A stretch of 64,000 nucleotides of DNA from Sumerlaeia bacterium. GTDB taxonomy: Bacteria > Sumerlaeota > Sumerlaeia > SLMS01 > JAHLLQ01. Under the pieces are notes generated by a model. It searched no databases and was not told the origin of the DNA. It was given only the letters and a program-made list of their open reading frames with translations. How positions within the stretch are numbered: the stretch's first letter is position 1; every line of letters starts with the position of its first letter. Shown here piece after piece: positions 1 through 64,000 of this stretch. The DNA lies in NCBI GenBank assembly GCA_040219255.1, contig JAVJSW010000011.1:1-64000 (forward strand). Direction: 5' to 3'. The position numbers and the translations under genes were made by a program.

Positions 1-182
1 GACCAACGCGAGCGAAACGGTGCTTCCTCAGGCCAAGCGGGCTCGAGGCTCGTGGAGACGCTACGCCCCGCCACGGACGATGGCAAGGCCGCCGGGGACG
101 TGGCTCAACTGACGCTTACCCCCGCGAAGAGTCTGGCGGCTCCGAATCCCATCGATCGTCCGCGCAGACTGCGAATGGGATA

Positions 183-1349
183 TCATTTCCCTTTCTGCTT
201 CACGAAGACTTCGTTTCGGGCGGCCCATTGGCTGATATCTTCGTGCTTGATGGCGGCGGCCATCAGTCCGGGGAAGAGGTCGGGAGTGCAGGCGAAGCTG
301 GGGGCTCCGAGGTTACTCAGCCGTTGGCCAAGCTCCGCGTCGTAACTGGGAGCCCCTTCGTCGCTGAGGGCGAGGAGTACGATGACCTGGACTCCGGCCC
401 CGATCAAGGTGGCGGTTCTTTGGACGAGCTGATCGGCCACGCCGCCTTCGTAAAGATCGGAAATCAGGACGAGGATGGTGTTCGACGGAACGGTGATGAG
501 CGATTGGCAATAGCCGACGGCTCGGTTGATGTCGGTGCCGCCCCCAAGCTGAACGCCGAAGAGGACCTCGACGGGGTCTTCAAGTTGCTCGGTCATGTCG
601 ACCACTTCGGTGTCGAAGACGACCAGACTGGTGCGGACCGCCGGCAGTGAGGCCATGACGGCGGCGAAGATGCTGGAATAGACCACGGAATTGGCCATGG
701 AACCGCTCTGGTCGACGCACAGGATGATGTCGCGCATGGTACTGCGTTGCTTGCGCGCGTAGCCGATCAGGCGCTCGGGGATGATGGTTTGATAGTCAGG
801 CTGCCAATGGCGCAGGTTCGCGCGGATCGTGCGGTTCCAATCGATGGCGGCGTGCCGCGGCCGGTTCGTTCGCGAGGCGCGATCCAGTGCACCGGAAACG
901 GCCGAGCGCATCGGCGTTTCCAGCCGTTTCATCAACTCTTCGACAACGCGTCGGACTACGGTCCGAGCCGTTTCCTTCGTCCGCGCGGGAATGACGCGGT
1001 TCAGCGAAATCAGGTTCGCCACCAGGGATACATCGGGCTCCACCGCTTCCAGCATTTCCGGTTCCAGAAGCATGCTCTGGAGATTCAGACGCTCCATGGC
1101 GTCTTTCTGGATCAGCCGCACCGTGTCGGCTTTGAAGTAATCGCGAATGTCCCCGAGCCACCGAGCCACGCGCGGGGCCGAACTCCCTAATCCGCCGCGG
1201 CGGTCGCCCTTGTCGTAGAGTTCGGACAGCGCCTTGTCCACGTCCGTCCATTGACCCGGCAGCTTGCACCCGATCCCGTCCGCTTGACCACCGCCTAAGA
1301 TCAAGCGCCAGCGCTCCTGGCGATCGGTGGATTCGAGGGCGTCTTTCAT
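183..1349 (-). CDS. vWA domain protein (YehP/CoxE-like)
   Basis: C-terminal part of ORF 183..2294. Start MKDALES at 1349 overlaps the upstream stop (ATGA). MIDAS motif VDQSGSM, plus GGTD and ISD; N-terminal ERWRLILG is typical of the YehP-like family. Confidence 0.9.
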   Translation of the reverse strand: MKDALESTDRQERWRLILGGGQADGIGCKLPGQWTDVDKALSELYDKGDRRGGLGSSAPRVARWLGDIRDYFKADTVRLIQKDAMERLNLQSMLLEPEMLEAVEPDVSLVANLISLNRVIPARTKETARTVVRRVVEELMKRLETPMRSAVSGALDRASRTNRPRHAAIDWNRTIRANLRHWQPDYQTIIPERLIGYARKQRSTMRDIILCVDQSGSMANSVVYSSIFAAVMASLPAVRTSLVVFDTEVVDMTEQLEDPVEVLFGVQLGGGTDINRAVGYCQSLITVPSNTILVLISDLYEGGVADQLVQRTATLIGAGVQVIVLLALSDEGAPSYDAELGQRLSNLGAPSFACTPDLFPGLMAAAIKHEDISQWAARNEVFVKQKGK

Positions 1350-3679
1350 CGCGAAGGCTCCGTTGTCAGAATCGTGCGCAGGATTGGCAACACCTTCCGC
1401 ACCCGGTCCGGATCCCATGGTTGCCCGGCGGTGGCTTTGGCCGTGGCGGAGGCGGTCTTCGACCCCCCTTGTTTGACTTTCTCGCCGATCTGTCGCCGTT
1501 CGGCATGATGAAAGGTGGCGAAGGTTCGGCGGACGACGGGCAGGATTTCGAGGAAATCTTCGTCGCGAAGACCGCTGACCCAGTGATCGATGATCGACCA
1601 GAGTCGCTCGGAATAGAGAAGAAGCGAACCGGAATTCTCCAGGAACCCCTCGATCCATCCGCCGGCTTCCGCGGGATCGACCGCCAACGAGAGTGCCACA
1701 CTGAACCGGCGGGCTGCTTCTTCCCCATCGAGAGCGTCCGAATCCATCAGGAGCCGCGTGCATTTTCCCGCCAACACGCCCTGAATATCGGAGCGGGCGG
1801 CGAGTCGTTCCAGCGCCGACAACCAATCGCGCTTCAAATCTTCCGACTCGAGGAGCAGAATGGATTGGTGCAGCGCTTCGACGCGCCGGTTCATCTGGCG
1901 AGCCGCATCGACATCCAACGAAGAGCAAGCCCCGCCGAGACCGACGCAAATCCGGGCGCAAATTCCGCGCACCGCGTGCCAGAGACTCGCGGTGTCGGTG
2001 CCCCGAACATTGCCATAGCGCAGCGTGCGCGCCAGTGCGGGAACACTGTCCATCAATTGCACGGCGTCGGCGGAAACGGCGGCCCGATTCTGCAAGATAT
2101 CGACCAACCGCGGCACAGCTTTCGACAATTCCGAAGGCAAAGCTTTCTCGATCAGTTCCGTGATCTCGGCCAGGATCTTTGCGTCCTTCGCTCTCTGCAG
2201 CGTAAAGGCCGTCGCGGCGTCCTCCACGGTCGATCCCCACAGACTTGCCTCGACCAATTGCACCTCGAACCGAGGCTCCCATTGCACGCGCCACGATTCG
2301 CGAAATGTGCCCTTGGATCGAACCAGGTCGTCGGTCGCTGCTCCCCAGGGGATGTTCAGCAAACTAAGCCGATGGAGCAGAACGCTGCGTTTCAGGTCCG
2401 TTTCCTTGCGAAGGTCGAACTGGAAATCCTTGTGGTCGGCCCTGATCGGCATGCGAAGGCTCTTGGAGGCTTGCTCCAGATCGCGGCGGATCGGCACCAT
2501 CGGCGTCGACTCCGGCACCGCGCCGAGACGTTCCCCAACGATCAGCTTGCGGCGGATCAAGTCCATCTCCGTGTCGCCGCCGAAAAGCATGATTGTGCGG
2601 ATCGCTTCGTCGAATTCCGCCAGGGATGGCAGCGTCGTGCCGCGCAGCGAAGCCAGCGTCTCCACCAGTCGAACCGACTCGATCACATGGGCCGAAGAGA
2701 TATCGATTTCTTCGTCGCGCAGCAGTCGCGCCACCCGGGTCAACCAGCGGCAGGCAATACCATCGCGGGGCGCGTCGCGGCTTTCCCAGAGAAAATGAAA
2801 CCATGCGGGGGAGCGCACTCCGGCGCCATAACCGGAACCGCGGGTCAATTGACCATAGGACCAGGGAGCCCACGTGGCCTCGACTTTGACCTTGGGCAGT
2901 CCCTTCAGCACTTCGCGGTCGTCCTTGATGGCCGGCATCTTTTCCAGCACCGGCCCGTGCCAGGCGCCGCAGACCACGGCAATGCGTTCACGGCCGGCCT
3001 TGGACGCGGCGCGGATGGTCTGGCGCATCGTGGCTTCCCGGATCATCTCGTGCGCCGATTCCGACGCCGTTTCCTCCGCCACTTCCGCCCTCAGCGCGGT
3101 CATCGCTTCGCCTATGGCTTCGAACACCCCGGCGGAACCCTCGCGCTCTTCCACCAAGGAATCCCACCAACGCTCGCCATCGTCAAACCCCGCCGCCTTC
3201 GCCAGACATCCGATGGGGTCGCGGGCGATGGACTCGGCGAAGTCCGATTGATCGTCTTCGGAGGGTTCCTTGTCCACATCCTCCGCTTCCTCGTCCGTGG
3301 CCTTGGCGGCGGCTTCCTGCGCTTCTTTCTCCTCCTGCGCGCGAAGAGCCAGCAGCGTTGCCGCGGGCAAGTCCATCATGGCCACTTCAATGCCGTTCTC
3401 GAGACCATACCGTAGTGCCTGCCATTCGGGCGAGAACTCCGCCAGTGGATAGAACACGCAATTCTTCGGGTTGTTCGCTTCGTAGAGGAGCAGCGCCACC
3501 GGCGGGCTCATACCGGTTTCTGCTGCGAGCGCCAATACATCGCCCGCGTCCGCGGGACCTTCGATCAGGATGCAATCGGGCTCATACTGCTCCAGAGCGC
3601 GCAGCAAACTGCGGGCGCATCCGGGGCCGTGGTGCCGGATGCCAAAAACCCGAATGTCGGAGGACTGCTTGGCCGTCAT
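1346..3679 (-). CDS. DUF5682 family protein (YehM-like)
   Basis: N-terminal FGIRHHGPGCARS, IEGP, PLAEFSPEWQA, VVCGAWH and SGYGAG motifs; lies between a MoxR ATPase and a vWA gene. Confidence 0.85.
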   Translation of the reverse strand: MTAKQSSDIRVFGIRHHGPGCARSLLRALEQYEPDCILIEGPADAGDVLALAAETGMSPPVALLLYEANNPKNCVFYPLAEFSPEWQALRYGLENGIEVAMMDLPAATLLALRAQEEKEAQEAAAKATDEEAEDVDKEPSEDDQSDFAESIARDPIGCLAKAAGFDDGERWWDSLVEEREGSAGVFEAIGEAMTALRAEVAEETASESAHEMIREATMRQTIRAASKAGRERIAVVCGAWHGPVLEKMPAIKDDREVLKGLPKVKVEATWAPWSYGQLTRGSGYGAGVRSPAWFHFLWESRDAPRDGIACRWLTRVARLLRDEEIDISSAHVIESVRLVETLASLRGTTLPSLAEFDEAIRTIMLFGGDTEMDLIRRKLIVGERLGAVPESTPMVPIRRDLEQASKSLRMPIRADHKDFQFDLRKETDLKRSVLLHRLSLLNIPWGAATDDLVRSKGTFRESWRVQWEPRFEVQLVEASLWGSTVEDAATAFTLQRAKDAKILAEITELIEKALPSELSKAVPRLVDILQNRAAVSADAVQLMDSVPALARTLRYGNVRGTDTASLWHAVRGICARICVGLGGACSSLDVDAARQMNRRVEALHQSILLLESEDLKRDWLSALERLAARSDIQGVLAGKCTRLLMDSDALDGEEAARRFSVALSLAVDPAEAGGWIEGFLENSGSLLLYSERLWSIIDHWVSGLRDEDFLEILPVVRRTFATFHHAERRQIGEKVKQGGSKTASATAKATAGQPWDPDRVRKVLPILRTILTTEPSR

Positions 3680-3684
3680 CAGAT

Positions 3685-4764
3685 TCAGCTATGCTCCCGG
3701 CAAGCGCGATAGACATCTTTCCAATCGCTACGCTCCTTGACCACGGTTTCCAGGTACTCGTTGAATACCACGCGATCCTGCACCGGATCTTTCACGATGG
3801 CCCCGACGAGCCCGGACGCAAGGTCCTCGGTGGAAAGCGAGCCATCACCGAAATGCGCGGCGAGTGCCATGCCGCTGGTGACGACGGAAATCGCTTCGGC
3901 GGTGCTGAGCGTCCCCGACGGCGACTTCAGCTTTGTCTTCCGGTCGGTCGTCAGACCCTCGCGCAGTTCGCGGAAGACGGTGACAATACGGCGAATCTCC
4001 TCGAGCGCCGGCTTTTCGCTGGGCAGTTCCAGCGCCCGGCCCAGAGACTCGACGCGCTGCGAGACGATGCGCACTTCTTCCTCCATGGTCGCTGGCGAGG
4101 GCAAGATCACCGTATTGAACCGCCGCTTCAGGGCGCTCGACATCTCGTTCACGCCCTTGTCCCGGTTGTTTGCCGTGGCGATCACATTGAAACCCTTGGT
4201 CGCCTGGACTTCGATACCCAGCTCCGGAACCGGGAGCGTCTTTTCCGACAAGACCGTGATCAACGTGTCCTGCACATCGGCGGGAATGCGTGTCAATTCT
4301 TCGACGCGGGCGATCTTGCCGCTCTTCATGGCTTTCATCAGAGGGCTTGAGACGAGCGCTTTTTCAGAAGGCCCCTTCGCCAGCAGTTCGGCATAGTTCC
4401 AGCCGTAACGCACGGACTCCTCGCTGGTGCCGGCGGTACCCTGGATCAGGAGCGTCGAGGTCCCGGAGATCGCCGCGGCGAGGTGCTCGGAAACCCAGGA
4501 CTTCGCCGTGCCCGGCACGCCATAGAGCAGCAGAGCGCGATCCGTTGCCAACGTTGCCACCGCGATTTCCATCAACCTCCGGTCGCCAATGTATTTGGCG
4601 GAGATTTCGATCCCGTTGTCCAGCTTGCCACCGATCAGGTACGTCACCACCGCCCAAGGAGACAGAGCCCAGTTGGGGGGACGATTGCGGGTGTCGGCCC
4701 TGGATAGGGCTTCGAGTTCTTCCGCGTATTGGTCTTCGGCGTGCTGCCTCAATAGGTTGCTCAC
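3685..4764 (-). CDS. MoxR-like AAA+ ATPase (YehL subfamily)
   Basis: Walker A GVPGTAKS, Walker B region RVEELTR, sensor TANNRD, ALKRRF; GTG start overlaps the upstream stop (GTGA). Confidence 0.92.
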   Translation of the reverse strand: MSNLLRQHAEDQYAEELEALSRADTRNRPPNWALSPWAVVTYLIGGKLDNGIEISAKYIGDRRLMEIAVATLATDRALLLYGVPGTAKSWVSEHLAAAISGTSTLLIQGTAGTSEESVRYGWNYAELLAKGPSEKALVSSPLMKAMKSGKIARVEELTRIPADVQDTLITVLSEKTLPVPELGIEVQATKGFNVIATANNRDKGVNEMSSALKRRFNTVILPSPATMEEEVRIVSQRVESLGRALELPSEKPALEEIRRIVTVFRELREGLTTDRKTKLKSPSGTLSTAEAISVVTSGMALAAHFGDGSLSTEDLASGLVGAIVKDPVQDRVVFNEYLETVVKERSDWKDVYRACREHS

Positions 4765-6305
4765 GGCTGGATCTCCTGATGCATGGAATACCGGAATTGA
4801 TAGCGGGCGAAAAACTTGTCGGCGGACGGAGGGTAGGAACCGGAGCGGATCACGGCGTCGAGACGTTGCTCCACGATCGGCCAACCCGCCGGATGGCCCT
4901 TCAACGCCACTTGGCCTGCAACCTCACGAAAACTCCAATCGTTCGACATGGCCATCTGGAAAGCTTTGGGGTTGGCCACCATGGCGAGGATTTTCTCGGT
5001 GAGACCGAGCGGCCATGGCCCCGGAAGTTGACGAAGCCACGCAGGCAGAGCCTGCGAGATGTCGGCGCTCTTCTTCTGGCCGCGATCGATGAGGGCGGAA
5101 ATCACGGTCGCCAAATCGTCGGGGGAAAGACGCTCCAATGCCGGGCCCAATTCGGACAGCCAGGTCTTCCGAGGCCCGTCAGCCATCGTCAGCGCCTGCA
5201 TCCAGGCGGCATTTCGTTGCTGCGCGGCGGCGCGCAGCCAGCCATCGAGCATGACATTTCTCCAACTGCTCTTGTCGACCTGCTTGATGGCATCGGCGGG
5301 TTCGAGTCCAAAGTCCTCGCTCCAGACTCGAAGTGGGGTAAAGGCAACGATGTCAGCGAGCCAACCCGCGCGTTTGCCTTGGCCCGACTGAGGAGAGTCC
5401 GCGCCAATGGTGTCGCTTTCCATTTCCGGCGTCAGTTCCTCCGGCGGTTCGATCACGAGTCGTTTTCCGATGCCGAGCAGGCCGGATTTCGCCCCGGCGA
5501 TCGCACCCGCGCGCTCGCCCATCCGGCCGGCGAAAGCCGAACCGGGCAGAGCGCTCAGGAACTGAGCGGCGCGGCGAGAGACTTGCTTGCGGCGATCCGC
5601 GAGGCAGGCTTCGAGAAAACCCTCGTCGGCGGAGTCCAGGCCGATATCGAGGCATTCGATCAAGGAAACGCGCATCGCCGCCGGCTCGGACTTGAAAGTC
5701 TCAGCCAGCAAGGACCTCGCGGCGGCGGGATCGTGGGTCCGCAGCGCCCGAAAGTATTCCGTCCGCTCGGCCTTTTGCCCATCGTTCCAAATGGCTTTGT
5801 CGGGCTCGGTTCCCTCCCGCGTCGGCGCATGGGTGGCCCAACTCCACTCGGGACGATGGCCCGCCAGCCACCTCAATCGTTGGCCGCCAACCCTGCGGAC
5901 CAAGGGGCGCCGGTCGCGATGGTTTGTCCCGTGCTCCAGCAAGACCGGGAGGCAGCGAAAGGGGGCCAGCCGTCCGCTCTCCGCCACCAATTGGAGCCAC
6001 TCGGTCACCAGGCTCGCTTCTTCCTCCAGGCACGTTCGCAGAAACGCGTCCCAGGAATCGGGGCCGGGGAGCAGCGAATCTTCCGGAGCGGATTTGGCGT
6101 TCTCCTGATCGACAGCGGGCGCATAACCAGCCCGCCGCATCAGGCTCGCCCCCGCCACAAGCGTGAGGAACGCACTCTCCGGCGTGCCCGATTCGGGCAG
6201 GAATTCCTTCCATTCCGGCGATAGCGATTCGGCGGGATAAGACTGGATCGCGGTTCCCACCATGGCTGTCGCTGTCATGCGTTTCCACGCCTGGTTGTCC
6301 GTCAT
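4761..6305 (-). CDS. DUF5691 domain protein (helical repeat)
   Basis: Start MTDNQAW with ATGA overlap. GGQRLRWLA..PEW, LRTHDPAAAR and DEGFLEACLADRRKQV segments recall DUF5691; the position in the yeh-like operon fits. Confidence 0.75.
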   Translation of the reverse strand: MTDNQAWKRMTATAMVGTAIQSYPAESLSPEWKEFLPESGTPESAFLTLVAGASLMRRAGYAPAVDQENAKSAPEDSLLPGPDSWDAFLRTCLEEEASLVTEWLQLVAESGRLAPFRCLPVLLEHGTNHRDRRPLVRRVGGQRLRWLAGHRPEWSWATHAPTREGTEPDKAIWNDGQKAERTEYFRALRTHDPAAARSLLAETFKSEPAAMRVSLIECLDIGLDSADEGFLEACLADRRKQVSRRAAQFLSALPGSAFAGRMGERAGAIAGAKSGLLGIGKRLVIEPPEELTPEMESDTIGADSPQSGQGKRAGWLADIVAFTPLRVWSEDFGLEPADAIKQVDKSSWRNVMLDGWLRAAAQQRNAAWMQALTMADGPRKTWLSELGPALERLSPDDLATVISALIDRGQKKSADISQALPAWLRQLPGPWPLGLTEKILAMVANPKAFQMAMSNDWSFREVAGQVALKGHPAGWPIVEQRLDAVIRSGSYPPSADKFFARYQFRYSMHQEIQP

Positions 6306-7621
6306 CGAGTCGCTCCCGCCTCGGCTGGCGCCAAGATCGTCCGCAACTGCAGGACGCTTCCGGTCCACAAACCGAATGCGATAGAAGGCGCCCCCCCGGA
6401 GATCGCGAAGAACCGCCAAAGGTCCTCGCCGGTCGCTTCGATGGGCAGGGTCTTGCCCTGAGCGTCGCGCAGAAAAAACGCTTCGTCGCGATGGACCAAC
6501 TGGGCCTCGGCCAGGGCGAAGGGAATGGCGGCGAGAAACGGATCGATCGCGAAAAGTTCGGCGGCCACTTGAAGCAAGGCGTCGACCCCATCGATGCCAG
6601 CCGGTGGTTGGGAGTCTTCGACAGACGAGGCTCCCTCGATCCCGATCAACGCCCGCAAGGGCGCCGCGGAAGGATAGAAATGCAGTGAGGCGGAAATGGT
6701 TCGTCCCGCGGCGACAGAGAATTCATGGGTCGCCGTGCCTGCCGCGAAGCTAAGCAAGAGCGCGTGACGGCGGGTCGTCTTGCCTTGGAGCCAGGTGCGT
6801 TCGTACCGCACGCGATCCTGTTCCCCCGATTCCACAGCCCACACGTACCATTCGTCCCGCACAGGCGATTCGGCGAGGACCGTGTCTTTGGGAACCGACC
6901 ATCCGATGAGCGACCGCAAGTCCTGGCGCAGTGGCTCCGGCAACTGGTCTTCGCATCGGGCGGCGCGGATGAGCAGGAAGAGGGCGCCGATCTTGTCGAG
7001 CGCACGCGACTCCCAACCGGCACCGGAGGACATTGCCGAGGCAATCTCGCGAACCATGTTCGCGAGTCCCGCGGCCTGGGCGTCGATCATCCGCGCCGCC
7101 ATGCGATCGAAGTAATCATAGGACTCGGCACGCACCGAAGATAACCCCCGCCGCACCAGATCGCCGAGCCAAAGCTCCAGTTCATCGATACCCGCCGCCA
7201 CCTTGCTTTGCCGCGCAGCGACTCGCTTCTCCTGGGCCTGCGGGTCCGCGTCTTTCTTGGCCTTTTCCAGCGCCTTTTCGGTTTTCGCCTGCTGCTTCTC
7301 GCGGCGCGACTCTAACCACTCGCTGACCCACGCGGGCGGATGCGCCTCCGCGAATTCGCCAGGCGACTGAGCCCGCAAGAACAGCAAACCGAGGGCGTGC
7401 TTGCAGGGGAATTTGTGACTCGGGCAGGAGCACTTGAAGGCCGGTCCCTTCATGTCGATGCGGGTTTGATAAGGCTTCGAGCCGCTGCCCTGGCATTCCC
7501 CCCAAAGCGCGTCGCCGCACACGCCCAGAGCCGGCCATTTCGCCCGGCGCGCCAAACCCCGACCCGCCTTGATCGATGGCGCATCGGGAGCGAGCGATTC
7601 GATGGCATCAGGAGTCAGCAC
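6302..7621 (-). CDS. SWIM zinc finger protein (YehQ-like)
   Basis: WGECQGSGSKPYQT followed by the SWIM motif CSCPSHKFPCKH; AARMIDAQA segment; start estimated at GTG 7621. Confidence 0.88.
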   Translation of the reverse strand: MLTPDAIESLAPDAPSIKAGRGLARRAKWPALGVCGDALWGECQGSGSKPYQTRIDMKGPAFKCSCPSHKFPCKHALGLLFLRAQSPGEFAEAHPPAWVSEWLESRREKQQAKTEKALEKAKKDADPQAQEKRVAARQSKVAAGIDELELWLGDLVRRGLSSVRAESYDYFDRMAARMIDAQAAGLANMVREIASAMSSGAGWESRALDKIGALFLLIRAARCEDQLPEPLRQDLRSLIGWSVPKDTVLAESPVRDEWYVWAVESGEQDRVRYERTWLQGKTTRRHALLLSFAAGTATHEFSVAAGRTISASLHFYPSAAPLRALIGIEGASSVEDSQPPAGIDGVDALLQVAAELFAIDPFLAAIPFALAEAQLVHRDEAFFLRDAQGKTLPIEATGEDLWRFFAISGGAPSIAFGLWTGSVLQLRTILAPAEAGATR

Positions 7622-8229
7622 CGGTGTCCCCCCCCGCCGGAAAGAGCTTGAGTCCGGTCGTAGCGCCATCCATCGCGATGCTATTTCGGACGGCTATCGC
7701 TCGCTTCAAGCTCTCTGCGAGAGACCGCACGCCAGAAAACCCAGATCGGATTGTCGCGCTTGCCATTCTGCAACACCAAGATTCGGCGAGATGAGAAACG
7801 AAAAATGGCCAGCGATTTCTAAGGAGGCAATAGAAATGAAACGACCCACACAGCCCAACAGCCCATTAGGACGGGATGTCTCAAGTTTCACAATACGCCC
7901 CGAACCCCCGCCAAATTGGCATCGAATGTCACAAGAAAAGAGGCACAATCGGCTATGGGTCCCTGGTAAACCGAAATCCGAGTTACTTTCCTCTCACCGG
8001 ACAGCGAAGGCCCTTCCAAAAGTAAGACTTCCGGGCGGCTCCGATCATTTTGGAGGGGGCGGCAGGAACGATCCCACGCCACCTCCCGCCCGATCCCCAC
8101 GGATCGATCGGCTCCCCTTTCTTCAAGGCGAGTCGGCGGCGAGCGTCATCGTGTCAGATCGGGCTCGACAGCTTGGAGCGTCCGCCGTCTATGCTCCTGG
8201 CCAATTCAGAAAGACCGAAGGCGTGGTTC

Positions 8230-10818
8230 ATGGGAGAGATCTTGACCGATTATCTACGATGGTTCCTTTGCGCCGCAGGCGTGTTCGTTTCCATACGCGT
8301 CGGAGCCATGGCGCCGCCGGTGGTTCTTGGACCCGCCGGCGCGAAAATCGTCCACTCCTATACGGAGGAACCGGAAGCGGCTTTTTCTCCGGCACCGGGC
8401 CGGACCTTGCCGGACAGGGCGGCTCCGCTTCCAGCCAGGGTTTACACAGGATACGGACCCGCGGAATTCCGCCTGCGCATCGATGGCGTGGAAGGGGACA
8501 CTTCCGACCCCCTTTTCCTGCATTACGCCGCCTCGCCGGTCGAACTGGCCGGACGAGGCGCTCGCGAGACCGCTTCCCTGGCGATATACGAACTGCGGGC
8601 CGGAGGGGTTCTGATCGACCGGGGTTTGATGAATCCCAATTTGCCCGGACAGAGCGGGACCTGGGTTCTCCTGAGCGGAAAGCCGGTTCTCCCTTCCCCG
8701 GGCGTCGCCGTGGAACTGCGCGTCTTTCTGCCTTCCTTCGAAGGTGCCGGAGAATTCGGTTACGGCACGCTCTATGCCGGCGGATTCTACCTGAGCCCAC
8801 GGCCAGAGGGAACTCTTTCTCCACCGGCGATGATGGATTTGGCGCGGGGCCTTCCAGACATGGCGCGCGCTTTGGAAGAGCGCTTGGCGGAAAGCACCGA
8901 CCGGGCCACCGGCGAAAATGATCTCGACGCTCTCGCTCTTGCCGATTTGATAGCCTACCGTCTCATGGAGGAGGAGGGAGTGCTTGGCCTCGACGTTCTC
9001 GAACGGCATCCGATCATGGGCCAGGCGTATCGCTCGGCCACCGGGGAGCGCACCCTTCCTTTGCCTTTCTCGATCGATAGGGGAGTAGCCCGGGTCAGCG
9101 AAACGGACGAGTTGACCTTTGGAGTTCATCCGTCCCTGCTGCTGGGGTTCATGAGGACGGGGGTTGCGGAGGCCGCCAGCGATTCGGGCGAAGCGGCTCA
9201 CCCAGCCATCGCCCGGGTCATACCCGCTTCCCCTGCCGGTGAGATCTCGGGCGCCTGCTGTGACCCCGCCTTTCCAGAGAGCGAGCGGGAGATGCGGCGC
9301 GGTCTGAGAGCGGCCGTGCTGGCAATGGACGAATCCACTTTGAGGGAGTTGGGACAACAGGCCGCCGGGAATCCAAACGGAGCCCTGGCACGGGCCATGG
9401 GCGAGGAAAGCCTCTGGCTCTGGGCCGCGTTCCCCAATCGGCTCCCTGTTCTCGAGTCCTTTCGGGAAGGCGCCGAGTCGGCAGCCGTGGAAACGCCGCT
9501 GGGCCGCATGCTCGCCGTGATGGAACCAGGCTTCATTTCGCCCTTGGAAGCCAGCCAGCGCGTGGCTCGGGTACGGTCCGAGGTCATCGAAGCGGGAGAT
9601 GGCCGATCCGGCGGGGAATGCGCGGACGCGGGCTCTCGGCTCCGCATTTGGCGTGCTACCGCCGACTTGGCGCGAACGATCGAGGAAGCGAGAACCCTCG
9701 GCGCGGGCGACCTGGTGGCCACCGCGCAACCGGCGGTCAGCACGCTCTGGACTGATTTCGCAAGCCCGGCCGGTGCCTCCATTCCAGCGCCTCTTCCCTT
9801 ATTGCTCATGGTACGCGCCGCTCTCCAGACGGATTTGGCAGAACGTTTTTCCCGCGACAGTTTGTCCACCGAGCAAGGAGGATACGTGGCGAGCCGCCGG
9901 CTGGCCGCCTTCCGGTCGCTCTTTCTGCACTTGATCGAATCGGAACGGGAAGCGGGCTGCGCCGGCCAACACCTGGGACAGACTTGGGAACGGCTCGCCT
10001 CCTTGGCGCTTCTCGAAGCCCTTCGGGATCTGCAAGCCGCGCTTGCCGGCGAAAACCCAGAAGCCTTTCACCGCTATGCGGCCTACCTGGAAAAAGAGCT
10101 TCCAGTCTTCGTGGAGCACCGCGAGCTGGAGGAGGCCTCCGCCTGGCTGGACCAAGAAGTCAGCCCCCGGCTGGCTTCCCTGCCGGCCGAGCGCGTCGCC
10201 GCCTATCATGCCCATCGCGCCCGTCTGCTGCAAAACATCAAAGGATCGAACGACGCGGTTCGCGAGAACCTGGAACGAGTGGCGGAAATTCAACCCGGAA
10301 CCCAGTTGGCCTTCGAGTCCCTGACCCGCCTCTCCGAACTCTACAAGGAATCTTGGGACTTGCCGGAAGAAGCGATCGAGGTGCAGCGGGAAATCGCCGA
10401 ACAATTCGCCGGCGAGAGCAGGGGGTGGAGCGCCGCGTTCAATGTGGCGAAGTTCAATTACGAAGAGAAGAAATACGAACGCGCCCTCTATGAATTGACC
10501 GTACTTGGGGAAACTCTTCCCGAGGCCTACGACCGGCAACCCATCCACCTGCTCAGCGGCATGAGCTATCTGGCGCTCAGCGACATGGAATCGGCGCGCA
10601 ATCAGTTCGCGCGAGTCGTCAACGCCGGCGACGACACGCGGCGCGAGCAGGCCCTCTACCTGATGGCCTACACGCACATCGTCGAGCAGGATTACGATCG
10701 AGCGGTGCAACCGCTCAACGACTTGCTCATGCTCTATCCCAACGGCCAATACGAGCGGCAGGCCAGGCAGTGGCTTTCCCGCTTCGAGGCCTCTGCCGGG
10801 GCGGCGGCGGTACAATGA
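8230..10818 (+). CDS. large secreted protein with C-terminal tetratricopeptide repeats
   Basis: 922-aa ORF. Hydrophobic signal-like N-terminus if started at 8230. C-terminal helical repeats (ALYLMAYTHIVEQDYDRAVQPLNDLLMLYPNGQY) resemble CpoB/BamD-type TPRs. ATGA-coupled to the next gene. Confidence 0.7.
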   Translation: MGEILTDYLRWFLCAAGVFVSIRVGAMAPPVVLGPAGAKIVHSYTEEPEAAFSPAPGRTLPDRAAPLPARVYTGYGPAEFRLRIDGVEGDTSDPLFLHYAASPVELAGRGARETASLAIYELRAGGVLIDRGLMNPNLPGQSGTWVLLSGKPVLPSPGVAVELRVFLPSFEGAGEFGYGTLYAGGFYLSPRPEGTLSPPAMMDLARGLPDMARALEERLAESTDRATGENDLDALALADLIAYRLMEEEGVLGLDVLERHPIMGQAYRSATGERTLPLPFSIDRGVARVSETDELTFGVHPSLLLGFMRTGVAEAASDSGEAAHPAIARVIPASPAGEISGACCDPAFPESEREMRRGLRAAVLAMDESTLRELGQQAAGNPNGALARAMGEESLWLWAAFPNRLPVLESFREGAESAAVETPLGRMLAVMEPGFISPLEASQRVARVRSEVIEAGDGRSGGECADAGSRLRIWRATADLARTIEEARTLGAGDLVATAQPAVSTLWTDFASPAGASIPAPLPLLLMVRAALQTDLAERFSRDSLSTEQGGYVASRRLAAFRSLFLHLIESEREAGCAGQHLGQTWERLASLALLEALRDLQAALAGENPEAFHRYAAYLEKELPVFVEHRELEEASAWLDQEVSPRLASLPAERVAAYHAHRARLLQNIKGSNDAVRENLERVAEIQPGTQLAFESLTRLSELYKESWDLPEEAIEVQREIAEQFAGESRGWSAAFNVAKFNYEEKKYERALYELTVLGETLPEAYDRQPIHLLSGMSYLALSDMESARNQFARVVNAGDDTRREQALYLMAYTHIVEQDYDRAVQPLNDLLMLYPNGQYERQARQWLSRFEASAGAAAVQ

Positions 10819-13142
10819 ATCGGACCGGTTTCGCCGCCGCGTTTTGGGTCGTTCTCCTCACGGCGCCCCTGCTGGCTCGGGCGCCGGTGCGTTTGTGGGT
10901 GGAAGCGGAGGGCTTCACGACTTCGACCGAGACCGTTCGGACCGGCGCGGCGGCCTTTCTGACATCCACCACGCCCCTTGAAGAATCCTATCAGCGCGGT
11001 CTCGAGTCCGCATCTCAAGTGGTGCTGAACCAAGAAGAAGGCCAGCGGATTTCCGGCGAACGATACATCTGGAATTACGAGTCCCTTTCCGCTTTCAACG
11101 AAGGCCAGCGCCGTGGCGACGCCCCGATGAGCCTCGCCTACACGGTTTCCGTTCCCCAGGACGACGATTATTACCTCTGGGTTCGCCTCAGCAATCCTCC
11201 GCCCTGTTACTCCCATTTCGGAGCATGGTTCGGCGACGCCGATCCCGGGGAAGGCATGGACCTCCTCAGCGGCACCGTCGCGGTCTGGGTTTGGTGGGGT
11301 TGGGGGACGAACTACAACGATGGCGAAATGGTTCCCTTTCGCCTGACCGCGGGCGAGCACACCCTCCGTTTCGGCTATGCCAAGGGCCCGGTGCGCCTCG
11401 ACAAGTTCCTTCTCACCAACGATCCCGCCTACGTTCCCTTCGGAGCGGGAACAAGCCACTATACCCGAACCTTCGAACCCTCACACTGGAGCGCCTCCGG
11501 CCACGGTCACGGAGAGATGTTGCCGGCCTCCGACTCCGGCTGGCTCGCTGATCCACGGGCGCGATGGCGTGTCGAACAGGACGCCGCCAAGGGCAATCAC
11601 CTCTACGCCGTTCAGCCCACGGCCAATGACCAGAACCCGGACCTGGCGGTTTCCCTTGTGGAAGGACTGCAGCGCGATCTTCTCGAGGCGCGCGTTTCCA
11701 TCGAACGCCTTTCCGCAGACGCCCTGGTGCTTTTCGGATGGAACGGCCCAGACGACTTTGACGGGGTCCGGATCGAGAATGGCCGGGTCGACCTCGTGAC
11801 GGTCCGGCCCGCCGCCGGAGAACGGGTCCTGGCAACAGCTCCGGTTCCAGGGGGCGAGACCGGGCGGCTCCGGCTGAAAATCCAGCGCGACCGCACCGAA
11901 GTCCGTGTTTTCGCCGATGGTCAGAAGATCATTTCCCTGCCCGGCGCCTTTCCGCGCCGCGGAGGCGCAGGCCTGGCAAGCCAAGGGGGTGGCGTCGCTT
12001 TCGATGACGCCTCCTTCGAGCCGTTGGCGAACAGTTCCGCTTCCTTCTCGCTTCAGCCGCTCGATGCCGCCGCAAAGGAGAATCTTCGGACTTTGAAGGG
12101 AGAACCGCTCTCCCAATCCTTGCCCGCCGATGGGACCCTACTGATCTACCAGGCTCCCGCCTGCTCCGATTGCGAATTGACCATCCCACTCCAGGATGAG
12201 CAGTCCGCCAATGAGGAGGAAGAGTTCGACATCCTCTTCCCCTACATGAGTCCCCAGGCGCACCTGACCCTTCGCGTCCGGCGCGGCGTCGGCTCGGTCC
12301 TCCTGACCGATGCCAAAGGCATCGAACTCGCCTCGGCCACGTGGCCCGACAATGGACGCGAGGCCCTCATTCGTTACGCCAATGGGGTGTACTCCCTGTT
12401 TGTGGACGGAGCCAATCTGCTGGAATGGAATGACTACGAAGGCATGGGGGCGGGAACCTTCGCGTTCTCGGCGAAGACTTCGGGAACCTTTCCAATTCGG
12501 AGCCTCAAATTAGAGCCGAGCCAGACCTTCGGCGACAACTTCGTGCTCACCGCCACCGCCAAACCAGGGCCCCAATGGACCGAGGTCGAGGGGCAATGGC
12601 GGGTCGTCCCAGCCAGCCAAAGCGGCGCTGACAATCGCGATGGTCAATTGGTCGCGACACAGCCCGGATTCCTGGAAATGGGCGAGGCGGATTGGCTGGC
12701 CGTTCAGTTGCAGACTTACCTGCTGCTGGATCAAAGCACAAAGGCAGGCTTCGCGGTTCAATCGCGCCCGGAAGAGGGAAAACGCCTGGAGGTCCTGATC
12801 TCCCCGACGGAATTTCTGCTCCAATATCTGATGCCCGATGGCAGCCGGTTGACCCACCTCGGCGGCCCCCTCGGCCCCCTTGATTCCGGATGGCACCGCC
12901 TCGCGTTCTCCGTGGCGGAAAACGGCGCGGCGCTCCTCGCGGTCGACGACCAGGTCGTCCTCCGCACGCAGCTCAATCCCTCGCCCGGAGCCGTCGGACT
13001 CGTCAGCGCCATTGGCGTCGCTGTTTTCGACAACAGCAGCTTCAGCGTTCTCGCCCGGTCCGTTGTATCGGAACGCGGGGAGGGGGAAAAGCAACTTCCC
13101 CTTCCCCTCCATATCGACCTCGATTCCATTCAACTTCAATAA
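10815..13142 (+). CDS. secreted multi-beta-sandwich protein (CBM6/35-like domain plus LamG/DUF1080-like domains)
   Basis: Signal peptide MNRTGFAAAFWVVLL; WVEAEG...YYLWVR...LTAGEHTL...LDKFLLTNDP jelly-roll; later GAGL...VAFDD and GAVGL...AVFDN domain ends. Confidence 0.7.
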   Translation: MNRTGFAAAFWVVLLTAPLLARAPVRLWVEAEGFTTSTETVRTGAAAFLTSTTPLEESYQRGLESASQVVLNQEEGQRISGERYIWNYESLSAFNEGQRRGDAPMSLAYTVSVPQDDDYYLWVRLSNPPPCYSHFGAWFGDADPGEGMDLLSGTVAVWVWWGWGTNYNDGEMVPFRLTAGEHTLRFGYAKGPVRLDKFLLTNDPAYVPFGAGTSHYTRTFEPSHWSASGHGHGEMLPASDSGWLADPRARWRVEQDAAKGNHLYAVQPTANDQNPDLAVSLVEGLQRDLLEARVSIERLSADALVLFGWNGPDDFDGVRIENGRVDLVTVRPAAGERVLATAPVPGGETGRLRLKIQRDRTEVRVFADGQKIISLPGAFPRRGGAGLASQGGGVAFDDASFEPLANSSASFSLQPLDAAAKENLRTLKGEPLSQSLPADGTLLIYQAPACSDCELTIPLQDEQSANEEEEFDILFPYMSPQAHLTLRVRRGVGSVLLTDAKGIELASATWPDNGREALIRYANGVYSLFVDGANLLEWNDYEGMGAGTFAFSAKTSGTFPIRSLKLEPSQTFGDNFVLTATAKPGPQWTEVEGQWRVVPASQSGADNRDGQLVATQPGFLEMGEADWLAVQLQTYLLLDQSTKAGFAVQSRPEEGKRLEVLISPTEFLLQYLMPDGSRLTHLGGPLGPLDSGWHRLAFSVAENGAALLAVDDQVVLRTQLNPSPGAVGLVSAIGVAVFDNSSFSVLARSVVSERGEGEKQLPLPLHIDLDSIQLQ

Positions 13143-13152
13143 GGTTTGCTCG

Positions 13153-14709
13153 ATGATGAAAAGTATCAACGCGTTACACTTGGCCGGCCCGCTTTGCTGC
13201 GCGGTTTTTTGCGCTCGCCTCGTCTCGGCGGAGGTGACCTTCACCGTCTCTCCCGAAGACATGCCTTTCGAGGAGAAGGCCGACTTCGTCTCCGTCTCCG
13301 GGACTTTCAACAATTGGGATCATTATGGCAGCCGGCTGGAATTCGACGGGGAAAAGTACACCGGCTCCTTCGATATTCCAGACGGAGAATACGCCTACAA
13401 GATCTATGCGAACGGGCCCTATGAAACCTGGTTCGCCGACCCGAATTCCCTGGCGAACAACGTCGCCGCCGATTTCGGCATGGAGAGCAAACTCTTCGTG
13501 AAGGATGGCCAGGCGGTTGTGCCGAGTGGTCAGTCGGGATGGCAAGCGATCCAGCTCGACGCGCCGGAAGCCACGAACGTGGAACTGATGATCATCAGCT
13601 ATCAGAACGTCGAACCCGCCATCACCATGCGCAAGAATGCCGAAGGCGTCTGGGAATCGTGGCTAAGCCACGAGCGCGAAGACTTCGTTTACAACATTTT
13701 CCGGGACAATCAAGCCGTTCACGAGGAATGGCTGGGGCCCGATGGCAAGCCGACCAAACCGCAGGTCTACTCCGGTCAGCGCATGATGCCCTTCCGCCTC
13801 GACCTCGATCGGGTGGATCGGGTCACCGACCCCGGCGATGTGCGTCTCGTCACCGTGCGCGGCACCTTCAACTCCTGGCACCAGAGCGAAGGCCTTATCC
13901 CCCGCGTCGGCGAATCGGCCTTCGAAGGCAGCCTGCCGGTTTACGATGGCGAGCAGGCCTACAAATTCGTCGCCGTCCGCCAGGACGGACGTCTCATTCA
14001 CATCCCCGATCCAGCCGTCAACACCTACGCCCTCGACGGTTACGGGGCGGTCAATACCCTGATCGAGGCCAAGGAAGGCAAGGTCACCAAACCCGAGGGC
14101 ACTACCGCCTTCCGCCTGCGCGCCCCGAAAGCCGACGCCGTCTTCCTGACCGGCGACTTCATCGATTGGCGCCCGGACGCCGTGCCCATGCGCCGAGGGG
14201 AAGAAGAAGGCATCTGGGAAGCGCACCTGCGCGTCGAACCCCCGTACCGGTACCGCTTCGTTCTCGATGGCCGGCCAGTCCTCGACACGTCCTCCGAAGC
14301 GCGCGTCGAAATCGATCCGGATCACGGGCCGGTCAACGTCAGCGCCGCCGCCGAGTCTCTTCGTGGCCAGCGCGAAGTGCAAGAGCGGGAAGGCTTCGCG
14401 CGCTCGGCGGTGAACACCGGCGAAGTGACTCTCTCGCCCGACCCGCCCCGCAAAGGCCAGCCTCTCACCATCACCTACGCTCCCAAGACCGGCCCCCTCA
14501 TGGAGGTGAAAGAGATCATGCTCTACTGGGGCTACGACGACTTCCAGGATGAGCGATTGGTCGAAGGAGAGAAGAACGAAAACGGCATCTGGGAATATTC
14601 CGTTACCGTTCCGCCGCAAGCCACGGAAATCAATTTCGTCTTCAATGGCACCGGCGGAAAGTGGGACAATCGCGGAACCCTGGATTGGACCTACCCGGTC
14701 GAAGAATAA
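13153..14709 (+). CDS. secreted tandem glycogen/starch-binding module protein (CBM48-like x4 plus CBM53/25-like)
   Basis: Repeats VSVSGTFNNW..YAYK, VTVRGTFNSW..AYKF, VFLTGDFIDW..YRYRFVLDG, plus one degenerate copy; C-terminal ITY..LYWGY..INFVFN..WDN; no catalytic domain recognised. Confidence 0.8.
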   Translation: MMKSINALHLAGPLCCAVFCARLVSAEVTFTVSPEDMPFEEKADFVSVSGTFNNWDHYGSRLEFDGEKYTGSFDIPDGEYAYKIYANGPYETWFADPNSLANNVAADFGMESKLFVKDGQAVVPSGQSGWQAIQLDAPEATNVELMIISYQNVEPAITMRKNAEGVWESWLSHEREDFVYNIFRDNQAVHEEWLGPDGKPTKPQVYSGQRMMPFRLDLDRVDRVTDPGDVRLVTVRGTFNSWHQSEGLIPRVGESAFEGSLPVYDGEQAYKFVAVRQDGRLIHIPDPAVNTYALDGYGAVNTLIEAKEGKVTKPEGTTAFRLRAPKADAVFLTGDFIDWRPDAVPMRRGEEEGIWEAHLRVEPPYRYRFVLDGRPVLDTSSEARVEIDPDHGPVNVSAAAESLRGQREVQEREGFARSAVNTGEVTLSPDPPRKGQPLTITYAPKTGPLMEVKEIMLYWGYDDFQDERLVEGEKNENGIWEYSVTVPPQATEINFVFNGTGGKWDNRGTLDWTYPVEE

Positions 14710-14775
14710 GCGCCGGCAAAGGCACCGGTTGACGCGATACGGCGAAGCCGCCAATCGTCTTCGCGGGTCCGCAGC

Positions 14776-15177
14776 ATGAAACGCATCCGTCTCCAGCACC
14801 GCGAAGTCGCCAGAGGCTATCTCCTCATCGAGGTTGCCCTCGCCACGCTTTTTATCTCGGTGGCCCTCGTGGCGCTCTACCGGTCGCTGGAAACATCCCT
14901 GGAAGCCCACCGCGCGGTCGAGTTTCAGCGCTATGCACAGGCGTTGGCGGATGACCGCATCGCCCGCGCGCGGGCGGATGGCTCCTATCGCGAGGGCCAG
15001 GAATCTGGGGCCTCGGGTGAAAACGACGCCTGGCAATGGACCGTCACGACCACGGCACTGCCCGTGCCGCGCACCTTTCGGCTTGAAATCGAAATCGCTA
15101 ACGCGAGCGGCGACAACTATCGGCGCGTAGTCTACCTGAGCCAGCACGCCCCGCAGGAGGGCGGCGGTGGCATCTAG
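14776..15177 (+). CDS. minor pseudopilin, GspI-like
   Basis: Prepilin cleavage motif RG|YLLIEVALA followed by a hydrophobic helix; 133 aa. Confidence 0.75.
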   Translation: MKRIRLQHREVARGYLLIEVALATLFISVALVALYRSLETSLEAHRAVEFQRYAQALADDRIARARADGSYREGQESGASGENDAWQWTVTTTALPVPRTFRLEIEIANASGDNYRRVVYLSQHAPQEGGGGI

Positions 15178-15790
15178 CATGAATCGCGGCGGCCGGGCCT
15201 TCACGTTGGTCGAACTGACGGTGACACTGGTCATCTTCTCCGTCATCGCTCTGGTTGGTGCGCGGGCTCTCTCGACCGCCTTCGAGGTCGACCGGGCGGT
15301 GGGCGCGCGGGCTCAACAGGGCCGCTCCCTGGTACTGCTGCGAGAACTCATCGCGGCCGATTGCGCCGCCTTGACCGCGCCCTCGCCAATCCCCGATTTG
15401 CCCTCATTTACCGAGGGCGTCTCCTCCGAAACGGGCGGCAAAGTCGTTCAGTTCGTGACACATCTACCTCCGCTGGCGGCGGATACCACGGCTCCGCTGC
15501 AAGCCATCTGCTGTATCGTCCAATACGAGACGGTCAAGGTCCCCCCCCTGGACCGGCTCATGGTAACCCGGTCGGTGATGTACTTGCTTCTCGACGGTAC
15601 AACGACGGAGCGCGAGTCATCCTTGATGGCGCGGGACCTGACGGTTTTTCGCATCGCTCCGGGGCAAACTTCCGAAAGTGGCTTGCCAAAGAGCGTCATG
15701 ATCGAACTGGCGTTCGAAACGAGCGAGCGGCAAACGATAGAGTACGCCTGGAGCGAACCCGTGTTCGTTCGTGAAGAGGAAAAAGAATGA
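15167..15790 (+). CDS. minor pseudopilin, GspJ-like
   Basis: RA|FTLVELTVTLVIF motif; follows the GspI-like gene; start may be 15179. Confidence 0.8.
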   Translation: MASSMNRGGRAFTLVELTVTLVIFSVIALVGARALSTAFEVDRAVGARAQQGRSLVLLRELIAADCAALTAPSPIPDLPSFTEGVSSETGGKVVQFVTHLPPLAADTTAPLQAICCIVQYETVKVPPLDRLMVTRSVMYLLLDGTTTERESSLMARDLTVFRIAPGQTSESGLPKSVMIELAFETSERQTIEYAWSEPVFVREEEKE

Positions 15791-16314
15791 CGAAAAATTC
15801 AAGAATGGCGCAACGATTTCGAAGGGCTGGCTTGGCGATCATTCTGCTCTCTGCTGCCGGGGCATTCCTGTCCGGTTGCTCCGAATCGCCCCCGGCGGCC
15901 GAGCAGCCCGCAGAATCCGCCGCGGCCAAACCGCAGTCGGCGAACAGCCCATTCGGTGCTTACACTTCGGCCAAAGGGGAGTCCTTCGACCTGAGTCAGG
16001 GAGAGCATCTCGTCGCCTTCTTGTCCATGTCCTGCGACCACTGCCAGGCAGCCGTTCCCCAGCTCGAACTCCTGCACGACGCTCTGGCCCCTGAGGTTCC
16101 CGTGGTGGGGCTATGCCTCGGCAGCGAGGAGGCCCTGGGCGAATTTCGAGCCCTCACCGGCGCCACCATTCCCCTCATTCGCCTCGAACCCATCGAATTC
16201 TTTTCCTTCATCGGCGATGCCCCGCCCCGGTTCGTTTTCGTCCGCGAAGGAGAAGTGCGGAAAACCTGGGATGAGACGCCTCCAACCCTGGAAGCGTTCT
16301 TCGAGGCTCTCTAA
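15787..16314 (+). CDS. thioredoxin-fold CxxC lipoprotein (TlpA-like)
   Basis: Lipobox FLSGC, CDHC active-site motif, proline loop APPRFVFV. Confidence 0.75.
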   Translation: MTKNSRMAQRFRRAGLAIILLSAAGAFLSGCSESPPAAEQPAESAAAKPQSANSPFGAYTSAKGESFDLSQGEHLVAFLSMSCDHCQAAVPQLELLHDALAPEVPVVGLCLGSEEALGEFRALTGATIPLIRLEPIEFFSFIGDAPPRFVFVREGEVRKTWDETPPTLEAFFEAL

Positions 16315-16317
16315 TCC

Positions 16318-17313
16318 GTGTGCGAAATTTCCTCCGGAACCGAGTGGTTCGAGTGGCGAGCGGCCAGGCAAAACGAAATCGAGCGATGGCGCGAGCTGGC
16401 CGGCCCGGATTGGCCATTCTTCCTCGGTCCCGCTTGGTCTCATGCTCTGGCGGCGGGGCTGGGCCATGATATCCGGCTTTGCGGGATGGCCGAGAAGGGC
16501 GGCGGCCCGGTGGCTTGCGCCGCGCTCATCCGGGTCGGCACCCGTCTCGGTGGCCTTCTCAAGGTCGCGCGCAAGCCCTGGAGCACCGCCTACAGCGGCC
16601 CCTATCTGTTCCCCGGCCGGCCTGAATCGGTTCTCGCCCATTTCCTGCGCGAACTCCAGCGGCGTTACCTCGCCGTGCGAGTGGTTCCTTCGCCCTTCGC
16701 AGAACTAGGGGCGAATCCCCGCGAAGCGCCCTCGGGTTGGTTCGCGGCGACCTCGCACACCGGCGTTCTCGATCTCAGCCAGGGGACCGGCGAGCTTTGG
16801 GAGAGCTTCGACAAGAGAGCCCGGCAGCGAGTTCGCAAGGCCGAAAAGCTCGGCGTGACCGTCGCTCCCGGCCGCTGTCCAGACGTCTTCGCCAGGCTCT
16901 ACCGGACCATCTACGAACACAAGGAACTGGCCTTTGGGATCGAGGAACGGGACGTGGCGCGAACGGTCCGGTTGCTGGCCGAGAACGGGGCGGCGGAGGT
17001 CTGGATCGCTCGAACAGCCGAGGATGAGCCGGCGGCGGGATTGGTGGTGGGGCGCGACACCGGCCGCGCCTACTTCCTCCTGGCCGGTTCCCATCCCGAA
17101 CTCCGAAAAACGGATGCGATGACCCTGCTTTGGTGGACGGTACTCCGCGAATTGGCGGCTCAGCGGGTCGGCCAAGTCGATCTGGTGGGAATGGATGAGG
17201 AGGCGGTCGCTCGGTTCAAGCGGTCCTTTTCCCCCCAGACGCTGTCTTACCCCTCCTGGGAAACCACGGCGTGGAATCGGGCCGGGCGGCTGCTTTCGAG
17301 GGCACGCCAGTAA
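16318..17313 (+). CDS. FemABX-like/CelD-BcsL GNAT-fold protein
   Basis: LDLS...LWESFDKRARQRVRKAEKLGV, YFLLAGS...LLWW, DLVG...RFKRSF pattern. Confidence 0.8.
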   Translation: MCEISSGTEWFEWRAARQNEIERWRELAGPDWPFFLGPAWSHALAAGLGHDIRLCGMAEKGGGPVACAALIRVGTRLGGLLKVARKPWSTAYSGPYLFPGRPESVLAHFLRELQRRYLAVRVVPSPFAELGANPREAPSGWFAATSHTGVLDLSQGTGELWESFDKRARQRVRKAEKLGVTVAPGRCPDVFARLYRTIYEHKELAFGIEERDVARTVRLLAENGAAEVWIARTAEDEPAAGLVVGRDTGRAYFLLAGSHPELRKTDAMTLLWWTVLRELAAQRVGQVDLVGMDEEAVARFKRSFSPQTLSYPSWETTAWNRAGRLLSRARQ

Positions 17314-18509
17314 ATCGCCTCATACTCGCTCGCCCACGCGTCCAGCCGGGGCGAGCGCGCGAACGTCTCTTTCGCCTGCCGGGCCAGCGTCCCGCGCAAG
17401 GTGTCGTCCCGCAGGAGCCGGAGCAGAGCCTCCGCGAGGGCGGCGGAATCGCCGATCGGAATCGTCAGTCCATTCTCGCCGGGAACCACCAGGTCCCGCA
17501 GACCCGGCACGCGCGTGACGACCACCGGCAGGCCACGGGCGAAGGCCTCCAGAATCGCGTACGGATGCCCCTCCCAAAGCGACGTGAGAACAAAGACATC
17601 CATCAGGTCGTAATAAGGAAGCGGATCGTCGAGGGCGCCGGTGAAAAGAACGTGCGCCTCCAGATCCAACTCCCGCACTCGAGCTTTGGCGGACGCCAGA
17701 AGAGGACCGTCACCGATCAGGAGAAACCGAGTCGAAGGCTGCTCCGCCACCACCCGTGGAAGGGCTTCGATCAGGTGCCGATGGCCCTTTTGCGGCCGAA
17801 AGTGAGCCACCATGCCAACGATCCGGTGGTCCTCGCCGATGCTGAGCCTGCCGCGCAACTTACGCCTCCGGCGCTCACAGACCGCCTGGCTCCACTTCTC
17901 GTGACAGAGCGCGTTCGGCAGCACCGGCAGAGCCATCGTCCTCTCTGGCGCCAGACGATGACGCCGGGCGATCAGCCGCTCATCCTCCGAAACGAACAAA
18001 AAGTGATCGTGAAACAACCCCGCCAGTCGCTCCAGCCAAAGATAGAAGTGACCCTTCAGGCCGTCCTGGCGGTACTGAAACGCGAAGCTATGGGGGGAAT
18101 AGATCACGCAGGGGCGACGAGCGAAAAGGCAGGCCAGCCGCCCAAGGAATCCCGCCTTGGAGGAATGGAGGTGGACAATGTCGAACCCGCCCCCGCGCAA
18201 GGCCGCGCAAAGGCGGAAAAAGGCGGCCGCGTCGGCCACCGGCGAGATCTCGCGCGTCATGGGAATTTCTTCGCACCGGATGCCTCGCTCCCGAAAATCC
18301 GCCAAGTCCTCGATGAATCGCGGGCCGCGGCGGGCCGAGTAGAACAGCGTGACTTCAAAACGTCGCAGATCGATTTTCTCCAGCAGAAGGTACAGATGAC
18401 GCCGCGTGCCTCCCGTGGTCGCTTCCAAGACGACCGCCAGTTTCACACGCCGGACAAGCGCCCCGCCCACACCCTCGGTTCGCCGCGGATAATCGATGGT
18501 GGATGTCAT
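17247..18509 (-). CDS. glycosyltransferase family 4
   Basis: GGTRRH, HLHSSKAG, QKGH, and EX7E motif EGHPYAILE; start MTSTIDY with ATGA overlap. Confidence 0.92.
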   Translation of the reverse strand: MTSTIDYPRRTEGVGGALVRRVKLAVVLEATTGGTRRHLYLLLEKIDLRRFEVTLFYSARRGPRFIEDLADFRERGIRCEEIPMTREISPVADAAAFFRLCAALRGGGFDIVHLHSSKAGFLGRLACLFARRPCVIYSPHSFAFQYRQDGLKGHFYLWLERLAGLFHDHFLFVSEDERLIARRHRLAPERTMALPVLPNALCHEKWSQAVCERRRRKLRGRLSIGEDHRIVGMVAHFRPQKGHRHLIEALPRVVAEQPSTRFLLIGDGPLLASAKARVRELDLEAHVLFTGALDDPLPYYDLMDVFVLTSLWEGHPYAILEAFARGLPVVVTRVPGLRDLVVPGENGLTIPIGDSAALAEALLRLLRDDTLRGTLARQAKETFARSPRLDAWASEYEAIYWRALESSRPARFHAVVSQEG

Positions 18510-19693
18510 CGAGGCACCCGCCCGCCATGACCGGCTTTCCTGGCCCACAACCGACGGTGCAAGGCCATGAGGCGTCTCGCTCCGGATTCTTCCCGCGCCC
18601 ACCACCGATGGCTGTCGATCATTCCCTGGCGGATCAGTTCGTCGGCGGGAACCTCGCCGCGCAAGAGCCGCCCACATTCGCCAGCGAGGGCTCGCGCGTC
18701 GCCTTCGGAAAAACACAGGCCATTGCGCCCGGGGCGGACGATGTCCCGCAGGCCCCCGGTATCGGAGGCGATCACCGGCACCCCGTGCCAGAGCGCCTCC
18801 GCCGCCACGCGGCCGTAGGGCTCGCAGCGCGACGGAACGAGCAGCACGCCCACCTCTGACCACGGCACATCATCCACATAGCCGCGAAAGGAAACAGACG
18901 CAGAAAGGCGAGGGTTCGACTCGACACGCTGGCGCAGAGCCCGGGCGTAGCCGTTCGATCCGCAGGGCGGAGAAGACCCGAAGAAGGCGAACTTCCAATC
19001 GGCAAAGGCCTCGGGTGCCTGCTCCAGGGCCGAAAGCACCAGATCCTGACCCTTTCGCGGGAGGAACTGCCCGACCACCGCGGCGAGCCGGGGCCGCTCG
19101 GCGAAAGGCGTGAACGAGGGCTGAGGCGGCGGATTCGGCCCGAAGATCGGATTACGAAGGCCCACCACCGGCTTGCCAAAAACCGAGGCGGCCTCCTTCA
19201 TCGCCCGCGACGGCACGACGACCACATCGGCGAAACGGAGTAGAACGCGGTGCAGGCCGGGGCGCCGCGGCCAATCCCTCAAGTGGAGAACCACCGGAGG
19301 CCGCCCCCGCCCACGAGCCGCCAGCCACGAAGCCAGCCAGGCGAGCGCCTGCAAGCCGTTGGCGTGAATCGTCGATGGCTCCCATTGGAGCAGGCGCCGC
19401 CAGAGGACCGTCTGGCCGGCGAAGACAGCGGGAACCTGGCGAACCGCTTGCGGACCGGAGAACCTCATGGGAAACATGGGAGCAGACAGGCAAGAGTCTT
19501 CGCCGAGGGTTTGGCCGAGCAGATCGCCCACCGGGCCCTGTGGGCAAATCAGCCGGGGGACGGGTTCGCCCTCCTCTCCGGCCAGCCGGAGCCAGTGGGC
19601 GAGCAGGGCGTGCAAACTCTTCTCCGCACCGTAAACCTCGGGGCAGACGGTGACAAAGCCAACTGTCGGGTTCGCCGCATTCGCCATGGCCAT
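18506..19693 (-). CDS. glycosyltransferase family 4
   Basis: YGAEKS, HAN, RKGQ, and EX7E motif EPYGRVAAE; start uncertain (19687-19723). Confidence 0.88.
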   Translation of the reverse strand: MAMANAANPTVGFVTVCPEVYGAEKSLHALLAHWLRLAGEEGEPVPRLICPQGPVGDLLGQTLGEDSCLSAPMFPMRFSGPQAVRQVPAVFAGQTVLWRRLLQWEPSTIHANGLQALAWLASWLAARGRGRPPVVLHLRDWPRRPGLHRVLLRFADVVVVPSRAMKEAASVFGKPVVGLRNPIFGPNPPPQPSFTPFAERPRLAAVVGQFLPRKGQDLVLSALEQAPEAFADWKFAFFGSSPPCGSNGYARALRQRVESNPRLSASVSFRGYVDDVPWSEVGVLLVPSRCEPYGRVAAEALWHGVPVIASDTGGLRDIVRPGRNGLCFSEGDARALAGECGRLLRGEVPADELIRQGMIDSHRWWAREESGARRLMALHRRLWARKAGHGGRVPR

Positions 19694-19737
19694 TGAATTC
19701 GGCTCTGAAGCGCCGGGAGACAAGGAGAACGTGATCC

Positions 19738-20724
19738 GTGAATGAGAGGGTGCAAGAGTGGGATCTGTCGGAGGGGGCGCGGGCCATTGCCTGGGACGAA
19801 GCGCTCGGCGCGATTCCGGGGGGTGACAACCCGTTCCTTCAGTCCGCCTGGCTGGGGGGTCTGCGTGGATGTCTGGGCCAGGAACTGCGGGCCTTTGCCT
19901 TGCGCGGGAGGGATGACGAAGGCATTCGCGCCGCCATCGCTGGAACCCGATTCGGACGTTGGGGAATCCATGGGCTCCGGCGGCCGTTCGCCACGCCCCT
20001 CTGCTGCCCGGTGGCGGCCTCGCCAGAGGACCGTGATCGGCTCTTCAAGGCGCTACAAGAGCACTACCTCTTCCTGGAAATGGCCTTTCCGCCGGGGGAA
20101 GCGGTTCCCGAAACCTGGGCTGCGGATGGCGCGCGCTTGGGCCAGAAAGCCACCCATTTGCTGGACCTGGGGAATGCCGAGGAACTCTGGAACGGTTTCA
20201 AGGGCGAATTGCGAACGAACATACGAAAGGCACTCAAGCTCGGCATCATGGTCGAGCCTGATGGAGAGGATTGGCCGGGCTTCTTCCGCCTCTATCGCGG
20301 TCTCTTCGAGGAGCGGCTCGGCGCACGCCTTCCCTTCGGCGAACAGCGATTCGCCGAACTCTGCCGCGCCGTCGTCGCCGGCGGCGCGGGCCGTCTGTAC
20401 GAAGCGCGGGACCGGCAAGGCCGGCTGCACGTGTCGGCTTTGATCCTGATCGAACCCCGGCGGGGGCATGCGGCGTACGCCTTGTCCGCCTCCGATCCGG
20501 AGTTGCGCAAGAGCGGCGCGAACAGTTGTCTGCTTTGGCGGGTTTTCCAAGACTGCGAACGGCCAGGAGCCGTTTTCGATTTCGTGGGCGCCAACCTGCC
20601 GAACATGGCCCGCTACAAGCGCAACTTCCGCGGCCGGGAAGCCATGACGTATCAATTGGAAACAGCCCGCTGGCCCTGGGCCGGCAAAGCCCTTCGCGCA
20701 CTGAGACAGGTGCGGGCGTCATGA
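19738..20724 (+). CDS. FemABX-like GNAT-fold protein
   Basis: LWNGFKGELRTNIRKA, SGANSCLLW, FDFVGANLPNMARYKRNF; paralogue of 16318..17313. Confidence 0.82.
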   Translation: MNERVQEWDLSEGARAIAWDEALGAIPGGDNPFLQSAWLGGLRGCLGQELRAFALRGRDDEGIRAAIAGTRFGRWGIHGLRRPFATPLCCPVAASPEDRDRLFKALQEHYLFLEMAFPPGEAVPETWAADGARLGQKATHLLDLGNAEELWNGFKGELRTNIRKALKLGIMVEPDGEDWPGFFRLYRGLFEERLGARLPFGEQRFAELCRAVVAGGAGRLYEARDRQGRLHVSALILIEPRRGHAAYALSASDPELRKSGANSCLLWRVFQDCERPGAVFDFVGANLPNMARYKRNFRGREAMTYQLETARWPWAGKALRALRQVRAS

Positions 20725-21812
20725 CTCCCCCTTCAAGCGTCGCCGTCAACGCGCTCCTTTTCCAGGAGCCGGCGGGAGGCGTCGAGCGCGCCGTGGCGGA
20801 ATGCGCCCGGGCCCTGGCCGCTCAGGCCCCGCCGGCGGGGCGCCGCCTTGTGCTGCATGCGGGAAACGCATTGGGAGAGGAACTGAAGCCTGCCAGCGAA
20901 ACCGTCCTCATCCGGACCGGCGCCTGGAAAAACCGCCTGGCGCGCATGGCGATGGAGCAGCAGCGGGTCCTCCGTGAGTACGGACGCGGGGCCTGGCATC
21001 ACCTCGGTTACATCGCTCCCGTTTGCCATCCCTCCCCCTACAGCCTCTCCGTATACGACATCACGGCCTTGACCCATCCGGAACTCTGCACGGTGGCCAA
21101 TCGGTGGCGTTATGGCCTTTTGCTGGGACGTTCGATCCGGCGGGCGCGCTCGGTGGTGGTTCCTTCGAACGCCGTGGCCGCAGCGATCCGGCGAGCCGTT
21201 GACTTTCGCGGCCGGATCGACGTCATGCCGCTGCCCCTGCCAGCATGGGCCGCCCCGGTCCCGGGGGAGGAATCGCTTCCCTACGAGGCCCGCAAGCATG
21301 TTCTTTTCGCCGGGGATTTCGGGCCGAAGAAAAACCTGCCGTTCCTGCTGCGGCTATACCGGCGCATCCCGCTCAAACTGCGCCGGCGCTACCCGCTTGT
21401 GCTGGTGGGAGGGCGGGGCGAGGCCCAGGCCACTGGTCTGGCATCGGCCGAAGAGCACGTCCTCGCGCGTCCCTATGTCGACGAAGCGCACCTGCGCGAA
21501 CTCTTCCGACAGGCGCTTGTCCTGGTCTACCCCTCCCTCGACGAAGGCTACGGCTTTCCGCCATTGGAGGCCAAGGCCCTGGGGACGCCATGCGTCGTGT
21601 CGGACCGGGGGGCGCTGCCGGAGGTGGCGGGGCGCGCGGGCGGACTGGTGCTGCCTCTTCGCGAGGAGGTCTTCGCGGAAACCTTGACGCGGTTGATGAC
21701 GGACGAGAGCGCCTGGCGCGCGGCGGCGCAGGATCGGGACGGGCTCCCGGGGGGGTGGCGGGATTACGCCGGAAATCTCTGGAAAATTTGGGACGAGGTG
21801 TTCTTCTCGTGA
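20721..21812 (+). CDS. glycosyltransferase family 4 (mannosyltransferase-like)
   Basis: GGVER, VYD, PKKNL, YPSLDEGYGFPPLEA; ATGA overlap with the GNAT gene. Confidence 0.9.
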   Translation: MTPPSSVAVNALLFQEPAGGVERAVAECARALAAQAPPAGRRLVLHAGNALGEELKPASETVLIRTGAWKNRLARMAMEQQRVLREYGRGAWHHLGYIAPVCHPSPYSLSVYDITALTHPELCTVANRWRYGLLLGRSIRRARSVVVPSNAVAAAIRRAVDFRGRIDVMPLPLPAWAAPVPGEESLPYEARKHVLFAGDFGPKKNLPFLLRLYRRIPLKLRRRYPLVLVGGRGEAQATGLASAEEHVLARPYVDEAHLRELFRQALVLVYPSLDEGYGFPPLEAKALGTPCVVSDRGALPEVAGRAGGLVLPLREEVFAETLTRLMTDESAWRAAAQDRDGLPGGWRDYAGNLWKIWDEVFFS

Positions 21813-23062
21813 GTCCGGAACTCGAACCCTTGACTCCCGCCGTCTATCTCGACGCGTTTCCCAAACCGTCCGAGAACTTCATTCATCGCGAACTGGCCTG
21901 CTGGCATCGGCAGCGGCCCGGACTGCGGATCGTCTGCGGCCGGAACCTGCGGCGGGATCGCGTGGACCGGGTTGACGGAAGCGACGCCCTGAGGGCGATC
22001 CCGGTGGACGCGTTAAACCCTCGGGCGGCAGCGTCGCTGCTCCGGCACGGATCGCTGCCACTTCGCCATCCAAGGATTTGGAGGGATCTGTGGCGGAGCG
22101 ATTTTCCCCCGAGGCGGTGCCATCAGGCCGCCCTGTTGGCTCGCTGTCTGCTCGCTCGGCGGGTCCATTGGCTTCACGCCCATTTTTTATCGGAACCGGC
22201 GGAGGCGGCCTTCCTCGCGACCCGGGCGCTCGCGATTCCGCTGACCGTTTCCGCCCACGGGAGCGACGTTTGGGCGCCCCCGCCCGCAAGCCGGGACCGC
22301 CTGCGTGCGGTGGTCGAGTACGCCTCGCTCGTGCTCTGCTGCAGCCGCCGCGGCCAGGAAGATCTACAAGAGCGCTACCCGGATTACGCGGAGCGCATCG
22401 TCCTGAATCACCATGGGGTCATGCCGCCGCCAATGGCTCCCGGCTCGGGCGGGGGCGAAACCGGCGCGCCGTTCCGGCTGGCCGCGGCGGGGCGGTTGGT
22501 CGAGAAGAAAGGGTTCGCGACGCTCCTCCACGCGGTGGCCATGGCGAAGCAACGGGGGGTGGCGGTTCGGCTGACCCTTTGCGGGGAAGGCCCCGAGCGA
22601 CCGGCGCTGGATGTCCTGCGCCGCGAACTGGGCCTCGAACGCGAGGTGGAACTGCGACCCTTTCTGCCCTACGCCGATTGGATCGCGGTGGCCGCCGGAG
22701 CCGACGCGGTCGTCATTCCGTCCCTCGACCAGGCCAGCGACGGCGACCGGGATGGCATTCCCAACGTCCTCCTGGAAGCGATGGCGACTGGCGCCCTGGT
22801 GATTTCGACGCCGCATCACGGGGCCCTGGAGGTCTTGCAGGGAACGGGGGCGGCGTTCCTGGCCGAAGATTTCTCAGCGAAGTCGCTGGCATGGGCCATC
22901 GCGCAAGCCTGGGCCGCGCGGGGGCGCTGGCCAGCCGCGCGCCAGGAAGCCCGACGGATCGTCTTACTCCACTTCGACGCGGGGCGCCAGGCCCAGCGAG
23001 CCCTCCGGCTTCTCGAGGACTCGGTTCGTCTTTCCTTGAAGCCCGACCGGCTTCGCCTGTAA
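21809..23062 (+). CDS. glycosyltransferase family 4 (WcaL-like)
   Basis: FPKPSENFIHRE, HAHF, AHGSDV, GRLVEKKG, DGIPNVLLEAMA; GTGA overlap. Confidence 0.9.
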   Translation: MSPELEPLTPAVYLDAFPKPSENFIHRELACWHRQRPGLRIVCGRNLRRDRVDRVDGSDALRAIPVDALNPRAAASLLRHGSLPLRHPRIWRDLWRSDFPPRRCHQAALLARCLLARRVHWLHAHFLSEPAEAAFLATRALAIPLTVSAHGSDVWAPPPASRDRLRAVVEYASLVLCCSRRGQEDLQERYPDYAERIVLNHHGVMPPPMAPGSGGGETGAPFRLAAAGRLVEKKGFATLLHAVAMAKQRGVAVRLTLCGEGPERPALDVLRRELGLEREVELRPFLPYADWIAVAAGADAVVIPSLDQASDGDRDGIPNVLLEAMATGALVISTPHHGALEVLQGTGAAFLAEDFSAKSLAWAIAQAWAARGRWPAARQEARRIVLLHFDAGRQAQRALRLLEDSVRLSLKPDRLRL

Positions 23063-23119
23063 AGCTTGCCCCGCCCACTCTCGGCCCCAACTTCTTAGCG
23101 TCTGGTTCGCCTTCGCGTC

Positions 23120-26100
23120 ATGAACACGTTGCTTCGCGCTCTGATTTTTTTACTGGGATTCTCGACTCCCGCCGTCTTCTCGCTCGGCCTGATGCGTGCG
23201 CAAGCGGAGGTCTTCGGCGTCCGGTGCTCCGTGGCGGGACTCCTTCTGGTTCCGATTCTCGCGGTCGCCGTTTTGGCGCGGAAGGTTTCCTGGCGGAGTT
23301 TGCTCAAGGGCTGTCCCTGGCTGCTCTTCTTCGGCCTGCTGGCGGCGGGGGCGTTGGCGCAGGGGGGGGGCGGCGGATTGGTCCGCTTTGCCCAGGTCGG
23401 CGGATTGATCGGTCTCGCCCTGCTGGCTGGCGCGTCCTTGACCGGCCGGCGAGAGTCCATGGCGCTCGTGTCTGGACTGTCGGCGGCGGCGGCGGTCAAT
23501 TTGCTGTGGGCTCTGGGCCAGACTATCGCGGGCAACGATGCCTATTACGTTCGCGGGATGCTGCCGACCAACGCGGTCTATTCGCTCTGGATGCTGATGG
23601 CCTTTCCCTGTCTGGTAGTGACGATCGGGCGGTGGAAGGGCCTCGCGCCAGCTTGGAGGTTCGGTTTCGCCGGGCCGCTGGCGTTGGCCATGGCGGCCAC
23701 CTTCGGGGATTTCGGATACGCGCTGGCGCTGGCGGTGCAATGCCTTGCGTCCATGTTCTTTTTTTCCCCGGAGTTGAGGCGCGTCCGCTGGGCGGCAACG
23801 GGTTTGGCGGTCGCGGTACTGGCGGTGCAAGCGGCCAGCCATCCGGTGGAAACGCGCCGGTTCTTCAGCGTCCACGAATACGCCGACGTGGCCAGCGCGT
23901 ACGCCCGCGGAGCGCACCTGGCTCAAACAGAGCCGGGAACCTTGCTGAACGTGAGCCTGGGCGAGCGCGGCGCGGTCCGCGTGCAGGCGCCGTTTCTTCC
24001 CCTAGAGCCGGCGCCGCCCCCCGATTTTGACCGCTCATTCGACCCGGAAATCCTCAAGCAGCGCCTTGCGGAATGGATTGCCGCGGTCAGAATGGCAGCC
24101 GACAGGCCCCTGCTTGGTGTCGGATTGGGCAACTACCAAGCCAACATCGGGCGCTACTATTCGCCAATGCCAAAACTGAACACGAGCGACCCGGACACGC
24201 AGAACGGTTGGCTGGTCGTGTTGTCCTCGATCGGTTTCCCAGCGACCGCTCTGCTGGCGATTCTGGTGGTGGCGGGGGCTTGCGCCGGGGCCCGGGAAAT
24301 CGAGGAATCGGCGGCGCCGGAGGCGGCTACGGCTGGAGGTCTGGGCTTGCTCGGGTTGGCTGCCGGCGGATTCTGGGCGCCTTTTTTTCAGACCGGCCTT
24401 TTCGTTCCCCTCGGCCTGCTGTCCGGTGTTGTTCTGGCCCAGGTTGGGCCGGATTGGGCGTCCGTTTTTCGCGCGCTCGTCTTCCGCGCCAGCCGGCCGG
24501 CTCCATCGTCCCGGCTGGCGTGGGGCGCTGTCGGCGTTTTCCTCCTCTCGGTGGCGATTCCGGTGGGGGCGGCGATGCTCCGCCCGCGCGCCGAGGCGCC
24601 CGCTCCCCGGAACGCGGTTTACTTGTGGCTCGAAGCGGAGGATGCGTCCCGAATTCAGGCTCCGATGGAGTTGGCCTCGCAGGCGGGGGCGTCGCGTGGC
24701 GGCACCGTGCGCATTCCCGAAGGCGTGGGCGCCGGCTGGCGCGAAGAGGGAGGAGGCAGTGCTAGCTGGGTTGTCGACGTCCCGGCCGCCGGCGAGTACT
24801 CACTCTGGGCGCGCACCTGGTGGGAAGACGCCTGTGGCAACGCCTTTTTCCTCAAGGTAAACGATGGTCCCCAACTGATCCTGGGCAACGACGCCGACTT
24901 CCGGCGCTGGCACTGGGTCGGCATCGAGAGGCTGCGGCTGTCAGCGGGGGAGAACACGCTCTTGCTCTCGAACCGCGAGGACGGAGTTCATCTCGACAAA
25001 CTGTTGATCACGAACGATCCAACGTTCGTGCCCAAGGGCGCCTGGGACGTGGCCTTCGCCCAGCGGCTCGATTCGGCCCAGCCCTGGGGCTGGATCGCCT
25101 CGGAGGGGTCGGCCTGGGAAACGGTCGTCATCGGAGGCGAAACCGCCTTGGCCGCGCCGCCGGCGGCAGAGGCGCCCGCCCACCTGCTGGTGATCGACCA
25201 TGTGCTCGAGGAAGACCTGATCGCCCGCGGCGAAGTGTACTTCCCAAGCGAGAGCAGCGAAGTGAGTTTGCTCTACCTGCACGAAAACGCCGGCAATTAC
25301 TTTGCCTTCGATCTGAGCCCGGGCGAGGTGGCTTTCCGGCGCGTCCGCGATGGGCAACCGGAACCTCTGGCGAGTGCCGAAGGGGTCAATTTGCCGCTCG
25401 AGACTTGGAATTCGGTCGAACTCGAATCCCGCAACGGCGTTATCGTTCTTCGAGTCGAAGGAGAACCGGTGCTGGAAACGGTGGAGCGCCGGGTCCAGCG
25501 GGGCCGCGTCGGACTGGCTTCCGCCGGCGGCGGAGGCGCCGCGGTGCGCCGATTTACTCTCGAGCCCAATGTCGCCATCGGGTTCCGTCGGGAATTCTCT
25601 GGCTCGGATACGAGCGAGGAACTGACCGTCGGCGACGAAGACTGGAGCAATTACGTCGTCTCGCTGGAAATGCGTGAGGCAGCGGCGCCCATCGGCCTCA
25701 CGGTGGCTGGTCTGGAATTGGTGCGTGACGGCGCCGGGGCGTGGGCTTTGAAGGATCGGTTCGAGAACGCGATCCACTCCTTCAGTGAGGACTCCACCCT
25801 GCCGCTCCCGCAAGAAAACCTCTCGTTGCGCTGCTTCGAGCACGAGGTGGTGCTCCACCTCGACGGGCGCGAGGCGGGACGGGTCCCCTTCTCGCCAGCC
25901 CGCATCCTCAAGGGGCCGGTCGAAGTGCCAGCTCTCGAGGGCGTGGCGGCCGTGGACGTGCGAGGCATTCGCCGGTTCTACGACGGATTCGGGGGCTGCG
26001 ACGGCAACAACTCCGCGTCCTGGACGCCCCAATCCGGGCGCTGGCAAGTGATGACGAACCCGGCCATCGGCAGCGTGGACAGTTTCGCCCAATTGGCTCC

Positions 26101-26521
26101 GGGAAAAGCCCTGGCTCTGGCGGGGGAAGGGTTTTGGCAGCAGTACGACATGGACTGCCTGCTGCGCCATTCGGGGCACGAGGCCATCGGTTTCATCTAC
26201 GCCTGGCAAGACGTGGACAACCACCGGGCGGTACGTTGGGAGCGCCCCACGGCCGACACCGGCGGGCGCCTGAGGCTTGTTGAAACCAAGGATGGCGTGG
26301 AGCGGGAACTGGTGTCGGCTCCGCTGGATCTGGAATTGGGGCGGTGGTACGAACTGGCCAAACGAACCTCTCCGGACGGCGCGGTTCGCGTCTTGGTGGA
26401 CGGGGAACCGGTTCTGGAGGCACGCGGAGGCGAGGACGCCCAGGCTCGGGGCAAAATCGGGCTCTTCAGCGAAGGCCCCCCGGGGGCGTTCTTCGACAAC
26501 GTGCGGGTGGATTTTTTCTGA
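23120..26521 (+). CDS. O-antigen ligase/O-oligosaccharyltransferase-like membrane protein fused to extracytoplasmic CBM-like and LamG/DUF1080-like domains
   Basis: Many TM segments in the first ~490 aa with Wzy_C-type RLAEW..AVRMAADRPLLGVGLGNY; then YLWLEAED...LDKLLITNDP and further beta domains ending GKIGL..FFDNVRV. Confidence 0.8.
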   Translation: MNTLLRALIFLLGFSTPAVFSLGLMRAQAEVFGVRCSVAGLLLVPILAVAVLARKVSWRSLLKGCPWLLFFGLLAAGALAQGGGGGLVRFAQVGGLIGLALLAGASLTGRRESMALVSGLSAAAAVNLLWALGQTIAGNDAYYVRGMLPTNAVYSLWMLMAFPCLVVTIGRWKGLAPAWRFGFAGPLALAMAATFGDFGYALALAVQCLASMFFFSPELRRVRWAATGLAVAVLAVQAASHPVETRRFFSVHEYADVASAYARGAHLAQTEPGTLLNVSLGERGAVRVQAPFLPLEPAPPPDFDRSFDPEILKQRLAEWIAAVRMAADRPLLGVGLGNYQANIGRYYSPMPKLNTSDPDTQNGWLVVLSSIGFPATALLAILVVAGACAGAREIEESAAPEAATAGGLGLLGLAAGGFWAPFFQTGLFVPLGLLSGVVLAQVGPDWASVFRALVFRASRPAPSSRLAWGAVGVFLLSVAIPVGAAMLRPRAEAPAPRNAVYLWLEAEDASRIQAPMELASQAGASRGGTVRIPEGVGAGWREEGGGSASWVVDVPAAGEYSLWARTWWEDACGNAFFLKVNDGPQLILGNDADFRRWHWVGIERLRLSAGENTLLLSNREDGVHLDKLLITNDPTFVPKGAWDVAFAQRLDSAQPWGWIASEGSAWETVVIGGETALAAPPAAEAPAHLLVIDHVLEEDLIARGEVYFPSESSEVSLLYLHENAGNYFAFDLSPGEVAFRRVRDGQPEPLASAEGVNLPLETWNSVELESRNGVIVLRVEGEPVLETVERRVQRGRVGLASAGGGGAAVRRFTLEPNVAIGFRREFSGSDTSEELTVGDEDWSNYVVSLEMREAAAPIGLTVAGLELVRDGAGAWALKDRFENAIHSFSEDSTLPLPQENLSLRCFEHEVVLHLDGREAGRVPFSPARILKGPVEVPALEGVAAVDVRGIRRFYDGFGGCDGNNSASWTPQSGRWQVMTNPAIGSVDSFAQLAPGKALALAGEGFWQQYDMDCLLRHSGHEAIGFIYAWQDVDNHRAVRWERPTADTGGRLRLVETKDGVERELVSAPLDLELGRWYELAKRTSPDGAVRVLVDGEPVLEARGGEDAQARGKIGLFSEGPPGAFFDNVRVDFF

Positions 26522-26585
26522 GCCGTCCCGTCTTGGCGCGGCGGACAAGATTCTTGAGACCTTGCTGTGGCGGGAGAGATAAGCG

Positions 26586-26972
26586 ATGCAATACTTGGCG
26601 CTGTTCGGGGCACTCTGCGGCTTTGGCACCTTCTACCTGATGGGGTCCCTCAACGTCTACGCCGGCCTGTGGTGGATTGCGCCACTGGCCATGATCAATG
26701 TCTGGTACGCCGCCAGCATCGGGTTGCGCATCCGCATTCTGAGGCGCAAAGGTTGGCGCATCGGATATTTCACGCCCTTGCGCATGAACGACTGGAGCAC
26801 CGCGGACAACATGCCGCCTCGCGATGAATGCGCGCTCACCTTGCTCTATGACGCGAAGGACAGCGAGATCCGCAACCTTCGGCGTTTCAGCCAAGCGTAT
26901 TGCCTGCAAAGGACAAAGGGAGCGTCCGGCCAGCACATCGGGGATGCGCAGCACGGGTCGATCGCGTCTTGA
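26586..26972 (+). CDS. small hypothetical membrane protein
   Basis: 128 aa, two hydrophobic segments, upstream GGAGAG, fills the gap between genes. Confidence 0.55.
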   Translation: MQYLALFGALCGFGTFYLMGSLNVYAGLWWIAPLAMINVWYAASIGLRIRILRRKGWRIGYFTPLRMNDWSTADNMPPRDECALTLLYDAKDSEIRNLRRFSQAYCLQRTKGASGQHIGDAQHGSIAS

Positions 26973-27032
26973 CACCACTGCGCCAAGCCCCTTGCGTGAG
27001 TTTCACCGCGACCTGCTCAGGAGTTCCCCCTC

Positions 27033-28082
27033 ATGCGTGAATCCTTGCGACCGGCCACCGCCGTCAGGGCCATCGCCACGAGCCTGGCCTTGTCCGCTGC
27101 GGCTTTTGCCGTGGCGCAAGAACCGGCCTCGTTGGGTTTTGATGTCCTCCTGGTCTCCACCCTGCCATCGCCTCAGCAACAGGATTTGGCGCAGGCGCTG
27201 AAGGATGGGTTGCGGGAGCGGGCCCATGGCGAACTGCTGGAACTCCAGACCTTTGGCGATCCCGCCGCTCTGGCCGCTCACCTCGAATCCAAGGCGTCGG
27301 AAACGAAGCGTCCCTTCGCCGTCGTTTCCGTGGACGCCGTGGCCGCCCAGCAGTGGCACGAAGCGGCTCCGCGGGAAGGCGCACCGCCCCACTTCGCCGT
27401 GGTCGCGAACGAAGACTTGCTCGGATCGGGCCATGGCGAGGAAGGTTCGCTCTGGTGGCGGCTCGATACCTCCACGGTTGTCGTGGAAACCACGCCTTCG
27501 GCGGCACCTCTGGTCGATTTTCTGCGGGCGGAATGGGGAGAGGATTTTCCCGCCGTGGGCTTCGTCTTCACCCACGATTTTCCTCCCGCGTTGACTTTTC
27601 AGGACGCTCTGGAGGCCGCCATGCCGGGCATGGTTCATTCCGCAACGGATGGCGGCGAAGGCCGCCTGATGCGGTGCCTGCTGGACCCGGGAGCCTGCCG
27701 GAACCTCAACGATGTGAAGTTCGCGCTGCGCAAGGAATTGAGCGCCATGGCGCCGGGCAGTCTGCTGGTCGTCTATCCCGACGCCAACACCACCAAGTTC
27801 TCCTTCGCCTTCAAGCAGTTCGCCGAAAGCCATGGCTACGGGCTCGTGTCGCTGGGCGATTTTCAGACGGGAGGGGAGGTTCTCGAAGTGAAGTATGATC
27901 CCTCCGCCCTCTCGGCGGCAATCCTTGAGAGTTCAAGGGCCTACCTGGAGACCACGCCGCTGGAACCTTTGACCTTTGAAAAACCGGCGGTGGCGATTCG
28001 CCACGACCCAGAGAAGTGGGCCAGTCTGGCTCGCTCCTCCGAAACGACGGAGCCGCCGAAGGTTTCCCAGACGGCGAATTGA
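27033..28082 (+). CDS. secreted hypothetical protein, possibly periplasmic-binding-protein fold
   Basis: Signal peptide ending AFAVA; alternating alpha/beta pattern; upstream AGGAG. Confidence 0.55.
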   Translation: MRESLRPATAVRAIATSLALSAAAFAVAQEPASLGFDVLLVSTLPSPQQQDLAQALKDGLRERAHGELLELQTFGDPAALAAHLESKASETKRPFAVVSVDAVAAQQWHEAAPREGAPPHFAVVANEDLLGSGHGEEGSLWWRLDTSTVVVETTPSAAPLVDFLRAEWGEDFPAVGFVFTHDFPPALTFQDALEAAMPGMVHSATDGGEGRLMRCLLDPGACRNLNDVKFALRKELSAMAPGSLLVVYPDANTTKFSFAFKQFAESHGYGLVSLGDFQTGGEVLEVKYDPSALSAAILESSRAYLETTPLEPLTFEKPAVAIRHDPEKWASLARSSETTEPPKVSQTAN

Positions 28083-28089
28083 AAAGGAC

Positions 28090-28617
28090 TTACGGCCTGC
28101 TCTCGTAGTGGAAGTCGATTTCGGTCAAGCCCGTGCGGGGCGGGACCCGGAGTTCCGCTTCCCGTCCGCCGCGGCCAGTCAGCACGATCACGCCTCCGTC
28201 AATCCGCCCGTCGGAAAAGAGCCAAACGCGATTCGGATCTCCGCCCCGCGCGGCGTCAAATTGCACGATGCCGATTTCCACGCCTCGGCTGAGGCGGACG
28301 GGCAACCCGAGATCGTCCGCCAGCGGCTCCGTCGAGACCGCTCCCGCACCGGACCGGTCGCTGGTTTCGGGGGCTTCCAGATGGTACCCCTGGCGATCTT
28401 CATGGATGAGGAGGCAGACGTCGCGCCCTTCGGAACGGGCCCTCGTGTGGCCCTCGAAAAGGGTGGCGGCCATCAGTTTGGCGTCCCGTTCGAGCGCCAT
28501 GTCGTCGTAGGCTGCGGAATAGTTCGTCACCACGGCCACGAGCAGGACGGTCAGGATGAGGGTCACGAGGATGATTTCGACGAGGGTGAAGCCGCGCTTC
28601 GTTCTTCTTTTCGTCAT
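28090..28617 (-). CDS. minor pseudopilin, GspH/FimT-like
   Basis: MTKRRTKRG|FTLVEIILV; C-terminal VWLFSDGRIDGG is typical of GspH. Confidence 0.85.
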   Translation of the reverse strand: MTKRRTKRGFTLVEIILVTLILTVLLVAVVTNYSAAYDDMALERDAKLMAATLFEGHTRARSEGRDVCLLIHEDRQGYHLEAPETSDRSGAGAVSTEPLADDLGLPVRLSRGVEIGIVQFDAARGGDPNRVWLFSDGRIDGGVIVLTGRGGREAELRVPPRTGLTEIDFHYESRP

Positions 28618-28795
28618 AGCCGTTGCCCCCCCCACCCCGGTGGCTTCCGCCGGTTGGCTTGAATGGGCCGCGCCGCGCAGGCCGGGGGTCCAAATTTGCC
28701 TTGGGTCTCTCTCGCGGCAATTGCAAAGATGAATAAACTCGTGAATCACACCCCGCCGGGTATAGACGTTGCCTTTTCGCGACAGGGAGCCATCG

Positions 28796-30151
28796 GTGTC
28801 GAAACCGCATTTTACCGCCATAGCAGCATCGTTCGCCTTGCTCGCCGGTCTTCCATCCGGCGCGGTGGGCCGCCCGCCGTCTCTTGAGGAGGCGCACGCC
28901 TTGACCGGGCTCCAGGGCGAAATGGAAAACTGGCCGGCGCCGGAGCCCGGGGCTGCGGAGGCCTTGGCCGAGATGACGGGCGAATTCGACGGTCGCGAAG
29001 CCTTGGCGGCTCTCAACGGCGCACGATTGCTTTACCGAGAGAGCCTCTCGGTTGAGGAATTGCGTATCGCGCGCACGCCGGTCCTCCTCCTGCCCACAGA
29101 GGGATCGCCTACCGCCTGGCATCCCGATCAATCTGATCCCGATACGATGGACCATTGGAGCGGAGAGGCCTTCGTTCTGCTGCCACCGATCACGGAAAAT
29201 GGGCCAGCGCAGCCGGTCTTCCATTTGGCGAGCGGCAAAGTGGATTTGGGAACCGTGCCCGACGATCGAACAGCCTCCGCGGTTTTCGCGTTTCGAAACG
29301 ACGGAGACGCCGACTTGCGCATCCTCAACACCCAAACCTCCTGCGGCTATTGCACGGTGGCCGACGTCGAACTCCCACTCATTCCCCCCGGCGCAACCGG
29401 CAGCCTGCAGGCCAGCATCCGAACCTCAGGCAATCGGGGAGCGGCGAACTATTCCATCACCGTCAAGACCAACGACCCCGACAATCCCCTTGCCGTTCTC
29501 GAAATCACGGGCGTCGTTTCGCCCCCGCTCAGTTGGCAGCCCAGATCCCTCAACCTAGGCTTCCTGACCGGTGAGCAGGCCGCGCTCGGACCGCCGCCGC
29601 AGCGGGTCGTGCTGAGCCTTGCCTACGATCGTCCATTGATCGTCGAGGTGGCCAATCCAGAGGAAAGCCTGCTGATCCTGGAGGAGGTGGGGCGTCGCGA
29701 ACAGGCGGGCCAGGGCGTCTGGGACTTGCCACTCACCTTTCGCCTCAAACCGGACCTGAGCCCCGGCAAGCATGTGGTACACACCGAGTTGACAACAAAC
29801 TGGCCGGAATACGAGCGCGTCAGCCTTCCCGTGCGCGTCGAAAAGGCCGCCTCGCTCTATCCCGTACCCGAGGAACTATTCTTTGGCCTGGTTCGCGAGC
29901 GCGGAATCGTAAGCCGGACGCTGGTTCTGACCGGAAGCGGGCATCCCAGACTCCTGAGTTGGAAGAGCGGCGTGAATGGACTGAGTGTGGAAGCGGGCGA
30001 ACCGACGGACGAAGGGTTGACGCTGAAGGTCTCTCTGGATGTGGAGCGGGCGGGCAGCGGGGTGATTCGCGGGGAGCTGGAACTTTCTGTCGATCACGGT
30101 GGGACCAGGGAGCTTCGGGTCCCGGTGACCGGTTTGCTCAAGGTGGAATAA
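28796..30151 (+). CDS. DUF1573 (Ig-like) domain protein
   Basis: DLGTV...FRNDGDADLRI..TSCGYCT...IPPG...ITVKTNDP followed by further Ig-like repeats; signal peptide; GTG start after AGGGAG. Confidence 0.8.
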   Translation: MSKPHFTAIAASFALLAGLPSGAVGRPPSLEEAHALTGLQGEMENWPAPEPGAAEALAEMTGEFDGREALAALNGARLLYRESLSVEELRIARTPVLLLPTEGSPTAWHPDQSDPDTMDHWSGEAFVLLPPITENGPAQPVFHLASGKVDLGTVPDDRTASAVFAFRNDGDADLRILNTQTSCGYCTVADVELPLIPPGATGSLQASIRTSGNRGAANYSITVKTNDPDNPLAVLEITGVVSPPLSWQPRSLNLGFLTGEQAALGPPPQRVVLSLAYDRPLIVEVANPEESLLILEEVGRREQAGQGVWDLPLTFRLKPDLSPGKHVVHTELTTNWPEYERVSLPVRVEKAASLYPVPEELFFGLVRERGIVSRTLVLTGSGHPRLLSWKSGVNGLSVEAGEPTDEGLTLKVSLDVERAGSGVIRGELELSVDHGGTRELRVPVTGLLKVE

Positions 30152-30259
30152 GTGGCAGATTTCTGAGCTTTATCAAATCTCGAAATAAGGCTTTACCTGG
30201 GTTGCGGAACCCACTATTCGGAACGGCGAAAAAAGAGGCGGGCGCGACCCGGTATCATC

Positions 30260-30721
30260 ATGAGGAAAGTCAAGATGCGCAAGTTTGGATCGAAGAGTTT
30301 TCCGCCGGGGATGTCACGGCGCGGTTTCACGCTGATGGAAATCATGCTGGTGGTGATTATCATCGGGATTCTGGCCGCCGTCGTGGTGACGAATTTTTCC
30401 GGCATGTCGACCGACGCCCGTCTGGCGCGGGCTCAGGCGGACCTCGGACAATTGAGGACGCAGCTCTCTCTCTTCGAGCAGCGCTACGGGCGCTATCCCA
30501 CCTTGGAAGACGGCGGGTTGATGGCTCTGCTCGAACGACCTTCCTCCATTCCCGAAGACGAATGGCGCCGCTTCGGCGAAACCGAACCCATCGATCCCTG
30601 GGGCAATCCCTACGTCTACCTGACCGAGTCGGCGCGCCTCGACACTGATCGCCCCTTCAACCTGTACAGCATGGGACCGAACAAAGAAGATAACGCCATG
30701 CAGGAAGACGACGTGAAGTGA
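30260..30721 (+). CDS. gspG: type II secretion major pseudopilin G
   Basis: RRG|FTLMEIMLVVIIIGILAAVV, GRYPT..GL.AL, DPWGNPYVY, LYSMGPN..DD. Confidence 0.93.
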   Translation: MRKVKMRKFGSKSFPPGMSRRGFTLMEIMLVVIIIGILAAVVVTNFSGMSTDARLARAQADLGQLRTQLSLFEQRYGRYPTLEDGGLMALLERPSSIPEDEWRRFGETEPIDPWGNPYVYLTESARLDTDRPFNLYSMGPNKEDNAMQEDDVK

Positions 30722-31797
30722 GACCGGGACCCTGCCGCTCGGGTGATCAGTGGGTAAAGGGCTTTGTCTTGCCGGCGGTTTTGTGGACGATCCTGATTCT
30801 GGCGCTCGTGGCTTCCTATCAGCTCCGGGACGCCCAGATGGCCCTTTCCCACCTGCGGAACGCCAGCGAGGCCGAGCGCATGCGCGATGCCGCCACCAGC
30901 GCCATGGAAGCGGTGCTCGGCGGTCTCGCGGAAAACGCGAACGCCGAAGCCGATGGCGAGGTGGAAGGCTGGGGATGGGGAACCCTGACGGCGCAAGGCC
31001 TTGCGGAACGGGTGGCGGAGGATTTCCCCGATCTGCTCATTCATGTCCGGGTTCAAGCCGAAGACAGCAAAGTCGCCATTTCCGACCGCGAGGGCGCCGC
31101 CCGGCTCCTCGAATCGTTGGGCATGACCCGCTTGCAGGCGCAGGACAATGCGGAGCGGCTGGCTGACTACGCCGAGAAATCGGTCCCGGAAGCGGAGGAG
31201 GAATTCCCGCAGCAATGGCGCCTCATGGCCTCCCTTCCCTCCCTTCGCCTCTTCGACATTCACGGGCGCGATTTGAACTGGAATGGAACGGTGGAGGACT
31301 GGGAGGCATACCGCTGGGCGGAGAGGGAAGGCACGGGCCAACCCTCGCCCTTCGAGGCGATCCTCGCGAAGGCGCCGGGCGGCCTGGCCGAGCACCTGAC
31401 CCTGATGACCGAATCCGGCGGGGACGAAGGGGCCGCCTTGCCCAATCCGAATCTGGCGTCGGCACAGCGGCTGGCTCTGGTGCCCGGATTGAACGAAACC
31501 GCGGGGGAGCAGATTCTGACCCTCCGCCGCGGTGCCGACGGCATCCAGGGAACGGAGGACGACGTGCTGCTGGAAAAAGCGGAGGACCTCGGTTCGATTT
31601 CCGCCATCTCCGGATTTCGGGAAGTCGGCCTCGATCGCGTCGCGGCCAACGTGAGTTTTACCAGCGATCTCTACCGCATCGGCGTCTGCGTCGAAGTTCC
31701 CCGGACTCACCGCCTTTACCGAATCGAAGCGTTGGCGCGCCGGGTCGATGAAGCCGGAGTCCGAGTCGAATACTGGATGGAGGACCGGGGCCTGTGA
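30718..31797 (+). CDS. gspK: type II secretion minor pseudopilin K
   Basis: KG|FVLPAVLW without Glu5 (GspK hallmark), EDSKV, HhH-like NLASAQRLALVPGL. Confidence 0.8.
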   Translation: MRPGPCRSGDQWVKGFVLPAVLWTILILALVASYQLRDAQMALSHLRNASEAERMRDAATSAMEAVLGGLAENANAEADGEVEGWGWGTLTAQGLAERVAEDFPDLLIHVRVQAEDSKVAISDREGAARLLESLGMTRLQAQDNAERLADYAEKSVPEAEEEFPQQWRLMASLPSLRLFDIHGRDLNWNGTVEDWEAYRWAEREGTGQPSPFEAILAKAPGGLAEHLTLMTESGGDEGAALPNPNLASAQRLALVPGLNETAGEQILTLRRGADGIQGTEDDVLLEKAEDLGSISAISGFREVGLDRVAANVSFTSDLYRIGVCVEVPRTHRLYRIEALARRVDEAGVRVEYWMEDRGL

Positions 31798-33221
31798 TCG
31801 TTTTCGCTCGGGATGCGGGGGCGGAGGGCTGGCGGGCGCTGGCCCTGCGCGAACGCCGCGGACAATGGCAGGTCGCGCTCTCCGCCACGGGATCGAACGC
31901 GGAGGAGCTGGCGAAGTTTTCAGCGGGCGCCGCGGCGGCCTTGGGTTCGGAGGCGGCTTCCCGCGTTGTCCTGTTGCTCCGGCGCAGCGACTATTCGGTG
32001 CTGCGCCTCATCCTTCCCCAAGCGACTGGCGATGAAGTGCGGGCCATGCTGGCCTATCGCCTCGGGTCGATGCTGCCGCTCGATTTGGAAGACTCGGCTT
32101 GGATGTGGGAGCGGGCGCCGGAGGCCGATGGCCCCCTTGCGCCCCCCGCGCCGACTCAAGTTGTGGATGTCGCGTGGACGTCGCTGAAGCGGGTGGAAAG
32201 CCAAGTCGCGTTCTGCCGTCAGGCGGGGCTGGATGTTCGCGCCGTCCTGCCCACGCTTCTTGTGGTGCGCGCAGGGCTTGCTCAGCCGGAAGAAGAGCAC
32301 CGTCTCTTGCTGTTGGATGGCCGCAACGCGGAGTGGCTGGAATGGGCGCAATCCGTGGCGGTCCCTGCGCCAGACGGCCAAAGCGCTTCCCCAGGTATGC
32401 TGCCTCCCCCGGCCGGGCGTGCTCGTCCTCAATCCGAAGTCGCTAAAATTTTGACGGAAACGAGGGATGAGGAAGGCGGGCCAATCGAGGTTTGGCCCGT
32501 CGCGGAGGAGCGTCTTGTCGATGGAGCGAGAGCCGGCCACGGGCCCGCGCGGCCGGTGCCATGGTCCGAAGCCGTGCGGAACGCGTTCCCCGGCTTGACG
32601 CAGGCGGGCAGCGAGGATGCCGCGGATTTGCCACTCGCACTGGCGGGGTGGCGGTGGGCCGAAACCCCCACCGCCGGCATGCTCCCCGCCGCCCTGGTTT
32701 CCAATCGGCAGTCGGAAAGCCGCCAACGTCTCCTGATCCAGGTCGCCATCCTGGCCTTGCTGCTGCTGTTGCTTGTCGCGGGAAACGGGGCCGTCTATCG
32801 GAAATCGCTGGAAAGGCAGCGAGACGACAGCCAAACGCAGATCGCCCGCCTGAGCGGACGCGCCAAATCCGTCGAGGCGGTTCGCGAGCGCATCGAAGCC
32901 ATCAATGAGCAACTCGAATACGAAATCCCTCCCCTCGAAGTCTTGGCGGCTCTGCAGGAAACCTTGCGCGCCAACGATCGCGAACTCGAAGGTTTGTTCC
33001 TCGACAGTCTGAACTGGGAAGAGGGCGGTCAGACCGTCATCGAAGGCCATTCCCTCAACGACATCACCCCCTGGCGATTCGCGGAAGCGCTCAACGCCAA
33101 AGGAACCCTGCGCGTCGTCGGCAGCCCCCGCCTCCAATTCCGTCAATATGGCGATACCCGCTCCATTCGCTTCACGATGACCTTGCTCCCGGCCAAGGCA
33201 AGGAGCCAGCAAACGCCATGA
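31794..33221 (+). CDS. GspL-like (PilM/PilN-type) assembly platform protein
   Basis: Cytoplasmic N-domain (LILP..EVRAML..LPLDLED), one TM, coiled coil, PilN-like C-terminus; located between K and M. Confidence 0.7.
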   Translation: MIVFARDAGAEGWRALALRERRGQWQVALSATGSNAEELAKFSAGAAAALGSEAASRVVLLLRRSDYSVLRLILPQATGDEVRAMLAYRLGSMLPLDLEDSAWMWERAPEADGPLAPPAPTQVVDVAWTSLKRVESQVAFCRQAGLDVRAVLPTLLVVRAGLAQPEEEHRLLLLDGRNAEWLEWAQSVAVPAPDGQSASPGMLPPPAGRARPQSEVAKILTETRDEEGGPIEVWPVAEERLVDGARAGHGPARPVPWSEAVRNAFPGLTQAGSEDAADLPLALAGWRWAETPTAGMLPAALVSNRQSESRQRLLIQVAILALLLLLLVAGNGAVYRKSLERQRDDSQTQIARLSGRAKSVEAVRERIEAINEQLEYEIPPLEVLAALQETLRANDRELEGLFLDSLNWEEGGQTVIEGHSLNDITPWRFAEALNAKGTLRVVGSPRLQFRQYGDTRSIRFTMTLLPAKARSQQTP

Positions 33222-33748
33222 ACGTGAACAAACGGGAGCGGATTCTTCTCCTGGCGACGGTCGCGATCGCCGTCCTCGCCGGATTCCAGATGCTGGTGCT
33301 TCGTCCCCTGATGGGCGACAGCAAAGGCGCGCGGGTGCGCACCGCCCTTTCCGTCCGCGAGTCCGCGCGTCTGCGGGCTGTCACCGATCAGGCGGCCGCA
33401 TACGAAAAAGCCTTCGCCGATATCCGAGAGCGGGTGACGACCTCCGACTCCGTACAACGCGAAATCATCACCATGCTCCTGGCGATCGAATCTCTGGCGG
33501 AGGACTCGGGCGTGGAGATTCTCGAGAACAGCCACTTGAAGGACGAATCGCTCGAATACTTCGACCGTCACACGGTCCGCTTCCGCGGGGCAGGCGACAC
33601 GGAGCAACTCACGCGGTTCCTCCACGCCGTGCAGAATTCCGAGCTTCTGTTCAAGATTCGGACGATGAAGCTGAGGATGAAAAACAATCGCCTGGAATCG
33701 GAACTGGAAATCGTACGCCTCGGTATCCGTGACGAGGTGGAGCCATGA
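33218..33748 (+). CDS. GspM/PilO-like protein
   Basis: NKRERILL + TM + coiled coil + GDTEQLTRFLHAV. Confidence 0.75.
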   Translation: MNVNKRERILLLATVAIAVLAGFQMLVLRPLMGDSKGARVRTALSVRESARLRAVTDQAAAYEKAFADIRERVTTSDSVQREIITMLLAIESLAEDSGVEILENSHLKDESLEYFDRHTVRFRGAGDTEQLTRFLHAVQNSELLFKIRTMKLRMKNNRLESELEIVRLGIRDEVEP

Positions 33749-34203
33749 CGACCTCCGCCGATGCGGCCCTCAAGAGAACCAGGGTCATTCTGATACTGCT
33801 GTGCCTTGCGGCGTTGGGTTGGATGGTCTATGCCCTGACAGCCGAACCCTATCGCATTCGCGCCGGATCGGCGCCATACCCTCCGCCACCCGATGTTTCG
33901 AAACGCTATGTGCCCAAGGCCTTGAACGAATATGCCGCCCCCCTGCGGCAGCGCGAGATGTTCCGTCAGAGCTTGCTCTACGAAACCCGCCGGACCGAGG
34001 TGGTGAACGTTCTGGGCAGTTTTCAGTTCCTGGGCGTCAGCGGCAAAGGGCCGGCGGCGAAAGCCTTTATTTACAACAAGGAGTCAGGCCAATCCGCTCT
34101 CTATGGTGTCGGAGAATTGCTCGGCGATTTGACCGTCGAAGCCGTTCGGGACGACCGTGTCGTCTTCAGCCACCAGGGAGAGAGGCTTGAGCTTGTGCCA
34201 TGA
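33745..34203 (+). CDS. GspC/PilP-like protein
   Basis: N-terminal TM, Pro-rich linker, FLGV..AFI..VGE..V.AVRDDRVV HR-like domain; directly precedes the secretin. Confidence 0.65.
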   Translation: MTTSADAALKRTRVILILLCLAALGWMVYALTAEPYRIRAGSAPYPPPPDVSKRYVPKALNEYAAPLRQREMFRQSLLYETRRTEVVNVLGSFQFLGVSGKGPAAKAFIYNKESGQSALYGVGELLGDLTVEAVRDDRVVFSHQGERLELVP

Positions 34204-36284
34204 GAACAGCCTTCTCTCTTCCTAGCCCCTTTTCGTTCCAGCGGAGGATCCAGCCATTGATGACCGGTTTCCTGCTGGCCTTCCTTTTCCTCTCGCTGCC
34301 GCCGATCCCCGCTCAGGAACCCGTTCCCTGGCGTTCCACCGGCTCCCAATCGTCCACCGCTGGAAACGGCGGCGCGGCCGTCTCTGGAGAAGAATTGCTC
34401 GACCTGCGCGTTCCCGACCTGCCCTTGCAAACAGTTCTGGGCATGTTGGCGAACGCGAGCCCCAAGACCCTGATCCTCGGCGATGGGGTGAAGCAGACGA
34501 AGGTGACCGCGTTCTTCGAGAATGTGACCTTCCGCCAGGCCCTGGACTCTTTGGCGTCGGCCTACCAGCTCGAAATCGTCGAAACCGATTCCGCCATTCT
34601 TCTTCTCTCGCGCCGCGACTACATGAATCAATACGCCGAGACGCGCGTCGTCACGGTCGAGAACGCCAGCCCGGAAGCCCTCGCCGAATCGCTCAACAAG
34701 ACCGTCACCTCTCCCGACGAACTGATCCGCATCACGGCAGACCCGAGAGCCCGGGCTCTGATTCTGCGCGGGACCCCGGAGCGCATCGCCCACTACGAGG
34801 CTCTGGCGAGCCAACTGGACTCGGACCTGGAGACGCGCGTGATTCAGGTCCGTTTCGGTTCGGCCGAATCCATCGCCAAGGATTTGCGCGAAGTCCTTCT
34901 CCTCTCGGCCAATAGCCTCGGCGGAATCGTCGTGGACGATCGCAGCAACCGGATCATCGTCACCGAGAAGGCCAACAAAATGAGCCGGGCCCTGGACTTC
35001 ATTCGCGAAGTGGACGTCCCCGTGGAAACCCGCGTGTTCAGCACCGGCCGGGTCGATCCTCAGCAACTCGCCGAACGCATCCAGCGCGGGGAACTGGGAG
35101 CGCCAGCCGCCGAAGGGGGCGCCCGTGGCCGCACCACGACCAATGTCCAGGTGGTCGAAGGAGCGAATCAGATCATCGTGACCGACACGCCGGAACGGCT
35201 CGACAATCTCGCCAAAGTCATGAACGAAATTCAGGGAAACCTGACGTCGCGCGTCTTTTCTCCGATGAACTCCCTCGCCGGCGAAAATGCCTCCATCGTC
35301 ACCGATGCCTTTCCTCAGGTCCTGGCGAGCGTCGACTCACGCACCAATTCGCTGATCCTGACCGGTGAGCGCCAGCAGGTCGACATGGCCTACGCGCTGC
35401 TCCAGGAGCGCGACCAAGTCACCAATATCCAGGTCGAAATCGAAGCGAAAATCCTGCTGGTGGCGACCCGCAAAATCCAGGACATCGGATGGCGCATCTA
35501 CGGAAGCGACTTCAACGGTCTGGACGAGACTTTCGTGGATGGGACCATCAATCCCAATTTCCCGGCGGATGGCCCCAAGCCCATCGGCAGCGTCCTCGGC
35601 AATCCTCCCGGCGGTCCCATCGACAACCCGATCAAGACGACGAACAACTACCTGGAGGTGATCCAGCCGAACGTCCAGGCCAACGCCGTCATCCGGGCGC
35701 TGGAGGAGGACCGCGACACCGAGCTGCTTTCCAATCCCACCATCCGTATGCTGGTGGGCAATACCTCGGAGATTTTCTCCGGTTCCCGCGAACCTTACCG
35801 CGAGACCACCCTGCAAAACGAAGTCGCTATCGAGAACGTTCAGTTCATCGATGTCGGCGTTACTTTTGAAGTCACACCCACCGTCAATTCGGAAAACCTG
35901 CTGACCTTGGACGTTCGCACCGAATTCAGCAATCTGGCCGAAGTGCGCGACGGAATTCCCGTGGTGGAAACCCGCCGCGCCAACTCGATCGTCGAAGTCG
36001 AAGACGGCGAAACGATCTTCCTCGGCGGATTGATTACCCGCGATAAGCAAAACACTGACTCCGGACTTCCCTTCATCAAGCGCGTGCCCATCATCGGTAA
36101 CCTCTTCAAGGAGAAGCGTCAACGCGACGACACCCGCGAACTGGTGATCATTCTCCGTCCTCGAATTCAACAAACCCGAAAAGACGCCGATGACTTGCCG
36201 GAAGATTACTTTCTGGCTCCACCGGCCCTCGAACGCGACGTCCGCGAGCGCGAAGAACGGGCGGGAAAGCGGTTGGAGCAGTGA
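34200..36284 (+). CDS. gspD: secretin (GspD/PilQ family)
   Basis: Repeated N domains (VDDRSNRIIV, VDSRTNSLIL), QVEIEAKI, DVGVTFEVTP, DGETIFLGGL, GLPFIKRVPIIGNLF, ELVIILRPRI. Confidence 0.93.
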   Translation: MRTAFSLPSPFSFQRRIQPLMTGFLLAFLFLSLPPIPAQEPVPWRSTGSQSSTAGNGGAAVSGEELLDLRVPDLPLQTVLGMLANASPKTLILGDGVKQTKVTAFFENVTFRQALDSLASAYQLEIVETDSAILLLSRRDYMNQYAETRVVTVENASPEALAESLNKTVTSPDELIRITADPRARALILRGTPERIAHYEALASQLDSDLETRVIQVRFGSAESIAKDLREVLLLSANSLGGIVVDDRSNRIIVTEKANKMSRALDFIREVDVPVETRVFSTGRVDPQQLAERIQRGELGAPAAEGGARGRTTTNVQVVEGANQIIVTDTPERLDNLAKVMNEIQGNLTSRVFSPMNSLAGENASIVTDAFPQVLASVDSRTNSLILTGERQQVDMAYALLQERDQVTNIQVEIEAKILLVATRKIQDIGWRIYGSDFNGLDETFVDGTINPNFPADGPKPIGSVLGNPPGGPIDNPIKTTNNYLEVIQPNVQANAVIRALEEDRDTELLSNPTIRMLVGNTSEIFSGSREPYRETTLQNEVAIENVQFIDVGVTFEVTPTVNSENLLTLDVRTEFSNLAEVRDGIPVVETRRANSIVEVEDGETIFLGGLITRDKQNTDSGLPFIKRVPIIGNLFKEKRQRDDTRELVIILRPRIQQTRKDADDLPEDYFLAPPALERDVREREERAGKRLEQ

Positions 36285-38023
36285 ACGGTTCCAAGACTGT
36301 GGACGCAGGCCAGGTCAGAGTGGGGGAACGGTTGGCCAAGGCCGGCGCCGTCGCGCAGGAGGCCATTCTCAGAGGACTGGCCCAGCAAGAAAGCGAGCGG
36401 CTGGCCACCGGCTCTCAACGTCCGCTCGGCGAAATCGTCTTCGAAATCACCGGCTCCTCCCGTCCGGAAATCGGCATGATCGTGGCCGAGGCCATCGGCT
36501 TTCCCTGGTGCCGGCCTGAAAAGGAAACGGTCGGCGAAGCGGCGCGTGATCTACTGCCTCCGCGCATGGCCCTCCACTACATCGCCGTCCCGCTCGCTTT
36601 CGATTCAGACCGGCGAGTCCTCACCCTGGCCATGGCCCGGCCCCAGGACCGGACGCAGCGCGACGAAATCGAAATGCTGCTCGGCGACTCGATCCGCATC
36701 GAACCGCGCTTCTCATTCCCCGCCTACATCAAAGAGGCCATAAACAAAACCTATGGCGTCGGCGCCGAGAGCATCGACCGCATGACACGGGAGATCTCTC
36801 TCGCCGGCGAAGAAGACGAGGACGCCCTCGCCCACGGCGCCGACAACAGCGAAGACGCGGCGATCATCCGTTTCGTCAATCAGATCATCCGCGATGGCTA
36901 TCGCCTGCGGGCCACCGACATTCACTTCGAACCGGGCGAGGAAAGCTTCACCATCCGCTATCGCCTCGATGGGCTTCTCGAGGAAATCAAGGTTCCGCCC
37001 GCGCTCCGCCGCTTTCGCGCCGCCATCACCAGCCGTATCAAGGTCATGGCTCAGCTCAACATCGCCGATCAGCGGCTTCCCCAGGACGGCCGGATACCCT
37101 TCCGCGTCGGCCACGACAAGTTCGACCTGCGCGTCTCGGTGCTTCCCACACCCCTCGGGGAAGCCATCAACCTGCGCCTTCTCCGGCGCGACACCGTCAC
37201 CTTCGGCCTCGCCGACCTGGGCTTCGAGGAGGAAAGCCTGGAAGCCCTCGTGCGGGCGTCGTCCAATCCCAATGGCATGATCCTGATCACCGGACCGACA
37301 GGCAGCGGCAAGACCACCACCCTTTATTCCCTCCTGCAAAACGTCAGCAAACCGACCGTCAAAACCATCACCGTCGAAGACCCGGTCGAGTACCGCCTGC
37401 CCGGCATCATTCAGCTCCAGGTCCACGAAGAAATCGGCTTCACCTTCGCGCGGGCTTTGCGTTCGATCCTGCGCCACGACCCGGACGTCGTCCTCGTGGG
37501 AGAAATCCGCGACACGGAAACCGCCGACATCGCCGTCCGGATGTCGATGACCGGCCACTTGGTCTTTTCAACCCTCCACACCAACGACGCGGTGGCGACG
37601 GTGGCGCGGCTCCTCGATATGGACCAGGAGCCCTTCATCCTGGCATCGACCCTGACGTGCGTGCTGGCGCAGCGGCTCGTGCGCCTTCTCTGTCCCGAAT
37701 GCCGGCGCGTGCATCCGGTGCCGGAGGCGACACAGGCTCTTCTCGGCCCCGAACACTTCGGCCCCGGAGCGGCCTTTTCGATCAGCGAAGGCTGCGAAGC
37801 CTGCCGCCACACCGGCTATCGGGGGCGGTCGGTGATCTACGAATTGCTGGAAGTGAACGACGCCATCCGCCGGCGCATCATGGAGCGCGCCCCCGCCGAC
37901 GACTTCCGAGCCGACCTGCGCGCCCGCGGCATCCCAAGCCTTCGCGACAACGGCGTCGCTCTCGCCCGGCGGGGAATGACCTCGCTCGACGAAGTGCTGC
38001 GGGTGACGCAGAGTGTGGGGTAG
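36281..38023 (+). CDS. gspE: type II secretion ATPase (GspE/PilB)
   Basis: ATDIHFEP, RLPQDGR, Walker A GPTGSGKT, TVEDPVE, Walker B VLVGEIRD, STLHTN, CPEC..CEAC zinc site. Confidence 0.96.
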   Translation: MNGSKTVDAGQVRVGERLAKAGAVAQEAILRGLAQQESERLATGSQRPLGEIVFEITGSSRPEIGMIVAEAIGFPWCRPEKETVGEAARDLLPPRMALHYIAVPLAFDSDRRVLTLAMARPQDRTQRDEIEMLLGDSIRIEPRFSFPAYIKEAINKTYGVGAESIDRMTREISLAGEEDEDALAHGADNSEDAAIIRFVNQIIRDGYRLRATDIHFEPGEESFTIRYRLDGLLEEIKVPPALRRFRAAITSRIKVMAQLNIADQRLPQDGRIPFRVGHDKFDLRVSVLPTPLGEAINLRLLRRDTVTFGLADLGFEEESLEALVRASSNPNGMILITGPTGSGKTTTLYSLLQNVSKPTVKTITVEDPVEYRLPGIIQLQVHEEIGFTFARALRSILRHDPDVVLVGEIRDTETADIAVRMSMTGHLVFSTLHTNDAVATVARLLDMDQEPFILASTLTCVLAQRLVRLLCPECRRVHPVPEATQALLGPEHFGPGAAFSISEGCEACRHTGYRGRSVIYELLEVNDAIRRRIMERAPADDFRADLRARGIPSLRDNGVALARRGMTSLDEVLRVTQSVG

Positions 38024-38030
38024 GGCTCGG

Positions 38031-39533
38031 ATGGTGCGCGTACCGCTCAGGACCCTTCCGCAGGCCTTCATTCACCTGGTCGTCCTTTTCGCTTTGCTCG
38101 CCTCCCACCTCCCAGCCCAGGGGGACCTCGCCGGTTTGCTGGACGAGTGGGAAGGTACCCCGAAGGAGGACATTGCCGACCGGGATCAGTGGATCGAGCG
38201 CTTCGAGGTTTTCCTCTCGATGCCCCACGCGGAAGCCGACGAGCCGCACGCCCGGATGGCCCTCGGCGGGCTCTACCTTGAGGAAGGGCAATATGCCGCG
38301 GCGCGCGATCAGTTCGACCGGGTGATCGATCATCCGGAAGCTTATCCAGAGCAACTGATCAACGCGCACGACCTGGGGGCGAAAAGCGCCTTCGAGGCGC
38401 GGGCGCCGCTGCCCGAAGTCCTCGCGTACTACGACGCGCTTCGGGAATTCCTGCCGGAAACCGTGGGCATGCAAGAAGCCTACCGCAACACGCTCCTCTA
38501 CGGAACGGAGCAGGTGAAGGGCGAAGTGGCCGAGCAGTACCTGGCGCGAGAGGTGGAGCAATCTGGCCCGTCGGACTCGGCGCGCGATGGTTTGGAACTG
38601 GCGACAAGCGCCTATCGCCGCTCCGCCGACCTGTTCCGCGAGCGCTTCGAGTCGGGGCAGGTTCCAGACGGTTTTTCGGAAACGCTGCTCAGGCAGAAGT
38701 TCATCATCGGCCTGGAGAAGCTGATAGCGTTGCGGGACAAAGCCGACCGTGAATGGCGCCTTTTTCCCACCACCGAGCACCAAGTGCAAAATCGGGAATT
38801 CGCACTCAATACGCTTCTGGAAGCGGCCTCCCTGCCGAGCGGCGTTCCCCAGGAACTGGGCGATGAACTCTACGACACCGCCTACGCCCTCTACGAACTG
38901 ACGGGCGACGGCGACGCATTCGTGGCGAATGTGAACCTGGCTTTGTCGATCAGCGAGCCGGGCCACGGGTTGATCAACAAACTGACGCGTTTCGCCACCG
39001 GTGCCACGGACCGGGGCGAGGTGGGTTTGGCGCTGCCGCTCCTTCAACGAATCGTCACCTATCAGGAAGAAAACTTCCCGGAGGACCACGAAACCTACGG
39101 CACCTACAAGTGGGCCGTGGTGGCGCTGATCGACACGCACTACCGGCTGGGAAATCTGGCGGCTGCGGAGCAGGTCGGCGAAAAGGCGGATCGCTTGGTT
39201 TTCGAAGGCGGGTACCTGCAAGAGTACTACGGCAAGATGGAGGAGCGGCTGGGCAAGTCCCGCAGCGAGGCGGTCGGCGGTCTGGGCCTGGAAGTGCGGC
39301 ACGATACGCCCCCGCTGACGAAGACGGAAGGTTCGGAGGAGGAACTTGCCACCCCTCCCTCCGACCCCGCCGCGCAACCCAAACCCGCCATTGCCGCGCA
39401 CTCCGCGTCGGCTTCGCCGCCGGGCCGCAGCCGGATGAATCTGCTGCTTGTCGGGTTCGCCGCGGCCGGGGCGGTGCTGGCCGTGGCGCTGTTCCTCCGG
39501 AAGCGTCCGGCTACTTCCTCAGCCCGGCGCTGA
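38031..39533 (+). CDS. exported TPR-like protein with C-terminal membrane anchor
   Basis: Signal peptide, helical repeats, Pro/Ala/Ser linker, TM LLLVGFAAAGAVLAVALFL, basic tail RKRP. Confidence 0.7.
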   Translation: MVRVPLRTLPQAFIHLVVLFALLASHLPAQGDLAGLLDEWEGTPKEDIADRDQWIERFEVFLSMPHAEADEPHARMALGGLYLEEGQYAAARDQFDRVIDHPEAYPEQLINAHDLGAKSAFEARAPLPEVLAYYDALREFLPETVGMQEAYRNTLLYGTEQVKGEVAEQYLAREVEQSGPSDSARDGLELATSAYRRSADLFRERFESGQVPDGFSETLLRQKFIIGLEKLIALRDKADREWRLFPTTEHQVQNREFALNTLLEAASLPSGVPQELGDELYDTAYALYELTGDGDAFVANVNLALSISEPGHGLINKLTRFATGATDRGEVGLALPLLQRIVTYQEENFPEDHETYGTYKWAVVALIDTHYRLGNLAAAEQVGEKADRLVFEGGYLQEYYGKMEERLGKSRSEAVGGLGLEVRHDTPPLTKTEGSEEELATPPSDPAAQPKPAIAAHSASASPPGRSRMNLLLVGFAAAGAVLAVALFLRKRPATSSARR

Positions 39534-40770
39534 GGCTGAAAATCGGCGTCAACATCGCCACCACAAGCAACCCCATCACCACCCCGACGGCCAAGATCAG
39601 GAGCGGCTCCAGATAGGTGAGCAGCTTCGATACTTGCTCGTTGGCCCGTTCTTCCATCGATTCGGCAGTGTCGAGGAGCAAGGCGGACAATTCGCCCCCG
39701 TTCTCGCCGATGCTGACAAGGTTGAGCACCGATTCGCTGAAGATGTTTTGGCGCCGCATCTCCGCCGAGAGGCGGTGGCCCCGCGACACGCCTTCGAGAA
39801 TCCGTTCCGCCGCCAGGCCGAAAACCGAGTTGCCTCCAACCTCGGCGCAGATGCGTAGGCTCTGGGGAACGGGAATGCCGCTCTGCATCAAGATCCCCAG
39901 ATTGCGCAGAAAAGCCGCTTCCTCAAACTGCCGCAGCACCTGGCCCCAGGCCGGCAGTTTGAGCCGGAGCGCTCCCGCGGCGGGGGTCTTGGCGAACCGG
40001 ATGGCGCCAGCCACCAACGCCACGAGGCCTAGGATCACCGCCGGCAGCAGCCAAACCTTGTGCCGATCGGCGATTTGTCCCACCCCGAGGAGCAGATCCG
40101 TCAGCCACGGCAAATCCGCATCGATTTCCCGGTACATCGAAACGAAGCGCGGCAAGATGAAGAAAATCATGATCAGGACCGAGAGGATTCCGAAACAAAG
40201 CACAAACGAGGGGTAGGCGACAGCGTGCCGCACGCGGGCCTTCAGCGCGATTTCCTGACGCAGGGAAGAAGCGATCCGCGCCAGGGACTCGGCCAGCATC
40301 CCGCCATACTCCCCGGCCCGTACGATGCGCACCTGAAAGGTCGTGAAACACCCGCAGGCGGCCATCGCGGCGGAGAGCTGCTGACCCTGGCGAACGCCCT
40401 TCGACAGTTCGCCCGTTATCCGCCGCATGTTGCCCTTGTTCTCCTTTTCCAGGCTCCGCAGTGCGCCCTCGACGTCCATTCCCGAACGCAGGAGTGAGGA
40501 CATGTTGCGGGCAAAGGCCATGACCTCGGCCTTCGTTGGCCGCGGCAGCGCGGCGGAATCACCCGACAGCCGCGAAATCTTTGGCCCCAGGCGGGCGAGC
40601 AGAGGCCTCAGCAGGCCCCCCGGCGAGGCGGCGTCGGCGATTCGCACCGGCAGCAGACCTTCGCTCATCAGCCGCGCCGCGAGAGCCTGACGCGAATCCG
40701 CCTCGCGCTCCAGGTGGCGGTCTTCCCCGGAATAGGTCTTAGCGTGTACGATGAACAGCGGCATGGCCAC
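39511..40770 (-). CDS. gspF: type II secretion platform protein F
   Basis: LLRSGM, GEYGG.L, AYPSFVL, FILPRF, LMQSGIP, GENGGEL, LEPLLIL..AMLTPIF. Confidence 0.95.
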   Translation of the reverse strand: MAMPLFIVHAKTYSGEDRHLEREADSRQALAARLMSEGLLPVRIADAASPGGLLRPLLARLGPKISRLSGDSAALPRPTKAEVMAFARNMSSLLRSGMDVEGALRSLEKENKGNMRRITGELSKGVRQGQQLSAAMAACGCFTTFQVRIVRAGEYGGMLAESLARIASSLRQEIALKARVRHAVAYPSFVLCFGILSVLIMIFFILPRFVSMYREIDADLPWLTDLLLGVGQIADRHKVWLLPAVILGLVALVAGAIRFAKTPAAGALRLKLPAWGQVLRQFEEAAFLRNLGILMQSGIPVPQSLRICAEVGGNSVFGLAAERILEGVSRGHRLSAEMRRQNIFSESVLNLVSIGENGGELSALLLDTAESMEERANEQVSKLLTYLEPLLILAVGVVMGLLVVAMLTPIFSLSAGLRK

Positions 40771-40866
40771 CTCCTGCCTTCACGGCCGAGCCGGCCGGGG
40801 AGAATCGACTCTCAGCGGCGGACCGCTCGATCGGCTCACGTTTCCACCGGTCGTCATCGCGTCCGC

Positions 40867-42471
40867 TCATTCCTGGCCCCTCGAAGCGGAAGACTTGTTT
40901 CGTCTCGCGGCGCGGAGGCGCTTGAAACCTTCGATCAAAACCGTCGTCTCGCGAACGCGCAACAAATTCAACAGAGCCCCATAGATCAGCAAGGCCAGAA
41001 GCAGCCGAGTCCCTAGCGAAGCCGCGCCCAGCAGAAAACCCGATCCGGCGGGAAGGGGGACCAGTTCGACGATGCCACCCGCGACAAGAACGCAAAACGC
41101 CACCTTGGCGCAAAAGAGGATCGCGCTCCGGTAGGGAACCCGAAAATCCAGCCGCCTCAGAAAGAAAATCAGGGTCGCCACTTTGACCGCTCGCGCGATC
41201 GGCAGATACAGCGCCACCCCGGCGATTCCAAAGACCGGTGTCAGAAACCAGATCCCGACAGCCCCGGCGAACACCCCCGCCAACCCGCAACCCACCGCCA
41301 GCACAATCCGCTGATGGCCCTGGAAGTACGTCACCAGCACCATCTCCAGAGCGAAAAACGGCATCCCCAGCCCCAAGGCCAGCAGGGCCGCGGAGGTGAC
41401 GGCGATGGAACTCTCGCCGAAAGCACCGTCGCCGAACAGCAGCGCCACGATGGTTTCGCTCTCCAAAACGTAGAAGACCGCGGCGGGCAGGAAAAGCACG
41501 AACAGAATCCGCGCAGACCCCACCAGATACGCCCGCGACAGGTGCAGTTCCTTTCGCTCGGCGAAATCGGAAAAATACACGAAAAGCACCGCCGTCAGCG
41601 AAGCGGGAACCAGCATCAGCGGCAGGTCCACCAACACCTGGGCGAACATCAACCCCGACACCGTGCCCGGCGGCAGCCCCGACGCCATGCGCGTCTGAAA
41701 GGCCCGCCCCGCTTGACTGACCACATTCCCCAAAATCGTCGGCCCCGCCAGCGCCAAAATCGCCCACACCGCCGGAATCCGAACCTTCAAAGTGGCCCAT
41801 TCGCCGAACCGCTTCCAGTGATAACCCGACAAAACCAGCAAGGGCACCAGCGCGGAAAGCCAATAGGCGACCACCAGAAAACTGAATCCATTGCGGATCA
41901 CGAACAAAAACAAGCACGCGATGAAAACGATCTTCTGCATGTGATCCGCCGAAGCGGCGAATTCGAAGCGCTTCTGCACCTGGAGCGATAAAGAAAACAA
42001 GTATGTCGTGCTGACGATAACGGACACCGGCAGCAGCGATTGCACCATCTCCACCGCCAATAACTGCTTGGATGCTGAAAACCCGGGGGCGAAGAATCGC
42101 ACAATCTCGCCGGTGAACAAGTAGCCCGGAACCAGGACGAAAGCGCCCGTACCCGCCACCAGCCAGAAGGCGGCGGAGCCCGTGGCGGCGGCATTCTCCC
42201 GGCCACGATTCCGCGCCGAAGACAGCAACGGAATCAAAGCCACATGGAAAACGCCCTTCAAGAAGAAGCTGGCCATCAGCGAAATTTGCAACGCCAAAAA
42301 CCAAACATCCATGGCGTCGCCCGCGCCGAACAGGAACGAAAGAGTCTTCTTTTCGGCAAAACCCAGCAAGCGCAGCAAGACCACCAGCAGGCTGAGAGCG
42401 ACAGAGGAATAGATAATACGTCTGAGCATGGAACGAATTTCTTGCCGAAAGTACCGCTCTTCCGCCGCCAT
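40867..42471 (-). CDS. MurJ/MviN-type lipid-linked glycan flippase (MOP superfamily)
   Basis: Many TMs; LRLLGFAEK..FGAG..MD, FAPGF, MASGLPPGTVSGL..AQ.L..LP, IVALLFGDGAF; start 42471 or 42429. Confidence 0.85.
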   Translation of the reverse strand: MAAEERYFRQEIRSMLRRIIYSSVALSLLVVLLRLLGFAEKKTLSFLFGAGDAMDVWFLALQISLMASFFLKGVFHVALIPLLSSARNRGRENAAATGSAAFWLVAGTGAFVLVPGYLFTGEIVRFFAPGFSASKQLLAVEMVQSLLPVSVIVSTTYLFSLSLQVQKRFEFAASADHMQKIVFIACLFLFVIRNGFSFLVVAYWLSALVPLLVLSGYHWKRFGEWATLKVRIPAVWAILALAGPTILGNVVSQAGRAFQTRMASGLPPGTVSGLMFAQVLVDLPLMLVPASLTAVLFVYFSDFAERKELHLSRAYLVGSARILFVLFLPAAVFYVLESETIVALLFGDGAFGESSIAVTSAALLALGLGMPFFALEMVLVTYFQGHQRIVLAVGCGLAGVFAGAVGIWFLTPVFGIAGVALYLPIARAVKVATLIFFLRRLDFRVPYRSAILFCAKVAFCVLVAGGIVELVPLPAGSGFLLGAASLGTRLLLALLIYGALLNLLRVRETTVLIEGFKRLRAARRNKSSASRGQE

Positions 42472-43219
42472 CCCGGACCGCGAAGCTTCGATCTAGCCGT
42501 GAGCAACTGCGAAAGCCCCACGAACCAAACTCAATTCCCATAACGTGCCAAGTCCCATTTGCCCATTCCCCAGGGCGGAACCCGGAACTTCTGCGCATAG
42601 TTGAACTCACACAGCTTAGCGCCCCGGTGCAGGGAGACCGCAAAGCTGAGGAAAGAGGCCGGGATCGACCGGAGGCAACGGCCGGCGGGACTTGCGCCCG
42701 AACTCCGCCGCGCCAAAGGCCGCACCGCCCCGACCCGCCAAACATCCGCGCCCGCCCCTCCGCCGCTCCGGCTTGGCAAACGCGCCCCTTCATCCTCGCG
42801 GCCGCCCCAAAGGACGCCGTCATCGCCTCACAGCGCATCGCATTCATGGGAGTGACCCCTTCTTCTGTCCAACATGCGCGGGCCGGAAAGGGAGCGACGC
42901 CGCCCCCTCGCCGAACCCGCAAGATGGGAGGAGTGTGGGGGAGAGGCCAAAATTCGGCGCGTGGGAAACCCGTGGGTTTCTTCTGGGTTTTAACGGTCTC
43001 GGGGGTGTAAAAGGGTAACACGAGCGTCCCGCCCGTGGTCCGCCAGCGGTCTGCTACGCCCGATTGTGTTATCAAACCGCATCTTCTGGGGCAGCCAAGA
43101 GCAGCGCGTGAAGGAGAAATGTCGCCGCCGGACAGGGGCGAGACGCCCGTGCTACTCAGAGGAGGTTTGTTGGAATCATAGCACAGGCGCTGCTGCCCGT
43201 AAGCCGAACCCCACCAAGC

Positions 43220-43248
43220 AAAAAAATCCCCCCGGCATAACCAGAGGG
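43220..43248 (-). terminator. intrinsic terminator downstream of tRNA-Ala
   Basis: Minus strand CCCTCTGG-TTATG-CCGGGGGG stem (with G:U pairs) followed by ATTTTTTT. Confidence 0.7.
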
Positions 43249-43271
43249 CCTTCAAATCACACAAGTTAGAA

Positions 43272-43347
43272 TGGTGGAGCGAAGGGGAGTCGAACCCCTG
43301 ACCTCAGCATTGCGAACGCTGCGCTCTACCAACTGAGCTACCGCCCC
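43272..43347 (-). tRNA. tRNA-Ala (anticodon CGC)
   Basis: GGGGCGGTAGCTCAGTTGGTAGAGCG-CAGCG TT CGC AA TGCTG-AGGTCAGGGGTTCGACTCCCCTTCGCTCCACCA; 76 nt with encoded CCA. Confidence 0.97.
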
Positions 43348-43363
43348 ACTCGCAAGGGAGAGG

Positions 43364-43393
43364 AGTGTTCGAAATCGGGGGGGCGGCTGTCAA
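43364..43393 (-). promoter_or_regulatory. possible sigma70 promoter for tRNA-Ala
   Basis: TTGACA at 43393-43388 with a weak -10 (AACACT) 18 nt downstream. Confidence 0.4.
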
Positions 43394-43559
43394 GGGTGAA
43401 GGCGGGTCGTGGCGCGGAATTTTGGAGGGTGGGGTTGGCGGAGGCGGCGCGGTGTGCGACAATAGGATTGCGAGGCGGGGCGTGGTGGCGTCAGGGTCCT
43501 CCGCCGCCGGGCCCGCAAGGCGCGGGCGCGGCGAGGCGACTTCTTGCGAGGGGTGCTCT

Positions 43560-44663
43560 GTGAGTTACCGGGAAATCAATCGGCTGTGGAACACGGTGCT
43601 GTCGAGCGCGGACAAGCTGCTCGACCGCGACCGCATGCTGGGGCGGCCGCTGCGCATTCACATCGAAGTGAACGACTTCTGTAACCTGAAATGCCCCCAT
43701 TGTCCGCGCGAAAACCCGGACATCCCGAAAAACACGGGCCACATTCCCATCGAGGCGGTGCGCAATCTGGCGCCCTGGTTCAAGAAGGCGAACTACGTGG
43801 GGCTGGCGGGCAATGGCGAGCCGTTCCTGCACCCGCAAATCATGGATGTGCTGCGGTGCGTGACGGAGAATGGGGCGGCGCCTTCGGTGATCAGCAATGC
43901 GACGCTGTGGAAGAAGTACGATTATTTCCACGATCTGGTGCGGCTGGGGCCGATGCTGTTCATGGTCAGTTTCGACGGCGGGACGAAGGAGACCTTCGAG
44001 AAATGGCGCAAACGCGCGAATTTCGAGGAGGTGCAGGAAAACCTGATGCTCCTGAAGGAGGCGAAGGAACAGGCGCGTTCGCCCCATCCGGTGGTGAATT
44101 TCATCGTCTGCCTTATGCGCGACACCATCGGCGAGGTGGAAAACATCGTGGACATCGCCGCCAAATCGGGCGTGTCGGTCGTGCTGTTCCAGAACATGTA
44201 CCCGTATGTGGGGTCGCTGGAGAAGGAGCGGGTCAAGGACCTGGCGGAGTGCAACGCGGCCATCGAGCGCGCCCGCGCCCGCGCCCGCCAGCACGGCATC
44301 CGCATCGATTACCTGCCGATGAGCATGGACGTGGACGATCGCTCGGCGCCCGCCGCGAACGGCAACGGCAACGGGGCGAAGAAGAAAGCCTATCATTGCG
44401 ACAACGTCTGGCAGCAGATGCACGTGACGGTGAAGGGCGAGGTGAAGTTCTGCTGTTTCTGGACCGAGGGCGCGGTGGGCGACCTGACGAAGGACGACCT
44501 CGGCGATCTCTGGAACGGCGAGGAATGGCGGGCGCTGCGGCGCGACCTGCGGTCGGGCAGGAAACCGGGGCCCTGCGTGAACTGTCACAACCTGCAACTG
44601 GTGGACAAGAAAGCCATCGCCAAGGCCTCGCTTCAGGAGCTGAAGGACCTGGCGAAGCGGTAG
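43560..44663 (+). CDS. radical SAM protein with SPASM/twitch domain
   Basis: CNLKCPHC, GNGEPFL, VSFDG, C-terminal C..W...G.VKFCC...C..C. Confidence 0.9.
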   Translation: MSYREINRLWNTVLSSADKLLDRDRMLGRPLRIHIEVNDFCNLKCPHCPRENPDIPKNTGHIPIEAVRNLAPWFKKANYVGLAGNGEPFLHPQIMDVLRCVTENGAAPSVISNATLWKKYDYFHDLVRLGPMLFMVSFDGGTKETFEKWRKRANFEEVQENLMLLKEAKEQARSPHPVVNFIVCLMRDTIGEVENIVDIAAKSGVSVVLFQNMYPYVGSLEKERVKDLAECNAAIERARARARQHGIRIDYLPMSMDVDDRSAPAANGNGNGAKKKAYHCDNVWQQMHVTVKGEVKFCCFWTEGAVGDLTKDDLGDLWNGEEWRALRRDLRSGRKPGPCVNCHNLQLVDKKAIAKASLQELKDLAKR

Positions 44664-44730
44664 GTTTTCGTTGCCGGTGGGCGGGCGGGGGCTTAGTCTG
44701 GTGGCGAGATTGCGCGGAGGTTCGCAAACG

Positions 44731-45336
44731 ATGAGCCCGACGACTGTCGCCACCGAGCCGGAACTGAAGGTCAACCGCGTGCTCTTCACGCGCGACGAAT
44801 ACCACCGGATCGCCGCTTCCGGGGTTCTCGACGACCGCCGGGTCGAGCTGATCCGAGGAGAAATCGTTGAAATGAGTCCAATGGGATCGTCCCACATGTG
44901 GGTCCTGAATCGATTGAACGCGTTTTTCTCCACCCTGTACCAGACCCGTCAGGCGATCTCTTCCAACCAATGCCCCATCGCCGCCTCCGGCATCTCAGAG
45001 CCCCAACCCGACCTGTGCCTCGTCTCCCTCGATTGCGAGCGGCGCCAGGAAATCCCCACGGCGGCCGACATTTTTCTCATCATCGAAGTCTCCGACAGCT
45101 CCCTTGAATCCGACCGCCGCCTCAATGGCCCCCTCTACGCCGAGGCGGGCGTCGCCGAGTACTGGATCGCCAACATCGCCGACCGCTGCCTGGAAATCCA
45201 CCGCGACCCCGATCCCGCGCACGCCGTCTATCGCCAGCGCCTCATCGTCCGGGGCCAGGAGCCTATCGCGCCATTGGCCTTTCCAGAGATGACCATCCTG
45301 CCAGACCGGGTTTTCGGCAAAGAGGCTGACCAGTAA
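44731..45336 (+). CDS. Uma2 family (DUF820) endonuclease-like protein
   Basis: FTRDEYHRI, VELIRGEIVEMSP, EPQPD, IEVSDSSL..DR, YAEAGVAEYWI. Confidence 0.9.
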   Translation: MSPTTVATEPELKVNRVLFTRDEYHRIAASGVLDDRRVELIRGEIVEMSPMGSSHMWVLNRLNAFFSTLYQTRQAISSNQCPIAASGISEPQPDLCLVSLDCERRQEIPTAADIFLIIEVSDSSLESDRRLNGPLYAEAGVAEYWIANIADRCLEIHRDPDPAHAVYRQRLIVRGQEPIAPLAFPEMTILPDRVFGKEADQ

Positions 45337-45355
45337 GGCGGCCGAGGGGCAAGCC

Positions 45356-46177
45356 TCACGCGCGCGCCCGGCGCAACACCGCCATGCCCTTATCCGCCGG
45401 GATGCGATCGATCAGTTCGAGACCGAATTCTCGCTGCCAGCGGGCGACGATCTTGGACTCGTCGCGGCGGTTCACGTCGTCGAGCACCACGAGGGCGCCG
45501 GGCGCCAGGCGGCTGGCGAAAACCGGCAGGGCGGGGTAGCGGGCTTGGCGGCGGAGTTTGCCCGGGGGGCCATCGACCAGCAGGAAATCGATGGGGCCTT
45601 CCACGGCGGCGACCGAGTTGATGGCGTACCAGGGCCAGGGGGATTTATCCGTCAGCGTGATCGGAGCCAGCGGCGCATCCACCACTCGGGCCCATTCGTC
45701 GACCCGATGGCGGCGCAGTAAATCGCGTGTCTGCTCAGCGAAGACCGGGTCGTTTTCCAAGGCTGTGACGCATCCGCCAGCGCCCAGATTTCTAAGCATC
45801 GCGGCGAAAATCACGGTGGAAACGCCGCTGCCGCACTCCACAATGTGGCGCGGTTGGGCGCCCTGGACTAGCGCGGCCAGGTGCAGGGCGCCCTGCGGCG
45901 TCAGACCATAGCCCCTCAGCGAAGGCAAAACGGCGCGAAAACCCCCGGCCAACGCCGACAGGCTCGCCATCGCCTGGGCGTCGCGGTCGGCCATGGCGGG
46001 CGTCAGGAAACGGGGCGGCACCTGGGCCAGGGCGTAATTGACCCAGTTCTGAAATCGCCGCAGCGGACCCTCGGCGGAAAGTCTGCGGCGAGATTTGTCG
46101 CGCAGGGTGGAAACCGGCCGTTCGGCCGCCACGCGGGGGGGTGAGAGAGGGATTGAAGAGGTGGTGAAGTCCGACAT
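45356..46177 (-). CDS. class I SAM-dependent methyltransferase (Methyltransf_24-like)
   Basis: IVECGSGVST, ALEND, LLVDGPP, RYPALP, LDD..R.DE. Confidence 0.85.
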   Translation of the reverse strand: MSDFTTSSIPLSPPRVAAERPVSTLRDKSRRRLSAEGPLRRFQNWVNYALAQVPPRFLTPAMADRDAQAMASLSALAGGFRAVLPSLRGYGLTPQGALHLAALVQGAQPRHIVECGSGVSTVIFAAMLRNLGAGGCVTALENDPVFAEQTRDLLRRHRVDEWARVVDAPLAPITLTDKSPWPWYAINSVAAVEGPIDFLLVDGPPGKLRRQARYPALPVFASRLAPGALVVLDDVNRRDESKIVARWQREFGLELIDRIPADKGMAVLRRARA

Positions 46178-46371
46178 GCAGTCTGCCCAATCGGGGTGAA
46201 ACGGGAGAACTACGCTCCCAGGACGGTTTTATTCACAGCCCCGGCTGCTTGGCGCAAGGAAGCAGTTCGAACCGATTCGGGTTCGCTTCTCCTTGCGCTG
46301 TCATAATCACGCGCTAGCTTCAGGCTCAGTTGCGTGAACCGTCGAATTTTTGTCTGCAAAGGAAAACACTC

Positions 46372-48123
46372 ATGGTGAAAACACGTTCTCAAGGCGCCTT
46401 CCGGCCCGGCCTCCAACTCGCCGCGCTTCTCTTCACGCTGGCCCTGATCGCGGCGGGTTGCGGCGGCGGTTCGGATACCTCCGGCAATAGCCGGTCGAGC
46501 ACCGGCGACTCCGGTTCCGGCACCGCCAAGGTCAAGTCCCTCGACATTCCCTCCGGCCCCGAAGGCGTCATCCGCGTCAACATCGCCACCGAGCCCTTCA
46601 GCATCGACCCCAGCTTGTCCACCGACATCGCCGGGGCCAAGGTCATCCGCCATCTGATGGAGGGCCTCGTCCGCCTCGACGGCGAGGCCACGCCGATGCC
46701 GGCCATGGCCGAATCCTGGGAACCCAACGACGAATACACCGAGTGGACCTTCCACCTGCGCAAGGACGCCAAGTGGAGCAACGGCGACCCCGTCACCGCC
46801 CACGATTTCGATTTCGCCATCCGCCGCATCCTCGACCCGAAAACCGGTTCCCAGTACGCCAGCTACGTCTACAACTTTATTCGCAATGGCAAGGAATACT
46901 ACGACGCCAAGGGCGAGTTGCCGCCGGGCCAGGAGCCGGACGTCGACCTCGGCTTCGAAGTCGTCGACGATCACACCATCGTTTACAAACTCGGTGCACC
47001 GACCTCCTTTTTCCCGTCCACCCTCGGCCACTCCAGCTTCTTTCCGCTCCACGAACCCACCATCCAGGAACACGGCAAGAATTGGATCCGCCAGCCCGCC
47101 ACCTACACCTCCAACGGGCCCTTCATCATGGAAGAGTACCGCCCGGAAGACCGTCTCGTGGCCGTCAAGAACCCCGATTACTGGGACGCGGAAAACATCA
47201 AGCTGGATGAAATCGTCTTCCGTATGATCGAGGAAGAAAGCACCGCCCACGCCGCGTTCCTCTCTGGCGATCTCGACATCACCGACGACGTGCCCCTGCC
47301 CGAGGTCCAGAACCTGCGCGGCACCCCGGAGTTCCAGGCTCTGCCCTACCTCGGCTCCTACTACATCGCCTTCAACGTCACCGAGCCCCCCTTCGACGAC
47401 CTCGCCTTGCGCAAGGCCGTGCAGCTTGGCATCAACCGCGAACTGATCGTGAACCAGATCACCAAGCGCGGCGAAAAGCCCGGCGTCGGCCTCGTGCCCC
47501 ACGGCACCTTTCCCCGCAACGATGGCACCGACTTCCGCGAAATCGCCGGCGACCTCGTTCCCCTCGATTACGCCGCCAACGTCAAGGAAGCGCAGCGCAT
47601 CCTGAAGGAAGCGGGCTACGGCACCAGCAAGCCCATGCCCACCCTCACCTACCTGTACAACACCGCCGACGATCATAAGCTGATCAGCGAAGCGATGCAG
47701 GCCATGTGGAAAGCCATCGGCCTCGACGTGCGCCTGGAAAACGTCGAGTTCGGCGTCAAGCAGGCCCGCGGCCACAACCAGGACTTCGAATTCGTACGCG
47801 CCGGTTGGATCGGCGACTTCACCGACCCGATGACGTTCCTCGAACTCTTCGAAACCGGCGCCGGCAACAACGACCCGGGCTACAGCAGCGAGAAGTACGA
47901 TAACCTCCTCGATCAAATCCGCCAGGAAACCGACCCGGTCAAGCGCACCGAACTGATGGTGGAAGCCGAGAGACTGATCGTGGAGAAAGACGTCATCATG
48001 GCGCCGATCTTCGAATACGCCGAGCCCTTTATGGTGCACCAGGAAATCAAGGGCTGGTGGCGCAACCAACTGGGCGACCTGGATTTGAGCCGCGCCTCGC
48101 GGACGAAAGCGAACGCGAAGTAA
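46372..48123 (+). CDS. oppA: oligopeptide ABC transporter substrate-binding lipoprotein
   Basis: Lipobox IAAGC, EGLV, WTFHLRKDAKWSNGDPVTAHDF, SNGPF, KNPDYW, RAGWIGDFTDP. Confidence 0.92.
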   Translation: MVKTRSQGAFRPGLQLAALLFTLALIAAGCGGGSDTSGNSRSSTGDSGSGTAKVKSLDIPSGPEGVIRVNIATEPFSIDPSLSTDIAGAKVIRHLMEGLVRLDGEATPMPAMAESWEPNDEYTEWTFHLRKDAKWSNGDPVTAHDFDFAIRRILDPKTGSQYASYVYNFIRNGKEYYDAKGELPPGQEPDVDLGFEVVDDHTIVYKLGAPTSFFPSTLGHSSFFPLHEPTIQEHGKNWIRQPATYTSNGPFIMEEYRPEDRLVAVKNPDYWDAENIKLDEIVFRMIEEESTAHAAFLSGDLDITDDVPLPEVQNLRGTPEFQALPYLGSYYIAFNVTEPPFDDLALRKAVQLGINRELIVNQITKRGEKPGVGLVPHGTFPRNDGTDFREIAGDLVPLDYAANVKEAQRILKEAGYGTSKPMPTLTYLYNTADDHKLISEAMQAMWKAIGLDVRLENVEFGVKQARGHNQDFEFVRAGWIGDFTDPMTFLELFETGAGNNDPGYSSEKYDNLLDQIRQETDPVKRTELMVEAERLIVEKDVIMAPIFEYAEPFMVHQEIKGWWRNQLGDLDLSRASRTKANAK

Positions 48124-48128
48124 GGTTG

Positions 48129-48310
48129 TTTTGCCACAGATGACGCTGGTTAACGCAGATGATTTTTAATCAGCCGCGGATGAATGGGATGAAGAGGATG
48201 AGTCGGCAAGAAGAGAACGGTTCTTCCCTCCAGCTCTGGCAGCAAACCCATCCCCTTCTCCTGCGCCAACCACCACATCTGTGTTTATCTGCGTTCATCT
48301 GTGGCTAAAA
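48129..48310. repeat. imperfect inverted-repeat element with ~10-nt periodic (CA)GATG units, copy 1
   Basis: Left arm TTTTGCCACAGATGACGCTGGTTAACGCAGATG; right arm reverse complement TTTTAGCCACAGATGAACGCAGATAAACACAGATG; lies between convergent oppA and moaA. Confidence 0.8.
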
Positions 48311-48332
48311 TAAAAGTCGATCCCGCCACGCC

Positions 48333-49376
48333 TTACCCACCCGTCGCCTGCATCGACCGCCCCAGCGACGCTCCCACCGCCCCTTCAAAATCATAGCGCT
48401 CAGCCCGGGTCAGGAATTGCCACCGCATCGCCTGGCCCACCGACCGCCGGTCGCGCGCTTTGATGGCGGCGTTCAGGTCGATTTCCTCGGGCATCAGCAG
48501 ACACGGCTTCAGGTTCCCGTCGCTCGTCAGGCGCAGCTTGTTACAGCTCAGGCACTTCGTGTTCGACATTTGGCTGATGAAGCCTAGCCGCGCCCGCGTT
48601 CCCGGAATGCGATAGGTCGTGGCGGGGCCATAGCCGGTGCGGTTGCCCGCCGCGGGTCCGTCGCCTTCCGGCTCCAATTCGTAACCCCTCGCGCGGATGG
48701 CCGATTGCAGGTCCTCGATGCTGATGAAGTGGGTGTGGAAGTAGTCTTTCTCGTCGAAAATGGGCATCAGTTCGATGAACCGCACCTCGACTTCTTTTTC
48801 GTCGCTGAAGCGGATGAACCCCTCCATTTCCGGCAGCGTCAGGTTCTTCAGTGCCACCGCGTTCAGCTTCACCGGCCGGAACAGGTCGAGTGCCGTGTCG
48901 ACTCCCGCCAGACAACGCTCCAGCGACCCGCCGCGGGTCACCTCGCGAAAGCGCTCCGGGTCGAAGGTATCCACCGAGACGTTCACCCGGTCCAGCCCCG
49001 CCCGCTTCAGCGCCGGACCCATGCGCGCGAGCATGATGCCGTTCGTCGTCAGCGCCACATTCGTCAGCCCCTCGAAGCGCCGCAGCCCCGCGATCCACTC
49101 CACAATCCCGGGCCGCACCAGCGGCTCGCCGCCCGTGACCCGCACCGCTTCGGCGCCGAGATCGTTCACCGACACATCCACCAGAAAATCCAGATCGTCC
49201 CACGTCAGTTTGTGCGGATGGGTGGCGGCACAGCCCTGGGCCGGGTTGCAGTAGTGACAACTGAGATTGCACAGGTCCGTCACACTGACGCGCACATAGC
49301 GGAACCGCCGGCCATAGCGGTCGATGACAGGGCGGGGTGCGGAGATCGGTTGCGGCAAGCGGGGCAGATGGGTCAT
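48333..49376 (-). CDS. moaA: GTP 3',8-cyclase MoaA
   Basis: DRYGR..YVRVSVTDLCNLSCHYC, TGGEPL, RFIELMP, CLSCNKLRLTSDGNLKPCL, C-terminal GG. Confidence 0.95.
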   Translation of the reverse strand: MTHLPRLPQPISAPRPVIDRYGRRFRYVRVSVTDLCNLSCHYCNPAQGCAATHPHKLTWDDLDFLVDVSVNDLGAEAVRVTGGEPLVRPGIVEWIAGLRRFEGLTNVALTTNGIMLARMGPALKRAGLDRVNVSVDTFDPERFREVTRGGSLERCLAGVDTALDLFRPVKLNAVALKNLTLPEMEGFIRFSDEKEVEVRFIELMPIFDEKDYFHTHFISIEDLQSAIRARGYELEPEGDGPAAGNRTGYGPATTYRIPGTRARLGFISQMSNTKCLSCNKLRLTSDGNLKPCLLMPEEIDLNAAIKARDRRSVGQAMRWQFLTRAERYDFEGAVGASLGRSMQATGG

Positions 49377-49487
49377 AAGGATCCTGAACGCTGAGCCAGT
49401 CGCTGGCTCAACCGGAGGATGTAGCAAAGCGGACTCCAGCGCGCCACGAAAAGTTGCCGCACCTTCTCGGGCAAAGGATCGGTTCCC

Positions 49488-49856
49488 ATGGCCCATTCCC
49501 CAAGAATCCTGCACCTCGCCTGGGGCGTGTTGGACATCGAAGGCCTCGGCAAAGGGCGCGATTTCAAGCTGTGGCCCGGCGGAGGCCGCCCCTGGGACTG
49601 GTCGGAAACCGGCACGCACCACGACCCCGGCATTCAACCAGCCGATGTGGAAGAACTGCTCGAGCACGGCGCCGAAATCGTCATCCTGACCCGCGGCATG
49701 CACCTCGTCCTCAAGACCATGCCGGAGACAGAAGACTACCTGCGCCAGCGCGGCGTCGCCTGCGAAATCCTCGAGACCCGGGAAGCGGGGGACCGCTACA
49801 ACGCCCTCGCCGCCGAGGGGCGGCGCGTCGGTGGATTGTTTCATTCGACGTGCTAA
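49488..49856 (+). CDS. Mth938-like/AAMDC family protein
   Basis: DFKLWPGG..WDW.ETGT.H.PG.QP.DVEELL...RGM...GGLFHSTC. Confidence 0.9.
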   Translation: MAHSPRILHLAWGVLDIEGLGKGRDFKLWPGGGRPWDWSETGTHHDPGIQPADVEELLEHGAEIVILTRGMHLVLKTMPETEDYLRQRGVACEILETREAGDRYNALAAEGRRVGGLFHSTC

Positions 49857-50191
49857 AAAAGTAAACGGTCGTCCCGGCCGTGTCCCGCCAGCCCAAAGCT
49901 CTCTCCCGCAACCGACCTCAAATCAAGGTTCTTGGCCGTAGCAGGGCGCGACAGCGGCTTATCTTTACGCCAGAAACCGCAGCGGGACATTGGCGGGACG
50001 TCCATGCCAGACAGATTTTCCCCCCACTCGGTGAAAAATTCCCCCTCCCTCGTGGTCATTGCCCAACCAGAGTGAAATCCCTCTGGCGCGACCCCGACCC
50101 CATGACCGATACGTTTTCCTTCAGCCTCGCCCCCTGTCCCCCGCCCTTCCGGGGGACGCGCGGGCTGACAGCTGCCGGTCCGGGAGGGGCG

Positions 50192-50827
50192 ATGACAGAC
50201 GCTTTGTTTCACCAAACCGCGCCCCGCGAAGACGATGCCTCCGCCGGGGAATCCGCCGCACCGGTCGACGATGCCACCTTCGCCCGCTTTCAGGCCGGCG
50301 ACCAGGCCGCCATGACCGAGGTGGTCCGAGTCCTGAACGGCCGCGTCGTGGCCTTCGCTCGCCTCTACACTCACAGCCAGGAACTGGCGGAAGAAGTCGC
50401 CCAGGACGCTTTCCTCGAAACCTGGCGCAAACGCAAGAAAGTCCACAGCGCCTCCAAGCTCCGCCCCTTCCTCTTCACCCTGGCCAAGCGGATGGCGATG
50501 CGGGAAATGCGCCGCAAGGTGCACCGCGTCGAGTTCGCCATCGAGGACGACGCTCTGCTGGCCATTGCGCCAGCGCTCGACGCCGCCCAGGGCGACGGCC
50601 TGCGCCAGCGCGACATGATGCGGGCGCTGCGCCAGGCCCTCGCCCGCCTCAGCGAAAAGGAACGCGACATGGTGCTGCTGCGCTACTTCGCCGGCCTGCG
50701 CATTCGCGAAGTCGCCGACGCCCTCGGCATGCCCATGGGCAGCGTCGGCGTCACCCTCCAACGCACCCTCGACAAAGTGCGCCGGGACCTGGAACACCAG
50801 GGCTTCGCGCTCGACGATTTCGTCTGA
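50192..50827 (+). CDS. ECF RNA polymerase sigma factor
   Basis: AEEVAQDAFLETW region 2; LSEKER..L.LRYFAGL..EVA..LGMPMGSV region 4. Confidence 0.9.
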   Translation: MTDALFHQTAPREDDASAGESAAPVDDATFARFQAGDQAAMTEVVRVLNGRVVAFARLYTHSQELAEEVAQDAFLETWRKRKKVHSASKLRPFLFTLAKRMAMREMRRKVHRVEFAIEDDALLAIAPALDAAQGDGLRQRDMMRALRQALARLSEKERDMVLLRYFAGLRIREVADALGMPMGSVGVTLQRTLDKVRRDLEHQGFALDDFV

Positions 50828-51582
50828 TGGACTCCGCTTCGATGACCGATTTGAACCTGACCGAAAAGCAACGCGAAACGGAGCGCCTCCTGGAAAAGGC
50901 CGGCTCCGAATGGGCCGCCGAGTCGGCGCCCGATTCCGGCGAGTTTCTCGCCAGCTTCGAAGCCCGCCTCGCCGAGGAAGAGCAGGGCGGCTTTCTGGCC
51001 ACCGTGGTGTCACTGCGACCGGCGCTGGCGGGTCTGGCCGCGGCGGCCATCATACTCGCCGTTTTCGGCGGCCTTCTCGCCCCACGCAAAGAAACCGTCG
51101 CCTCCTTCGCCTTCGCCACTGGCTCCCCCCAATTCGACCTTGGCGGCGCCGTCGCCTCGGGCACCACCGTCGAAACCTCCGCCGACTCGCGCGTCATTCT
51201 CGCATTGGCACAAAATGCCACCATCAGCCTCGACACCGGCACGCGCCTGCGGTTCGACGGCCCCGACACCGTCTACCTCGCGGACGGCGAGATCTGGGTC
51301 AGCATCGCCCGCCCCGGCCAGCGCCCCCTGCGCATCGTCACCCCTCATGGCAAAGTCTACTCGAATCAGGAATCGGGCTTCTGCGTCGTGGTCGCAGCGG
51401 ACGACGCCAACGTCTTCATCTCGCGCGGCGAAGTTCACCTCGCCGACGCCTCCCTCAAGCCTGGCCTCCACGCCTCTCTGACCAAGCGCGAGGGCCTTGA
51501 GGTGGCCCAACTCTTCGACGCCCCCATGGACCCCCAACCCGAATGGAGCCGGGACCTTCTGCGCCAGGCCAGCCTGCGCTGA
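50827..51582 (+). CDS. FecR-domain anti-sigma factor
   Basis: Single TM followed by LDTGTRL..LADGEIW..I.TPHG..F.V...GEV; coupled to the sigma gene. Confidence 0.75.
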   Translation: MDSASMTDLNLTEKQRETERLLEKAGSEWAAESAPDSGEFLASFEARLAEEEQGGFLATVVSLRPALAGLAAAAIILAVFGGLLAPRKETVASFAFATGSPQFDLGGAVASGTTVETSADSRVILALAQNATISLDTGTRLRFDGPDTVYLADGEIWVSIARPGQRPLRIVTPHGKVYSNQESGFCVVVAADDANVFISRGEVHLADASLKPGLHASLTKREGLEVAQLFDAPMDPQPEWSRDLLRQASLR

Positions 51583-51667
51583 GGAGAGCGGCGCAGCGCC
51601 CAAGTGAGAGAACCCCAGTCTCATTTTGGGCTCCCGCAAACAAAGGCTTGCCAACGGTCCATGCCGC

Positions 51668-51682
51668 TGATAATCATTTTCA
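51668..51682. promoter_or_regulatory. Fur box (7-1-7)
   Basis: TGATAAT-C-ATTTTCA, one mismatch to TGATAATnATTATCA, 25 nt upstream of the Fur-family gene. Confidence 0.75.
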
Positions 51683-51707
51683 ATCCTCCTTCGGGACCGG
51701 AAACCCG

Positions 51708-52100
51708 ATGTCCAAAGAAGCCGCCAAACTCACCTCGAAACAACAAGCCATTCTCCGCGTCTTTGAAGACGCCGAACAGCCCATCACCACGCAGGACGCA
51801 TGGGATGTGGCCCGGGGCGAAGTACCCGGACTCGGGATCGCCACCGTCTATCGCGCGGTCAAATCGCTGGTGGACGACGGCTTGCTGCGCACCGTCGAAC
51901 TGGTGGGCCAGGTCCCGCGCTACGAAAGCGCCCGCAAGGGCCACCTGCACCACTTCTTCTGCCGCGAATGCTCCAGCGTCTTCGACATCGGCGATTGCCC
52001 CAGCGGCCTCAAGTCCCTCGTGCCCGACGGCTTCCAGATGGAAGACCACAGCATCGTTCTCTACGGCCTTTGCAAGGACTGCCGCGCGGCCAAAGCCTGA
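51708..52100 (+). CDS. fur: Fur family transcriptional regulator
   Basis: GIATVYR, HLHHFFCREC, LYGLCKDC. Confidence 0.88.
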   Translation: MSKEAAKLTSKQQAILRVFEDAEQPITTQDAWDVARGEVPGLGIATVYRAVKSLVDDGLLRTVELVGQVPRYESARKGHLHHFFCRECSSVFDIGDCPSGLKSLVPDGFQMEDHSIVLYGLCKDCRAAKA

Positions 52101-52207
52101 CGCCCGCGACAGACGGCGGTAGGCCTTGCACCTCGCTGCGGAACCGAAGCAGCCTTTTCCTCTCCGATCCACCAAACCCGGAGGCCGCTCCGCCGAGTCT
52201 TTCTGGC

Positions 52208-53113
52208 ATGATGACGACTACGCTCTCCCGCTTTCTCCTTTCCATTCTCTGCCTCCTCGCCGTCGCGTCCGCTGTGCCCGCCTTCGCGCGCGATCCCGGG
52301 TCAAAGTCCGTCCCCCTGGCCACCGCCAACGACGCCGCTTCGACCCAGTCGCTCCGCGCCTTTCTGGGTATTCCGCCTAACCGACCCCTCCTGACCGATC
52401 GCGACAAGCCCGACGCCCCCGCCCCCATCAACCGCGTCACTTTCCAGTCCCTCGACAATCTCGTCGTGCTCGCCGGCAAAGTCATCCTCGCCCCCGATCC
52501 CAAGGCCGACGCGGTCATCGTGCTCACCGGCTTTCCCGCCACCTATGGCGATTACAGCGACATCGGCCGCGAACTCCTCGGTGCCGGATATTCCGTCATG
52601 ATCCTGGACATGCGCGGCATCGGCGACAGCAAACGCCGCGTCAACGGCCAGCCCTTCGATCTCGCCAGCATGAGCCCCCGCGACTCGAAAGGCTTCGCCC
52701 GTACGCCCGACGATGTGGCCGCCGCGGCCCAATGGCTCCGCGAGCAGAACTTCGTCCACCGCCAATCCAAAATTTTCGTCCTCAGCATGATGGGCGCCGT
52801 GAATCCCGCCGGCATCGCGCTCGGCGAGCATGCCCGTGACCTCGCCGGAGCCATCATGATCTCGCCCCTCCCCGCCGGCGGCGGCATCGACGCTCGCAAC
52901 GGCCTCAAGGTCATTCAGGGCCGGCCGATCCTGGTCCTGAGCGGCGAAGAGGACCGGCACGCCCGCGATGTGACTGATCGCCTTCAGGAAGTGAACCCAG
53001 ACGTCAAGGAAGAGTGGTTGCCGGGCAGCGCCTCTGGATTCCCGATCCTCAATCATCCCGAGGGACGAAAAAAAATTCTCGCCTTCCTCGCCGAGCATGA
53101 CAGCCAACCCTAA
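52208..53113 (+). CDS. secreted alpha/beta-hydrolase-fold protein (degenerate active site)
   Basis: Signal peptide; GYSVMILDMRGIGDS, DDVAAA..WL, P.LVLSGEED; no GxSxG and no His at the expected position. Confidence 0.75.
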   Translation: MMTTTLSRFLLSILCLLAVASAVPAFARDPGSKSVPLATANDAASTQSLRAFLGIPPNRPLLTDRDKPDAPAPINRVTFQSLDNLVVLAGKVILAPDPKADAVIVLTGFPATYGDYSDIGRELLGAGYSVMILDMRGIGDSKRRVNGQPFDLASMSPRDSKGFARTPDDVAAAAQWLREQNFVHRQSKIFVLSMMGAVNPAGIALGEHARDLAGAIMISPLPAGGGIDARNGLKVIQGRPILVLSGEEDRHARDVTDRLQEVNPDVKEEWLPGSASGFPILNHPEGRKKILAFLAEHDSQP

Positions 53114-53132
53114 GGTTTCTCAACGGTTCGAC

Positions 53133-53160
53133 AAAAATCCTGGACGTTTCCAGGATTTTT
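53133..53160. terminator. perfect 12-bp inverted repeat (bidirectional terminator or operator)
   Basis: AAAAATCCTGGA-CGTT-TCCAGGATTTTT, 20 nt after the hydrolase stop. Confidence 0.7.
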
Positions 53161-53242
53161 CCGAAGGTTGACAACGCGGATAGGATTAGGGTCTTTTTCT
53201 GCGCGGACACCAACCGTTCTCTCACAAAGGAAGCCCGCCCCC

Positions 53243-54220
53243 ATGGTCCGCAAACCCCTCGACTATAAAGCCACCATTTTGGAGCGCGAAGACATCGCCA
53301 AGGACTTGGCCATCTTTCGCATCCGACCCGAATTCGAGGGCTTTCCCGAGACCTTCGTCCCCGGCCAGTACACTCTCCTGGGCCTCAACCACCCGGAAAA
53401 AGGATCGGTCCAAAGGGCCTATTCCATCGCTTCGCCGCCCGACGATCTGCCGGACTTCATGGATTTCTACGTCCGCCGCGTCGCCAAGCCTGCTTCGGAC
53501 AATCCGCTGACCCATCTGCTCTTTGAACTCGGCGCGGGCGATCGGATTTATCTCGGGTCGAAGATTCGCGGCAACTTCACCCTCGAACACGAACTCGGCC
53601 GGCCCGACGACCCCCGCCTCAAGATCTGCGTCGCCGCAGGAACCGGCCTCGCACCCTTTACCTCGATGGTTTTTCACGAGCACCGCAACGGCCGCGACGT
53701 CAGCGAATTCCTCGTCCTCCACGGCGCCAGCTATCCGAACCAACTCGGCTACATGCGCGAGATGGAGTCGATCATGAACGGCGATCCGGATCGGCTGCGC
53801 TACTTCCCCACGATCTCGCGGGAACCCGATGCGCCCTGGGCCTTCGATCGCGGCCGCGTCGAGACGTTTTTTGAGGAAGACAAGCTCGAAGATCTCGAAC
53901 GCCGCGCAGGCCTCGAACCTGGCTTCCTTACCCCGGACAACGCCGTCGTCTTCATTTGCGGGCTTCAGGGCACCATCGCCAGCACGCTCACCCGCCTACT
54001 TCACCGCGGCTTCGTCCCCGCCGAGCGCAAACTCCGCCGCGCCCTCTGGATTCCGGAAGACGTTTCCGGCAGTCTGTTCTTCGAGCAATACGACGCCGAG
54101 CCGATTCTCGACCTGAAGGACGAGGAACTGATGGTCGATTGCCGCGACCGCCTCGAACGCGCCGGGGTGAAACTCGCCCCGCCGGAGGATGAGCCGGTGC
54201 GGGTGATCAGCGGAAACTGA
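53243..54220 (+). CDS. ferredoxin/flavodoxin-NADP(+) reductase
   Basis: FVPGQY, RAYSIAS, AGTGLAPF, HGAS, ISRE, FICG. Confidence 0.88.
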   Translation: MVRKPLDYKATILEREDIAKDLAIFRIRPEFEGFPETFVPGQYTLLGLNHPEKGSVQRAYSIASPPDDLPDFMDFYVRRVAKPASDNPLTHLLFELGAGDRIYLGSKIRGNFTLEHELGRPDDPRLKICVAAGTGLAPFTSMVFHEHRNGRDVSEFLVLHGASYPNQLGYMREMESIMNGDPDRLRYFPTISREPDAPWAFDRGRVETFFEEDKLEDLERRAGLEPGFLTPDNAVVFICGLQGTIASTLTRLLHRGFVPAERKLRRALWIPEDVSGSLFFEQYDAEPILDLKDEELMVDCRDRLERAGVKLAPPEDEPVRVISGN

Positions 54221-54226
54221 GGCGCC

Positions 54227-54784
54227 TCACGGCCCCCAGCGCAGCACGTTTCCCGTGCTGATCGTGCCGTTTGTCGGGTCGTAGGTGTGCTGGATGTTCT
54301 GCCAGCCCTCGTTCGTCGAGTCCGGGCCGTAACTCAAGTTGTTCCAGAAGTAGCCGGGCCGGCTGGTCCAGAACGGACTGTCGGCCGGAGCCGAGAACGG
54401 GCGTGGGTCGTTGCGCGCCGTATAGTGATAGGTCGAGCCCTCCTGGCTCCACTGGTCGTCACCGTTGTTGAATGGATCGCGCGGCACCGAGGTCATGTAG
54501 GAAATCGGCGTCGTCAACGGCACAAGCCGCAGCATGTTCGGCAGATCGTCGTTCTTGATGCCGAACCCGTTGGGAACGTACTCTGGCGGATAGCGATTCC
54601 AATCGACGCGGAAGGTTTCCAGAGCGGTGCCGATGGAGCGCATGTCGGCCTGGGCTCGGCTGACCTTGGCCCGGGTCTGCGCCTCGAGGAAGTTGGGGAC
54701 CGCGATGGCCGCCAGGATAGCGATAATGGCCACGGTGATGAGGAGTTCGATGAGCGTAAAGGCCCGCGATGTCTGTGTTTTCAT
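54227..54784 (-). CDS. stand-alone prepilin-type (GspG-like) protein
   Basis: RA|FTLIELLITVAIIAILAAIAVPNFLEAQTRAKVSR, LTTPISY..DPF, SYGPD, YDPTNGT.S.G. Confidence 0.92.
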   Translation of the reverse strand: MKTQTSRAFTLIELLITVAIIAILAAIAVPNFLEAQTRAKVSRAQADMRSIGTALETFRVDWNRYPPEYVPNGFGIKNDDLPNMLRLVPLTTPISYMTSVPRDPFNNGDDQWSQEGSTYHYTARNDPRPFSAPADSPFWTSRPGYFWNNLSYGPDSTNEGWQNIQHTYDPTNGTISTGNVLRWGP

Positions 54785-55196
54785 TGGGGGGGTGCCTTTC
54801 CAAAGGAAGCTTTAGATGTCTGGAGAATTCCCAAGGGCTGCGAATTCTTTCGCTGGTCCTGAAATAACCCGTCAAGCAAGGTCAAGGTCTTTTGCAAGTT
54901 GTTGCAAGCAACGTTCCGCCCCTTCGGAAAGCGTGGATTTATCGAAATGCGTTCGGCGAAATAAGGGACGAAGCCCATAAAAATCCTTGGATTTTAACCC
55001 CGCCCGCCTCAAATCCGACTCCTTCACTCCCCATTTGATGTCTCCTCTCCAATCCCGTCTATAAAACCAGGCGCCCCTTAACCGCTCTCCCCTCAGCGCC
55101 TCTCCTTGACGCCCCCGGCCGCTTTTATGGGAGGTCTTGCGCCACGGAATTCTCACCCAGACGCCCCGCCCGCCGGGGCTTGGAGCGAACCAAACG

Positions 55197-56141
55197 ATGA
55201 GCAAGAAAATCGCTTTTCTCTTTCCCGGTCAGGGCAGCCAGGCCGTCGGCATGGGCCGCGCCGCCGCCGACCGCGACCCCGCCGCCGCCGCCCTCATGAG
55301 CCGCGCCGACGAAGTCCTCGGCTTCCCTCTCTCAGCCATGTGCTTTGATGGGCCCGAGGACGACTTGAAGCAAACGCAGAACACCCAGCCCGCCCTCTTC
55401 GCCAGCAGCGCCGCCACCCTCGAAGTCCTGCGCAAAGCCGGCGTCGCCCCCTTCGCCACCGCCGGCCACAGTCTCGGCGAGTACACCGCCCTGTACGCCG
55501 CCGGCGTCTTTTCCTTCGATGTCGGCCTCCAATTGGTGCGCACCCGCGGCGAGGCCTTCGCCCGCGCCGGCGCCGCCCGCCCCGGAGCCATGGCCGCCGT
55601 GCTCGGTCTCGATGGCAGCGCCGTCGAAGCGCTTTGCCGCGATGCCTCGACTCATGGCGCCATTGCCGTGCCCGCGAACTTCAACGACCCCGCCCAGACC
55701 GTGATCAGCGGCGACCCGGCGGCGGTCGAGAAAGCCTGTGAAATCGCCAAGGAGCGAGGCGCCAAGCGCGCTCTCATGCTACCGGTGAGCGGCGCCTTCC
55801 ACTCGCCCCTGGTCGAGCCCGCCCGCGAAACCATGGCCACCGCTCTGGACCTCGCGAAGGCCGCCTTCCAGACCCCTAACTGCCACTTTGTCAACAATGT
55901 CGCCGCCGAAGCCTTGACCGAAACGGACGCCATTGTGGACTCTCTCGTGGCCCAGGTCACCAGCGCCGTGCGCTGGGTCGCCTGCGTCGAAAAGCTGCAA
56001 GCGCTCGGCGCCGAAGCCTTTATCGAGGTCGGCAGCGGAAAAGTCCTCGCCGGGCTCTGCCGCCGCATTGCCAAAGACATCCCCTGCCACACCACCGAGA
56101 GCGAAGCGAGCCTCGAGAAAACCCTGTCGGAGCTGACCTGA
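55197..56141 (+). CDS. fabD: malonyl-CoA-ACP transacylase
   Basis: FPGQGSQ, TQPA, GHSLGEY, VSGAFHS, VRW, EVG.GKVL. Confidence 0.97.
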   Translation: MSKKIAFLFPGQGSQAVGMGRAAADRDPAAAALMSRADEVLGFPLSAMCFDGPEDDLKQTQNTQPALFASSAATLEVLRKAGVAPFATAGHSLGEYTALYAAGVFSFDVGLQLVRTRGEAFARAGAARPGAMAAVLGLDGSAVEALCRDASTHGAIAVPANFNDPAQTVISGDPAAVEKACEIAKERGAKRALMLPVSGAFHSPLVEPARETMATALDLAKAAFQTPNCHFVNNVAAEALTETDAIVDSLVAQVTSAVRWVACVEKLQALGAEAFIEVGSGKVLAGLCRRIAKDIPCHTTESEASLEKTLSELT

Positions 56142-56147
56142 TCCATC

Positions 56148-56897
56148 ATGAGTGAACACACGAAAGAACTAAGCGGCAAAGTCGCCATCGTCACCGGCGC
56201 CGGTAAAGGCATCGGCGCCGCCATCTCCCTGGAGTTGGCGAACTTAGGCGCCGCCGTCGTGGTGAACAGCGCCAGTGCGTCCTGCGAGAAAATCGCCGGG
56301 CAAATCACCGCCGCGGGCGGCACCGCCAAAGCCCTCGCCGGCGACGTCGCCAGCAAAGAAACCGCCGAATCGCTGGTCGCCGCGGCCCAGGAACTGGGCG
56401 GACTGCACATCCTGGTCAACAACGCCGGAATCACCCGCGATGGGCTGCTGATGCGCGCCAAGGACGAGGACTGGGACGCCGTGCTGGACACGAACCTGAA
56501 GAGTGCGTTCATGCTGGCTCGCGCCGCCTGCCGCCCCATGATGAAGAACAAATGGGGCCGTATCGTGAACATCACGTCCATCGTCGGCCTGATTGGCAAC
56601 CCGGGCCAGGCCAGCTATTGCGCATCGAAGGCGGGCATGGTGGGCCTCACCAAGTCCCTCGCCAAAGAACTCGCCAGCCGCAACATCCTCGTCAACGCCG
56701 TCGCCCCCGGCTTCATCCAGACCGCCATGACGGACGCGCTGAACGAAGAGCAAGCCGCCGCCATCACCGGCCAGATTCCCCTGGCGCGCTATGGCCAGCC
56801 CGAAGACATCGCCAACGCCGTCGCCTTCCTCTGCACCGACCGCGCCGCCTACATCACCGGTCAGGTGATCGAAGTCACCGGCGGCCTGGGGATGTAG
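56148..56897 (+). CDS. fabG: 3-oxoacyl-ACP reductase
   Basis: TGAGKGIG, NNAGITRD, GQASYCASK, VAPGFI.T.MT. Confidence 0.96.
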   Translation: MSEHTKELSGKVAIVTGAGKGIGAAISLELANLGAAVVVNSASASCEKIAGQITAAGGTAKALAGDVASKETAESLVAAAQELGGLHILVNNAGITRDGLLMRAKDEDWDAVLDTNLKSAFMLARAACRPMMKNKWGRIVNITSIVGLIGNPGQASYCASKAGMVGLTKSLAKELASRNILVNAVAPGFIQTAMTDALNEEQAAAITGQIPLARYGQPEDIANAVAFLCTDRAAYITGQVIEVTGGLGM

Positions 56898-56918
56898 GCG
56901 CCATCACGGTGAACCCCC

Positions 56919-57302
56919 TCAAACCTCGACCCCGAAAACCACCAGGATATGCGGCAGCATCATGTTGCCGAACATCAACGCCCACACCACGAAACACATC
57001 ATCGTCTCGCGCAGGATGTAGCTGGTGAAAGTCCAGCGCGCCTCGAGTCTGTCGAGCACGCGGGGCGTCGAGACAATGAGGCTGGTCGGGATCATGGAGT
57101 TCGTAAACGCGAAGCGCTTCGTGATGCGCCCGCGCTTGAACCCCAGAATCAGCCGCGCCGCCCAGAAGACCGGAAAGACCATCAGCAGACTGAGCTGAAA
57201 CGCCAGTGCCGACGTAACGAACGGCAGCATCAGCAGGTACAGAAACAGATGGATTCCGAGGGCCACGGCGAGAAAGATCGCCAGCGAAGTGAACGTCTTC
57301 AT
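56919..57302 (-). CDS. small hypothetical membrane protein
   Basis: MKTFTSLAIF..., three hydrophobic segments, GGAGG RBS upstream. Confidence 0.65.
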   Translation of the reverse strand: MKTFTSLAIFLAVALGIHLFLYLLMLPFVTSALAFQLSLLMVFPVFWAARLILGFKRGRITKRFAFTNSMIPTSLIVSTPRVLDRLEARWTFTSYILRETMMCFVVWALMFGNMMLPHILVVFGVEV

Positions 57303-57434
57303 CGGACCTCCCGAGTCTTGCGCAGAGCCTAAGTGAGGATCGCTCGCCTGATCTATTTCAACAGCTGCCGGGATTGCAAGGAAGTTGCCCTGCTGCTCTT
57401 GCCGCAAACTCTTTTCGCCAGAGAGGTTCTCAGC

Positions 57435-58148
57435 ATGGAACGCACACAGGTCGCCGGGATGGATGGCTGCAAGGGAGGTTGGCTCGTCGTTACATGGACG
57501 TTGGCCGAAGACGAGAGCTTCGAAGCGTTCTTCGCTGCGACCTTTCGCCAAGCTCTCGAACGGCTGCGCGATGCGACAATCCTGGCGGTGGATATGCCCA
57601 TTGGTCTCCTGGACGCGCAGCAGCCTGGGGGCCGGTCTTGTGATCAGGCCGCGCGCCGCCTTCTGACAGGACAAACGTCCAGCGTCTTCTCCGCCCCCAT
57701 CCGAGGCGTGCTGTCGGCAGAAAACTACCAGGAAGCGCTCGCTTTGAGCCGCTCGAGTTCCGAGCACGAAATCGGCCTCTCTCAGCAAAGCTGGAACATC
57801 GCGCCGCGCATCCGAGAGGTGGACGACGTCATGACCCCGGAGCTCCAGCGATGCATCCGCGAGATTCATCCCGAACTCTGCTTTCGCTACCTGAACGCTG
57901 GCGTGCGATTGCCAAAGAAGAAATCGGCGGAAGGCCGCGAGGTGCGTCGAGGCTTGCTTCGCTCGGCTCGTATCACGTCTCTCGAGGAAATCCGCGCCAG
58001 TGCGCGCCAAGGCGCCACCGATGATTTCCTCGACGCCTGCGCCGCCTGCGAGTGCGCCCGGCGCATCCTCGAAGGCCGCGCCCGCCGCGTGCCCGAGGGC
58101 GAACCGCCGCGCGACAGCAAGGGGCTTCGCATGGAGATGTGGTACTAA
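57435..58148 (+). CDS. DUF429 predicted RNase H-like nuclease
   Basis: GMDGCKGGW, VDMPIGL, R.CD..AR, SSVF..P, EIHPE, DDFLDA. Confidence 0.88.
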   Translation: MERTQVAGMDGCKGGWLVVTWTLAEDESFEAFFAATFRQALERLRDATILAVDMPIGLLDAQQPGGRSCDQAARRLLTGQTSSVFSAPIRGVLSAENYQEALALSRSSSEHEIGLSQQSWNIAPRIREVDDVMTPELQRCIREIHPELCFRYLNAGVRLPKKKSAEGREVRRGLLRSARITSLEEIRASARQGATDDFLDACAACECARRILEGRARRVPEGEPPRDSKGLRMEMWY

Positions 58149-59050
58149 GGAAAACGCACCCGATCCGCCCGCACCACCCACCGCCGCCCCGGCTCGAACA
58201 GCAGCGGGATGGCGTCGCCGGTGCCGATGCGTTCGCCGTGGATATGCAGGTGGGGGCGGGTGGCGCTGCCGGTGGAGCCCACCTCGCCCAGTCGGTCGCC
58301 CGGGTCGACGTGGTCGCCGGCGGCGACGGTGACGCTGCTGGGCGCCAGGTGAGCCAGCCAGACCATGACGCCGGCCGGCGTGGAATTCACCACGTGGTTG
58401 CCTTCTGGAGGGCCCTCGCCGCCGAGCCAATGGCCTTCGGCATGGGCTACGCGGCCGAAGACAGGCGAGAACACGCGCCGGTCTCCGATTCCTACGGCTG
58501 GCTCGAAATCGACGGCGTAGTTCTGGGATGGGGGTTGTCCGTGATGGGCGTTGGTCCATCGGGTTTTTCCCGCCTGCGCCACCCGCCATTCGCCGGTCAG
58601 GGGCGCCGAGACCACGAGGGGTTGGGTCAAAAATGGCCGAGTCGTGGCATAGACGCACCACGTCACGATCAGTCCCGCCGTGACGCTTTGCAGAGCGATT
58701 CGCAGCCGCCGGGCCCTCGGCGGGGGAGGGGCGTCTCCCTGCGGAGCAAAAACCGACAGGCCCTCGAAAACCGCCCCCACGGCCCACCCCGACGCCAGCA
58801 CCCAGAACGCGGGCCGCGCGATTCCGGGCAGGAGAAGCGCGCTGAGCCAAACCATACCAGCTGCCGCCAGAAGTCCGGGCAACGCCTCCAGCGCCGCGAG
58901 GCGTTGCAGACTGACGGGCGAGTCGCCTGTGGGGCGAGGCTGACCGTCTTTCCACCAATCGGCGGCACTGAGACACGCGCGAAAAAGTCCCGCTCCAGTC
59001 AGAACGGCCCAGACGGCGGCTTGCAGGGCAGGCGGCAGATTCAAGTCCAT
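58145..59050 (-). CDS. membrane-anchored M23 family metallopeptidase
   Basis: N-terminal TMs; YAVD, GNHV, AHL, G.VGSTG.ATRPHLH. Confidence 0.8.
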   Translation of the reverse strand: MDLNLPPALQAAVWAVLTGAGLFRACLSAADWWKDGQPRPTGDSPVSLQRLAALEALPGLLAAAGMVWLSALLLPGIARPAFWVLASGWAVGAVFEGLSVFAPQGDAPPPPRARRLRIALQSVTAGLIVTWCVYATTRPFLTQPLVVSAPLTGEWRVAQAGKTRWTNAHHGQPPSQNYAVDFEPAVGIGDRRVFSPVFGRVAHAEGHWLGGEGPPEGNHVVNSTPAGVMVWLAHLAPSSVTVAAGDHVDPGDRLGEVGSTGSATRPHLHIHGERIGTGDAIPLLFEPGRRWVVRADRVRFP

Positions 59051-59135
59051 GAAAACAGAGACGCGGCGAGCCGGCCCCGGCGCGGGGCTGTCGACTCGCC
59101 GCCCGCTGAAAGGACGTGCTCGGTTGGGTCAGTCG

Positions 59136-59327
59136 CTACTCAACGCTGGATTTCTTGGCGGCGTCCTGTTTGGCCACTTTTTGCTCCGCCAAAGGGTCCT
59201 TCTTGTCCTCCCCCTCGACGTGCGGTTCTCCGGGGACGTGGACGTGGTCACCATCGGGCGTCTTGAAAACTTTTCGAAAGAGGCCGAAGAACCGTGGGGT
59301 GGTCGTTTGATTGGAATTCACAGACAT
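59136..59327 (-). CDS. small hypothetical protein (63 aa)
   Basis: AGGGAGG RBS upstream of MSVNSNQ; fills the intergenic gap. Confidence 0.55.
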   Translation of the reverse strand: MSVNSNQTTTPRFFGLFRKVFKTPDGDHVHVPGEPHVEGEDKKDPLAEQKVAKQDAAKKSSVE

Positions 59328-59403
59328 GGAATGCCTCCCTGTTGAGTTTGAACCCATTGGGAAGGAAAGCACAGCCCGGGCCAGAAGTCTAGAATAACGT
59401 CCC

Positions 59404-60879
59404 TTATTCGCCCATCGTCACTTCGGCGGCGGGCTCTTCGCCGGGAAGGACGGAGAACTTCACGCCCACGGCGCCGTCGCCCAGCACGTCGGGATCGCCG
59501 AGGACATCTTGACCTAGGAACTGGACGCCCGTCGAACGAACGCCAGTTTTCTTGGCGAACAGGAACCGCAGGTGCGTTTCCGCCGTGGGCCGGATGGGGC
59601 GGACCGCGATGCGGGCGAAGATACCTTGCGCCCCCAACAAATCCTCGGGACGGGAAGCCCCCACCCGGTATTCGATCAACCCGCGAGTCGGATACACCGC
59701 GTTGGCGATGTGGTAATCGAAGGCGAAATTGTTGCGGAAAAGACCATCCTGGATATTGTGGCCCAGAGTGACCCAATTGTCCAGGTCGTAGTCCAGGATC
59801 TCCAACACCTCCGGGTCGTACTCGAGCATCACAGAAACGCTGTCCATCATCGAATACGCGCTGTTGTCCATCACCAGATCCAGGTAGAACGGCTCGCCCA
59901 CCACGGGCGTGCCGGTGGGGGGCAAAATGCCGAGTCGGACGCCGCCCGCGTTCTGGCTGGTGCCGACATAGAGCAGCGCGTCCTCCTCGTCGATTTCCGC
60001 GTCGTCCGGATCTTCCGGGCTGATCTGCACACCGATGCTCAGGGTGCCGTCGCCCACGGCGTAGGGCTGGCCGAGCATCGGCTGATCGTTCACAAACATC
60101 TCACTGTATTGGCCTTCGGCGGTCATGCCAAAGTCGATGCGTGTGTAGCGCGTCGGCTGCTTCGGTTCCCAGCGAACCGCCAGCATGGGGCTCTTCAACT
60201 CGCGGATCGGCTCCGCCAGTTCCGCTTCGTAGATCAACCGCCCAAGCCGGCGATCCACGACCACGCGCGGCTCCGCCGCCAGAAACTCCGCCAAGGTCCG
60301 GTCGTTGACTTGCTGAGGATTGAGAAACGCCGGGTTATAGGCCAGCACGACGCGCACGCCGTCCAACTCTTCGTTGCCCGGGTTCATCAACATAATGTCG
60401 GTGAAGAAGGGCTCGCCCTCCGTCGCATCGATATCGCTGAAGCTATCGTCGCCTTCCGGCGCGAGGCGGAGCAGCACCGTATCGCCGCCGCCCGACAGGC
60501 TGAGTTGGCCCAGGGGAGCGGCGGTGCTGCCGGCGCCGGGCCGGGCGCGTTCCGGGGGGCGTTGGCTTTCGCGGTCGCGGCCCCGGCTCCGGCCCCGGCC
60601 TTCTCCGCCGCCCCGGCGGCGCTCACCGCGCTCGCGCTGGGCCTGCTCGTTTTCGCCTCCGCCGCCGGACCGTTCCGCCGGGTTCTGGCGGCGCTGATTG
60701 TCGTCCGCGCCGCCGGGGCTGCGGCGCCCCGGATTGGCCTCGCCCTGTTGGGGGAGGGGTGGCGGCGTCGGCTCCCGATTGTCCTCGCCCTGGTCTTGGG
60801 CGAGCAGGAGTCCAGGCACTACGAGCGCCATGCAGAGCATTGCGAGCGTCACCGTTCGCTTCCAGGCCAGTTTCTTCAT
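59404..60879 (-). CDS. secreted protein with disordered N-terminus and two cohesin-like domains
   Basis: Signal peptide MKKLAWKR; R/G/E/P-rich region; repeats GEPFFTDIML..VLAYNPAFL and GEPFYLDLVM..MLEYDPEVL. Confidence 0.72.
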   Translation of the reverse strand: MKKLAWKRTVTLAMLCMALVVPGLLLAQDQGEDNREPTPPPLPQQGEANPGRRSPGGADDNQRRQNPAERSGGGGENEQAQRERGERRRGGGEGRGRSRGRDRESQRPPERARPGAGSTAAPLGQLSLSGGGDTVLLRLAPEGDDSFSDIDATEGEPFFTDIMLMNPGNEELDGVRVVLAYNPAFLNPQQVNDRTLAEFLAAEPRVVVDRRLGRLIYEAELAEPIRELKSPMLAVRWEPKQPTRYTRIDFGMTAEGQYSEMFVNDQPMLGQPYAVGDGTLSIGVQISPEDPDDAEIDEEDALLYVGTSQNAGGVRLGILPPTGTPVVGEPFYLDLVMDNSAYSMMDSVSVMLEYDPEVLEILDYDLDNWVTLGHNIQDGLFRNNFAFDYHIANAVYPTRGLIEYRVGASRPEDLLGAQGIFARIAVRPIRPTAETHLRFLFAKKTGVRSTGVQFLGQDVLGDPDVLGDGAVGVKFSVLPGEEPAAEVTMGE

Positions 60880-60932
60880 CGTCCGTCTCGTCTCTCGGGT
60901 GAGGTCAATTTCTTCAATGGGGCCGCCATCGC

Positions 60933-61370
60933 TTACCAGGTGCAACCCGTCGCGGCGTCGAAGACCGCGTCGGACTGAATGTCCACGATCGCGATGCGGT
61001 CGTCTTTCGTTCGGTTCAAAAAATCCTCGAGCATCACTTCGTCCCAGCCATCGCAGACCAACTGCATCCCCTCCTCGAACTCGTACTCGAAAATGCCATC
61101 GATCAGATCGTCGTAGCTGTCCGCATTGTCCGGGTATTTTTCCAGGTAGGCTTCCCGGCTGGCGATTCCCCGTTCGGCCAGGAACCAGGGCTCGGCGATC
61201 AGCGCGTGCAGCTCGTCCCGGGAAATCGACCGGTTATAGAAACGCGGCGGAATCGGCAACGCTTCTGCCGTGCGGAAGTAAGTCTCCGCTTCCTCGCTCT
61301 CCATGAAGGCCCGGACATCGGCCGCCGTGGCGCCCTGGTTCAATTGGAGGATGTAAAGGTCTGCGCTCAC
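60933..61370 (-). CDS. acidic hypothetical protein
   Basis: ORF fills the gap and has coding-like composition; start uncertain (61370 or 61427). Confidence 0.6.
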   Translation of the reverse strand: MSADLYILQLNQGATAADVRAFMESEEAETYFRTAEALPIPPRFYNRSISRDELHALIAEPWFLAERGIASREAYLEKYPDNADSYDDLIDGIFEYEFEEGMQLVCDGWDEVMLEDFLNRTKDDRIAIVDIQSDAVFDAATGCTW

Positions 61371-61438
61371 AACACTCTCCCGGGTTCCATTTGCATTCTT
61401 TTCCCGCCGCCGGGCCTGTTGAAGCAACCCCTGATCGC

Positions 61439-62518
61439 TTACTCGGCCAACATTTCCACCAGCGCTTCATTCGCCGGGGCCAGGGCATCCGCCACCGCTT
61501 CCCAGTCGATGTCGAGGACTTGGTTGGCAGGTAGCTCTGGCAGCTCAGGCGGGCCAGGAACGCCCGCGCGCACAGGAATTTGCGCCGAGCGCGATTGCGC
61601 CAGTTTGGCTTCCACTTTCTCGGAAAGCAGATAATCGATCAGCGCCTTGCCTTCCTCGGGGTGCGGCGCTCCCGCGATCAGCGTCACCGTGTTCGGGATC
61701 AGCATCACGCCATTGCGCTCTGCTTCCGATGGCAGGGCGTCCGCGTACACAATGTCCACCGGCTTACCATCGGCGATGGCGCCAAAGGCGTCGTCCGTAT
61801 CCGTCCAGCACCAAGCCACCGCCCCATCGGCCGCGGCGTCGCGGGCCTGGGCGTTGCCCGCTTCCATCACGGCGTTTTCCAGGGCGCCGGTCCAGAACTC
61901 GCGGAAGGCTTCCTCGCCCACGATGGCCCAGATCGCAGCCGCGTGCGTGTTCGTCGTGCCGAAGAGGGGCTTGGCAAAGGCCGCGCGGCCGCGCCATTGC
62001 GGATCGGTCAGCGCCGACAACCCGGTGGGATAATCGCCATCGGGTATGAGTTCCGAATTTGCGCAGATCACCCGCGCCCGCGCCGCGAAGCCGGTCCAAT
62101 GATTGTCCGGATCGCGGAAGGTGCGCGGAATGTTCGCCGCCGCGGGCGAATCATAAGCCTGCGTGATGCCCTCGCGCTTGAGCTGGATCGAGCGCACGAT
62201 CTCATTGTTCCAGAAAACGTCCGCGTTCGGACGGTCCCGTTCCGCGAGAAGACGGTTCACCAGCCCCACGGTTTTCACCGCTTCGCTGTCGTAAACGGCC
62301 TTCACGGCGATGCCGGTTTCCCGCTCGAAGTCCTCGAAAATTGGCTCGGAGAACTGCCGGTCGAGGGCCGTGTACACCACGACTTCGCGGTCTTCATTTG
62401 CCGCAGCCGACTGATTCGGCTCGGCTTGCGTCGAATCTTCGGCGCCACCGCCGCAGCCCGCCAGCACGGCGCTCAGCAAGACGGCAAGGGAGGTGAAAAA
62501 GGCTTTGGGCAATCGCAT
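61439..62518 (-). CDS. Fe(III)-type ABC transporter substrate-binding lipoprotein
   Basis: Lipobox LAGC, VVVYT..D, FE.ETGI.V, ADVFW, GFAARARV, TDTDD, IPNTV. Confidence 0.88.
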   Translation of the reverse strand: MRLPKAFFTSLAVLLSAVLAGCGGGAEDSTQAEPNQSAAANEDREVVVYTALDRQFSEPIFEDFERETGIAVKAVYDSEAVKTVGLVNRLLAERDRPNADVFWNNEIVRSIQLKREGITQAYDSPAAANIPRTFRDPDNHWTGFAARARVICANSELIPDGDYPTGLSALTDPQWRGRAAFAKPLFGTTNTHAAAIWAIVGEEAFREFWTGALENAVMEAGNAQARDAAADGAVAWCWTDTDDAFGAIADGKPVDIVYADALPSEAERNGVMLIPNTVTLIAGAPHPEEGKALIDYLLSEKVEAKLAQSRSAQIPVRAGVPGPPELPELPANQVLDIDWEAVADALAPANEALVEMLAE

Positions 62519-62637
62519 CGGGAATTCTCCTGCGGTCAAAGTCGGAAACCGGACCAGACAACACAGCGCAAGGTTGGGACCGCAACCGGGATCGGGATTG
62601 AGGAGGCGGTGAGTCCGGAACCTATCAATGAATTTTC

Positions 62638-62740
62638 TTGGCCACAGATGGACGTGGATGGGAGCGGATGGGATGGCTGTGCCGCGAGAACGGTGGCAGT
62701 ATAACCAACCATCGGTGCCATCCGCGCGATCTGCGGCCAG
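62638..62740. repeat. imperfect inverted-repeat element with periodic GATG units, copy 2
   Basis: Left TGGCCACAGATGGACGTGGATGGGAGCGGATGG; right reverse complement TGGCCGCAGATCGCGCGGATGGCACCGATGG; same design as 48129-48310. Confidence 0.75.
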
Positions 62741-62766
62741 CAAGAGCAGGCCTCCCCGCCCAACTC

Positions 62767-63963
62767 CTAGATGCCATCGGCGAACTGGTAGGTCGTCTCC
62801 CGCGATTCCGACTTCGGCGCCACCATATAGCTGCCGGCCAGCACCCGTTCGTACAGGCGCTCATACTGGGGGATGATGATGTCTTGCAGGTAGAGGTCGT
62901 GGACTTCCTGGCGGGCGGCCTGGCCGATGCGGTGGGCGAGGGCCTCGTCCCTGAGGACACGGACGCCAAGGGCGGCCATGGCGTCCACGTCGCCAACGGG
63001 TGCCAGGAAACCGGTCTCGCCGTGTCGGATAACCTCGTTGAGGCCGCCCGACGCGCTGGCCACGACAGGAATTTCGCAGGCCATGGCTTCGAGCGCCGCC
63101 AGGCCGAAGGACTCGTACTCGCTGGGGAAGAGGAACAGGTCGGCGCAGGACATGAAGATCTCGATGGCGTCCTGTTTGCCGAGAAAATGCACGTCGTGGG
63201 AAATGCCGAGGCGGCAGGCCAGATGGGCCGCCCGGTCGCGGTCCGGCCCGTCGCCCACCATCACCAGAACGGTGGGCACTTCCTGGCGGATCCTGGCGAA
63301 AATCCGCACCACGTCCTCGATGCGCTTCACCGGGCGGAAGTTGGAAATATGGAGGGCGATTTTCTCGCCGTTGGGCGCGAAGACCGAGCGCTTGCAGGGC
63401 GTAAGGCCACGGCGGAACTTCGCCACGTCCACGAAGTTCGGGATGATTTCGATGGGGCGCTTGATGTCGAAGACCCGCACCGTTTCGTCTTTGAGCCATT
63501 GTGACACGGACGTCACGGCGTCGCTGGCGTTGATGGCATAGCGCGCCACGGGGAAAAAGGACGCCGCCTGACCGACCAGCGTGATGTCGGTCCCGTGGAG
63601 CGTGGTCACGACCTTGAGCGGCCGCGCCAGCCCGCCGTTGGCTGCCTCGCGGGCCAGAAAGGCGCTGATCGTATGTGGGATCGCGTAGTGGGCGTGAATG
63701 ATTTCCAGCCCCGTTTCCTGCGCCACCTGGATGATCTTGCTGGCCAGAGCGATCCCGTACAGATTCCCGTTCAGGACGGGGTATTCCAGGGTTTGCACCT
63801 CGTGGAATCGGACGTTCGCCTCCGGGTCGTGGAGGAGGCGGAAGGGCACCTCGGACGAGATGAAGTGGACCTCGTGGCCGCGGCGGGCCAGGAACCGTCC
63901 GACTTCCGTGGCGACGACTCCGGAACCACCATAGGTGGGGGCGCAAACGATGCCGATTTTCAT
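62767..63963 (-). CDS. bshA: N-acetyl-alpha-D-glucosaminyl L-malate synthase
   Basis: MKIGI..PTYGGSGVVATE, HAHYAIPH, TTLHGTDITLVG, HISNFRPVKR, ESFGLAALEAMAC. Confidence 0.93.
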   Translation of the reverse strand: MKIGIVCAPTYGGSGVVATEVGRFLARRGHEVHFISSEVPFRLLHDPEANVRFHEVQTLEYPVLNGNLYGIALASKIIQVAQETGLEIIHAHYAIPHTISAFLAREAANGGLARPLKVVTTLHGTDITLVGQAASFFPVARYAINASDAVTSVSQWLKDETVRVFDIKRPIEIIPNFVDVAKFRRGLTPCKRSVFAPNGEKIALHISNFRPVKRIEDVVRIFARIRQEVPTVLVMVGDGPDRDRAAHLACRLGISHDVHFLGKQDAIEIFMSCADLFLFPSEYESFGLAALEAMACEIPVVASASGGLNEVIRHGETGFLAPVGDVDAMAALGVRVLRDEALAHRIGQAARQEVHDLYLQDIIIPQYERLYERVLAGSYMVAPKSESRETTYQFADGI

Positions 63964-64000
63964 GCGAGAGGGGCTGCTTCCTTGCCGAGGCTTGTCCCGG

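Follow-up and report, generated by a model that had tools for sequence, protein, structure and literature searches.

The window analysed here, a stretch of 64,000 nucleotides, carries between 8.2 and 42.5 kb a complete but divergent set of genes for a Gsp-type type II secretion system (T2SS; G, H, I, J, K-like, L, M, C-like, D, E and F). These genes are interleaved with those for four GT4 glycosyltransferases, two FemAB-like GNATs, a second MurJ-family flippase and a fusion of a Wzy_C enzyme to lectin-like domains; lectin/CBM proteins, TPR proteins, a CxxC lipoprotein and a DUF1573 protein are interspersed. The host genome (G000) is a metagenome-assembled genome of an uncultured Sumerlaeota (BRC1). 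Families were assigned at curated cut-offs with Pfam on 35 ORFs and NCBIfam on 30 ORFs, and weak Gsp calls draw on the order and size of the genes, on hydrophobic segments near the N-terminus and on what is conserved in four other T2SS loci. The naive ORF list sets several starts too far upstream, and refined starts are used below. A mixture of T2SS, glycan and lectin-like genes had been predicted from the sequence alone, and the families named in that original prediction were found where it had placed them, the weaker Gsp proteins by position and conservation.

Two modules can be told apart. One consists of the Gsp genes together with a large TPR protein and a thioredoxin-like protein:

8191..10818, plus strand: TPRbig, large TPR protein (start 8191 or 8230; TPR_6/YfiO matches sub-threshold)
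14776..15177, plus: GspI-like minor pseudopilin (T2SSI 23.5 bits, cut-off 25; TIGR01707 sub-threshold)
15167..15790, plus: GspJ-like minor pseudopilin (N_methyl above cut-off; assigned by position)
15787..16314, plus: thioredoxin-like CxxC lipoprotein, trx (lipobox LSGC, motif SCDHC; Redoxin sub-threshold)
28090..28617, minus: GspH-like minor pseudopilin (N_methyl above cut-off; TIGR01708 32.6 vs 80, sub-threshold; start refined)
30260..30721, plus: GspG major pseudopilin (T2SSG above cut-off; TIGR01710 equivalog 93 vs 88.85 bits)
30718..31797, plus: GspK-like protein (assigned by position; N-terminal hydrophobic segment)
31794..33221, plus: GspL-like assembly-platform protein (GspL_C 16.5 vs 29.6 bits, sub-threshold)
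33218..33748, plus: GspM (T2SSM 20.4 vs 27.8, and NF040576; both sub-threshold)
33745..34203, plus: GspC-like protein (T2SSC 21.4 vs 27 bits, sub-threshold)
34200..36284, plus: GspD secretin with N-domains (Secretin 130 bits; Secretin_N in 4 stretches; above cut-off)
36281..38023, plus: GspE ATPase (T2SSE 418 bits, MshEN; TIGR02533 521 bits, below the 630 cut-off)
39511..40770, minus: GspF platform protein (T2SSF 180 bits, 2 stretches)

GspG is 66-72% and GspM 36-42% identical to counterparts in the other T2SS loci, which lie in the genomes G005, G042 and G054 and on the metagenome contig L051. A gspK-like gene follows gspG in all four (the GspK-like ORF itself gave no HMM match in the Pfam and NCBIfam scans), the gspL-like gene holds the same position, the gspC-like gene stays ahead of gspD, and the gspI-like gene is kept throughout; GspJ has weak homologues in G005 and L051. 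TPRbig combines an N-terminal hydrophobic anchor with a BamD/YbgF-like TPR region at the C-terminus, and its last ~250 residues are kept beside the T2SS in the same four loci, where its homologues carry Beta_helix domains with or without Laminin_G_3. The predicted CxxC lipoprotein is real, and its homologues stand last in the T2SS operons of G042, G054 and G005, where the protein is fused to MauE.

The other module comprises GT4a-d, the MurJ-like flippase, the Wzy_C-lectin fusion, a binding-protein-like periplasmic protein (unk349) and a soluble lectin paralogue (unk790), listed here with the remaining genes of the locus:

10815..13142, plus strand: unk790, secreted lectin-like protein (signal-peptide-like N-terminus)
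13153..14709, plus: secreted CBM48/AMPK1_CBM/CBM53 protein (Pfam CBM_48, AMPK1_CBM and CBM53 above cut-off; signal peptide)
16318..17313, plus: FemAB-like GNAT 1 (Acetyltransf_6 53.4 bits; FemAB 37.7 bits)
17247..18512, minus: GT4a glycosyltransferase (Glycos_transf_1 127 bits)
18506..19693, minus: GT4b glycosyltransferase (Pfam Glycos_transf_1)
19738..20724, plus: FemAB-like GNAT 2 (Acetyltransf_6 55.2 bits)
20721..21812, plus: GT4c glycosyltransferase (Pfam Glycos_transf_1)
21809..23062, plus: GT4d glycosyltransferase (Pfam Glycos_transf_1; start uncertain: 21755, 21788 or 21809)
23120..26521, plus: Wzy_C-like membrane enzyme with ~650 aa of periplasmic carbohydrate-binding-type domains (Wzy_C 40.4 vs 31.7 bits)
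26586..26972, plus: small membrane protein, 128 aa (one hydrophobic segment)
27033..28082, plus: unk349, periplasmic protein with a binding-protein-like fold (signal peptide; ESM Atlas)
28769..30151, plus: secreted DUF1573/Ig-like protein (DUF1573 62 bits)
38013..39533, plus: second TPR protein, 500 aa (sub-threshold TPR matches)
40867..42471, minus: MurJ-family (MOP) flippase paralogue (MurJ 157 bits, above cut-off)

The glycan module forms a coherent set: counterparts of GT4a-d, the MurJ-like gene, the fusion and unk349 are found again in G005 and G055, and L051 has some of them. GT4a is the best-conserved enzyme of the module (41-45% identity to G005, G055, G029 and L051); in G005, G055 and L051 the gene next after the fusion encodes a GT4b homologue, a GT4c homologue (38% identity) adjoins the MurJ-like gene on contig C801 of G055, and GT4d has homologues in G005 and on that same contig. 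Unk349, whose nearest ESM Atlas clusters are ABC_sub_bind (0.93; structure TM 0.56-0.61 by query), is a core member kept in G005, G055, L051 and L052. The genome has another, divergent MurJ gene on contig C27, beside genes that look like nusB and ruvB (named from their first 40 residues) and that we take to be housekeeping; the window paralogue has orthologues, among 75 genomes, only in G005 and G055, plus a weak match in G059. This distribution supports the view that the paralogue goes with the glycan module rather than with a housekeeping role.

Other genes are less widely shared. The two GNATs are paralogues (33% identity) and have no counterpart in the G005, G055 and L051 loci, so that the acylated glycan of the original prediction is not a conserved feature. 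The 128-aa membrane protein has no family match in the profile scans and no homologue in the G005 and L051 loci, and two further genes are specific to the window locus: the 500-aa TPR protein and the CBM48 protein, neither of which has a counterpart in the G005, G042, G054 and L051 loci. CBM48, AMPK1_CBM and CBM53 are alpha-glucan-binding modules. The DUF1573 protein has a homologue within the G005 glycan block. The window contains no priming phosphoglycosyltransferase; Bac_transf genes lie on contigs C3 and C55 of the genome, and Glycos_transf_4 genes on C72, C4, C42 and C46.

The fusion has ~10 hydrophobic segments, followed by a beta-sandwich at residues ~545-635 (CBM6/35-like by a weak lead) and ConA-like/CBM66-like domains at residues 660-815 and 990-1133. 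That this part is lectin-like, as originally proposed, is borne out by a Pfam 3keto-disac_hyd match (27.2 vs 26.8 bits), a PDB profile match to the CBM66 of Bacillus subtilis levanase (E 1e-4) and a Foldseek hit of the AF2 model (mean pLDDT 76.5) to CBM66 structure 4b1m, with a TM of 0.78 by target. Unk790 is a soluble paralogue of this periplasmic half (BLASTP against fusion residues 547-805, E 2e-11) and shares its CBM-like plus ConA-like architecture; in G005 and L051 it lies beside TPRbig and travels with the fusion enzyme.

What might such an enzyme do? Glycosyltransferases, a flippase and one Wzy_C-family enzyme form the minimal logic of en-bloc O-glycosylation, and in TfpO-type systems Wzy_C genes beside pilin genes are the rule. 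The fusion might be an O-oligosaccharyltransferase of the PglL/TfpO type, adding glycans to pseudopilins or to the exported proteins of the locus as they are secreted or beforehand, as was first suggested, and the window indeed holds neither a chain-length regulator (PCP) nor an OPX gene. However, the fusion has Gln361 and Ser370 at the positions of the His/Glu pair, and all nine proteins of its clade have Gln for the catalytic His and Ser or Thr for the Glu of WaaL, PglS and PglL. In the accessible text of PMC12800693, the His of WaaL and PglS is proposed to be catalytic and the Glu functionally important, and PglS H324A serves as the inactive control. The genome has 11 Wzy_C genes in total, and nine of the ten other paralogues keep the His. 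If the pseudopilins were acceptors, one might look for a C-terminal Ser or a Ser/Thr/Pro-rich extension, yet GspG has neither, aligning end to end between genomes with and without the glycan module, and no Ser/Thr/Pro-rich stretch occurs within the true coding regions of the secreted proteins. Moreover, the fused domains are carbohydrate-binding folds, a better fit to a glycan acceptor or ligand than to a protein. We therefore consider protein O-glycosylation improbable. The ligase label is weakened because the His and the Glu are both replaced in all nine clade proteins; judged by its sequence, the enzyme belongs to an uncharacterised branch with Gln/Ser in place of the O-antigen ligase His/Glu.

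Are the two modules functionally linked at all? At the level of gene junctions there are operon-like ties. As predicted, overlaps are frequent: in the list of 21 consecutive plus-strand junctions, 10 show an overlap of 4 nt (ATGA/GTGA), among them gspJ to trx, which is followed by a 3-nt gap to the first GNAT gene, and TPRbig to unk790 (ATGA). The murJ and gspF genes share a strand, again as described, and murJ lies 96 nt upstream. The trx/GNAT junction is bridged by a contig (16042-16725) of an independent assembly from one public run, which may be the source sample. The G005 genes for TPRbig, unk790, the fusion and GT4b form one uninterrupted run in a single direction, broken up by no more than one 20-nt gap and otherwise joined by two 4-nt overlaps.

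Across the phylum, the fusion, GspD and the MurJ paralogue were each found in 4 of 75 genomes. Within the host's family (f1), all three are present in G000 and in G005, a second genus, and none in the other nine genomes. The predicted interweaving holds for the window genome alone; G005 and L051 carry the modules as adjacent blocks. On contig C124 of G005 they lie ~0.9 kb apart (MurJ ends at 36,945, gspG starts at 37,860) and in a different order, while in L051, a third and deeply diverged lineage, gspI-J-G-K-L-M is divergent from fusion-GT4b-unk349-GT4a, and unk790 and TPRbig lie behind these. In its T2SS parts L051 is closer to G042/G054, whereas its glycan genes come closest to G055. Orthologue pairs among the three lineages are mostly 25-50% identical. 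Co-occurrence, too, stands in part, being linked in G005 and L051 and broken up elsewhere: G042 and G054 have the T2SS with TPRbig and trx, no glycan gene within ~20 kb of it and genomes that lack the fusion altogether, and G055 and G029 have glycan genes on short contigs free of T2SS genes. No GspD or GspG orthologue was found in G055 (78% complete, 840 contigs) or G029 (1010 contigs), both fragmented assemblies.

One simple explanation would be that an ordinary protein-secreting T2SS and an O-antigen- or EPS-like island are neighbours without joint function, carried along together only because they share an accessory or mobile stretch. Each module does occur without the other, both are as rare and patchy as accessory islands are, they form separate blocks in two lineages, a tRNA-Ala gene bounds the locus (43272-43347), and with so many Wzy_C genes glycan clusters are common in this genome. 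Against this, adjacency has outlasted three different rearrangements at such low protein identity, 4-nt overlaps and 3-nt gaps join genes of the two modules in the window and in G005, and the glycan block, with a GC content of 0.661 where the genome averages 0.636, falls close to the 95th percentile of 10-kb windows and so is no clear foreign island. Wherever both modules are present (G000, G005 and L051) they are adjacent, in three different gene orders, which favours functional coupling. Keeping in mind that G000 and G005 belong to the same family, so that there are two or three independent observations at most, we regard coupling in one form or another as probable and mere co-travel as rather unlikely.

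Coupling could be of a more radical kind, with the T2SS itself handling the glycan: a polymer or lectin-glycan complex would leave through the secretin, driven by the pseudopilus, in place of the missing OPX/PCP. The secretin is the only outer-membrane channel of the locus, the genome's sole Poly_export gene lies in another cluster (on C46, beside another Wzy_C gene), and at a second locus of the genome a Wzy_C gene stands together with the gene for a GspE/MshE-type ATPase. Yet we know of no T2SS that exports polysaccharide, and since this T2SS is retained in G042 and G054, which lack the glycan module, it has work to do that does not involve the glycan. The absence of an OPX gene would be explained equally well by a glycan that stays on a lipid or protein anchor. 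Export of hormogonium polysaccharide by the cyanobacterial type IV pilus machine offers a precedent, itself published as a hypothesis (accessible text of PMC12288463), but we think this the least likely of the readings considered.

The reading we prefer, at a probability of roughly 0.4, is that of a rare accessory Sumerlaeota locus in which two coupled modules, a T2SS and a glycan assembly pathway, give rise to a glycan-plus-lectin surface layer. The genes present, the folds of their domains and an adjacency kept in three diverged lineages are what the data show; the biochemical steps, which we infer like the coupling itself, would run as follows. In the cytoplasm, the four GT4 enzymes would assemble an oligosaccharide on a lipid carrier primed by a transferase encoded elsewhere, and the dedicated flippase, to judge from its family, would move it to the periplasm. 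There the Wzy_C-like enzyme may polymerise or transfer it, its ~650-aa CBM/ConA-like domains perhaps holding the glycan or its acceptor. The T2SS, we conjecture, would export the co-encoded lectin-like proteins (unk790 and the LamG/beta-helix TPR protein, and in the window genome also the CBM48 and DUF1573 proteins), which might then bind or remodel the glycan at the cell surface and so form the layer.

That no named system has this composition, as the original prediction surmised, agrees with the literature we consulted, including the accessible text of the Sumerlaeota genome paper (PMC8092238), where we found none described. WaaL/PglL-type enzymes differ in having a catalytic His and Glu, both of which the Wzy_C domain of the fusion lacks. 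The closest published parallel we found is the cyanobacterial hps cluster: its export route is unresolved in the literature, pilB or pilQ mutants lose EPS and, according to the accessible text of PMC12288463, the cluster combines a Wzx/Wzy system with minor pilin genes.

The window covers the opening 64 kb of a 92-kb contig, itself part of a metagenome-assembled genome (MAG) of 5.35 Mb that is 92% complete with 3.3% contamination. Open reading frames between 6 and 45 kb were searched against Pfam (35 ORFs) and NCBIfam (30 ORFs), their starts having been refined by N-terminal sequence and a codon-usage gene caller. These searches, together with the gene junctions, bear out the gene content that the original prediction had assigned to 8.2-42.5 kb, namely a type II secretion system (T2SS) and a set of glycan genes, arranged as follows:

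Genes of the 8.2-42.5 kb locus, by block and strand
Block 1, plus strand: TPRbig, unk790, CBM48 protein
Block 2, plus strand: gspI, gspJ, trx (a CxxC lipoprotein), FemAB-like gene 1
Block 3, minus strand: GT4a, GT4b
Block 4, plus strand: FemAB-like gene 2, GT4c, GT4d, Wzy_C-lectin fusion (23120..26521), a 128-aa ORF, unk349
Block 5, minus strand: gspH
Block 6, plus strand: DUF1573 protein, then gspG, K-like gene, L, M, C-like gene, D, E, TPR2
Block 7, minus strand: gspF, murJ-like gene

Among the plus-strand junctions listed, 10 of 21 are 4-nt ATGA/GTGA overlaps, and a gap of 3 nt separates trx from the first FemAB-like gene. Curated cut-offs are exceeded by GspD, GspE, GspF, GspG, MurJ, Wzy_C, the GT4s, the GNATs, the CBMs and DUF1573. 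GspC, H, I, L and M match their own models below the cut-off, as do the TPR proteins theirs; GspJ is recognised by N_methyl only and the K-like ORF by no HMM. The sub-threshold and K-like genes are named by gene order, by topology and by their conservation elsewhere: four other loci keep the H, I, J, K, C, L and M genes in order. The secretin scores 130 bits against Secretin, matches Secretin_N in four stretches and reaches 205 bits against TIGR02517 (cut-off 351); GspE matches T2SSE at 418 bits and GspF matches T2SSF at 180 bits over two repeats, while GspG passes the TIGR01710 equivalog model (93 bits, cut-off 88.85). The T2SS is a divergent member of the Gsp kind. Prepilin peptidase lies outside the locus, where the window's own genome (G000) carries one Peptidase_A24 gene (G000:C7:50622-50813). 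Even when Pfam was searched to an E-value of 5, nothing usable emerged for unk790, unk349, the 128-aa ORF, the K-like ORF, the middle domain of the fusion or the N-terminal 700 aa of TPRbig.

GC content does not clearly mark the locus as a foreign island. The sequencing runs listed as containing window words include one DNA run, of about 3-4x depth, that contains 0.48 of the sampled words, and no RNA run. A tRNA-Ala(CGC) gene at 43272-43347 (minus strand), directly beyond murJ, marks the locus boundary; past it, at 43365-45336 (plus strand), lie a radical SAM/SPASM maturase-like gene and a Uma2 endonuclease-like gene, the latter with six or more paralogues in the genome. Immediately upstream, at 183-7669 (minus strand), the locus is preceded by genes for VWA_CoxE, DUF5682 (884 bits), an AAA_5 MoxR-type ATPase, DUF5691 and a SWIM zinc-finger protein, a five-gene set that we take to be a MoxR/VWA-type system, a kind for which roles in conflict or regulation have been discussed. 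G042 also encodes a MoxR-vWA-beta-propeller domain protein (bpX6), about 14 kb upstream of gspI and beyond the TPR genes.

How often do the two sets of genes travel together? Across the 75 Sumerlaeota genomes compared, three proteins of the locus are distributed as follows:

Occurrence of three locus proteins among 75 Sumerlaeota genomes
Fusion protein, E<=1e-25: 4/75 genomes (G000, G005, G055, and G029 as a fragment in two frames)
Orthologous secretin, E<=1e-60: 4/75 genomes (G000, G005, G042, G054)
MurJ paralogue, E<=1e-20: 4/75 genomes (G000, G005, G055, and G059 weakly)

When the loci are compared by tblastn and Pfam, two modules can be told apart. The predicted T2SS module consists of gspC-M, D, E and F, the TPRbig family, whose homologues in G042 and in the metagenome stretch L051 carry Beta_helix with or without LamG, and the thioredoxin-like protein, which in G005 (another genus of the same family, f1) is fused to MauE. 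The putative glycan module comprises GT4a-d, the MurJ-like gene, the Wzy_C-lectin fusion, unk349 and unk790; G005, G055 and L051 share the gene order fusion-GT4b-unk349-GT4a, and one G055 contig (G055:C801) reads murJ, then GT4c-GT4d.

Either module can occur alone. G042 and G054 have no glycan gene within about 20 kb of their T2SS, which is accompanied by three TPR proteins and trx, and no fusion anywhere in the genome. In G055 and G029 the glycan genes sit on short contigs devoid of T2SS genes, and neither assembly, both being fragmented, contains an orthologous GspD or GspG, the best GspG match being 37-41% identical, whereas true orthologues reach 66-72%. In G029 the fusion (L032:2430-4256, on G029:C920) is split into two frames, covering query residues 189-362 and 356-691, and lacks the N- and C-terminal parts; either the gene is broken or the assembly is at fault. 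Its flanks carry housekeeping-type genes.

Wherever both modules are seen, however, they are adjacent. On a single G005 contig GT4d, DUF1573, GT4a, unk349, GT4b, the fusion, unk790, TPRbig, two unknown genes and murJ precede gspG-K-L-M-C-D-E-F-I-J, after which comes MauE-trx. In L051 (GC 56%; genes read from part of the 48-kb metagenome contig Ga0315277_10000816) gspI-J-G-K-L-M diverge from fusion-GT4b-unk349-GT4a, beyond which come unk790 and TPRbig. This third lineage is no close kin of G000 or G005, having its closest T2SS proteins in G042 and G054 and its closest glycan enzymes in G055. L051 was recovered, along with L052, by a metagenome scan with the unk349 alignment; the corresponding scan with the fusion alignment gave 117 pattern matches, none of which was confirmed. 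Within family f1, two genomes have both modules and nine have neither.

Because kin are not independent and MAGs are incomplete, this linkage amounts to two or three observations rather than a statistic. Two of its features are what functional coupling predicts, namely adjacency that persists through three gene orders at 25-50% identity, and 4-nt overlaps between genes of the two modules, in the window as in G005. The main alternative is that the modules are mere neighbours, as their separate occurrence in four genomes would allow; we regard this as somewhat less likely than coupling, and were it correct, an ordinary accessory island in a little-studied phylum would remain. We favour, at a probability of roughly 0.4, a coupled reading in which the glycan module works with a T2SS that exports lectin-like proteins acting on the glycan. 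The module would build and then flip a lipid-linked oligosaccharide; the Wzy_C-like enzyme would polymerise or transfer it, holding the glycan with its lectin domains; and the lectin-like proteins, once exported by the T2SS, would bind or remodel the glycan at the surface.

What parts does such a pathway have at its disposal? Four GT4 genes and a MurJ-family paralogue lie in the locus, and the paralogue tracks the glycan module. The second MurJ gene of the genome, on C27, is very different from the window copy, and its neighbours look like housekeeping genes such as nusB and ruvB, names assigned from the first 40 residues only; given that divergent copy in a housekeeping-looking run, the window MurJ is probably an accessory flippase. 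The family scan of the window found no priming phosphoglycosyltransferase, although the genome has Bac_transf genes on C3 and C55 and Glycos_transf_4 genes on C72, C4, C42 and C46, and PCP and OPX/Wza families are missing among the window ORFs, the sole Poly_export gene of the genome being on C46. The module is organised like a Wzx/Wzy pathway or one of en-bloc transfer. unk349 resembles solute-binding proteins of the periplasm. The FemAB-like GNATs (Acetyltransf_6 at 53-55 bits, FemAB at 37.7) have no homologues in the G005, G055 and L051 loci, weak matches (28% identity) lying on other contigs; this pair, the CBM48 protein, TPR2 and the 128-aa ORF are particular to G000.

The fusion is the single Wzy_C-family enzyme in the locus, and its sequence is compatible with either a polymerase or a transferase. 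It passes the Pfam cut-off for Wzy_C (40.4 bits against 31.7) and has about ten hydrophobic segments. An exhaustive HMMER search of 1.84 billion proteins with residues 1-470 gave 353 matches at E<=1e-3 and eight at E<=1e-30; the nine best are fusions of 700-1157 aa and the next are standalone proteins of about 400-480 aa. A word-indexed search, which found two proteins at E<=1e-10 among 8000 scored, understates this clade (about nine by the exhaustive search). At the sites of the ligase His and Glu, mapped by sequence alignment rather than structural superposition, the fusion has Gln361 and Ser370, and all nine clade members have Gln at the His position and Ser/Thr at the Glu position. The same holds for most of the best 150 matches (His position: Gln in 110, His in eight; Glu position: Ser/Thr in 148), while nine of the ten other Wzy_C paralogues of the genome keep the His of the canonical motif (x-H-N-x-x-L-...-E-x-G). 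According to PMC12800693, the corresponding His has been proposed to act as catalytic base in WaaL and in PglS, whose H324A variant serves as the inactive control; the matching Glu is PglL E404, mutation of which strongly lowers activity. The Wzy_C domain of the fusion thus belongs to a large uncharacterised branch of the superfamily. As no NCBIfam model names the fusion or its branch, and as the His/Glu pair is replaced, 'ligase', the label it had been given, is no safe name.

The same substitutions bear on the mechanism originally proposed, O-glycosylation of pseudopilins or secreted substrates. It is weakened by the absent His/Glu pair and by GspG sequences that are unchanged; glycosylation-type features (a C-terminal Ser in GspG, Ser/Thr/Pro-rich linkers), admittedly a weak test, do not occur in real coding parts, and our literature search returned no paper on a glycosylated pseudopilin in bacteria. 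We consider this mechanism improbable.

The coupled reading gives a role to the lectin half of the fusion. An AF2 model built from a 40-sequence alignment (mean pLDDT 76.5) has a membrane domain at pLDDT of about 90 followed by beta-sandwich domains. The last of these resembles CBM66 of Bacillus subtilis levanase and LamG/galectin folds in Foldseek and PDB profile searches, and Foldseek with the whole 1133-aa model has lectin folds alone among the matches listed. For residues 470-720 the ESM Atlas offers a lead only (best score 0.82, CBM6/35 rows 0.76). unk790 has the CBM/ConA-like architecture of the fusion minus its membrane part.

Several observations extend beyond the locus. In G005 (L031:8240-9142) and G042 (L042:17836-19133) the thioredoxin-like protein is fused to, or beside, a MauE/DoxX-type membrane protein, hinting at a pair that handles disulfides specifically for the secretion system. 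Prepilin-type proteins are greatly expanded in the four genomes tested (G005, G010, G029 and G055), where the N-terminal prepilin segment of GspG finds 25-52 separate genes per genome at E<=1e-5; the window holds an orphan GspG-like pseudopilin gene (N_methyl plus T2SSG; 54227-54784, minus strand) far from any secretion operon. G000 has 20 T2SSE-family ATPase matches, six of them full-length and GspE/PilB-like, and eleven genes with a Wzy_C domain, several of them in open frames 860-1140 aa long, both repertoires being unusually rich for 5.3 Mb. One operon (G000:C37:53080-61591; L048:5080-13591) unites a Wzy_C protein that keeps its His (631 aa), a GT4-like protein, PilZ, a GspE/MshE-type ATPase with MshEN, an MshEN-only protein and a secreted cohesin-domain protein. 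With this operon G000 links a Wzy_C gene to a type IV filament ATPase for a second time, which suggests a glycan or filament system controlled by c-di-GMP.

T2SSs are treated as pure protein exporters, and we know of no cultured representative of the Sumerlaeota. Here a whole T2SS is paired with a glycan module that is compact and self-contained, and with lectin-like proteins built like the periplasmic half of that module's enzyme, and the pairing recurs in three diverged lineages of the phylum; being co-encoded and recurrent, it offers a defined set of genes with which to test whether secretion and surface glycans are connected. The large Wzy_C branch with Gln at the ligase His site is likewise defined here.

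Compared with the classical Gsp system (Pul/Gsp/Xps), the T2SS shares an N-domain secretin, GspE, GspF, the GspG equivalog, C/L/M-like genes and another four genes of pseudopilin type, most of them lying in a single operon whose genes overlap by 4 nt. It differs in that every part but GspG falls under the NCBIfam equivalog cut-offs, in that its conserved accessories are a large TPR/beta-helix/LamG protein and a thioredoxin-like lipoprotein, and in that glycan genes separate gspI-J, gspH and gspF from the main operon. With WaaL and PglL/PglS/TfpO the fusion has in common the Wzy_C domain, about ten membrane helices and a large periplasmic loop with invariant Arg/Lys, and Arg283, Arg287 and Arg315 are among its invariant residues; besides the replaced His/Glu pair, some 650 aa of CBM/ConA-like domains at its C-terminus set it apart. 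Measured against the Wzx/Wzy pathway, the priming enzyme, the PCP/OPX genes and the ligase residues are each without a counterpart in the locus. XrtA/PEP-CTERM exopolysaccharide loci (Haft's TIGR03019, TIGR03088 and TIGR03097) likewise bring together GT4, FemAB-like and Wzy_C-like proteins, the last a 'putative O-glycosylation ligase' beside a protein-sorting machine. There, however, that machine is an exosortase rather than a T2SS, and the FemAB-like genes seen here are not kept in related loci; the best NCBIfam match of a window GT4 is TIGR03088 at 113.9 bits against 409, the FemAB-like match to TIGR03019 is 27 against 260, and the fusion does not match TIGR03097.

In keeping with the original view that no named system is known to have this composition, our literature search found no paper on a T2SS with an embedded glycan module. 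The main text of the Sumerlaeota genome paper (PMC8092238) does not contain pili, glycosyltransferase, exopolysaccharide, lipopolysaccharide or O-antigen, and uses 'secretion' once, as the name of a COG category.

Of the published cases we found in which glycan genes are interleaved with genes for type IV filament machinery, the cyanobacterial hps cluster comes nearest. As described in PMC12288463, its Wzx/Wzy-type glycan assembly genes occur together with (pseudo)pilin genes and polysaccharide output needs homologues of PilB and PilQ; a role for type IV filament machines in glycan export or display is argued there for hormogonium polysaccharide, and is still unsettled. This precedent hints at a further alternative, which the lack of an OPX gene in the locus allows: a polymer made by the His-less Wzy_C-lectin enzyme, or ready-made lectin-glycan complexes, might leave through secretin and pseudopilus, the T2SS acting as a glycan-handling type IV filament machine in place of the missing Wza/Wzc proteins. 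We rate this as less probable still than O-glycosylation; if true, it would be the first secretin-dependent route of polysaccharide export and would directly answer the hps/T4P question in cyanobacteria. Window GT4 scores against EPS_HpsO/HpsP (38.5 bits, cut-offs 550-575) are so far under the cut-off that the locus is not a member of the hps system. Both encode a glycan assembly set beside (pseudo)pilin genes. The present locus differs in lacking a nearby Wza-type gene, in its MurJ-type flippase and lectin-bearing Wzy_C enzyme devoid of the His/Glu pair, and in encoding a whole T2SS rather than minor pilins alone.
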